Source: Methanobacteriota archaeon
GTDB taxonomy: Archaea; Thermoplasmatota; Poseidoniia; Poseidoniales; Poseidoniaceae
DNA: 37,226 nt
Direction of reading: 5' to 3'
Assembly: GCA_002689345.1 (NCBI GenBank)
Contig: NZFU01000053.1
Coordinates: forward strand, 3,169 to 40,394
In this document: positions 1-37,226 of the stretch, in pieces
Position numbering within the stretch: the first letter of the stretch is position 1
Layout of the letters: each line of letters begins with the position of its first letter
Notes under the pieces: model-generated
Databases searched by the model: none
Told to the model about the DNA's origin: nothing
Seen by the model: only the letters and a program-made list of their open reading frames with translations
Made by a program: the position numbers and the translations under genes

Positions 1-3000
1 GAACTAATCCTGTAATAATTGAATATGCGACTGCTGGTGAAACAATTCCGAATAGTCCGCCTTGAGACTTAGTATTCTCTACACTAATTTGCAACACGAT
101 TGAATTCTTTGATTCATCGGCCAAACATGATGCACTCAACTGTAATTCTTTAATTCCAGAAGCAGTATCCTCTGTAGAAGTTGCAGTGATTTCAATATTC
201 AGGCTTTCACCCACGCCAAGGCCAGAAATCGTGTCTTCAGACATGTCAATATCCCAACCCTTAGCATCTAGCTGCTTAGTGATGCTTGTATCAAGTGGGA
301 TATTTCCAATATTTGTAACCGTTACAGTTTGTTTAGCCTCTTCACCCCTAACGATCCCCAGTAGAGGACGTGTGTCTAAATCATAGTCTAATGCACAGAA
401 CCCTCCGGCTAGAACTTCCACAGGATATGTTACTGATACTTGTAGCGTATCAAAACCATTGTCAATGGTAGCATAGATTCCCAAATCAAATACTGAATCT
501 GAAACAGGCTGATTGATTGGAGGCTTTATTCCAACTGAAATATTTACTGATTCCAGTGGACCAAGATAATTTGGAGGGTTAGAGAATCCTACTTCCCATC
601 CATCAGGGGCTAGTGAATTCGACCATTCGACGCTAACTCCAGAATTTCCTGTATTTTTCACTGTTAACACCGAATAAGTGAATTCATCATTGGAGTTCAC
701 CATTAATGAATAATCTGAATCTGGAGATATCATTAATCCAATCTCATCCTTTACCACCAAGGTTGTTTCATTGATAAGTAAATTCGAAGGATCTTGACTT
801 GTCTTAATAACCAAATGATTCTCATCATTTCGAGACGCCACAGGGGATACGAGTACCTCGAATCTAACTTCAGATGATTCGCCAGGTAAAATGCTGACCT
901 CAACTTCTCGGTTCTCGGTTTGTGAACCATGATTCACTTGTATAGTCCATGTTGTAAGTTCTGGATTCACACGTACTGTCAAATCAAGTTCAGCATTACC
1001 TGTATTCTCAATCAATAATGTCAAATTCAATCTTTCACCAGTATCGACATTTATGTCTCTTGCATAAGCAGCAGGTCCGACATCAACTGCATTATCATCA
1101 AGTAATTTAGTTGCAAATGACTCGAGAGTTTTTACTGTTAAGGTAACTGTTTCACTAATATTCAACGAAGTATCTGTCTCACTCGTGACTGAACACGTTA
1201 TCGTATCGGTGCTTCCTGCTGCTGGCATTCCATCAGCAACTGGAGGCACATACAAGCGAATTTGCATTGGTAAATATTCCAAAATATCTAGTGGCTCAAA
1301 TGAATATGAAGATGAATTAGAGGACCCCAATTCTACCTGCCATAGATTCTGACTGTAACAATCTAAATCATATGTTGCTGGTGAATTCCCTGTATTCCTG
1401 ACAGAAATGACAAAGGCTGTACTTCCACCCGGTGTGGCTTCAAGATCATCGGTACCTGCAGGTGCAAATTCTACATCTTTGACTTCATCAACTACTAAAC
1501 GAAGACGAATTGTATGTTTTACTGAAGGGTTATTGGAATATTTTGCAGTTACATCCATCACATAAGTACCAGCCATTGCATATCGATTGGTACTTCCTGA
1601 CAAATCAGCATCATCATCATTCATAGTGATATTGAGATAAATTGAATCTCCACCCTCGCCCATTGCAGACAAGGTGAATGGTCCGGAAAGGTCAGAACTC
1701 CTCGACCAATCATCATCTGTAGGTAGTAACATATCATCCCTTATCGGGTTAGGTGATTGGACCTGTGAGAGATGTAGTTTAACCTCTTGCTGACCTGTAC
1801 CTTCATGCTTCAAAATAACTGGCCAAGTATACCCTTCTGAATCAGCAGGGTTCAACGTTTGGTTAACCATGTCAGAATCTTCGTCTCCGTTAGAATCTAG
1901 AGTAACTAATCTAACACCCAATGCCGATACAGTAATCGTCATTTCTTCGATATTATTGTTGATGCCATTCGCTTCATCATTAATTTCGGTAATATCTGAA
2001 TCTACATCGATGGTTAAACGCATGTCGTGATCTCCCGTTGAAGTAAATGTATGAGGAACTGTCAATGAATCTAAAACACCAGCATTCAATGAAGACCTTG
2101 TACCATCGTACAGAGTTGTGCCTTCTGTCAAGTCTTCAAGAAGAACTCTGAATTGTCCAGCATTTGCAGTTCCTTGATTTAGCCATGATATTCTTAATGT
2201 AATGTAATCGTTCACTAGAGGTGATGTTGATGAAGAGAAAATTGAGCCATCGAATGCTAACAAATCCGCCTTTTCATCAAGGGTTGCATCACCGGTTAAA
2301 ACGAGTGAAAATGATTGGTCAAGACCACCAGCGTGAGTAACCATTACCTGCCATTTCCCAGATGGTAAAGTTGAGGATGGGGCGATATTTATTCTCTCAA
2401 CATTGTTGACAGAATCATGAACTCCATTTGGTACAGAGAACCCATTGACAATTACATTTCCTTTGTAGATTGTTCCATCTGGGGCAACTAGTTGAAGATC
2501 CAAATCATTGACTAATCTCGAATCGTTTTGGTCTGCATTAGCACTACCAGCCACATCGCTCCACACCAGTGTCAAATCTAATCCTGAAGTTGGGTCTAAA
2601 TCAAATTGATAAAGTGATGAAAAACCAGCAGATAGGGTTCTTGAATTATCATGGTAAGTTGTTAAATCACTACCAGCATATTGAGGCATGACCGTATTGG
2701 ACACTGAAATTTGGCCCCAACCTTCTTGTGAATTAGGAATATTTGCAACTCCCATATCGATTGCACCATTGATACTTGCCGCCTTGAGCAGAGAGGCTGA
2801 AGGCGATGATATTCCAACCTCTTCTCTAATGAATTCTCTAATCAGAGAGACTGAGCCGCCAGCTACAGCAGTTGCTTGGCTAGAACCTGATAGAGACATG
2901 TATAGGTCCTCTCCATTTGAGTGAGTCCCTGTACCACAACTCCAGCCAATTGGGATTGATGCTTCTTCCGCTCGCCCCGAGCAAATGGAGACACCAGGGG

Positions 3001-4336
3001 CAACTAAATCTGGCTTCACTCTTCCATCTAGAGAAGGACCATTGGCAGAGAAATTTGCAACACTACCACTTGGAGAAGTGGTCGATGCTCCAATCGAAAG
3101 AATATTTTTCGCAGTTGAAGGAGCCATTACTTTGGATGGGTTCTGATTTGGGTCATCACCAGCTGAAAAAATTGGTAAAAATTCTGGATTATCATGAACG
3201 AATGTATCTAGAGATCTAGAGTCCGCCGTATATGCTCCTTGGTTACCATTTAGACCCCATGCATTTACTGCAACTCTAGAACCCTCTTGTTCAGCATGAC
3301 TTAGCATATCATAAATCGAGCCAATTCTACCGAAGACTCCTGTTGGGTCGTGCTCCAATGCATACGCTACGACAAATGCCTCTGGAGCAATACCGGTGGC
3401 ACTAGAATCGCCGGTTCCATCACCAGCAATAGTTAGTGCTACGTGTGTTCCATGTCCGCCATTTGAATCAGCAGGACTTGGATCTAATCCGAATTGAGTG
3501 TACACTCCTGCAATTCTTCCAAGTAGGTCGGGATGGTCTTGGTCAATCCCTGTATCTGTGAATGATATTTTTTCACCTGAACCATCTAATCCCAATGATG
3601 AGTTTGAGATTTCTGGAATTCCAACTATTGCTCCAGCAACAGCATTAGTCAAACGTAGTTCGTGTGTTGGTTCTGACCAAATAATCCTTCCATCTCTTGC
3701 TAATGATTCTAAATTAATCGACCCCTTTAATTCACACAAATGAAGACCACACCATGCTTCATCTGCCCCCATCATGACCAAATCGTGGGCTAGGACTTCT
3801 AGCGCTTCAGGTTGTAAATCAACAGCCGGTATAGATGCGATATAATCGGTGGTAGAATCAATGCTTGGTGAGACTCTCCAGCCTGGCATCATTGGTCCAG
3901 CCCAACGGACTGATTCATCGGATTGGAGCAATTCCAAATCGTTTGGATGAGATAATCTTACCAGCCAAGAAGAATCTCCTAAATTATCCAGAATAAAAAC
4001 ACCATAATTATCCACGAGGTCGTACAATGCACTTCCTGTGTGGTGATTTAACTGAACTACAGCCATTCCAGTATCACGGTAATCATTGGAATCATCCAAT
4101 CTAGATTCTGGCATTTCATCATTGATTGGATCAAATGAGCCAATAGCTAACTGAATCTCATAACCAACGGTTTTCAAAGGAGAGGATATTGTTTCTACTG
4201 GCTCCATTGAATGCCAATTGGTAGCCGCATTGTCTAGAATTTCATCGCTGGGTTCAACAGGATTGTCAATCGCCCCGCAAATAGGCGCTAGAAGCATTAC
4301 TGCAAGGATTAGTAATGTCCTTAGTGGCACCATCAT
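1..4336 (-). CDS. Large secreted, probably membrane-anchored S8 subtilisin-like protease (KP-43-like) with CARDB/Ig-like stalk; 3' end truncated by window edge
   Basis: Not in the ORF track. Manual minus-strand translation: ATG at 4336, signal peptide MMVPLRTLLILAVMLLAPICGA, catalytic motifs FTDTG (Asp 3554-3556), HGTHVA (His 3452-3454) and SGSSQAT (Ser 2879-2881), plus DGRVKPDLVAPG, EGWG, LVWSD..LVNDLDL..NNVE. Repeated NxGN Ig-like motifs follow. The same frame reads GGLFGIVSPAVAYSIITGLV at the window edge, consistent with the start of a TM helix. Confidence 0.93.
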   Translation of the reverse strand, partial: MMVPLRTLLILAVMLLAPICGAIDNPVEPSDEILDNAATNWHSMEPVETISSPLKTVGYEIQLAIGSFDPINDEMPESRLDDSNDYRDTGMAVVQLNHHTGSALYDLVDNYGVFILDNLGDSSWLVRLSHPNDLELLQSDESVRWAGPMMPGWRVSPSIDSTTDYIASIPAVDLQPEALEVLAHDLVMMGADEAWCGLHLCELKGSINLESLARDGRIIWSEPTHELRLTNAVAGAIVGIPEISNSSLGLDGSGEKISFTDTGIDQDHPDLLGRIAGVYTQFGLDPSPADSNGGHGTHVALTIAGDGTGDSSATGIAPEAFVVAYALEHDPTGVFGRIGSIYDMLSHAEQEGSRVAVNAWGLNGNQGAYTADSRSLDTFVHDNPEFLPIFSAGDDPNQNPSKVMAPSTAKNILSIGASTTSPSGSVANFSANGPSLDGRVKPDLVAPGVSICSGRAEEASIPIGWSCGTGTHSNGEDLYMSLSGSSQATAVAGGSVSLIREFIREEVGISSPSASLLKAASINGAIDMGVANIPNSQEGWGQISVSNTVMPQYAGSDLTTYHDNSRTLSAGFSSLYQFDLDPTSGLDLTLVWSDVAGSANADQNDSRLVNDLDLQLVAPDGTIYKGNVIVNGFSVPNGVHDSVNNVERINIAPSSTLPSGKWQVMVTHAGGLDQSFSLVLTGDATLDEKADLLAFDGSIFSSSTSPLVNDYITLRISWLNQGTANAGQFRVLLEDLTEGTTLYDGTRSSLNAGVLDSLTVPHTFTSTGDHDMRLTIDVDSDITEINDEANGINNNIEEMTITVSALGVRLVTLDSNGDEDSDMVNQTLNPADSEGYTWPVILKHEGTGQQEVKLHLSQVQSPNPIRDDMLLPTDDDWSRSSDLSGPFTLSAMGEGGDSIYLNITMNDDDADLSGSTNRYAMAGTYVMDVTAKYSNNPSVKHTIRLRLVVDEVKDVEFAPAGTDDLEATPGGSTAFVISVRNTGNSPATYDLDCYSQNLWQVELGSSNSSSYSFEPLDILEYLPMQIRLYVPPVADGMPAAGSTDTITCSVTSETDTSLNISETVTLTVKTLESFATKLLDDNAVDVGPAAYARDINVDTGERLNLTLLIENTGNAELDLTVRVNPELTTWTIQVNHGSQTENREVEVSILPGESSEVRFEVLVSPVASRNDENHLVIKTSQDPSNLLINETTLVVKDEIGLMISPDSDYSLMVNSNDEFTYSVLTVKNTGNSGVSVEWSNSLAPDGWEVGFSNPPNYLGPLESVNISVGIKPPINQPVSDSVFDLGIYATIDNGFDTLQVSVTYPVEVLAGGFCALDYDLDTRPLLGIVRGEEAKQTVTVTNIGNIPLDTSITKQLDAKGWDIDMSEDTISGLGVGESLNIEITATSTEDTASGIKELQLSASCLADESKNSIVLQISVENTKSQGGLFGIVSPAVAYSIITGLV

Positions 4337-4360
4337 ATCTCTTCCGATAATGCAACCATA

Positions 4361-4366
4361 CTTGAA
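4361..4366 (-). promoter_or_regulatory. TATA-like box TTCAAG at -30..-25 of the S8 protease start
   Basis: Same motif and spacing recur upstream of many genes in the window. Confidence 0.6.
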
Positions 4367-4379
4367 GACAAGCCTAAGA

Positions 4380-4396
4380 TGAGCCCTATGGGCTCA
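4380..4396 (-). repeat. Palindrome TGAGCCCATAGGGCTCA beginning at the gap stop codon (copy 1)
   Basis: 7-bp perfect inverted arms; near-identical copy at 17127-17144. Confidence 0.75.
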
Positions 4397-5428
4397 CTCA
4401 AATAGTGATGCAATTGCTGCATCGGTCTTGGCAACAGATGCCTTCCAATCGGTCTCAGTACCCATCAATGCCCTGATAGCGTCAATGTTCTCAGGAATCA
4501 CATCAGATTCTTGGTGGATCGCTTGGAAATAATACAAATTGTTACCAACTAATTTAACTCCATCTTCCCACACAAATATCTCATGTAAATCGCCCCATGT
4601 ACGACCCATGTCTCTTGCGAATTCCATCACTTCAGCAGTGGTTGTAATTCCAGTTTCCGCACCGTTCATTATGACGACACGTGGGCTATTTGACCACATC
4701 TCCAGTACACTTTCAGTTGTCAAACCATGACCTTCTGGTAGTGTAGCTACAATCGAATGAACATGCATAATTGTCGTAGGAACGGCAACTGCCAATGAAT
4801 TGATTTTTATTTCAGGTTTGACAGTCATTACGTCCGGACCATGATGGCTTGGAACTTTCAAAACAGGTTTAATCGCATTGATTGGACCTTTCTTAGAATC
4901 TCCTGGATCTGCGGCTCTTCGTATCATGGTACATTCAACAGATAATTCTCCACAATGCTCAAACAGTGGAACAAGCGTTCGAGAAAGACCTGTAGTGTTA
5001 CATGATACTACTCGTGTTCCTTCTGCGTTTAGATTACTTGTGTGATTTGCGCAAGAGGTGTATGAAAGACCGGTCATGGCATGTTTCTCGCCACCTTGGA
5101 ATATCCATTTCACACCTGCAGACTGGTATTTTGCCTTATTGTCAGCACCCATTTTACCTGGAGAACAGTCGACAACAACATCTGCAGCAGCCAAAAGATC
5201 GGTTAAACCGCCATGACATTCGTATCCAGCGGCTGCAAATGCTGCAATCCTATCTGCATCATCAAAAGTACAATACAAAGGGTATCCCTTTCTAACAGCC
5301 AAATCACAACCAAACGCTGGCCTGGTCTTTGTAACACCAATAATTTCCATATCATCTTGACATGCAACAGCGTCTGCTACTCGCTTGCCGATTGTTCCGT
5401 ACCCATTGATTGCAACCTTGATGGTCAT
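4394..5428 (-). CDS. gap: Glyceraldehyde-3-phosphate dehydrogenase, archaeal type II
   Basis: INGYGTIGKRVADAV, FQGGEK, catalytic VVSCNTTGL, PSHHGPDV, QAIHQESDVIPENIDAIRA. Confidence 0.97.
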   Translation of the reverse strand: MTIKVAINGYGTIGKRVADAVACQDDMEIIGVTKTRPAFGCDLAVRKGYPLYCTFDDADRIAAFAAAGYECHGGLTDLLAAADVVVDCSPGKMGADNKAKYQSAGVKWIFQGGEKHAMTGLSYTSCANHTSNLNAEGTRVVSCNTTGLSRTLVPLFEHCGELSVECTMIRRAADPGDSKKGPINAIKPVLKVPSHHGPDVMTVKPEIKINSLAVAVPTTIMHVHSIVATLPEGHGLTTESVLEMWSNSPRVVIMNGAETGITTTAEVMEFARDMGRTWGDLHEIFVWEDGVKLVGNNLYYFQAIHQESDVIPENIDAIRALMGTETDWKASVAKTDAAIASLFE

Positions 5429-5539
5429 GAGGCTCCCTATGTGGTGTGGCTTCGCGGGCCTCTCATGAACCTTGCTTCGCGTACCTAAACCCGTCTAGTA
5501 AGCAAACTGTTGATGAAAGAGAACGCTACCGCAGGGGTA

Positions 5540-7051
5540 ATGGCAAGTATTGACGAGGTCGTTGCGAGTTCAATGAGCATCAATTCAAGACTCCCTGCGC
5601 AGCTGGAAAAAGCGTTGGAAAGAAACATTGTTTTGAGAATAGGATGGACGACTAACGGAGAGCCAGTCCCAAAAGATGGAGAACTTGGATTATGCCCTAA
5701 CCTTCCAGAGGGTTCTAAGGTCAGAAGTCTTGGCAATTTAGGTCCATTTACCGCTGCCTTTGGACAGGGTGGTACATTTACCCATCAGGGGGATGTAGGG
5801 TCATATTTGGGTGCAGGAAATAATGGTAACAAAATTACCTGTGAAAGAACTGCAGGTCCTTGCGCTGGTTTTGGGCAACAGAATGGCAGAATTACTGTTC
5901 TTGATGGTGTTGGCGATGATGCTGGTGCAATGATGAGTGGAGGTTTACTTGTCATTCGTGGTGATGCTGGAATTCGAATTGGCGGAGGCATGAGAGGTGG
6001 CGACATTGTAGTTCATGGAGACGTTGGGGGAGACCCTGGAGCTGGTATGACTGGTGGTCGAATAATTATCAACGGGCGATGCCCTTCACCACCCCCAGGG
6101 GTTTTACTACGAACTCTGAAGAAACCAGAAGTTACTGAAATCAACAAAATGTTAGGTGAAGATGACCTTCACATACCTGCTGATGCTGTTTGTTTAGTAC
6201 CTGACGGAGATATTACCGAAGGGATTATGGCAGATTGTAGAGAAGACCTTTCGGGTATTTCTTTAATTCCAACCACCACTAATCATCTTCCAAAATATTC
6301 TACCTGCGACACGGTTGCATTAATTGGAAATGAGGATGCATTGGCACTTCCGATTCCCTTACTCCCATATATTCCAAAAGGAGTTCAAGATGATTTATTC
6401 CACCCATGCTTAGTTCGTGAAAGCCCTAGAGATTGTGACATCGTAATTATCGATGCACAAAATATTGCCAACGCTGCATTGCTGGTTAAATCATCTGCTG
6501 GATTTGCCATTGATATGGATTCACTTCCTAAGCTAGATGGTGCAGCAATAGATGGATTGCTAGTGGCTCTGCGTTGTATTGCTGGCCCACTCGCTAAGGT
6601 TTTGCTAGTTAGAGGGGTTAGCCAATCTGCTAAACTTCATGCTGATTCGCAACATCATGGCGTGGATGCTGCGATTAGTGTTCTGAATGATGGAAGTGGA
6701 CTAAGTGCTGCATCATCACTCCCAATGGTAGGACGTTCTGCATCTGTAAACTTGCAAGAAAACTGTCATGCCTCGATGTGGCTACCTTGGTCTGCTACAA
6801 GTGAGGATTTGGCAATTCTTTGTGCTTCAAATGTCGCATTCACTATTTGCCCAGCGCCTGATGAGAATGTCGCTGGCTGGATAGCACAGGTTTCTGCAGG
6901 TCTTAGCGCTCATCTAAATCGCTTGGGCCTAGCATCTATCGATTCACTAGAAAGAGCAAATCTGAGAGCATGTGACCAAGATACGGCCGCAGTAAGTGGA
7001 CTTCGCCTAGCAGGATATGATCGCCCAATGCCTCATTGGTTTGCAAGGTGA
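5540..7051 (+). CDS. GXGXG (glutamate synthase domain 3/FwdC-like) beta-helix fused to a degenerate glutamate-synthase FMN-barrel-like domain
   Basis: Tandem GDxGxxxGxxMxGG repeats in the N-terminal part. C-terminus LGLASIDSLERANLRA..AAVSGLRLAGY resembles the end of archaeal GltB domain-2 proteins. Start placed at ATG 5540 (track start 5510). Confidence 0.75.
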   Translation: MASIDEVVASSMSINSRLPAQLEKALERNIVLRIGWTTNGEPVPKDGELGLCPNLPEGSKVRSLGNLGPFTAAFGQGGTFTHQGDVGSYLGAGNNGNKITCERTAGPCAGFGQQNGRITVLDGVGDDAGAMMSGGLLVIRGDAGIRIGGGMRGGDIVVHGDVGGDPGAGMTGGRIIINGRCPSPPPGVLLRTLKKPEVTEINKMLGEDDLHIPADAVCLVPDGDITEGIMADCREDLSGISLIPTTTNHLPKYSTCDTVALIGNEDALALPIPLLPYIPKGVQDDLFHPCLVRESPRDCDIVIIDAQNIANAALLVKSSAGFAIDMDSLPKLDGAAIDGLLVALRCIAGPLAKVLLVRGVSQSAKLHADSQHHGVDAAISVLNDGSGLSAASSLPMVGRSASVNLQENCHASMWLPWSATSEDLAILCASNVAFTICPAPDENVAGWIAQVSAGLSAHLNRLGLASIDSLERANLRACDQDTAAVSGLRLAGYDRPMPHWFAR

Positions 7052-7055
7052 TAAT

Positions 7056-8723
7056 ATGCCAACTATCAGTGTTGAACAAAGCCTCCTTCGAAAATTTGTT
7101 GAAGGTCGTGGAAGGAAACACAACGTTGAGGATTTGGCCTTCCGACTTCCGTTGATGGGAACTGACATTGATATTTGTGATGAAAATGTTCTCGACATAG
7201 AGATATTTCCGGATCGTCCCGACCTATTATCTCCAGAAACATTGTTCCACGGAATGATGCCTTTTCTTCACGATGCACCTCCGAATCCGAGGCTGTTAGT
7301 AAATCCGGGAACTATTTCGATGAAAGTTTCTGCTGAATTATCTGAAATTCGACCTGTAATTTTGGGAGCTGTTGTTCGAGGTTTGGATATTGATGAAGAA
7401 ATCATAAAGCGACTTATGGAGCATCAAGAAAAATTACATTTCGCATTAGGAAGAGGGCGCAAGAGGGCATCGATTGGTGTACATGACCTTGCAACACTTG
7501 CCCCTCCATTTAGAGTTGAGGCTGTTGGAAGAGAACACTCATTCACGCCGTTAGCAATGGATAATGAAATGACTATCGATGAAATTCTGGCTGAACATCC
7601 AAAAGGTGTTGACTATGCACATTTATTGAAGGATATGCAGAAGGTGCCAATTATCCTTGATTCCAATGATGCAGTACTTTCATTCCCTCCGATTATTAAT
7701 GGTGATCACACAACTGTAACCACAAATACCAGGGATATTTTCATCGATGTAACTGGACTAGATATTCGTGCTTGTGAATCTGCTTTGATGTTGATTTGTT
7801 TGCAATTATCTGTACTAGGTGGAAAAATTGAGTCTGTTAGAGTTAACACTTGTGAAGGCAAAGAGTGGAGTTTAGATGGCTCTCCAATCGTCCATACGGT
7901 CAAGCGTACATTAGTTGAAGGGATTTTGGGCAATTCATTCACAGATGACCAAATAGAAGACGCCATTAGAAGGATGGGGGGAATATACAATGGAGACACA
8001 TCTGGCAATCTTTCCATATCTATGCCGAGATGGAGATTTGATATTTTACACCCAATCGATTTGGTGGAAGAGGTTGCTATCGGGCATGGTTATGATGACC
8101 TTGCACATGATGTTCCAAAAGCTCCACTTACGGCAATCCCTCGAACTGATGGCCATCTGCGAAGAAGAATACGTGAAGCATTACAAGGACTAGGACTTAT
8201 TCAAATCCAATCCCTAACATTGTCAAATGACGATGACCAATTCAATACTGTTCGTTGGAAGGCAGATGGAGCAATTACTCGTATGACAAATCCGATTACA
8301 ACCGAACATACAATTCTACGCCAAAATATTCTTCCTGGATTACTAAGATTACTGGCAGCAAATCGTCATCACGACTTACCACAGGGTGTATATGAGTTGG
8401 GAACTGTTGTAATCAATCACTCAAATACCGATAGATTCGCATTCTTAGTGGCCGAGAATTCGGGGGGATTCGCATCATTGCGAGGGAGAATTCAGGCCCT
8501 TATGAGGGACCTTGGATGTAATGATTGGAGTCTTGAGCCGATTGAAGGTGGCCCATGGCTAGCTGGGCGTGCGGCTTCGATTATGGTAGAGGGAATGAAG
8601 ATTGGTGAATGTGGAGAAATTGATCCATATGTTTCAGAATCTTTTGAGTTAACTGTTCCTATGAGTGGGGCTCAAATCGATGTTTCTTCACTGAACAGTG
8701 CAATCCAAGACCCTGTGCACTAA
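7056..8723 (+). CDS. pheT: Phenylalanyl-tRNA synthetase beta subunit (archaeal type)
   Basis: MPTI start after AAGGTGA SD; PDRPDLLS, QEKLH..GRGRKRASIGVHD, SFPPIING, RFDILHPIDLVEEVAIGHGY. Confidence 0.96.
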   Translation: MPTISVEQSLLRKFVEGRGRKHNVEDLAFRLPLMGTDIDICDENVLDIEIFPDRPDLLSPETLFHGMMPFLHDAPPNPRLLVNPGTISMKVSAELSEIRPVILGAVVRGLDIDEEIIKRLMEHQEKLHFALGRGRKRASIGVHDLATLAPPFRVEAVGREHSFTPLAMDNEMTIDEILAEHPKGVDYAHLLKDMQKVPIILDSNDAVLSFPPIINGDHTTVTTNTRDIFIDVTGLDIRACESALMLICLQLSVLGGKIESVRVNTCEGKEWSLDGSPIVHTVKRTLVEGILGNSFTDDQIEDAIRRMGGIYNGDTSGNLSISMPRWRFDILHPIDLVEEVAIGHGYDDLAHDVPKAPLTAIPRTDGHLRRRIREALQGLGLIQIQSLTLSNDDDQFNTVRWKADGAITRMTNPITTEHTILRQNILPGLLRLLAANRHHDLPQGVYELGTVVINHSNTDRFAFLVAENSGGFASLRGRIQALMRDLGCNDWSLEPIEGGPWLAGRAASIMVEGMKIGECGEIDPYVSESFELTVPMSGAQIDVSSLNSAIQDPVH

Positions 8724-9649
8724 TCCAGTTCAAACTCTGATTCATCGACTTCAACTGCCATTGTTTCAAACTTTATTTCTAGTTTGATAGAACATTTTCC
8801 ATCACAGAGATTTACCCCGTTTTCAGCCAAAATAATCGTTTCATCAGCGTCCCAATAATCAGATTCGACATCTTCGGAAATAATCATGCAAGGAGATGGA
8901 ACAACCAAATTGGGGTTTTGTAAGGCAGGGAAACTGGTATTTCCAACCGCAGCAATCTGCATTGTGGGGTATCTACTTTCATCTTCAGAATTATAGTAAG
9001 TCAAGAACTTGATTTTGAACCAGGAATCTTCTTTTTCAATCAAATAAGTTCCATCATTAGGGTTAACTCGATGTACGGATAAATCATACTCGTACCATTC
9101 CAAACGGTTTTCGGTATCATTTGAAAGCTCATTTTCGGCCACGATTTCTACTTCAGAAAATTCTACTCCTTCAAGAAAAGTCCACCTAATGTTTTCTCCG
9201 AAAAAGACATCGGTTGAAGAAAATTTCATCCAATATTGGGATTCATTTACCTCTAGTTGTTGTGATATATCGAGATATGAAAACGATTCTGCATCTGTAG
9301 CATCAACCACTGTTGTGAAAGTTGAGCCATCAGCACTTAACTTGGAAGAAATATTCCCATCTAATTGCTCAGAGTTAGATTGGGAACCGAATGAACAAGA
9401 ATTAGGTTTATCGTCGATAAACAGCGTTATCTCTATCGAAGACCAAAGTAAATCCTCTGCATCATCTGCAAAAGATAACTGAGCAAGGTAATTATCCATG
9501 CTAGCATCAGATTGAGAATCAGATGTCTCTATCAGCACAACATTCGAAGTACCGAGTTCAGATTCATAAGAAGAAACTAGGTAGAACCAGAAGGCCGCTA
9601 CAACCACAATTAGTACTGTAATCGTAGCGGCCAACTTCTTCCAATTCAA
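8720..9649 (-). CDS. Membrane-anchored protein with HmuY-like heme-binding domain
   Basis: N-terminal TM helix. aa ~110-233 show the HmuY pattern: VDAT..F.YLD, W.KF, WYEYDLSVH, TYLI, FKIKFLTYY, RYPTM. TTG start 4 nt after the upstream stop. Confidence 0.72.
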   Translation of the reverse strand: MNWKKLAATITVLIVVVAAFWFYLVSSYESELGTSNVVLIETSDSQSDASMDNYLAQLSFADDAEDLLWSSIEITLFIDDKPNSCSFGSQSNSEQLDGNISSKLSADGSTFTTVVDATDAESFSYLDISQQLEVNESQYWMKFSSTDVFFGENIRWTFLEGVEFSEVEIVAENELSNDTENRLEWYEYDLSVHRVNPNDGTYLIEKEDSWFKIKFLTYYNSEDESRYPTMQIAAVGNTSFPALQNPNLVVPSPCMIISEDVESDYWDADETIILAENGVNLCDGKCSIKLEIKFETMAVEVDESEFELD

Positions 9650-9653
9650 CCTA

Positions 9654-11627
9654 TCACAACTCTTGTTCTCGATTAGATCTAGCGTAAAAGACGGCGCCTA
9701 AAGTGGCTAGTATCATTGTGACTCCGAGGAATCCAGGTGTATTATCTTCGTCCTTATCTTCATCATCATTAGATGTAGGCTCAATACCTCCGTCACCAAC
9801 AGTAATCTTACCGAACATGTCCAAGGAGATATGTGGTTCACATGCATAATAGAAGATTGTATCTTCTGTAAATGTGTGATGGAAATCAACGGTAGTTGCT
9901 GCATTTCCAGAAGTAATTCCTCCTTCAACATAGGTTGACGACTTCATTCCATCTACTTCCTTAACATTGTGAGCCATTTCCGCATCGGTCCATTGCCAAC
10001 ATACAGTTTGATTGACCGCTATTGTTACAGATGCTGGTGAGAATGCAGATCCATCAGAAGATATTCCAATAGTTACATCACAGGTTACAACGTCAGATTC
10101 GTTTTCTTCTACTTCATCCGCTGGCGGCATAATCACTTTGTCAATAACATGGATTACACCATTGCTTGCTGGAACATCTGCAAGGGTAACCATTGCCATC
10201 TCAGTTCCAACCATTACACCGGAATCTGTGACATGAATCATCAGATCATCGCCATTTGCCGCTGTAACCGTTGTCATTCCCACAGTTAAATCGGATGACA
10301 TAATCTTACCAGGCACTACGTGGTAAAGTAGTATGTCTGCGAGTGTCTCTGTTGACAATTCTGGGTCTGATAAATCAATACCTGCTGCGACAAATGCTTC
10401 GTCTGTAGGTGCAAATACTGTATAATTATCTTCACCAGAAAGAGTTGCAACTAAATTGGCTTGAGTTAATGCTGCAACTAATGATGTGTGAATCGAAGTT
10501 GCTGCAGCTGTCATTGCAATATTGACCGCTGGCGTCCACATGTATCCTTCACAAATTGCTTGACTTTGATTAGCAACTGCATGTGACACCATATTGTAAC
10601 AACCGGTAACAGTTTGTCCTTGTACTTCGTAATCTTCTACGTACATGTATGCTTCACAAGATGTTTGATCTGCACCAGGAACAATTGTATGTGTAATGAC
10701 ATTGTAACAGATTTCTCCTTCAGGTCCCATGTCCGGCATCAATACTTTATCGATGATATGAATGACACCATTGCTTGCCATAACATTCGCAGTAGTTACT
10801 GTTGCATCATTTACCATTACACTATCAGAATCGATAGTAATCATGACTTCTTCTTGATTTAACATAGTAACTGCCATTCCATCGCTCAGTGCATCTGAAG
10901 TGACAGCTCCCATTGTTACATGGTATGCTAGAATATTTGCCAAGGCTGTAATTCCATCATCCCCTTCGAAATCTGTCAAGTCAATATTTGCGTCTGCAAA
11001 TGCCTGATCTGTTGGGGCGAACAATGTGAATGGTCCGTCACCTTGAAGTGTTTCTAGAAGATTCGCTTGTACCACTGCTGCTACTAATGATGTGTGAACT
11101 CCAGTCCCAGTAGCAACAGTTGGAATGTCAGGCTCCTCTATTACAGGAGGCATGAGTACTGTGTCGATGACATGAATAACACCATTGCTAGCCATTACAT
11201 CAGGTGTGGTAACATTTGCATTTCCGATCATCACCGTTCCATCAGATACGGAAAAACTTGCATTATCCCCATTCATCATTGTGACGGTAAGACCATCGGT
11301 AACTGCACTTGATTCAACTGAACCTTGGTAAACATGGTACAACAAGATATCAGTCAGAGTTGCATTGCGTTCATCGGTATCATATGTAGATAAATCAATT
11401 CCAGCATTTGTGAATGCATCATCGGTTGGAGCAAACACTGTGAAGGGCCCTTCACCCTGAAGAGCAGATACTAAATCGGCGTGCACAAGTGCTGCAACGA
11501 GAGAATCATGTTCTCCAGTTGCTGCAGCATTTGCAGGTATATCTTCGGTCTCATCAGCAGACACGCCAAATGGCAGGGCCGACAGCATAAGTAAGGCTAC
11601 AAGTAAACTAACGCTTTTTCTTTGCAT
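9654..11627 (-). CDS. Secreted 3x fasciclin (FAS1) + plastocyanin-like cupredoxin protein with PGF-CTERM-like anchor
   Basis: Signal peptide; three FAPTDxAF...ILxYHV...ASNGVIHxID repeats; type-1 copper ligands HNV...YACEPHISLDM; C-terminal TPGF + TM + basic residues. Confidence 0.92.
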   Translation of the reverse strand: MQRKSVSLLVALLMLSALPFGVSADETEDIPANAAATGEHDSLVAALVHADLVSALQGEGPFTVFAPTDDAFTNAGIDLSTYDTDERNATLTDILLYHVYQGSVESSAVTDGLTVTMMNGDNASFSVSDGTVMIGNANVTTPDVMASNGVIHVIDTVLMPPVIEEPDIPTVATGTGVHTSLVAAVVQANLLETLQGDGPFTLFAPTDQAFADANIDLTDFEGDDGITALANILAYHVTMGAVTSDALSDGMAVTMLNQEEVMITIDSDSVMVNDATVTTANVMASNGVIHIIDKVLMPDMGPEGEICYNVITHTIVPGADQTSCEAYMYVEDYEVQGQTVTGCYNMVSHAVANQSQAICEGYMWTPAVNIAMTAAATSIHTSLVAALTQANLVATLSGEDNYTVFAPTDEAFVAAGIDLSDPELSTETLADILLYHVVPGKIMSSDLTVGMTTVTAANGDDLMIHVTDSGVMVGTEMAMVTLADVPASNGVIHVIDKVIMPPADEVEENESDVVTCDVTIGISSDGSAFSPASVTIAVNQTVCWQWTDAEMAHNVKEVDGMKSSTYVEGGITSGNAATTVDFHHTFTEDTIFYYACEPHISLDMFGKITVGDGGIEPTSNDDEDKDEDNTPGFLGVTMILATLGAVFYARSNREQEL

Positions 11628-11648
11628 CGTTTCTTGGGGATTTCTTTA

Positions 11649-11658
11649 GGTATATACC
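11649..11658 (-). promoter_or_regulatory. TATA box within perfect palindrome GGTATATACC upstream of the fasciclin gene
   Basis: TATATA lies at -29..-24 from ATG 11627, preceded on the coding strand by A-rich AAACAAAATG (BRE-like). Confidence 0.6.
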
Positions 11659-11741
11659 ATTTTGTTTTGTAACATAATTTTCAAACGTAGCATTGAACAA
11701 TTATTCCGCTCCATTGAAAGGCAAAGCCCCTTGCAGAAATT

Positions 11742-14114
11742 ATGCGCCGTATTTTGTTGGTACTAATCATTGCGATGATTATGCCACAAATGCCGGTTAG
11801 TGCAAGCGAAGATTCGTTTGACTTTTTTATCGATGATGAAGTGGTAATCCACCCAGGGGAAACTGTGCCTTTTCGTATCGCTTGGCACAACATTGTAGGG
11901 TTTGAGAGACATTTCCAAATAAATGTAAATCAATCACATTCCAACTTAACTATCGATGAAATCCCTGTAAATTGGACCAGGGTTGCATCGGGAAGATTAG
12001 GTGAGATGAACATCAATTTAACCGTCGCCTCTAACTCAAATTTTGAGACAATCCAATTCTCTCTTGATATTACTTGTCAAGAAGTACCAGAATGGAAGGA
12101 AACACATGAAATCGATGTCTTGGTATCCAGATGGTCGAGTCTAAACTTTGGTGCTAATGATGGGTCATCATTCTATGTCCAACAAAATGTGAATACAAGT
12201 CTAGCAGTAAATATTTCAAACTCAGCCGGCTATGAAGACTCGGTTACAATTCGTATGAACACGCCATCAAATTGGCAGTATGGATTTGTTGATGATATGA
12301 ACAATGACAATGAAGTTCTCATAGATTTATTAGATGGAGATGATGTTTTTGTTTACTTCTGGATTATCACTCCTAAAGTGCAAGATGGAGCACCACTTGC
12401 TGGCACTGGTCCAACATTTACACTAGAAGCTGTATCAGGCCTAGATAGAAGAGTCGAAAGTTGGACATTCGGCCTTGAAATGCAAACATTTCACAATATG
12501 AGTATTGATGATGTTGATGAAAACCTAAGTCTTGACCCCGGCGATACAGGAAGAATTGAAGTTACGGTAAGAAACAATGGTAATATCGACACCTTCCTTG
12601 ATGCATCATTGCGTATAGGTTCACTGAATGATGACCGAATCGAAGTTGATGGATGGACAATTGCATTATTCAACGCATTTGAATCTCAATCTCTAGCTCC
12701 AAATGAATCTCGATTAATTGAAATCGGATTTGAATCACCAAATGTGAATGATGACGAAATCGAAGTTGAACTGATAATCAAACCCGAGGCTTTTCCTCAG
12801 CGTGTCAATTCAATCACTATGTCTTCATCAATAAATTGGGAAAGGGGTGGTGTTATCTCATCGGCATCTAATCCATGTTACTCAGTACTATGGAATCAAA
12901 CCTGTCAACAGATGATTCAGATAGAGAATACTGGGAATTTCTATGAAGAATATTCGCTGCAAATTGTTGATGAAAATGGTATGAGTTTCGAGATTACATC
13001 TGAAATTATTGGTTTATCAAAAGACCAATTAAGTTCAGAAATTCCATTGAATCTGACACCACTCGTTGGGGCTGAGGGATTACTACCTGCCTCTGCAAAT
13101 TTAGAATTGCGACGCTCTGACGGTACACTAGTTGACTCGATTGCAATTTCATCATCCACTGCACCTAATGTTAATTGGATTTGTGAAAACGCATCAGATT
13201 CAGTCAATAATGGCAAACTCGAAGTATCGATTACAATGCGAAATGATGGTAATACTGCAGATGGTTTAGTAGTAAGAATGACATCTTCATACTATACAGA
13301 TATGAGTTTCATCCCCCCCGATAATGCGATTGTTGAAGATGGTTCATCTAACATCAGATCTTTCGAAGTAATCAATAATGAGAAAGGAGAAAATTTCACA
13401 TTTAGGGCTTGGGCTAAAATTCCGAATGACCAAGGTTCAGATGATGACTTTTACCTCAACATAACAGCCCATAGTAGACTTGCTGAAGAAAATCCATTTT
13501 TGTTTTCGGCCAACTCCTCCTTCGATGCTGCTATTTCTGTTGAGGATGACGAAAGTTCTGTAGTGAATTCGATCACTGATTTGATTTCATCATTCTTCTC
13601 GATCATATGGGCCTGGAAATGGATTCTTGTTGCAGCTTTGGTTAGTGGATTAATGATTAACAAATCCTTGCGGGATAGGCAATTAAGACTAGATGAAGCA
13701 GCTCTGAATAATCCGGTAAAAAAAGATGATGAGCAACCAGATGATTGGATGGCTGAATTTGCTAACAAGAAGCAGGCAGTTCCTGAACCTGCTCAATCAC
13801 CTGAAATACCATCTGAAGTATTCACTGGGATGTTCCAAGCCGTTGGTGGCGAAAGAAAACCTACTGCTGAACCTGTAGATTCACAACTTGTTGGTGCGGC
13901 AAATACTGTGCTTGACCACCATGATACACAAAATGTCAAGTCAAAAATGAATGTACTAGCAAGTGATATTGCTGGCGGAGACATCAGTAGGCCACATAGT
14001 GCAAATGTAGCATTACCAGATGACATAGTACCAGTCACAGAAAGAACTGTTCCCGTGGTTAAGGAGAAAACTGCAATCCCAGAGATGTTGGATTTGGATG
14101 ACCTTGATTTGTGA
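11742..14114 (+). CDS. Secreted multi-Ig-like-domain protein with single TM and acidic cytoplasmic tail
   Basis: Signal peptide; repeated NxGN motifs (RNNGNIDT, ENTGNF, RNDGNTAD); TM IIWAWKWILVAALVSGLMI; ~145-aa tail. Confidence 0.8.
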   Translation: MRRILLVLIIAMIMPQMPVSASEDSFDFFIDDEVVIHPGETVPFRIAWHNIVGFERHFQINVNQSHSNLTIDEIPVNWTRVASGRLGEMNINLTVASNSNFETIQFSLDITCQEVPEWKETHEIDVLVSRWSSLNFGANDGSSFYVQQNVNTSLAVNISNSAGYEDSVTIRMNTPSNWQYGFVDDMNNDNEVLIDLLDGDDVFVYFWIITPKVQDGAPLAGTGPTFTLEAVSGLDRRVESWTFGLEMQTFHNMSIDDVDENLSLDPGDTGRIEVTVRNNGNIDTFLDASLRIGSLNDDRIEVDGWTIALFNAFESQSLAPNESRLIEIGFESPNVNDDEIEVELIIKPEAFPQRVNSITMSSSINWERGGVISSASNPCYSVLWNQTCQQMIQIENTGNFYEEYSLQIVDENGMSFEITSEIIGLSKDQLSSEIPLNLTPLVGAEGLLPASANLELRRSDGTLVDSIAISSSTAPNVNWICENASDSVNNGKLEVSITMRNDGNTADGLVVRMTSSYYTDMSFIPPDNAIVEDGSSNIRSFEVINNEKGENFTFRAWAKIPNDQGSDDDFYLNITAHSRLAEENPFLFSANSSFDAAISVEDDESSVVNSITDLISSFFSIIWAWKWILVAALVSGLMINKSLRDRQLRLDEAALNNPVKKDDEQPDDWMAEFANKKQAVPEPAQSPEIPSEVFTGMFQAVGGERKPTAEPVDSQLVGAANTVLDHHDTQNVKSKMNVLASDIAGGDISRPHSANVALPDDIVPVTERTVPVVKEKTAIPEMLDLDDLDL

Positions 14115-14122
14115 GTGGTAAT

Positions 14123-14758
14123 ATGAAAATCGGCGTAGATGAGGCAGGTAGAGGTCCAGTTATTGGCCCATTAGTTGTCTGTGCTTTCGCATCCATATCT
14201 CAATCAAGTTTGAGAGAACTTGGAGTCAAGGATTCAAAAGACCTCAGTCCAAAAAAGAGAGAAGAGTTATTTGAAATCTTATCGGAAATGCCTCATCGAG
14301 TAGTGGTTTGCCCCCCTGAGAGAATTGATAATTCGGATAATCTGAATCACCTCGAAGTTGAATTGTTTGCAGAAGCTCTTGCGGCTATGCCTGATGGCCA
14401 AATCATGTTGGATGCCTGTGATGTAGATGCCCAAAGATTTGCCCGGAATGTTTCAGCATTATCCAAAAGAGAATGTATGGCTGAGCACAAAGCAGATGAA
14501 AACCACCCTGAAGTTAGTGCTGCAAGTATTATTGCCAAAGTTACAAGAGATCGAATCGTTCGAGAATTATCTGAGGAAATCGGTATCGATTTAGGTAGCG
14601 GCTATCCTTCAGATCCAAAAACAAAGAAGGCTGTTATTGAACTGGTTAAGGGTGAAAGACCACATGACTGTTTACGTTGGTCTTGGAAAACTGTAGAAAA
14701 TGCATGGGGCGGTACTCCTCCACCACGCCCAAATGCACGCCAACAAACCTTGTTTTGA
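14123..14758 (+). CDS. rnhB: Ribonuclease HII
   Basis: IGVDEAGRGPVIGP, VKDSK, HKAD, SAASIIAKVTRD, GSGYPSDP; C-terminal PIP-like RQQTLF. Alternative GTG start at 14111. Confidence 0.96.
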   Translation: MKIGVDEAGRGPVIGPLVVCAFASISQSSLRELGVKDSKDLSPKKREELFEILSEMPHRVVVCPPERIDNSDNLNHLEVELFAEALAAMPDGQIMLDACDVDAQRFARNVSALSKRECMAEHKADENHPEVSAASIIAKVTRDRIVRELSEEIGIDLGSGYPSDPKTKKAVIELVKGERPHDCLRWSWKTVENAWGGTPPPRPNARQQTLF

Positions 14759-14783
14759 AGAACTAAAGGCCCCACGCCCAATT

Positions 14784-16454
14784 ATGGAGTGGGAGCCGGA
14801 CCAATCGATATTGGACCTAATTCGTCATCTTGCACTGCAAAACAGTTTGCAATATGCCGGGAAAGGTCAAGCCGGCTCAGTGATTAGTCGAATCATGGGT
14901 AATCGTGCTGATTTAAGGCAACATGGTAAGCACATTGCGCCAATGGTTGCAAAAGCGGTTAACGATGCAAATGCGATGGCTGAATCAGATGGCTTAGATG
15001 CAATTAATGCAATTTTAGAGGCAGAGGCACCTGAACTATTGGAGAGGAAAGTTCAGACTCGACGTGAAGGTTTACCGGAATTGCCAAATTTGAATGATAG
15101 AAAACCTGTACTTCGCTTTGCTCCAAACCCAAATGGTCCACTATCGTTTGGCCATTCACGAGGATTAGTAATCAATGGCCAATATGCTAAGGATTTGAAT
15201 GGTGAGTTAATTCTGCGTTTTGATGATACGGATACAACCGTTAAACCACCTATGATGGAGGCTTACCAATCCATACCCATTCAACAGGAGTGGTTGTGTG
15301 GTTTTCCGGCTCATCGCATAGTTGTAGCAAGTGAAAGGATGGAGCATTATCACGATCATGCAAAACAAATGCTAGAAGGTGGATTTGGATATGTTTGTAC
15401 CTGTTCAGCCGAAGATTTCCGAGAACATAGAGTGGCTAAGACTGAATGTCCTTGCCGTAATAATGAAATTTCTACAAACTTAGAAGGATGGCAGCAAATG
15501 AATGACCCTGATGGCTATCAGCCTGGTGATGCAGTACTACGTGTAAAAACAGATATGACTCTCAAAAACCCAGCCCTAAGGGACTGGCCTGCTGCTAGAA
15601 TTCAAACCAACCCACACCCTAGAGTTGGAAATAGATGGCGGGTTTGGCCATTACTTGATTTCCAATCTGCTGTTGAAGATCACTTACAAGGTGTGACTCA
15701 CATTATTCGTGGAAAGGATTTAATGGACTCCACTCGAAAGCAAACATTGCTCTACAAACACTTTGGATGGGAATATCCTGAAACAATTTACTGGGGACGA
15801 GTTAAAGTTCATGAATTCGGAGCATTTTCAACATCACAAATGAAAAAGGACATTGCTGAAGGACTTTACAGTGATTGGAATGACCCCCGATTGCCAACTC
15901 TTTCGGCCCTTTCAAGAAGAGGTATCCAGCCAGAATCGCTACGCTCATTTTGGATAGAGTTAGGGCTAACTCAGAAAGACATTGCAGTACCACTGTCCAC
16001 ACTGTATTCGCACAATACAAAGAAAATTGACCCAAGGGCACCGAGATTGGCATTCGTTCGAAACGCATTCCCTATTGTTCTGAATGGAAATTTCCCTAGA
16101 ACTGGAGAAATCCAATCTCACTCTGATACAGAAATGGCACCAAGAAATTACTCAATTGATGAAGGTGTTTGGATTGAGCAGGATGATTCAGGTAAGCCTA
16201 TTCGTTTGAAAGATCTATGTGATATTGATGAAAATGGAAATGTCGAGAGTATTGACAGAAGTGACAAACGTAGTGTTGTGCATTGGGTTGCGAAAGGAAA
16301 GCCATCTAAACTCACTATAGCATCTGGTCAAGACCTGAAAACAGTCGAAGGGATTTTGGAAGACCACACACATCCAGTTGGAACGATTGTCCAATTAGAA
16401 AGAATTGGATATGCCATCGTTGAAGATGATGGATTACTTATGGTCCACGACTGA
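14784..16454 (+). CDS. gltX: Glutamyl-tRNA synthetase (archaeal type)
   Basis: RFAPNPNGPLSFGH, LRFDDTD, YVCTC..CPCR, THIIRGKDL, FSTS, DPRLPTL, QLERIGY. Start moved to ATG 14784 to avoid the rnhB overlap. Confidence 0.95.
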   Translation: MEWEPDQSILDLIRHLALQNSLQYAGKGQAGSVISRIMGNRADLRQHGKHIAPMVAKAVNDANAMAESDGLDAINAILEAEAPELLERKVQTRREGLPELPNLNDRKPVLRFAPNPNGPLSFGHSRGLVINGQYAKDLNGELILRFDDTDTTVKPPMMEAYQSIPIQQEWLCGFPAHRIVVASERMEHYHDHAKQMLEGGFGYVCTCSAEDFREHRVAKTECPCRNNEISTNLEGWQQMNDPDGYQPGDAVLRVKTDMTLKNPALRDWPAARIQTNPHPRVGNRWRVWPLLDFQSAVEDHLQGVTHIIRGKDLMDSTRKQTLLYKHFGWEYPETIYWGRVKVHEFGAFSTSQMKKDIAEGLYSDWNDPRLPTLSALSRRGIQPESLRSFWIELGLTQKDIAVPLSTLYSHNTKKIDPRAPRLAFVRNAFPIVLNGNFPRTGEIQSHSDTEMAPRNYSIDEGVWIEQDDSGKPIRLKDLCDIDENGNVESIDRSDKRSVVHWVAKGKPSKLTIASGQDLKTVEGILEDHTHPVGTIVQLERIGYAIVEDDGLLMVHD

Positions 16455-16704
16455 GGAATACCGGTTCACCATCATCTGTCATAATGACAAACTTAGGGCG
16501 CCATTTTTGGTTCATTTGTGGAGTTGGGTCAACCAATATATCCAACTCACAGGCATTCCCGCAATTTCCTTTACGCTCAAGATGCTGCTCGGTCAAAACA
16601 CCAAGTATGGTTTCAGAACCCCAAACGACTAACGCATCGACTGATTTTAGCCTCGATTTAGCTTCCTCAAGCGAATCTTCAGCACCGATTGTAGAGAATT
16701 CCAT
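16438..16704 (-). CDS. Small protein with degenerate CBS-like domain
   Basis: TIGAEDSLEEA..L....ALVV....ILGVLTEQHL resembles the CBS pattern; GAGGTG SD before ATG 16704. Confidence 0.6.
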   Translation of the reverse strand: MEFSTIGAEDSLEEAKSRLKSVDALVVWGSETILGVLTEQHLERKGNCGNACELDILVDPTPQMNQKWRPKFVIMTDDGEPVFLSRGP

Positions 16705-16778
16705 ACACCTCACTACTTGGGAAGGTCCATCAATTATACCATAGGTGGATTCAAGACTGTTGGCGTGTACGAGGTGTC

Positions 16779-17129
16779 ATGGCAATCGAGCGTCTACTGA
16801 CTGGCAGCATCGGAACTCAGGTGAAAGAACTGATGGCAACAGAAGATATTATGATCGAAGCTGTTCGTGATTTAGTAAAGGATGAAATCAAAGCATACAT
16901 CCGTGCAAAGGTCGAAGCAGACCAAGAATTAAAGGATGAATTAAAAGAGTCAATCACCTATTATTTCAATGCAAAAGCACGTTCTGTTTACGCTGAATTA
17001 AAGGCTAGTAGAGCCGCTGCAAAATTAGGTCTGCGAATTCTACCAGACGACCTTCAAGGTGAAGTTGGAGAAGCTTTGGTAGGATTATTCGAAAAGGAAC
17101 TCGGCAATCTTCTAGAGAAGGCACTTTGA
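16779..17129 (+). CDS. Hypothetical alpha-helical protein (116 aa)
   Basis: Clean ORF, GAGGTG SD, charged amphipathic composition. Confidence 0.8.
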   Translation: MAIERLLTGSIGTQVKELMATEDIMIEAVRDLVKDEIKAYIRAKVEADQELKDELKESITYYFNAKARSVYAELKASRAAAKLGLRILPDDLQGEVGEALVGLFEKELGNLLEKAL

Positions 17130-17144
17130 GCCCCATAGGGCTCA
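17127..17144 (+). repeat. Palindrome TGAGCCCCATAGGGCTCA beginning at a stop codon (copy 2)
   Basis: Differs from copy 1 (4396-4380) by one inserted C; both are followed closely by TTAGGC. Confidence 0.75.
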
Positions 17145-17201
17145 TTAGGCCACAGTTTTGAATAGGGTAATGCTTGCAGAGTCGTTTAGGTGAATCCACC
17201 T

Positions 17202-19232
17202 ATGCGCACAATTCGTCCACTTTTATTGTGTGTTATCCTACTATTTTCCTGCACACCTGCCTATGAAGCTCAGGCTGAGACTGTAGAGATTTGTTGTGAT
17301 TCCGGGCCTGTGGAATTGCATTTGCTTGGCCCAGCGAGTTCAGGTACCATGTCACCATTTGATGCCGAATTAAATGCTGAATCTGAAGAGGTCACAATTT
17401 CTGATGCTATTGCACAGCAACAAGAGATTGCGGTTTGGAAAATTAATCCTGCGTGGTCAGGAACTTATCCATCATCCACCTGGGAGTTTTCAATCGAATA
17501 TGAAGTAGCAAATGCAGGTGGTGCACAAATCAATGCATCGGTATCTGTGGAGATCAGTGGAGAAACTTTCATTGGAACAACCGACCAATCTAATTCATTC
17601 TTACCTGCGGGAAGTGGAAAATTAAGTATTGATATCAATGTTGAAGCTGGCTCAATTCCTTCATCAACCGAAATCAGTGTCACACTTCTAGCACAGACAG
17701 TTGTGTTTAGCGTACCTGGAACAGATGCTGGATTGACATTTAATTGGGGAGGAGTTGATGATGACTCGACAATTATGGCAGATATTCCTATTGTCGACCT
17801 ATTGATTGATGAACCAACATCGGAAGGAATGGATGTCTATGTCTCCATGGTTGTCGCTTCACCATTTGGACAAATGACAGCAGCGCATGCTAATAGTCTT
17901 GAATTACGAGTCAACAATGGTGTAGTCACAGGAGACCCTATCGAAACGAGCAGTGGACAATTTGTACGCCTAACTTGGACATGGAGAGCAGTTGTCGAGG
18001 GTGAGCAAAATATCACTGTTGAAGGAAGCATACAAGTTCAGTCAGGCACCCCTACACTTTCAGGTAGCACTGAATTTACAATCAGTACATTTGATGATGG
18101 CAATGATGGAGGCGGGACATTTTATCCCACAGAAGAACCGCTGAGAACGGATGGAGGGGGGTCTCCATTAATTGTCAATATGGAACTGAATCTCAACAAT
18201 ACAATGCAAGATGGTGACCAATATCTCACGCTTGAACGGACAATCGAATTGACTGTCGACGAGGAAATAGCCTATTGGATGAGATGGGGAATGGACAACA
18301 TTGGTAATGAAGACCCTAGCCTAACCACATCTCTAAGAATTTTTAATTCAGGAATGGTTAGTGAAGATGACAGAAGAAACAGAGTAATCGACGATGTCGA
18401 AAAGAGTGAATTCGAAAACCAAATGGTTAACTTAGCTGTAACCTACATGAACGAAGGAATGGCTTTAGAATTAGAAGAGCTAATCGGTAATGATGTTATG
18501 AATTTGGAAAAAATCTCATTCTCAGTTGATTTATTAGGCGAGGATAAAGTAACACCTCACCCTCTAACTTTGACCATTAAAACTGAAGAAATCTTAGGCG
18601 GTAATAACCTAACTACTTTGGTTAGAAATTTCGTAATTGTCCAGCCGTCTCCGATTTGGTCAGGTATTGATTTGAAAATAATGATCGAAACCGGAATCAT
18701 GGCTAGTCTAACTGGTGCCTCGATTGGAGGAGATGATTCTTTGGAATTCACACATAGAAGAACTCCATTTGGTGAATCGATTGAAATCAATGCCCAAAAT
18801 CTAGAGCCTGGAGCTACATTCTCATTCACTGCAATGCCCACCAATAATCCACTAAACGCTCCATTGAGTTTGACATTAATCACACTGGGCATTTTGGCAG
18901 GAGGATTCTGGTTCGCTATGCGTCTTACTAAGAAAAAGAGGCGAAGTGCTCTGTGGATTGAAATGGTTTTGATTCCTGTAGTCTTACTTACATTGTACTT
19001 AGCATACCCTCCTTTTACTGTAGGAGTAATTGCTGCAACTGCGGTAACTATGTGGATTATTACCGCTATTGCAAGCCCACGAAGAAAGGGCCTAGCCGTT
19101 GATAAAATTGAAACTACATTCCCGATTATTGAATGTCCTGCATGCAGCACACCTAATCCAATCACTACTGATGAGCGTCCTTTCCGAATGCCATGTAGTG
19201 GATGTGGCCGAGTGTTGAAAATTGTCGAGTGA
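17202..19232 (+). CDS. Secreted-ectodomain membrane protein with three C-terminal TMs and zinc-ribbon tail
   Basis: Signal peptide after AGGTGA SD; three hydrophobic helices near the C-terminus; CPAC...CSGC at the end. Confidence 0.82.
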   Translation: MRTIRPLLLCVILLFSCTPAYEAQAETVEICCDSGPVELHLLGPASSGTMSPFDAELNAESEEVTISDAIAQQQEIAVWKINPAWSGTYPSSTWEFSIEYEVANAGGAQINASVSVEISGETFIGTTDQSNSFLPAGSGKLSIDINVEAGSIPSSTEISVTLLAQTVVFSVPGTDAGLTFNWGGVDDDSTIMADIPIVDLLIDEPTSEGMDVYVSMVVASPFGQMTAAHANSLELRVNNGVVTGDPIETSSGQFVRLTWTWRAVVEGEQNITVEGSIQVQSGTPTLSGSTEFTISTFDDGNDGGGTFYPTEEPLRTDGGGSPLIVNMELNLNNTMQDGDQYLTLERTIELTVDEEIAYWMRWGMDNIGNEDPSLTTSLRIFNSGMVSEDDRRNRVIDDVEKSEFENQMVNLAVTYMNEGMALELEELIGNDVMNLEKISFSVDLLGEDKVTPHPLTLTIKTEEILGGNNLTTLVRNFVIVQPSPIWSGIDLKIMIETGIMASLTGASIGGDDSLEFTHRRTPFGESIEINAQNLEPGATFSFTAMPTNNPLNAPLSLTLITLGILAGGFWFAMRLTKKKRRSALWIEMVLIPVVLLTLYLAYPPFTVGVIAATAVTMWIITAIASPRRKGLAVDKIETTFPIIECPACSTPNPITTDERPFRMPCSGCGRVLKIVE

Positions 19233-20126
19233 TTACAAATGGCCACTAACTATTAGTGAGTCTGCAATGCTACTAGCGTGAACTCTAGCATCGTCAATAT
19301 CATCTGGCCAATCATTTCCAGCAAGGTGTAACTGACTGGCAATATCAACTTCATTACCTGGAATCATAACCCTATGCCAAATTAATTCTTCGAGCCTCAT
19401 GGTAGAAATTCCGTCCAATCTTAAAGTTGGTAATACAAGTTCACTAATTGCTGAACTTCTTTCATCGACATCCATTGTAGGCCATCCTTTAGCTAGCCTC
19501 TTGAGCATTCTCTGTGATAATCCAGGAACTATGTCTACCACAGGAGATGGCACCTCAGGTAGTGGACAGATGTCGATTGAACCCTCTGCATCCAAATGGT
19601 CTCGAAGTAGGGACATTACTGGGTCGTAGTTCGCATCAATACCTTGACGCAGCCAACAGCCGGAAATTGTCATGGAACGTTGTTTCCTTACCCTTGAACC
19701 TTCAGGTGCAAGCATCGATGAAATTGCTGCACATAATGCAACACATTCAACCGCTCCATGATGATCATTTTTTGATGACTCCAATTTGATTAGTACAGAT
19801 AGTGGTGAAATATGAATATAATTTTCAGTTATCTCCAAAGTAGATTTAGAATCCTGAAAAGGGTCGATATGAATGATTAACCCGTCAACCTCAGGTAATT
19901 CATGAACATGGTCTCGCCCAGTATGCTTTCTAGGAGGTAAGACTCTGCGACGATAGTGTAGAGCATTATCCAAAAAAGCGGCTTCTAGTTGCGCAAGAGC
20001 AAGAACACCTTCGATATCGGCAGGCGCCATTAACTGAACCAATTTAGCCGATGAAATCTTGTCGACAATATCCGCTAACTGCTCTTCGATTGAAGAAAAA
20101 ATCGGCGATTGTAGCAGATTGTTCAA
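19233..20126 (-). CDS. Degenerate DHH/RecJ-like protein (N-terminal domain only)
   Basis: ADIEGVLALAQL resembles DHH motif I (DxDG); lies directly downstream of rps15, the usual archaeal position of a RecJ-like gene; TTG start with AAGGTGA SD. Confidence 0.6.
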   Translation of the reverse strand: MNNLLQSPIFSSIEEQLADIVDKISSAKLVQLMAPADIEGVLALAQLEAAFLDNALHYRRRVLPPRKHTGRDHVHELPEVDGLIIHIDPFQDSKSTLEITENYIHISPLSVLIKLESSKNDHHGAVECVALCAAISSMLAPEGSRVRKQRSMTISGCWLRQGIDANYDPVMSLLRDHLDAEGSIDICPLPEVPSPVVDIVPGLSQRMLKRLAKGWPTMDVDERSSAISELVLPTLRLDGISTMRLEELIWHRVMIPGNEVDIASQLHLAGNDWPDDIDDARVHASSIADSLIVSGHL

Positions 20127-20181
20127 CGACTCACCTTACCTAGACACCTGGTAGGTAGTTCATCAAGTTGAGTGTGTAGTA

Positions 20182-20643
20182 TCACTCAACCATCAAGCGA
20201 AGTTGGTCACGCTTGTACTTCCAATCAGAAGCTAGGCGACCTTCGCCGATGTAATACTTAGCAAGGCGACGAATCTTAGCCTCAGTAAGTTCAAGAGAAC
20301 GCTTGTTGTGAATGTCTTTGTGGTTTCCAGAACCAATGTGCTCGATGATTCCAACAGCCTTGCGCATTAGATTCATCATATCTTCAGGATATGTTCCACC
20401 AATGTCATTCTCAGATAGAACAGCAGAGATTCTCTTACCGTCCAATACTGCGCGTACATCAGGAACTGCGTGCTGATCACGAAGAATTGTTCCAATTGAT
20501 GCTGATGAATGTCCTGTCTTTCCTAGTTCAACAATGAGTGCGGTTACCGCTGCTGCATCAGTGTTTGACCACTCTGGTGCAGATTCATTGTGTGGCTTTG
20601 TGGAACCGGACTTACCTTTCCTCTTAGCGTACATACGTGCCAT
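20182..20643 (-). CDS. rps15: 30S ribosomal protein S15 (uS15, archaeal/S13e type)
   Basis: MARMYAKRKGKSGS, IGTILRDQH, PEDMMNL, KDIHNKRSL.LTEAKIRRLAKYY; GGAGG SD. Confidence 0.97.
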   Translation of the reverse strand: MARMYAKRKGKSGSTKPHNESAPEWSNTDAAAVTALIVELGKTGHSSASIGTILRDQHAVPDVRAVLDGKRISAVLSENDIGGTYPEDMMNLMRKAVGIIEHIGSGNHKDIHNKRSLELTEAKIRRLAKYYIGEGRLASDWKYKRDQLRLMVE

Positions 20644-20715
20644 AATGGATGCCTCCGAGCATTCCGCCGACCTATCACCCATTCTTAACCGCTACGCATA
20701 GACAAAATCTGAGTT

Positions 20716-22449
20716 TCACAGTCTTTGATGCATTTTTGCGAGGCGTCCAGGAGTTCCCGACCATTCCCAAGCAGGTGCTGCCGCCCTAGCAGAACCGAGG
20801 CACTGAGAGCCTTGCATCACCAGAATATCTTCTCCAGCCTTTATCGATTCATCATAGGATTCGAGGATTGCAAGATTAACATCCCCTTTCCACTTCAGAT
20901 TTTCTTTCAGGCTTATCCGCTTGAGCGAGCCTAGTGAATCCAACATCTCGACACAGGCTTTAGAAATTGAAAATCCACCTCTTTCTGGAGCCCACATTGC
21001 AATTTGTTCATTATCTTTCAATATCTTCCAGCGAGGAAATCTACCTCGGACTTGAACCCCATCTAACCATGAATCATTCAAATGGTGAAATCTTGCAACC
21101 GAGCGGAAATTATCGATATTGATTTTTTCACCACTACGTCGTTTTACTTGCATATTGTCAAGAACACTTTGCTCGAGTCTTTGGAGAGCTTCATGATTGG
21201 TAGATGAAGCGCCCTTTCTTGTATCGATAACTGGGATGTCGCATTGATATTCCATACCTGAGTGATTAATAATTACCCTGTAGGTATTTTTTGCAACCAA
21301 AGAATCGATCATTTTTGTGACTCTATCGATTTCATCCCTAGTCCAATCTCCAGTTACGGGAATATCATAATGCCCTGCAGGCCAAACTTCTTCTAAATCT
21401 CTAGGAACAAGCCCTAGAGGTGAAGTTACAATTACTTCATGTGCGGCATTATGATTCATAGCCCTACGAAACGCCTTATGACTTCTTGAGGAAGAATATG
21501 GTTTACGCGCAGAACATGGAAGAAGTATGAGAACCTCATCTAATCCTTCGGGAGCCTTGTATTCATTAGAAATGAAATCAACCCAATCAAGAATAACTGG
21601 ATCGTCATGCGATTCCACGCTATGAATACGGAGCGCCGTGCCTTTACTCACGATTTGTGATAATATTCCATCCGAGCCTGAAATTAATTTGTCATGATTT
21701 CTCAAATGTTCCACAAGTCTTGGGCTATTCAGGGATTGAGATTGAGCCAACTCACGTAATGAATTGCTGGACATTGCAGAACGCACCTCTGCTAGAGCGG
21801 TTTTCCAATGGTCAACACCTGGCTCATTTTCCATTAGCATCCTTGGTCCATTCCAAGTCAGTACTGCACCATGTGATTCCGCTTGCTTAGAACGTGTTGT
21901 ATCAAACAAATCTATGCCAAACCAAGAAAGTACTGCACAATTATCTGGGCCACCTATACCTGGAGCCCACAGTAATGAACCAGGAAAACGACGTTTGATT
22001 ACATGTATTGCTTCTACTAGCCTACCTGGTTTGTTTGCAAGTTGAAGAGCATCTGTAAGCACTACAACATGAGGATTCAAATCTTGGTCTAATAATCCTT
22101 CATCATGATTGAGAGATTGCCAAGAAATGGGTAGTAAGTCGCCCTTTGAGGCCACTTCACCAGCATCTGCTTCATCCAAAGAAGGAGGAAGCACATGGCC
22201 TATTGAAGCAGTAAGAACTGGGCCATTCTCCTCAGACTCCCAAGGTGCAAAAGGTGCTCGAGAATTTAGTGTAATAGTCCTAGGTATTGCTCCGTCACTG
22301 GATGTCGAGAATGGAGCCCAAACAACATCCATCTCATCATCAGTAATTACCAATCCCGGGGCAAAGGAGGAAGGTGCAGACCTATCTCCTAAACTCCACA
22401 ATCTAGCAAGTCGATGACGCGCCAAGACTGTGCGACCTAAGCCTCCCAT
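20716..22449 (-). CDS. arcS: Archaeosine synthase subunit (ArcS/TgtA2 family) with C-terminal PUA-like domain
   Basis: TGT-like GIDLFDT; LLPCSARKPYSSSRSH; HEVIVTSPLGLVPRDLE..PAGHYDIPVTGDW; PUA-like C-terminus. Confidence 0.85.
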   Translation of the reverse strand: MGGLGRTVLARHRLARLWSLGDRSAPSSFAPGLVITDDEMDVVWAPFSTSSDGAIPRTITLNSRAPFAPWESEENGPVLTASIGHVLPPSLDEADAGEVASKGDLLPISWQSLNHDEGLLDQDLNPHVVVLTDALQLANKPGRLVEAIHVIKRRFPGSLLWAPGIGGPDNCAVLSWFGIDLFDTTRSKQAESHGAVLTWNGPRMLMENEPGVDHWKTALAEVRSAMSSNSLRELAQSQSLNSPRLVEHLRNHDKLISGSDGILSQIVSKGTALRIHSVESHDDPVILDWVDFISNEYKAPEGLDEVLILLPCSARKPYSSSRSHKAFRRAMNHNAAHEVIVTSPLGLVPRDLEEVWPAGHYDIPVTGDWTRDEIDRVTKMIDSLVAKNTYRVIINHSGMEYQCDIPVIDTRKGASSTNHEALQRLEQSVLDNMQVKRRSGEKINIDNFRSVARFHHLNDSWLDGVQVRGRFPRWKILKDNEQIAMWAPERGGFSISKACVEMLDSLGSLKRISLKENLKWKGDVNLAILESYDESIKAGEDILVMQGSQCLGSARAAAPAWEWSGTPGRLAKMHQRL

Positions 22450-22514
22450 GAATAGAGGCGGGAAGTACGCTGGTCTTGAATGATTTGAAGGCTGATGAGT
22501 TCACCGCACCAAGT

Positions 22515-24560
22515 ATGGGAAGGCCGATAGTATGCCTCATCACTGTCTTGATGGTCTTGCCATTAGCCTCTGCTAGTTACTCTAACACCCAGATGACTGA
22601 AGAAGGGACTGCTTGGTTTGATTGTGATGGTTCATGGGCATCTATCCATGATTCTGAGGGGATTGAATTGGTAAATGATAGTGATTTCACGATATCGCTT
22701 GATTCTGAAAACCATACAATTTATGTTGACGATATGACAAAATGTCAGGGAGTCATTCCTCTTACTGAAGAATTACCAAACTCAAGACCTATACCTGGTG
22801 AAGAGTTTTTCACGATAGGTTCCGATGTATGTCCCCAAGATGGTTACTACATGGGATGTGAAGGAGAATATACCTCTGGAGATTTGATCGATGACCCTCA
22901 GGATATATTTGCAATCAATGTTAGTGAAAATCACATGCTAGTATTGACACTGGTTGCATCATCATCTAGTATTGATGTTGAACTACATTTCCAAACAGAG
23001 AGCGAGGAACAGGCCTTGATTCAAAATTTCTCTATGGCACTGAATACCTCAATTGGTGAAAAATATGTCCAATACGTACCAATTGAAGATGATGGAAGAG
23101 TGATTGTCACAGTATCTAGCCCCCAACCAGATACAATTTGGTCGATGAGAAGTAAAATATTTGCCACTTCTGAAATTCAACCATTAACGCATCTAGATAA
23201 TATTGTGGGGGTAGGCCCTACGCCATTTGCATACGTACTTGGCCCGCATGAATCGTTAACCATTACAAAATCAATGACAAGTGATGGAACTTCTGAAGTT
23301 CCAATCAAATACCGTTATGTCTATTCTGAAAACTCGAAATCGGAATGGAATGTCATTCCTGCACCTCTCAATAGTAGAATCAATGTTATTGAGGACATAC
23401 AATTTATCGAATTCCAATGGGATTGTGAATGTGAATGGATAGCTTCAATGTCTCGTTACCGCCACTTTGATGCAGGGTGGGGAAGAGACGCACCAGGACT
23501 TAAACCAATGATGCCAACAAGTGATAATTCATCATATCCACTAATCGAAATGGATAGCCATTCCGAAGATGGTGAATTGACTCTGCATATGGGGGATTTC
23601 CAAGATGTTCTTCGTGTAGAAACTACCGGTTGGAACGAATCAACACATTTGGTTAATGTCATTGTTGAAGGGGACATATATGACCTGCAAGTGACAATTT
23701 GGAATATGGACCAAGAGACTTGGGAAATATTAGGTGAGGTCACTACAACTTATTCTATGGATAGAATCACAGCCTCACTAAATGTTGGATTGGGCACACA
23801 TTATATCAAAATCGAGCACATTAATGGCAGTGATTCTTTACTTGAAAATAATTCAGAATCTGTCAAATGGAATATTAGAATCACAACCGCAGTACTAGAT
23901 GAAGGAGATCAACCATGGTTCCCAGCATCTGATGCCGTCAAAGATGCTGCTGACTTATTCTATTGGTTGATTGGGTTAATCCTAATTTTACCATTCATAA
24001 TATTCTACATAAATGTGAAGAAGGAACAAAGATTTGCAGAAGAATTCTCTAGTCGTAAAAATCGTTTAGATTGGTTACGTTCAAAATTGGATGATGGTGA
24101 ATACTCATCTTATGATTTATCCAGAGCACTGAAAGCGGTTTCAACACTTGAATGGGAAGAAGCACTAGAGGTATGGGGCAAAGAAAGTATTCGTCACTAT
24201 ACCATGGGAATAGACATGGCTGTTTGGACATTGGATAAGCGACTTGGTGAAGATGGAACTTGGCCATTGTTAATCGGTTTGCGACCACTTGATTGTGAAT
24301 GGAGTGTCGCTGCATTGAGGTTTGAGGCGCCAGAAGGAGAAGCTTGGTCGGTATCCAAAACAGACCCGAAGATGCTTACAAGAGATGATGAAATTTTCTT
24401 AGACACAATAAATGACAATTCACGAGTATTCATCAGAATCGACCTTCAAGGAAATGCTGATGCATTAAACATCAATCTCTCCGGGATGGTAGATGGTGAA
24501 CCAATGGCTGCAAAACCAGCCAACACTATCTATCGTAGCGAAAGTAATTCCGAAGAATAA
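22515..24560 (+). CDS. Hypothetical single-pass membrane protein with acidic beta-rich (PPC-like) ectodomain and cytoplasmic domain
   Basis: Signal peptide from ATG 22515; GxL...DxQD motifs twice; TM LFYWLIGLILILPFIIFYI followed by KK. Confidence 0.75.
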   Translation: MGRPIVCLITVLMVLPLASASYSNTQMTEEGTAWFDCDGSWASIHDSEGIELVNDSDFTISLDSENHTIYVDDMTKCQGVIPLTEELPNSRPIPGEEFFTIGSDVCPQDGYYMGCEGEYTSGDLIDDPQDIFAINVSENHMLVLTLVASSSSIDVELHFQTESEEQALIQNFSMALNTSIGEKYVQYVPIEDDGRVIVTVSSPQPDTIWSMRSKIFATSEIQPLTHLDNIVGVGPTPFAYVLGPHESLTITKSMTSDGTSEVPIKYRYVYSENSKSEWNVIPAPLNSRINVIEDIQFIEFQWDCECEWIASMSRYRHFDAGWGRDAPGLKPMMPTSDNSSYPLIEMDSHSEDGELTLHMGDFQDVLRVETTGWNESTHLVNVIVEGDIYDLQVTIWNMDQETWEILGEVTTTYSMDRITASLNVGLGTHYIKIEHINGSDSLLENNSESVKWNIRITTAVLDEGDQPWFPASDAVKDAADLFYWLIGLILILPFIIFYINVKKEQRFAEEFSSRKNRLDWLRSKLDDGEYSSYDLSRALKAVSTLEWEEALEVWGKESIRHYTMGIDMAVWTLDKRLGEDGTWPLLIGLRPLDCEWSVAALRFEAPEGEAWSVSKTDPKMLTRDDEIFLDTINDNSRVFIRIDLQGNADALNINLSGMVDGEPMAAKPANTIYRSESNSEE

Positions 24561-25688
24561 TCAGCGTCGCCTTTCCTCAGCATCGTCGATTACCCTATCG
24601 ATTAAATCCTTACTTCCTGCTAAATCATCTCTCAAGTCTTCAAGAGATTTTTTGGACTTCTTATCGAATTTTTTAGGCATGTGGAGTTTGCACAAGACCA
24701 CAACATCCCCTCTCCCTAATCCACGAGCAGATGGCACACCTCTACCTAGAATGGTAATTGTATCGCCGGAATTTGTTCTTGCGGGAACTTTGATCACGAG
24801 TGGCTTATCGTCAATGTGAGGTAATTCAATCGATGTTCCAAGAGCCAAATCGCTGTATCCAAGAGGTAAGGACATTATCAAATCCATTCCATTTCTTTCG
24901 AACCATGGATGCTCTTCAACAATTATTTCGATAAATAAATCGCCAGAGGTTCCTTTACCATGAGGAGCGGGTTGACCTTTACCCCTCATTCTCAACCTCG
25001 TACCATCTTGTGCACCTTTTGGAATTGAAAACCTCAAAACTTGAGATTCGGTTTGGGTACCATCGCCGGAGCAAGATTTGCAGCGTGATGCATACTTTCG
25101 CCCAGACCCTTCACAGTGTGGGCATGCTCGAACTGAATCTTGGACAAATGGACCTATTTGCTGACGAATTCTGACCTGTCCAGCACCATCACATTCCACA
25201 CATTGAGAAGTTACTCCATCTTTAGCACCAGTTCCTTCACAATCATCACATTTTGCAGGAAGGTCCAATTCCATCTCATCTTTATTCCCATCAAGTACTG
25301 CTTTGAGACTTACTTCATGACGGACCAGAATATCATTTCCTTGACTCTGGGGTGAACGACGACGACCTCCTCCTCCAAAGAAATTCGAAAAGAAATCTCC
25401 GCCCAAAATATCATCTAAATTGATATTGAATCCTTGGAAACCACCTGGTCCGAATGGAGAACCTCCCGGGGAGTTATGTCCAAAACGGTCGTAACTTCTA
25501 CGCTTTTCTGAATCTGAAAGAACAGCATATGCTTCTTGAATTTCCTTGAACTTTTCATCTGCATCTGGTGCATCGTTTTTGTCAGGATGGTACTTTCGAG
25601 CTAGTGACCTGAAGGCTTTTTTCAAATCCTTTTCATCAGCATCTTTCGAAACTCCGAGAACCTCATAGTAGTCTCTCTTATCAGACAC
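24561..25688 (-). CDS. dnaJ: Chaperone DnaJ
   Basis: [15 protein letters not shown]-rich linker, four CxxCxGxG repeats, C-terminal domain; GTG start after GAGGTG SD. Confidence 0.96.
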
Positions 25689-25741
25689 ATTGACACCTCG
25701 AACAAAACATGGGGAGCGGTCGGGGTTATTCAGTACAACGC

Positions 25742-26665
25742 TCAAATATCGCTACCACAATTTGAGCAAAATCTTTCTCCAACGGGGTTGGAAAAGCCAC
25801 ACACCTTACAAGATGGCTGAGGTGAAAAACCGGATTGTGAAGCGGTAGTTACCCCTGTTGGCGCCGCTGTACCAAAAGCCATTTGTTCAATCGATAATTC
25901 TCTCATAATAGGCGCACTTACCTGATTGGTTTCATCATCGATAGTAATACTTTCAGCGCCAGCATCTGTGAGAGAAACCATTTCCATAGGCACGATTTTT
26001 TTCTCTTCCGATTCAATTGGTTGAATAGGAGCGATTGGACGCTGCGCAATCACTGGAGAAACGCTACTTCGGGCATTAAGAGTTGCACTTTTCTTGGCAT
26101 CCCTTTCGGCCTTGCCGTCCCTGCCTAGTAAAGATGAAATCCAATCGAGAAAGTTATCCATCGGTGAGTTTTTTCTAACTGCACCAATTGTGGAATTGGC
26201 ACTTCCGTCCTCGAATTGCTCATCGCCTGAAACCCTAGCTTGTGCACGACGTACATGCTCTGAATCAATTAGCATCTCGACTTCGACTTCTGAATCGATC
26301 TCGTTATCTCCAGGAGTAGATACTCCGCCCATAACACCGCCTACTTGACCCTTCAAATTGGCTTCTGCCTCATCTGAAAGTTGAGTGTCCATATGAATGT
26401 CCTTCTCCCATACACCCCTCTCTTCTGCTTTGAAATGGCCTCCAACTGATTTTACAGCCCTGCTACGTTGCCATTCATGGTCACGAACGATTCGTGTTTT
26501 CCTGAAAAGTACGATTCCAATTCCTAAACAAACAACGTGTAGCGACATATCAAGCACAGGTGATACAGACATCATTTCACCTAGAGGCGTTACGAGAAAA
26601 CGTAATGCATTAAGCACCAAAATAGGTGTTAGCAAAAGAATTACCGAGGTCATTTGTCTTGCCAT
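25742..26665 (-). CDS. Membrane protein (2 N-terminal TMs) with C-terminal zinc ribbon
   Basis: Two hydrophobic segments; [19 protein letters not shown] at the C-terminus. Confidence 0.8.
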
Positions 26666-26706
26666 CTAAACATTCCTTCTGTATTTCACCAATGAAGGTT
26701 TGCGCA

Positions 26707-27681
26707 TCATGAGCGGTCACTCGGAGCCCTACCCGTACGTATTAGGCCGTCAAACAAACCTATTGTGAATGCAGTGTGTAAAATTATCAAACACAGTGGA
26801 ATTCCGAGCACTGCGCTGAGGTTGGAACCTTTTGGCCGATAGAATAATCCCATCAATAACAGGGCTACCCCATATGCAGCAGGAGCCCACCACCATTGCT
26901 TTAGGGTGAAAATCAATATCAGACCGACTATAGGTAGGAATTCTCTAACGTCCAATCGTTTAGGGTGTTTCATAATGACCTTAGTTCTCCAAAAACCATA
27001 ACGATGGCTCATTTTCCACCAATTGCCAAGAGTAGATCTCTTGTGCATGTAAACACACGAAACATCAGAGCGCCATAACTGCCATCCTTTGGCTAACATC
27101 CTCATCGACAGATCACTATCTTGGCTTGTGATGAATCTCTCGTCCCATCCACCTACCGATCTCAAGGCCTCAACTCGATGTAGACAAAACGCAGGAACTT
27201 TGGTTGGCTGACGACCTTTGAACTGCTTGAATTGGCCGCCACCTGAACCAATAGGAGATGATAGCGCACCCTCTACCCACTGTGAGACTGTATTTTTTGA
27301 ATCACCTGATTTAGTTAAGCAACCGATTGCTCCAACCTTTGAGCCAAGATGTTCTTCTAATTCTAGCATATCTTTGACTCTCTTTTCCAAGTGGTCAGAA
27401 TCAATCCAAGAGTGCCCAATAATTTCGAAACAATGAGTGATCCCCTCACCAATATGTTCCAGTGCTAGATTTCTTCCTTGGGAAACCCTCTTTCCTGGAT
27501 TATTTACCACCTTGATAGAATCCCCATAGGATTCAAGGATTGCAAGAGTGTTATCACTAGAGCCTCCATCCATAACTAAAATGTCCAATGACATTGTTTG
27601 AGCAAGTAGACTATCGATACATCGATTGATGAATCGCTCTTCATTTAGAACGGGTACTACTGCGCAAACCCGAACCTCCAT
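26707..27681 (-). CDS. Family 2 glycosyltransferase (ExoA-like) with C-terminal TMs
   Basis: VVPVLNEE, DGGSSDNT, GRNLAL, VGGWDE...QDSDL.R; hydrophobic C-terminus. Start placed at ATG 27681 (track 27738). Confidence 0.88.
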   Translation of the reverse strand: MEVRVCAVVPVLNEERFINRCIDSLLAQTMSLDILVMDGGSSDNTLAILESYGDSIKVVNNPGKRVSQGRNLALEHIGEGITHCFEIIGHSWIDSDHLEKRVKDMLELEEHLGSKVGAIGCLTKSGDSKNTVSQWVEGALSSPIGSGGGQFKQFKGRQPTKVPAFCLHRVEALRSVGGWDERFITSQDSDLSMRMLAKGWQLWRSDVSCVYMHKRSTLGNWWKMSHRYGFWRTKVIMKHPKRLDVREFLPIVGLILIFTLKQWWWAPAAYGVALLLMGLFYRPKGSNLSAVLGIPLCLIILHTAFTIGLFDGLIRTGRAPSDRS

Positions 27682-27756
27682 ATTGCGCTCTGTTTCGCTA
27701 AAGAATGTCAAGGTTGGCCTGTCAACTTCATTGACCATGGCCTTCTGGGGTGTAAT

Positions 27757-28263
27757 ATGGAGAGACTCAAACTTACAGGAATCGATGAAGGATTGTCTGT
27801 ATTAGTCTCAACTAAATTATCGGGAGCTGACCAGCCTGAACTTGTTCTTGATGCAGTATTGAGACTGTTTCCAGAATTTACTTGTGGCCTTCCAGATAAG
27901 CCAACATTCCCTTCGATGCAAGATGACATCTTAGCAGCAGAAGGAGTTAGTCTTGGTGAATTCCTAGATACGATTCACAAGCAGGCTATCCTCGATACCT
28001 CGCTTGATTTCATGTCAGCCAATTTAGATGACACTGGCACGATATTTCAGATTTCACGACAAGCTGCAATGGTAGGTAAAGTGGCATTCCCTCTGCCCGG
28101 AGATAACCCATTGGGAGGAGTTATCACAGTAGAAATCGGTGGTGAAAATCTTGAGGATTGGCTTGAAGCCGCTACTTGGCACAGAGGAAGAGAGGATATC
28201 CCTCGTCGTATAGGTGATGAATTCACTATGGATGATAAGGGTGAAGCGGTAACCTGGCACTAA
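27757..28263 (+). CDS. DUF54/COG1931-like archaeal putative RNA-binding protein
   Basis: V.dAV.rLFP, QAILDT, SRQAAMVGKV, PLGGVITV pattern recalled for this family. Confidence 0.65.
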   Translation: MERLKLTGIDEGLSVLVSTKLSGADQPELVLDAVLRLFPEFTCGLPDKPTFPSMQDDILAAEGVSLGEFLDTIHKQAILDTSLDFMSANLDDTGTIFQISRQAAMVGKVAFPLPGDNPLGGVITVEIGGENLEDWLEAATWHRGREDIPRRIGDEFTMDDKGEAVTWH

Positions 28264-29173
28264 TCGCTTCTGCAATCTCTTGGTCAGGCCCTAACCAACT
28301 AACTTCGTTTGGCCCATCACACCACTGGGTCTTGTCGTGAACATGCAGTTTCATTTCACCATCAACGATGTGGCATTCCAAAACATGAAGTCTTACAACT
28401 ACATCATCGTGATCAAAAATCCATGTACCAATTAATTCACCAGTTGTAACTTCTAATTCTAATTCCTCTTTTATCTCACGCACTAAACATGCTGCAGCAT
28501 CTTCTCCTGGCTCAAATTTACCACCTGGAAATTCCCACCATCCTGCATGTTTCTCATTTGGAGCTCTGCGGGCTGCTAGAAATTTTCCATTGTGAATAAT
28601 AGCGCCTGCGCCAACATCGATACAAGGTGGTCTAAGCATCCTATCTAGACATTGTAAAACCAATCCTTTAGCATCGCTTTGTTTTGGTGGAAGGTGAAGA
28701 AAGAAGCAAGGAGTGTTATCTTTAATTCTTGAAAGTGTGTGGTATAATGTTTCATTGCAAACAAATTCCCCAGCATCATTGCTAATTATTGGCGAATCTA
28801 CCATTCTCTCAATATCCCAATCTTCGGGCTTAATAGTTGAAAATAAGTCACCATTTCCACTGATTGTTTTATTGATAATTTTACGTCCTGAGTTATCCGG
28901 TATTCGGAAATCAAGTATATCCCTAGCCCTTATTTCAATACGAGGAGATGTGGAATTTTCTGCTAGCCCCAAATGAATGATTGCAGCAAACTTTCGTTCA
29001 GTAATTAATTTAGAAACTGTCGTAGCACCATCATTATTGACAGGTAATACAAGAGTTTCAATTACATTCCCTCGTACATTTTTACCAGATATTTCGCTAG
29101 CGACAATACCTGAAATATTGGTTTCATGCTTACCGAAAGCCTCGAAACCCGTGACAAGTACTGACGCCCCCAT
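28226..29173 (-). CDS. Pyroglutamyl-peptidase I (C15) fused to MutT-like NUDIX hydrolase
   Basis: VLVTGFEAFG..N, HLGLA, RIE, IPDNSG, SNDAGEFVCN, FLHLP; then WEFPGGKFEPGE...REIKEEL Nudix box. Confidence 0.9.
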   Translation of the reverse strand: MGASVLVTGFEAFGKHETNISGIVASEISGKNVRGNVIETLVLPVNNDGATTVSKLITERKFAAIIHLGLAENSTSPRIEIRARDILDFRIPDNSGRKIINKTISGNGDLFSTIKPEDWDIERMVDSPIISNDAGEFVCNETLYHTLSRIKDNTPCFFLHLPPKQSDAKGLVLQCLDRMLRPPCIDVGAGAIIHNGKFLAARRAPNEKHAGWWEFPGGKFEPGEDAAACLVREIKEELELEVTTGELIGTWIFDHDDVVVRLHVLECHIVDGEMKLHVHDKTQWCDGPNEVSWLGPDQEIAEAISARLPLHPYHP

Positions 29174-29249
29174 AACTATGGTTCAGAACTCCACTTTGAT
29201 GAGCATTTGCGTCGCCACATTGACAAGTATTCACTTGTACGACACACTG

Positions 29250-29588
29250 ATGCAAAGTGAAAGTTCTGACATCGTGGTCGTAGTGCCCACCGATGAAGAA
29301 GGGCCAGATTCACTTGCATTATCCAAGACTATTTGGCATGAAATAACTGCTGGAGTAGGCATTTGGGGTGCATTTAGACCAGTTATTGCAGTGGTTCTAT
29401 CTCTAGTTCCATTTCTATTCCTTGGGCAACATTTCAATCGAAATCATAGAAGAGCAACCGACTGGTTTCTTTTGCAAATCCCCTTAGCATTTACATTAGT
29501 ACTGTGGATATTGCTATACTTTTGGTCTATAATTGACGCTTGGAAAGATGCGAGTATAATTGTCTCACATTCTCAAGGCCAGATTTGA
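29250..29588 (+). CDS. Small hypothetical membrane protein
   Basis: Two to three hydrophobic segments ending WSIIDAW. True start is likely ATG 29250, since the upstream part of the track ORF is antisense to the pcp fusion. Confidence 0.7.
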   Translation: MQSESSDIVVVVPTDEEGPDSLALSKTIWHEITAGVGIWGAFRPVIAVVLSLVPFLFLGQHFNRNHRRATDWFLLQIPLAFTLVLWILLYFWSIIDAWKDASIIVSHSQGQI

Positions 29589-30331
29589 TTCGAACATTCG
29601 ATTGTTCCGTCGGCCATACCTGCTAGGTCAGACTTATCATCAGCATCGAATGTATTAGGTAAATTCCCTGTGATTAAATTGCCAACATCATTTGTTTCTA
29701 TCGCCCAATACATTACTGAATTATCATTATTTGAATGACCGGGGTGATCTGGATCTTCATGATCAATAGGTGACTCATAGACTAGATTCACAAGTCCTAA
29801 CAAGTGTCCTGCTTCATGTACAGAGACTGCTCTTTCAATCTCCTCACTCGAGGGCCTTTGAATAATATTTTCAGCAGCTTCCACCGAATCTTTGAAAATT
29901 GCAATAGTGGAAGCATCTACTGCAACTCCTAATACCGAATCATCGGTATAAGTACCAGCAGGGAATAAAAAATACCAGTGCAATGTTTGTGAATCCATTG
30001 CATCATCACCATGCTTCCATCTTGCATCACGAACATCATCTGAACTCCAGATAGTATCGATGGCAAAATCGACTTCATCGGCCAGGATTGAGACTCCTTT
30101 TGGCTTATCACAAACTTCTTGTAATCGAGTTTTAACCAAATCCATTGCTATTGGGTCATAGCCATCTTCATAGAGAAAATGTATTTTCATTTTTTGAAAT
30201 TTATCATCTTGCAAGCAGGCTAAAGCCAATCCGCCAGGAATCCCTCTCTCTTCCTCAAATACTCCTTCGTCGCCAAAACAACCTGACAACATTGTTGTCA
30301 TCAGTAGAATTGTCATAAAATAATGCTTCAT
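29573..30331 (-). CDS. Lipoprotein zinc metallopeptidase (metzincin-like)
   Basis: Lipobox MLSGC; HEAGHLLGL; DHEDPDHPGH; Met-turn SVMYW. Confidence 0.85.
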   Translation of the reverse strand: MKHYFMTILLMTTMLSGCFGDEGVFEEERGIPGGLALACLQDDKFQKMKIHFLYEDGYDPIAMDLVKTRLQEVCDKPKGVSILADEVDFAIDTIWSSDDVRDARWKHGDDAMDSQTLHWYFLFPAGTYTDDSVLGVAVDASTIAIFKDSVEAAENIIQRPSSEEIERAVSVHEAGHLLGLVNLVYESPIDHEDPDHPGHSNNDNSVMYWAIETNDVGNLITGNLPNTFDADDKSDLAGMADGTIECSNQIWP

Positions 30332-30339
30332 ACAAACAC

Positions 30340-30762
30340 CTAGAAATCCTCGGGAATATCAGTGGGACTGAACAATTGACCAGGCCCTGCTGCCTGAGAT
30401 AACTGATTACGAACTAAGTGTTCCCATGAACGAATTACACCTAATGCATCACTTACCAGCATCTGTTCTTCCTCCAAAGTCACTCTAATTAATGTATCAA
30501 GAATATCCATTCTATCACTATCGACTAAAGAAAGTGCCTTTTCAATATCAAAGTTCGAATCACTTTCTACCGGTGTAACATCTAATGGCCAAGGGTGTAA
30601 AAGATTCTCAGGAATATTATCTGAATGCTCTTGAAGTTGCCGCAGTAGACGTTTTGTCCACCGAGAAATTACCAAACTGGTCTCTAGGACGGGCATGTTC
30701 AGTTGATTAATCAAATTCACAAGACGTTCCTGCAAGGTAACCATCGAATCTGTGCCACTCAT
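30340..30762 (-). CDS. Hypothetical cytoplasmic protein with a two-fold internal repeat
   Basis: GGAGGT SD before ATG 30762; no signal peptide or TM; repeated M.V....VI..W......QL unit. Confidence 0.78.
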   Translation of the reverse strand: MSGTDSMVTLQERLVNLINQLNMPVLETSLVISRWTKRLLRQLQEHSDNIPENLLHPWPLDVTPVESDSNFDIEKALSLVDSDRMDILDTLIRVTLEEEQMLVSDALGVIRSWEHLVRNQLSQAAGPGQLFSPTDIPEDF

Positions 30763-30776
30763 GTGGTTACCTCCAT

Positions 30777-33700
30777 TTACTGATTTTGTTGATTTAGCTG
30801 AGTCTGCATGTACTGATGTCCGTAATGTGACCATTGTTCCATAGTCCAACCGTCTGGTAGTCCAGTAGGAGGTAGTGGTGGCCCAGGTGGCAGTTGTGGT
30901 TCATTCAGAGTTTCAACTGGTTGTTGAGCCGAAATCTCTGGAATGGCTTTACCTGTCATATCTTCTACAACTTCAGCGGTTTGATCCGATTCATCCTCAT
31001 CTTCACCACGCTTAATTTTCCTCATCTGAACCATAGTCCAAACTGCATATGACATCGCACCCAAAGCGATGAGATACATTACAACAGATAATTGTGAATC
31101 TGCTATTTGATTTGCCAATGCTTCTCCATCTCTATCTACTTCATCTTTAATCATCAGAGGTGAGATTGAAATTCTCTGTTTTTCTACACCCGAATCCAGT
31201 AACAAAATTCTGTGCTCCAAGGTATCACCAGCAAAGCCATCGGCTGTAGCATCTAGATATACTTGCATTTTCTTTCCAGAGGAAACATCGAGGCTGGTTG
31301 AAGATAACGTATTCCAATCATCTCCTGAAACCAAACGCTGCAATACGAATGACACATTTCCTGATGCCCCCTCATTCTGTGCCTCTAAGAATAATGAAAC
31401 AGATTCACCAGATACAGGTGTTGGATTGGACCAAGACCAAACAGCATCTCTCAAATCAATATCTGGACCGTTTAGTGCTAATGGCCAAGACGCAAGAGGT
31501 TCTGATATCGTATTTGATGAACTATCGTAAGGATTTCCAGATGCATCAGAACCAGTAACCCATACATCGATTGTATATGATGGAAGAAGCATAGTTGCAC
31601 CACCATCGGTTAAATCGACATTTCCAGTCCAAAAGAATTGATCTTCAAATGGAGTTGTTTCAGGTAGTGGAGAAGAACCACGACTAATTTCAGCCTCACC
31701 AGCCCTGACAAGATAATGTAAAACCGCAGGGTTGTCCATGGAAAATCCATTGTCATCTCTCGTTTCTAGCATTACTTGAAGGCTATTTGCCAGAGATATT
31801 GGAATTTCTTCACCAGAATCAATTCCGCCCAATTGGACTGCATGGATTGTTGGTCTCTCGCTATCAACTGCTAAACGCAATCTAGGTTTGAATTCGGATT
31901 GGTCTTCTGCTAAACCGGGCAGTTCTACGAGTTTGGCCTTCAAATCCAAGTGGCCACTTCGAACATTTGGAACTAGTAAATCTATACTGAAATAGCCACC
32001 CTCTCTACTGGTTGTGGTCCATTCATTATCATAATCACCTAAAGAGATTGTAAATGACCCTGAAGGAGCCGGAGTTTCATCTTCGGCAAACAAGACTCTG
32101 CCGCTGAAGCGAAGTGCTTGTCCTGCACCGATAAGAGTTTCATCAAACTCAGGATTGTAATGATTGGTTCCATCTCTCAATTCTATGGCTAGAATATGTC
32201 CCGGTTGGGTATCAAACCTCAAGTCATTATCTAGACTCCATAAATCATTACCTAATCCTGCCTTGTGAATATTACAGGGAGTATTTTCTTCCATACCACA
32301 AGGCATATCTTCAATCCACACCTTTGGAATAAAGTGTGATTGCCCATTTGTATCCCATATTTCAGGGAAATTCCAAGTTAATTGGAACTGTATTGAAACT
32401 ATCATTCGAGATTGATTCTCGGGATCTAGTATTACTGATGAGTAAAGATTGGAAACCGCAAGGCCTGAACCTCCACTCTCTAAATAAATCTCAGGTAGAC
32501 CGTCAGGGTTCTGTGAGATTGTTGCAAATATCGAAGTTTCATCATCATCGAAGTCGCCAGCAAGAGCTAACTGAATATACTCTACATCCCACCATCCATT
32601 GATATCTGAAACCATCAGAGTAGCACTATAGGAAATTCCAGGATGTAATGGGTCCAAATCATCATGACCCATGATTGTTGAATTGTCGATATCAATCATT
32701 GGTTCGAATTCTTCACGTATGACATACCAAGATAACGAATTATCCCACTCAGGAATAACGTCACCTGGCCTGTCCCCACAATATTCATCACTAGCAATAT
32801 CACAGACAGGAGAGCCCCCCATTGCAATTACATTTCCTTGGCCATCTTGACCTGTGACATAGAAAGCCACTTTGTCACCATGAATAAGCATCGAGTCATC
32901 GATTAATCCGTTGAAAACATTTATTCCACCAGGTCTTATTTCAGGAGTTGTTAATGTCTTGATACGGTATTCGATAGGCTCGGGTAGACCATTGAAATTA
33001 GCATCTCTACAATCTCCATGGTCACCAACCTCGCATCCCACCCAATAATGTAAGTCAACAGTTTGAGGAGGGTCTACAGAATCTTGAATCACTACTTCAA
33101 TAGCCTGACCTCCTGGAGACGGAGGACCTTTGTGCATTTCAGCAGACATTATTGGACTTGCAAATAGGACTAATGGGGCATTACCATCAAAGATTAACTT
33201 GATTGTATTGTATCCCGGGTTAACATATGTTGATCCATTTGCTAAATTGAACGCCTCGACAAACAGAACCATACCTCCCGGTTCGGATTCAATTGGTGAG
33301 GTAAAAGTCATATTGTATTGGCCAAAGGCTGGATTTCCTTCTTCATGAAGGATTGTTGGCTCTCCTATAGGGTCACCATCAAATGTCACGTTTTGTCCTA
33401 GGACTCGTAAACTAAAGTCTCCAGCCATAGGGGAGAATGCAGAGTTCTCAAAATTAATTGCTCCACTAATCGATAAATTGAATCCTCCTCGAACCCAATC
33501 ACCGGCATACAGTTCTCGTCCAGTCTCTTCCCAGACTCGCATTGAATCTAATTGAATGTCATTCTCAACATTTAATGAAAGTGTGTCAGTTGTCCAAGCA
33601 TTAATTTGCGGACCTAAATCATCACTCATAGAAACAATTGCTTCCATCTTTCTCTCATCATCCCATGTCCAATTAATTCGCATTGGCATCCTTACAGACA

Positions 33701-36131
33701 CTACACCTTCACTATCCAGAGTAGAGGTACAATTACCTACATCAAATTCAACAATTCCATTAGAATCATCAACCACACTACATGAGTCTCCACGCAACCA
33801 ATTGAATGCAGGGTCGCCTCCATGTGAATTGTTTAAGCCAATTGTAGCTTCAGTGACACGGTCTACTAAATCGCCATGTGCTAATCGTACAATCAGGTTT
33901 CTGTAAACTCCATCTGGAGTTACTAATCCTCCTTCTAGGCTAGCATCTAATACTCTAGTTTTCAATCTATATTCAATATCCAGTTCGGTTAGTTTAACTC
34001 TACCTGGAGTATTGGCTTTTACTGCAATAGGGATCTCAACAGTACCTACGCCATTATCTGGAATATGACTATTGAAAGCATCAACTAATCCGGGCGATTC
34101 GGAAACTACACTTCCGACTGGAGAATCATCAGAGGCAACTACTGAACTTTCATTGAGGAAAAGAATTGATTTCCAATCCCATACTCCATCATCACCAACA
34201 TCCAATTGAGGTGCGTCGGGGTAACCCTCTTCGTACCATAGAACAAACGAATCAACTTTCGGGGTTATCGTTGTATCATTGGTTCCTAATTGAACTGAAT
34301 ACAGTAATTCATTTCCTGCACCTTGCGTAGAAAATGAAACTTCAACATTGTTAGATGCAGATTCCCAAGAGGTTCCATTATCATTTGAAACCAATACTGT
34401 AGCGGAAGTAGAACTTGGTTCATCCACAGTCCATACTGCTCTGACCTTACCCACATTTGTGCCGGTTGAAACCGTTTGACTCATCCAATTTCCTGTAGAC
34501 AAATATGAAGTGGCATATTCTAAGGAAATCCACCAAGATACCGCAGAAGATCCTATCAATTGCATCTTCCATACCAATTCATCACCAGGGTGAGCAAAGT
34601 GAATCGTCTGATTCTTTTCGACAGATTCCCAATGAGTTCCATTATCTGCACTTACCCAATAATCAACACGATCACCTTGGCTAGTAGCAGACCAGTGATT
34701 TTGAACATTCACAGCCAAGACATCCTCTTGTGTATTGATTGTCTCTCCAACCCAAGTCGTTGTTCCAGGTGCAGGAGTGGTCGGGAATGAGATACCCATT
34801 CCAAATTCACGATAATATAGAGTCTTAGCACCCCATGTTGAATATCCTGCGTCGACCGTTATCAATCGGTCACCATCATAATACAAACCGAGACCTTTCG
34901 CAGTGATATCCCTTGTACCAGATTGTGGTACTAGAGAGGATGAGGTTCCTGATACTGACCAAACGCTGATTTGATCTGTATCGGTGTAATAGTATCCTTT
35001 CATACATCTCATGTAGAAATTTCCGGCATGAACTGTCAAACCGTGTACATTACTCGTGGATTTACCACACTCGGTTGTAGAGGAAGAACCTGATGAAAAC
35101 GAATACATATCTTGGCCCCTAGTAAACTGACCATTTTCGCTAAAATCATAAGGTACAATACGCCTTTGTTGGCTATGTACAACCCATATCTGATCAGATT
35201 CTCTATCATACGAAATACCATTATATTCGCCATATTGGGCTGAGATATCATATGACTCTACACATCTCCATACCCAGTCATCTGATACATCGATAGCTAA
35301 TACTCTGAGGTGCTGAGTAGGTGTTGTCGAGGAATAAGGATACTTGTAAGTCGAAAATATTCCGTAAAGCATTTCATCATCTGTTATCGTCCAATCCTTG
35401 AATCCATATGCTTTGTAATAGGTTGAACTTGGATCTTGAGGTAGGTTACAATTTGATTCACGTTGCAAATCGACAACGACATCACGGGTTACATTGTTTG
35501 GATGCATCCTAGTGACTACTTTGTCAAACGAAGTTCCAGTAAATGTTGACATGAACAACCAATCGTGATTTCGAAGTATTGCTCCTTGACCTTGTGCCAT
35601 GAAATTAGCGCTACTGAGTTTTATCTGGTTGCTGAATCGGCTCTCATTGGAATTTGAAGTATGTGGTTGCCTAATTGCGAAACTACCATTATCTAACCAA
35701 GCATCTGAGTTTGGTAACATTTCTTCATCGGCAGAATGTGTAGCATATTCAGTATCACCTGAATCGAAACCTAGTGCTAGGTCTTCACTTCTTGCATCGA
35801 CTCCATTCAATACCCCGTCCATCCATTCATCGTAAGTATCGGTAGTAACTTGAGACCAACCAGTAGATGATGCACCGGATAGAGTAACTTGGACATCTAG
35901 TACTTCAGCACCTTTAGGTAACGCAACTTTGGTAGTCTTATCTGCGCCACCCTGATACAGGGCGATATTCTCTACGCTTCCATCTGAAAAGGTGTAGATG
36001 TGCCTAGAAGCACCATTGGCTTGAGCATCTCCCACAAATGTCTCAGAAAGCGGACTGAGAGGCGTCAGGACCAAGATGAAAATCATCAAAGATAGAACAG
36101 CACGGGATGAGAATTTCTTCGACATCAACAA
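30777..36131 (-). CDS. Giant (1784 aa) cell-surface protein with Asp-box motifs, Ig-like stalk, C-terminal TM and Pro/Trp-rich tail
   Basis: Signal peptide; SADNGTHW and SNDNGTSW; TM VVMYLIALGAMSYAVWTMV; tail GPPLPPTGLPDGWTMEQWSHYG; AGGTGA SD (start 36131 TTG or 36125 ATG). Confidence 0.88.
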   Translation of the reverse strand: MLMSKKFSSRAVLSLMIFILVLTPLSPLSETFVGDAQANGASRHIYTFSDGSVENIALYQGGADKTTKVALPKGAEVLDVQVTLSGASSTGWSQVTTDTYDEWMDGVLNGVDARSEDLALGFDSGDTEYATHSADEEMLPNSDAWLDNGSFAIRQPHTSNSNESRFSNQIKLSSANFMAQGQGAILRNHDWLFMSTFTGTSFDKVVTRMHPNNVTRDVVVDLQRESNCNLPQDPSSTYYKAYGFKDWTITDDEMLYGIFSTYKYPYSSTTPTQHLRVLAIDVSDDWVWRCVESYDISAQYGEYNGISYDRESDQIWVVHSQQRRIVPYDFSENGQFTRGQDMYSFSSGSSSTTECGKSTSNVHGLTVHAGNFYMRCMKGYYYTDTDQISVWSVSGTSSSLVPQSGTRDITAKGLGLYYDGDRLITVDAGYSTWGAKTLYYREFGMGISFPTTPAPGTTTWVGETINTQEDVLAVNVQNHWSATSQGDRVDYWVSADNGTHWESVEKNQTIHFAHPGDELVWKMQLIGSSAVSWWISLEYATSYLSTGNWMSQTVSTGTNVGKVRAVWTVDEPSSTSATVLVSNDNGTSWESASNNVEVSFSTQGAGNELLYSVQLGTNDTTITPKVDSFVLWYEEGYPDAPQLDVGDDGVWDWKSILFLNESSVVASDDSPVGSVVSESPGLVDAFNSHIPDNGVGTVEIPIAVKANTPGRVKLTELDIEYRLKTRVLDASLEGGLVTPDGVYRNLIVRLAHGDLVDRVTEATIGLNNSHGGDPAFNWLRGDSCSVVDDSNGIVEFDVGNCTSTLDSEGVVSVRMPMRINWTWDDERKMEAIVSMSDDLGPQINAWTTDTLSLNVENDIQLDSMRVWEETGRELYAGDWVRGGFNLSISGAINFENSAFSPMAGDFSLRVLGQNVTFDGDPIGEPTILHEEGNPAFGQYNMTFTSPIESEPGGMVLFVEAFNLANGSTYVNPGYNTIKLIFDGNAPLVLFASPIMSAEMHKGPPSPGGQAIEVVIQDSVDPPQTVDLHYWVGCEVGDHGDCRDANFNGLPEPIEYRIKTLTTPEIRPGGINVFNGLIDDSMLIHGDKVAFYVTGQDGQGNVIAMGGSPVCDIASDEYCGDRPGDVIPEWDNSLSWYVIREEFEPMIDIDNSTIMGHDDLDPLHPGISYSATLMVSDINGWWDVEYIQLALAGDFDDDETSIFATISQNPDGLPEIYLESGGSGLAVSNLYSSVILDPENQSRMIVSIQFQLTWNFPEIWDTNGQSHFIPKVWIEDMPCGMEENTPCNIHKAGLGNDLWSLDNDLRFDTQPGHILAIELRDGTNHYNPEFDETLIGAGQALRFSGRVLFAEDETPAPSGSFTISLGDYDNEWTTTSREGGYFSIDLLVPNVRSGHLDLKAKLVELPGLAEDQSEFKPRLRLAVDSERPTIHAVQLGGIDSGEEIPISLANSLQVMLETRDDNGFSMDNPAVLHYLVRAGEAEISRGSSPLPETTPFEDQFFWTGNVDLTDGGATMLLPSYTIDVWVTGSDASGNPYDSSSNTISEPLASWPLALNGPDIDLRDAVWSWSNPTPVSGESVSLFLEAQNEGASGNVSFVLQRLVSGDDWNTLSSTSLDVSSGKKMQVYLDATADGFAGDTLEHRILLLDSGVEKQRISISPLMIKDEVDRDGEALANQIADSQLSVVMYLIALGAMSYAVWTMVQMRKIKRGEDEDESDQTAEVVEDMTGKAIPEISAQQPVETLNEPQLPPGPPLPPTGLPDGWTMEQWSHYGHQYMQTQLNQQNQ

Positions 36132-36189
36132 TTCACCTACTTTAGGCTCTAAGCCATAAGACTTGAACTAACCGGCGACGCGTCATATG

Positions 36190-36217
36190 CAGAAATCCCC
36201 CTTTAGGGGGAATTCTG
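36190..36217 (-). terminator. Putative stem-loop downstream of the Asp-rich repeat gene
   Basis: CAGAAATCCCCC-TTTA-GGGGGAATTCTG: 12-bp arms with one mismatch, 7 nt after the stop at 36225. Confidence 0.55.
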
Positions 36218-36224
36218 ACCTCAA

Positions 36225-37226
36225 TTAAGCAGTATTTCTGCTATCATATCTGATAGGCGATGAATCTCCGCGAACTCCGTCATCTTCATCGTCTTTGACT
36301 TCGAACCAATCAACCAGCCAATCACCATCGGTATCCCAATTCAATGGGTCACTACCTTCTGCGATGTGATCATTATCTAAATCAAGTAGATACCAACCGA
36401 ATTCATGTTCGCCCAAATCCACTGCAGGTGCCCGATTTGTGTTACCAACATAATACAAATCCCAATCATCGGTAAGATCACCCGAACATAGAGTTATATC
36501 ATCACCAGAGTCAAGAATAAGGAAATCTGTGTCCATATCATTGATAATCAAAACATAACTTTGGTCATCAAGGTTTTTCTTATTCATTCCAAGATAATTA
36601 GTAGTATCTTCTGTAACTTCACCCAGACCCAAAGTAAAGGCCCTGAATTGCCACCATTCGGTAATCGGAGAACCATCCCATATTTCACCAGATAATCTCA
36701 CTGAATTTGGCGAGTCAAGATTAGGGTTTGCAATTGCATAGAATTCCATGAAATTTGTATATGGCGTATATACACAAGAAGCACTACAATCCCAATTTCC
36801 ATCTTGGTCTGGATCTTCATTAGCATCAAGGGAATCTGCTGGATTAAATGTAGCCCAAGTCCATCCTAAATTGGGCCGGGACAACGTTCCAGTATTCTGT
36901 GAAAGTGGACGGCACGAAGAAGTGTTTGAGTCACAATTTCCTCCAGTCGCTGCATCGATCCATTGAACTTCAACATTCAATCTCGAAGAGTAATTGTCGT
37001 TACTTTCATTCCATCCTTTTTCATATTCATACCAATCAGGCAACATGTCGCCATCTGTATCGTTATCCATTGGATTAATTCCATACTTGAACACTTCACG
37101 ACCATCTGATAAATTCCAGTCTCTTTCATGCGACACTACAGAACCTGCAACGACTTCTGTGTTGTATGTAATAGCATCATTATCTGAATCATTACTATCT
37201 GGCCTAGTTCCGTTCAGATATTCCAT
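36225..37226 (-). CDS. C-terminal part of an Asp-rich Ca-binding repeat (DxDxDG, TSP3-like) extracellular protein; 5' truncated
   Basis: DSDNDA, NPMDNDTDGDMLPDWYE, DPDQDG, DPLNWDTDGDWLVDWFE; begins mid-repeat at the window edge with no signal peptide. Confidence 0.8.
   Translation of the reverse strand: MEYLNGTRPDSNDSDNDAITYNTEVVAGSVVSHERDWNLSDGREVFKYGINPMDNDTDGDMLPDWYEYEKGWNESNDNYSSRLNVEVQWIDAATGGNCDSNTSSCRPLSQNTGTLSRPNLGWTWATFNPADSLDANEDPDQDGNWDCSASCVYTPYTNFMEFYAIANPNLDSPNSVRLSGEIWDGSPITEWWQFRAFTLGLGEVTEDTTNYLGMNKKNLDDQSYVLIINDMDTDFLILDSGDDITLCSGDLTDDWDLYYVGNTNRAPAVDLGEHEFGWYLLDLDNDHIAEGSDPLNWDTDGDWLVDWFEVKDDEDDGVRGDSSPIRYDSRNTA

Follow-up and report, generated by a model that had tools for sequence, protein, structure and literature searches.

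A TT[C/G]A[A/T] box as the probable core-promoter element of Poseidoniales in place of the archaeal TATA box

The analyses presented here indicate that a short motif, TT[C/G]A[A/T], is probably the main core-promoter box of the order Poseidoniales, where it takes the place of the archaeal TATA box. The motif came to attention in a 37,226-nt stretch of DNA (the window hereafter) from a Poseidoniaceae (Marine Group II) archaeon with 57% A+T, represented by a 77%-complete assembly. A sequence-only reading had listed 16 hexamers upstream of start codons of the window, and all 16 lie at the offsets that it gave: twelve at -28 to -31 and four, upstream of genes with a Shine-Dalgarno (SD) site, at -40, -41, -42 and -44 (Table 1). 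The starts assigned in that reading at 5540, 14784, 16704, 22515, 27681 and 29250 are located downstream of the longest-ORF start and are partly circular. The genome-wide and tRNA tests described below are independent of these choices, and thus the circularity leaves them untouched. The terms "leaderless" and "promoter" are used throughout in a putative sense, as suggested by spacing, conservation and analogy.

Table 1. Positions of the boxes in the window and of the divergent TBP paralogue (offsets are those of the first base of the motif relative to the start codon)
Feature	Position	Strand	Offset and start	Gene or remark
TTCAA box	4362..4366	-	-30 from ATG 4336	subtilisin-like surface protein
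TTCAT, candidate box of leadered transcript	5465..5469	-	-41 from ATG 5428	GAPDH, SD-bearing
TTGAT box	5510..5514	+	-30 from ATG 5540	start of the sequence-only reading; longest ORF begins at TTG 5510
Canonical TATATA (in GGTATATACC), minority box class	11651..11656	-	-29 from ATG 11627	
TTGAA box	11714..11718	+	-28 from ATG 11742	
TTGAA box	14755..14759	+	-29 from ATG 14784	Glu-tRNA synthetase; box within the end of the RNase HII gene
TTGAT box	16729..16733	-	-29 from ATG 16704	GAGGTG at -11 too
TTCAA box	16750..16754	+	-29 from ATG 16779	GAGGTG at -11 too
TTGAA	17158..17162	+	-44 from ATG 17202	SD-bearing
TTGAT	20162..20166	-	-40 from TTG 20126	SD-bearing
TTCAA box	22476..22480	-	-31 from ATG 22449	archaeosine tRNA-guanine transglycosylase-like
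TTGAA box	22485..22489	+	-30 from ATG 22515	divergent partner of 22449 gene
TTCAT box	26692..26696	-	-31 from ATG 26665	
TTGAC box	27707..27711	-	-30 from ATG 27681	start of the sequence-only reading
TTCAT box	27727..27731	+	-30 from ATG 27757	
TTGAC box	29220..29224	+	-30 from ATG 29250	
TTCAA	36163..36167	-	-42 from ATG 36125	SD-bearing giant surface protein
TLP, highly divergent two-repeat TBP paralogue	G000:C27:20073-20615			

Some of these loci have features of their own. The box starts of the divergent pair 22449/22515 are separated by 9 bp. The longest ORF of the gene at 27681 begins at 27738, with TTGA at -32. The ORF at 29250, which is absent from the gene calls, encodes 112 amino acids and is a plausible small membrane protein.

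Genome-wide, 1219 genes were aligned at start codons that were assigned by a mechanical rule, namely the first ATG in every called ORF. TT[CG]A (TTSA) started at -31, -30 and -29 in 51, 74 and 82 genes, respectively, which is 207 of 1219 (17%) versus about 55 expected, over a background of 18.5 per position with period-3 ripples. A genome-wide peak near -30 had been set beforehand as the test of the sequence-only reading, and these counts bear it out. A blind positional scan of all 4-mers gave TTCA (111 versus 27.5 expected, p=5e-33) and TTGA (96 versus 29.2 expected, p=1.5e-22) as the top k-mers outside the SD site. At -31 to -29, TTCA was present in 108 genes versus 26.2 expected and TTGA in 92 versus 28.0, while the corresponding counts for TTTA and TTAA were 21 versus 14.9 and 12 versus 10.6; expressed as the excess over expectation, this is about 146 genes for TTSA versus about 8 for TTWA. 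Additionally, ZOOPS-EM motif searches arrived at T-T-S-A-W from seven of seven seeds (TTTAAA, TATATA and GCGC were among them), with a motif centre composed of C (0.48) and G (0.52) and devoid of A/T (0.00), rather than on an A/T-only 8-bp TTTAWATA-like consensus. The 3' half of the box is weakly A/T-rich and weakly constrained. Upstream of its first T (T1) there is a weak BRE-like flank with A at -4 (0.47, the strongest flank signal), a purine at -3 (0.72) and C/G at -7/-6.

It is scarcely credible that this signal is an artefact of the choice of starts, codon periodicity, stop codons (TGA in TTGA) or base composition, and we consider such an explanation refuted. Its basis is that the sequence-only reading chose several starts that fitted the motif, that the background shows the period-3 ripples mentioned above, and that TTSA occupies 1.56% of positions in coding DNA, which is 1.5 times the prediction from base composition. 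The starts used genome-wide, however, followed the mechanical first-ATG rule, the stop-free TTCA is enriched as much as TTGA, the motif is present at divergent gene pairs (69 of 315 SD-less genes) and before tRNA genes, and the same pipeline gives canonical TATA boxes in other families of the class as well as in 52 pooled loci from outside Poseidoniales. The commonness of TTSA in coding DNA nevertheless means that the motif cannot act alone.

The distribution of the box among genes is far from uniform. It was found at -31 to -29 in 122 of 540 (23%) operon-leading SD-less genes versus 25.1 expected (p=1e-43), and in 158 of 748 SD-less genes versus 42 of 433 SD-bearing ones, being depleted at SD-bearing and operon-internal genes; the remaining genes have an SD site, GGAGGTG, at -15 to -9. 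The original claim of a box upstream of "most start codons" is therefore too strong, given the above shares of all genes and of operon-leading SD-less genes. The motif at -40 to -44, which had been proposed for SD-bearing genes, holds for the hexamers of the window, while genome-wide the signal is weak, with 16 occurrences versus 8.2 expected in the -46 to -40 interval of 91 operon-leading strong-SD genes (p=0.01). The passages on leaderless mRNAs in the GeneMarkS-2 study (PMC6028130) describe a group D of genomes, in which a promoter box is fixed 22-30 nt from first-in-operon starts and SD sites are used at other genes, and place the box of archaea with leaderless mRNAs about 26 nt from gene starts, with 11 of 11 Thermoplasmata genomes included. 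The genome studied here displays a layout of this type, with a fixed-distance box at SD-less leading genes and an SD site elsewhere.

The tRNA genes provide a signal that does not depend on the choice of start codons. TTSA starting -34 to -27 from the mature 5' end was found in 10 of 17 tRNA genes (chance per gene 0.12, binomial p=5e-6), and among the other seven, four have canonical TTAAAT, ATATATAC or TTTATC boxes in the same place. A degenerate pattern for the 16S rRNA 5' end, used to locate the 16S promoter, matched nothing in the assembly. No RNA run containing window positions 14001-24000 was listed, and the three runs that were listed, from the same study, contained nearly none of its words.

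The box is common to the whole order. The archaeosine-transglycosylase-like gene retains TTSAA at -29 to -31 in 15 of 15 orthologous promoters from six genera, while the flanks diverge; the S base is C in 12, G in 3 and A/T in none of them, with C/G differences inside two genera. The TTSA peak was observed in the same genus (G016; 44 versus 17.7 expected), in family f3 (G029; 35 versus 8.4) and in family f2 (G021; 36 versus 12.9), so that all three families of Poseidoniales show the box. In contrast, two non-Poseidoniales families of the same class gave no TTSA peak (4 versus 4.5 and 8 versus 7.2 expected) and have canonical TTTT, TTAA, TTTA and TATA at -30 to -25, and the above-mentioned 52 pooled non-Poseidoniales loci likewise yielded canonical TATA and not TTSA. 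In these families, too, the strongest flank signal of the canonical boxes is an A at -4 from T1 (0.55). The pool of 27 Poseidoniales TBP loci is dominated by the promoter of the TBP gene itself and is not an independent promoter sample. Concerning the nature of the motif, the canonical register, the BRE-like A and the tRNA boxes agree with the earlier proposal of a lineage-wide TATA variant with C/G at position 3.

The following scheme could account for these observations. The distance from the first T of the box is 29-31 nt to the start codon of putatively leaderless mRNAs and 27-34 nt to the mature 5' end of tRNAs, and the box follows a BRE-like signal that consists of A at -4 and purines at -3, counted from T1. 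TBP would bind the box via the minor groove, TFB on the BRE would set the direction of transcription, and RNA polymerase would initiate some 30 nt past T1, on the ATG or next to it. SD genes would be mostly operon-internal or transcribed from boxes located farther upstream. In the minor groove G:C and A:T pairs are distinguishable, whereas C:G and G:C hardly are; reading through the minor groove would explain the similar frequencies of C and G and the near absence of A/T.

It might be argued that the motif is another position-locked signal, such as the operator of a global regulator, a 5'-leader or translation signal located in a leader of about 30 nt, or a methylation or restriction word. TTSAA is short and quasi-palindromic (its own reverse complement), like small operator half-sites, and some of the box-bearing genes also have SD-like sequences; in the window, 16704 and 16779 indeed combine the two, as had been noted from the sequence. 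We find this very improbable, as the motif keeps one fixed distance from hundreds of protein genes that are unrelated to each other and from tRNA genes as well, shares the register of the canonical TATA boxes of this genome and of the other families in the class, and is depleted at SD-bearing and at operon-internal genes. Moreover, equal usage of C and G with A/T excluded is in principle the signature of minor-groove reading and not of a helix-turn-helix protein in the major groove.

The promoter reading of the box has to accommodate the canonical boxes that exist alongside. The TBP gene of this genome is preceded by a canonical TTTAAATA box starting at -30, in the same register as the TTSA boxes; the gene has two tandem A/T boxes, and its canonical box is conserved across Poseidoniales. 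Such A/T boxes are a conserved minority, comprising those of the TBP gene, 4 of 17 tRNAs and gene 11627. The promoters fall into a class with full A/T 8-mers (TTTAAATA, TTTATATA, TTAAATAG) and a class with TTSAA (TTCAAGAA type), in which the 3' half is weakly constrained. This coexistence could reflect two readers instead of one.

A single canonical TBP gene, whose product has two PF00352 repeats (172 bits), and two TFB genes are present in the genome. The sequence-only reading had suggested an altered specificity of TBP, which the present data do not demonstrate: at the positions that we take, from solved TBP-DNA complexes, to contact DNA, all residues are conserved in 47 Poseidoniales TBPs, and canonical boxes persist. 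A TBP with canonical contacts is not expected to prefer a G:C pair inside the box. Poseidoniales TBPs do have peculiarities, namely an insertion of 20-70 amino acids as well as V->I, K->R and S->R changes that are probably located on the DNA-facing side; the V->I change at residue 159 aligns with yeast I194 (FPGLIYR pattern). The number of TFB paralogues was considered as an explanation and rejected, with 2 in Poseidoniales and 3 in the other families of the class showing no lineage-specific pattern.

A second protein of the TBP family is encoded in these genomes. TLP, a highly divergent paralogue, gives strong profile matches in 44 of 45 Poseidoniales genomes, whereas matches outside the order are weak (37 bits at most), and two that were checked by coordinates (G035, G031) are ordinary TBP genes. 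With 34.9 bits versus PF00352 (cut-off 22.9) TLP belongs to the TBP family; hhalign aligns it with TBP over 171 columns with 97% probability, and its AlphaFold model (pLDDT 90.5) has the full two-repeat TBP saddle, with top Foldseek matches that are all TBPs (TM 0.73-0.83). On DNA, the hallmarks of TBP are two pairs of kinking Phe and central Asn/Thr contacts. TLP lacks these hallmarks: according to the hhalign mapping, a deletion removes the first Phe, Asp and Leu take the place of the second and third, and Trp at the fourth position is the only aromatic residue left, while at the central contacts one Asn (the second) is missing and the two Thr positions are occupied by His and Leu. At 17 of 17 loci from two families, the TLP gene belongs to a conserved cluster of three genes that includes a TatD-type nuclease, and this context seems to point to DNA processing or repair instead of transcription.

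Two proposals may be considered as to how the box is read. One of them, which we put forward tentatively and hold to be rather unlikely, is that Poseidoniales have rewired TBP-TATA recognition, so that G:C at position 3 is read positively via the minor groove and TTSAA now serves the majority of promoters, those of tRNAs among them, with a small conserved set of ancestral TTTAWATA boxes retained, including that of the TBP gene; in its boldest version the insertion-bearing TBP and the Phe-less TLP serve two promoter classes. The other, distinctly doubtful, assumes that canonical TBP serves the TTTAWATA minority, and that TTSAA is read by another lineage-specific factor, with TLP as the candidate, possibly together with one of the TFBs. 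The latter is consistent with the separation of promoters into two classes with no continuum, the phyletic pattern of TLP, which matches that of the box, the confidently predicted full TBP saddle of TLP and the canonical contact residues of the main TBP. Nevertheless, the features by which TBPs engage DNA are missing from TLP according to the hhalign mapping, its cluster suggests another function, the co-occurrence of TLP and the box amounts to a single evolutionary event, and the non-Poseidoniales families of the class, which possess extra TBP and TFB paralogues, still have canonical boxes.

TBP-TATA recognition is among the most conserved protein-DNA interactions common to archaea and eukaryotes, and the A/T preference of TBP is explained structurally by the minor groove. 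An order that prefers G:C inside the box would be a natural experiment on this rule, and the boldest version of the rewiring proposal, if true, would parallel in archaea the way in which eukaryotes divide labour between TBP and TRF. Among the planktonic archaea of the surface ocean, the most abundant belong to Poseidoniales, an order of which we know no member in culture. In the full-text literature on Poseidoniales/Marine Group II and TATA, we found no prior description of the TTSAW box. The rule that TTSAW at -30 marks a leaderless start can be used to correct predicted starts and operons in the thousands of Marine Group II genomes that have been assembled from metagenomes, and the box provides a promoter model for the interpretation of metatranscriptomes. 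It could also serve as a host signature that assigns marine viruses to Marine Group II. A tblastn search with the DNA polymerase B of this genome versus a phage collection yielded no Marine Group II virus among the records listed, which comprised cyanophage, haloarchaeal virus and Salinibacter phage at about 25% identity; PCNA was not found in this genome.

Several known systems resemble the Poseidoniales box. Two of the hexamers in the window are identical to the -35 hexamer of sigma-70 promoters, TTGACA, and precede the start codon by about 30 nt. A sigma-70 reading was rejected: the genome is archaeal and encodes TBP and TFB, C occurs as often as G in the TTSAW consensus, and positional analysis of starts revealed no -10 element downstream of the box. 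The resemblance is coincidental.

The closest counterpart is the canonical BRE/TATA promoter of leaderless mRNAs. The canonical archaeal box is of the TTTAWATA type and has its centre at about -26/-27; TBP binds it and TFB sets its orientation. The Poseidoniales box shares its distance from start codons and from the 5' ends of tRNAs, a BRE-like A 4 nt upstream, the SD-led internal genes alongside, and the presence of TBP and TFBs. It differs in that C/G outnumbers A/T 10-20-fold at position 3 (in excess counts), the 3' half is only weakly A/T-rich and the canonical form is confined to a minority; to our knowledge, every other studied archaeon has A or T at position 3. Degenerate TATA elements, such as the TTWW-type boxes of haloarchaea and the yeast "TATA-like" elements with one or two mismatches, similarly deviate from the textbook 8-mer yet occupy the TATA position. 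Those weak boxes are, however, relaxed, with A/T still the best, whereas in Poseidoniales G:C is positively selected (15 of 15 S, 0 W) despite 57% A+T, and the box is used at the strongest promoters (tRNAs) too.

Eukaryotes offer precedents for changes on the side of the reader. The TBP-related factors TRF2/TLF serve non-TATA promoters and illustrate how TBP paralogues take over promoter classes; the sequences analysed here gave no indication of a role of TLP in transcription, in which it differs from them. The yeast mutant TBPm3 (I194F, V203T, L205V) reportedly has an altered specificity and recognises TGTAAA, which would set a precedent for a few changes in the C-terminal repeat admitting G:C into the 5' half of the box. 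At the yeast I194 site, Ile is the residue that eukaryotic TBPs have anyway, and their preference is still for A/T. In contrast to TBPm3, which accepts G:C at position 2, the Poseidoniales case is natural and lineage-wide, with G:C at position 3.

Across the genome under study, a Poseidoniaceae archaeon (order Poseidoniales, Marine Group II), the word TTSA (S being C or G) is concentrated near position -30 relative to the start codon. TT[CG]A begins at -31, -30 and -29 in 51, 74 and 82 of 1219 genes, respectively, against a background of 18.5 per position further upstream. The sequence-only reading had placed such a box before most start codons of the window; the peak is real and genome-wide, but "most" overstates it. 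All 16 hexamers listed in that reading, 12 at -28 to -31 and four at -40 to -44 before genes with a Shine-Dalgarno (SD) site, were found at these distances when their coordinates were re-verified, although the second, more distant class is weak genome-wide (16 vs. 8.2 expected, n = 91, p = 0.01). The assembly comprises 1.68 Mb in 74 contigs (42.8% G+C, 77% complete), and the window encodes archaeal housekeeping functions (archaeal-type GAPDH, Glu-tRNA synthetase, PheT, ribosomal protein S15, an archaeosine transglycosylase-like gene, DnaJ and RNase HII) as well as very large surface proteins. Genes were predicted with a crude hexamer-based ORF caller (1302 genes, 91.6% coding), and the first ATG of every ORF served, by fixed rule, as the anchor for aligning upstream regions; such starts are wrong for some fraction of genes, which weakens the box signal but does not generate it.

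When all k-mers were scanned blindly by position, TTCA (111 vs. 27.5 expected) and TTGA (96 vs. 29.2) at -31 to -29 came out as the strongest words apart from the SD site, which in this genome is GGAGGTG at -15 to -9; TATA formed a small peak at -27 to -25 (28 vs. 7.7). In the 1181 genes counted by third base over the same positions, TTCA occurred 108 times (26.2 expected) and TTGA 92 (28.0), TTTA 21 (14.9) and TTAA 12 (10.6). ZOOPS expectation-maximisation over -60 to -12 converged on T-T-S-A-W (W being A or T) from 7/7 seeds, including TTTAAA, TATATA and GCGC, with a central column of C 0.48, G 0.52 and A/T 0.00. When sequences were anchored on the motif, position 5 was A (0.51) or T (0.40), and the flanks, with A at -4 (0.47), a purine at -3 (0.72) and C/G at -7/-6, appear to resemble a BRE. 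Comparable use of C and G with A/T excluded, together with the use of either A or T at position 5, fits the general expectation for reading through the minor groove and favours a reader of the TBP type over a helix-turn-helix regulator. Separately, TT[CG]A is also in excess at -3 (TTC-ATG or TTG-ATG; 94/1219 genes vs. 18.5 expected), and part of this excess may come from stop codons that overlap the ATG (TGATG) or from TTG codons in frame.

The box behaves like a promoter element. It precedes 158/748 genes without an SD-like word vs. 42/433 genes with one; when the count was restricted to operon-leading genes without an SD-like word (those in divergent orientation or separated from their upstream neighbour by 40 nt or more), it was found in 122/540 (25.1 expected, p = 1e-43). 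When any candidate start in the first 30 codons was allowed, TTSAW was present for 184/670 leading genes, the mean of eight control offsets being 65.5, and TTWAW in the same test gave 29 vs. 17.2. A signal independent of start codons comes from tRNA genes: of 23 identified with ARAGORN, 17 had 60 nt of usable upstream sequence, and 10 of these have a TTSA that starts 27-34 nt upstream of the mature 5' end (chance per gene 0.12, binomial p = 5e-6), the fullest form being TTCAAGAAGGGG or TTGAAAGAA. In four of the other seven, a canonical box occupies this position (TTAAATAG, TTAAATGG, ATATATAC and TTTATC). From the spacing we infer both the transcription start and the leaderless status of box-bearing protein genes. 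Some genes, including three in the window, combine a -30 TTSA box with a word resembling an SD site (GAGGTG or GGGGTG, at about -10). A leaderless mRNA would not include this site. Such genes may produce two kinds of transcript; alternatively, the G-run may serve as a promoter-proximal element.

Comparison of orthologous promoters shows that the box outlasts its surroundings. Upstream of the archaeosine transglycosylase-like gene, TTSAA lies 29-31 nt before the ATG in 15/15 orthologues from six genera of the family, in DNA that has diverged to just 65-75% identity even inside the genus. Position 3 is C in 12, G in three and A/T in none, and C/G swaps occurred inside two genera (locus L199 vs. 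L203; L200 vs. L195 and L201). Its divergent neighbour has a TTSAA of its own, starting 9 bp from the first. Three divergent pairs in the window, with 65-76 nt between start codons, carry two TTSAA boxes back to back. As the TTCAA/TTGAA duplex is identical from either strand, the flanking sequence must supply the direction.

The TBP gene itself has a canonical promoter, CTTTAAATAGGGG, with TTTAAATA starting at -30, and of the distinct TBP-gene upstream sequences listed from across the order, most keep a canonical TTTAWATA at this position. Canonical and TTSAA boxes thus begin at the same position, and this shared start bears out the earlier proposal that S stands where the canonical 8-mer has its third base. 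In this genus a second A/T box, GTTTATAATCGG, is present at about -18 of the TBP gene; downstream of the first box but still ahead of the start, it is a candidate site of TBP autoregulation.

The same pipeline, counting TTSA at each genome's three peak positions within -31 to -28, recovered the peak in the same genus (G016, 400 kb; 44 vs. 17.7 expected) and in two other families of the order, f2 (G021, 400 kb; 36 vs. 12.9) and f3 (G029, 330 kb, 49.6% G+C; 35 vs. 8.4). It was absent from two families of the same class outside the order, namely f4 (G035, G031 and G041, 64% G+C; 4 vs. 4.5) and f5 (G050, 62% G+C; 8 vs. 7.2). These families are enriched at -30 to -25 in TTTT, TTAA, TTTA, TATA and TTAT (in f4, TTTT 24 vs. 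2.2 expected and TTAA 17 vs. 1.6), and 52 pooled loci of other archaea gave TTAT, TTTA and AATA. The canonical boxes recovered outside the order are a positive control for the method. Within the set of genomes sampled, then, only Poseidoniales show the TTSA change. In f4 and f5, too, the canonical boxes are preceded by an A at -4 (0.55).

The sequence-only reading had further suggested an altered TBP specificity. The genome encodes a single TBP of 203 aa. In an alignment of 47 Poseidoniales, eight f4 and 50 other archaeal TBPs (non-redundant), none of the residues that we take, from TBP-DNA structures, to be DNA contacts (two Asn, four Phe, Val/Thr pairs, Arg and Leu) is changed in Poseidoniales, so inspection of the contacts did not bear this suggestion out. 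Order-specific changes at otherwise near-invariant positions fall mostly on residues that probably face the protein core (V43, V47, L52, M56, A62, C169, I171 and I179). Three further changes, S to R at 17, K to R at 61 and V to I at 159, would lie on the DNA-facing side judging by strand alternation; residues 61 and 159 are Lys and Val in 100% of the non-Poseidoniales TBPs compared. Residue 159 aligns with yeast I194 (FPGLIYR pattern), which is reported to be among three positions mutated in a TBP that binds TGTAAA. Moreover, in the second repeat 47/47 Poseidoniales TBPs and 0/58 others have an insertion of 20-70 aa, located between strand S1' and helix H1', with conserved ends (YALHYPEDY... 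and ...GEPxAxxPRKLNLNNL; residues ~111-132 here), modelled by AlphaFold at pLDDT 84-89 (mean for the protein, 92). The changes and the insertion should be regarded as candidates for altered specificity. Two TFB genes are present in the sampled Poseidoniales; in this genome the first is canonical (82-87 bits per repeat), whereas the second is divergent (45-47 bits). In the other families of the class there are three TFBs along with two TBPs.

Weak additional PF00352 matches in relatives led to a second TBP-fold protein, TLP (181 aa), a highly divergent two-repeat paralogue scoring above the Pfam TBP cut-off (34.9 bits). Its predicted fold is a full saddle of two repeats (pLDDT 90.5; Foldseek matches to TBPs with TM 0.73-0.83), and hhalign aligned it with TBPs over 171 columns at a probability of 97%. 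A profile of 20 orthologues strongly matched 44/45 sampled Poseidoniales genomes, with no match in G230 (92% complete); outside the order matches were weak (at most 37 bits), and those checked by coordinates, in G035 and G031, are ordinary TBP genes. Single-sequence searches found it in 20/20 genomes within the order vs. 0/20 outside, and at E <= 1e-30 it had 20 matches among 1.84 billion representative proteins. Since this distribution equals that of the box, TLP is the obvious alternative to canonical TBP as the reader of TTSAA, yet we consider such a role improbable: three of the four DNA-kinking Phe are missing, along with several central contacts, and the gene adjoins that of a nuclease. 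In 17/17 loci from two families it stands in a colinear cluster between a 265-aa protein without a Pfam family and a TatD-type DNase (PF01026, E = 2e-22), an arrangement that suggests a role in DNA processing.

Coordinates of the features discussed (window, the 37-kb stretch G000:C3:3169-40394, on contig C3 of genome G000; L, extracted loci)
Feature	Coordinates	Strand	Remark
TBP gene	G000:C10; L001:1483-2091		
Region upstream of TBP gene	L001:1413-1482; same place in L003-L078		canonical box CTTTAWATAGGGG at -32/-30; most order loci listed
TFB genes	G000:C58:22251-22802; G000:C46:47300-47788		
TLP gene	G000:C27:20073-20615; L182:1477-2019	+	outside the window
TLP cluster	L182:683-2867 (G000:C27); L142, L184-L188, L258-L267		17 loci
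Archaeosine transglycosylase-like gene, start	window 22449	-	
Its divergent neighbour, start	window 22515		
Boxes of these two genes	window 22476-22489		
Divergent pairs, starts	window 22449/22515, 16704/16779, 27681/27757		back-to-back TTSAA
Starts with box and SD-like word	window 16704, 16779, 27757		

The reading of the box as a TATA variant with C/G at position 3 is thus supported by the genome-wide peak, the tRNA genes, the register with canonical boxes, the 15/15 orthologues and the order-wide occurrence. A full-text literature search for a TATA box in Poseidoniales or Marine Group II returned unrelated papers only, as judged by title and abstract. PMC3597702 states that characterised TBP domains, TBP itself excepted, occur as single copies, and by this rule the bipartite, Phe-less TLP is unusual. 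According to PMC6028130, many archaea, among them 11/11 Thermoplasmata genomes, have a promoter box some 26 nt from where leaderless genes begin; beside these boxes, the evidence supports TTSA as a variant of the archaeal core promoter that is new and found across the order.
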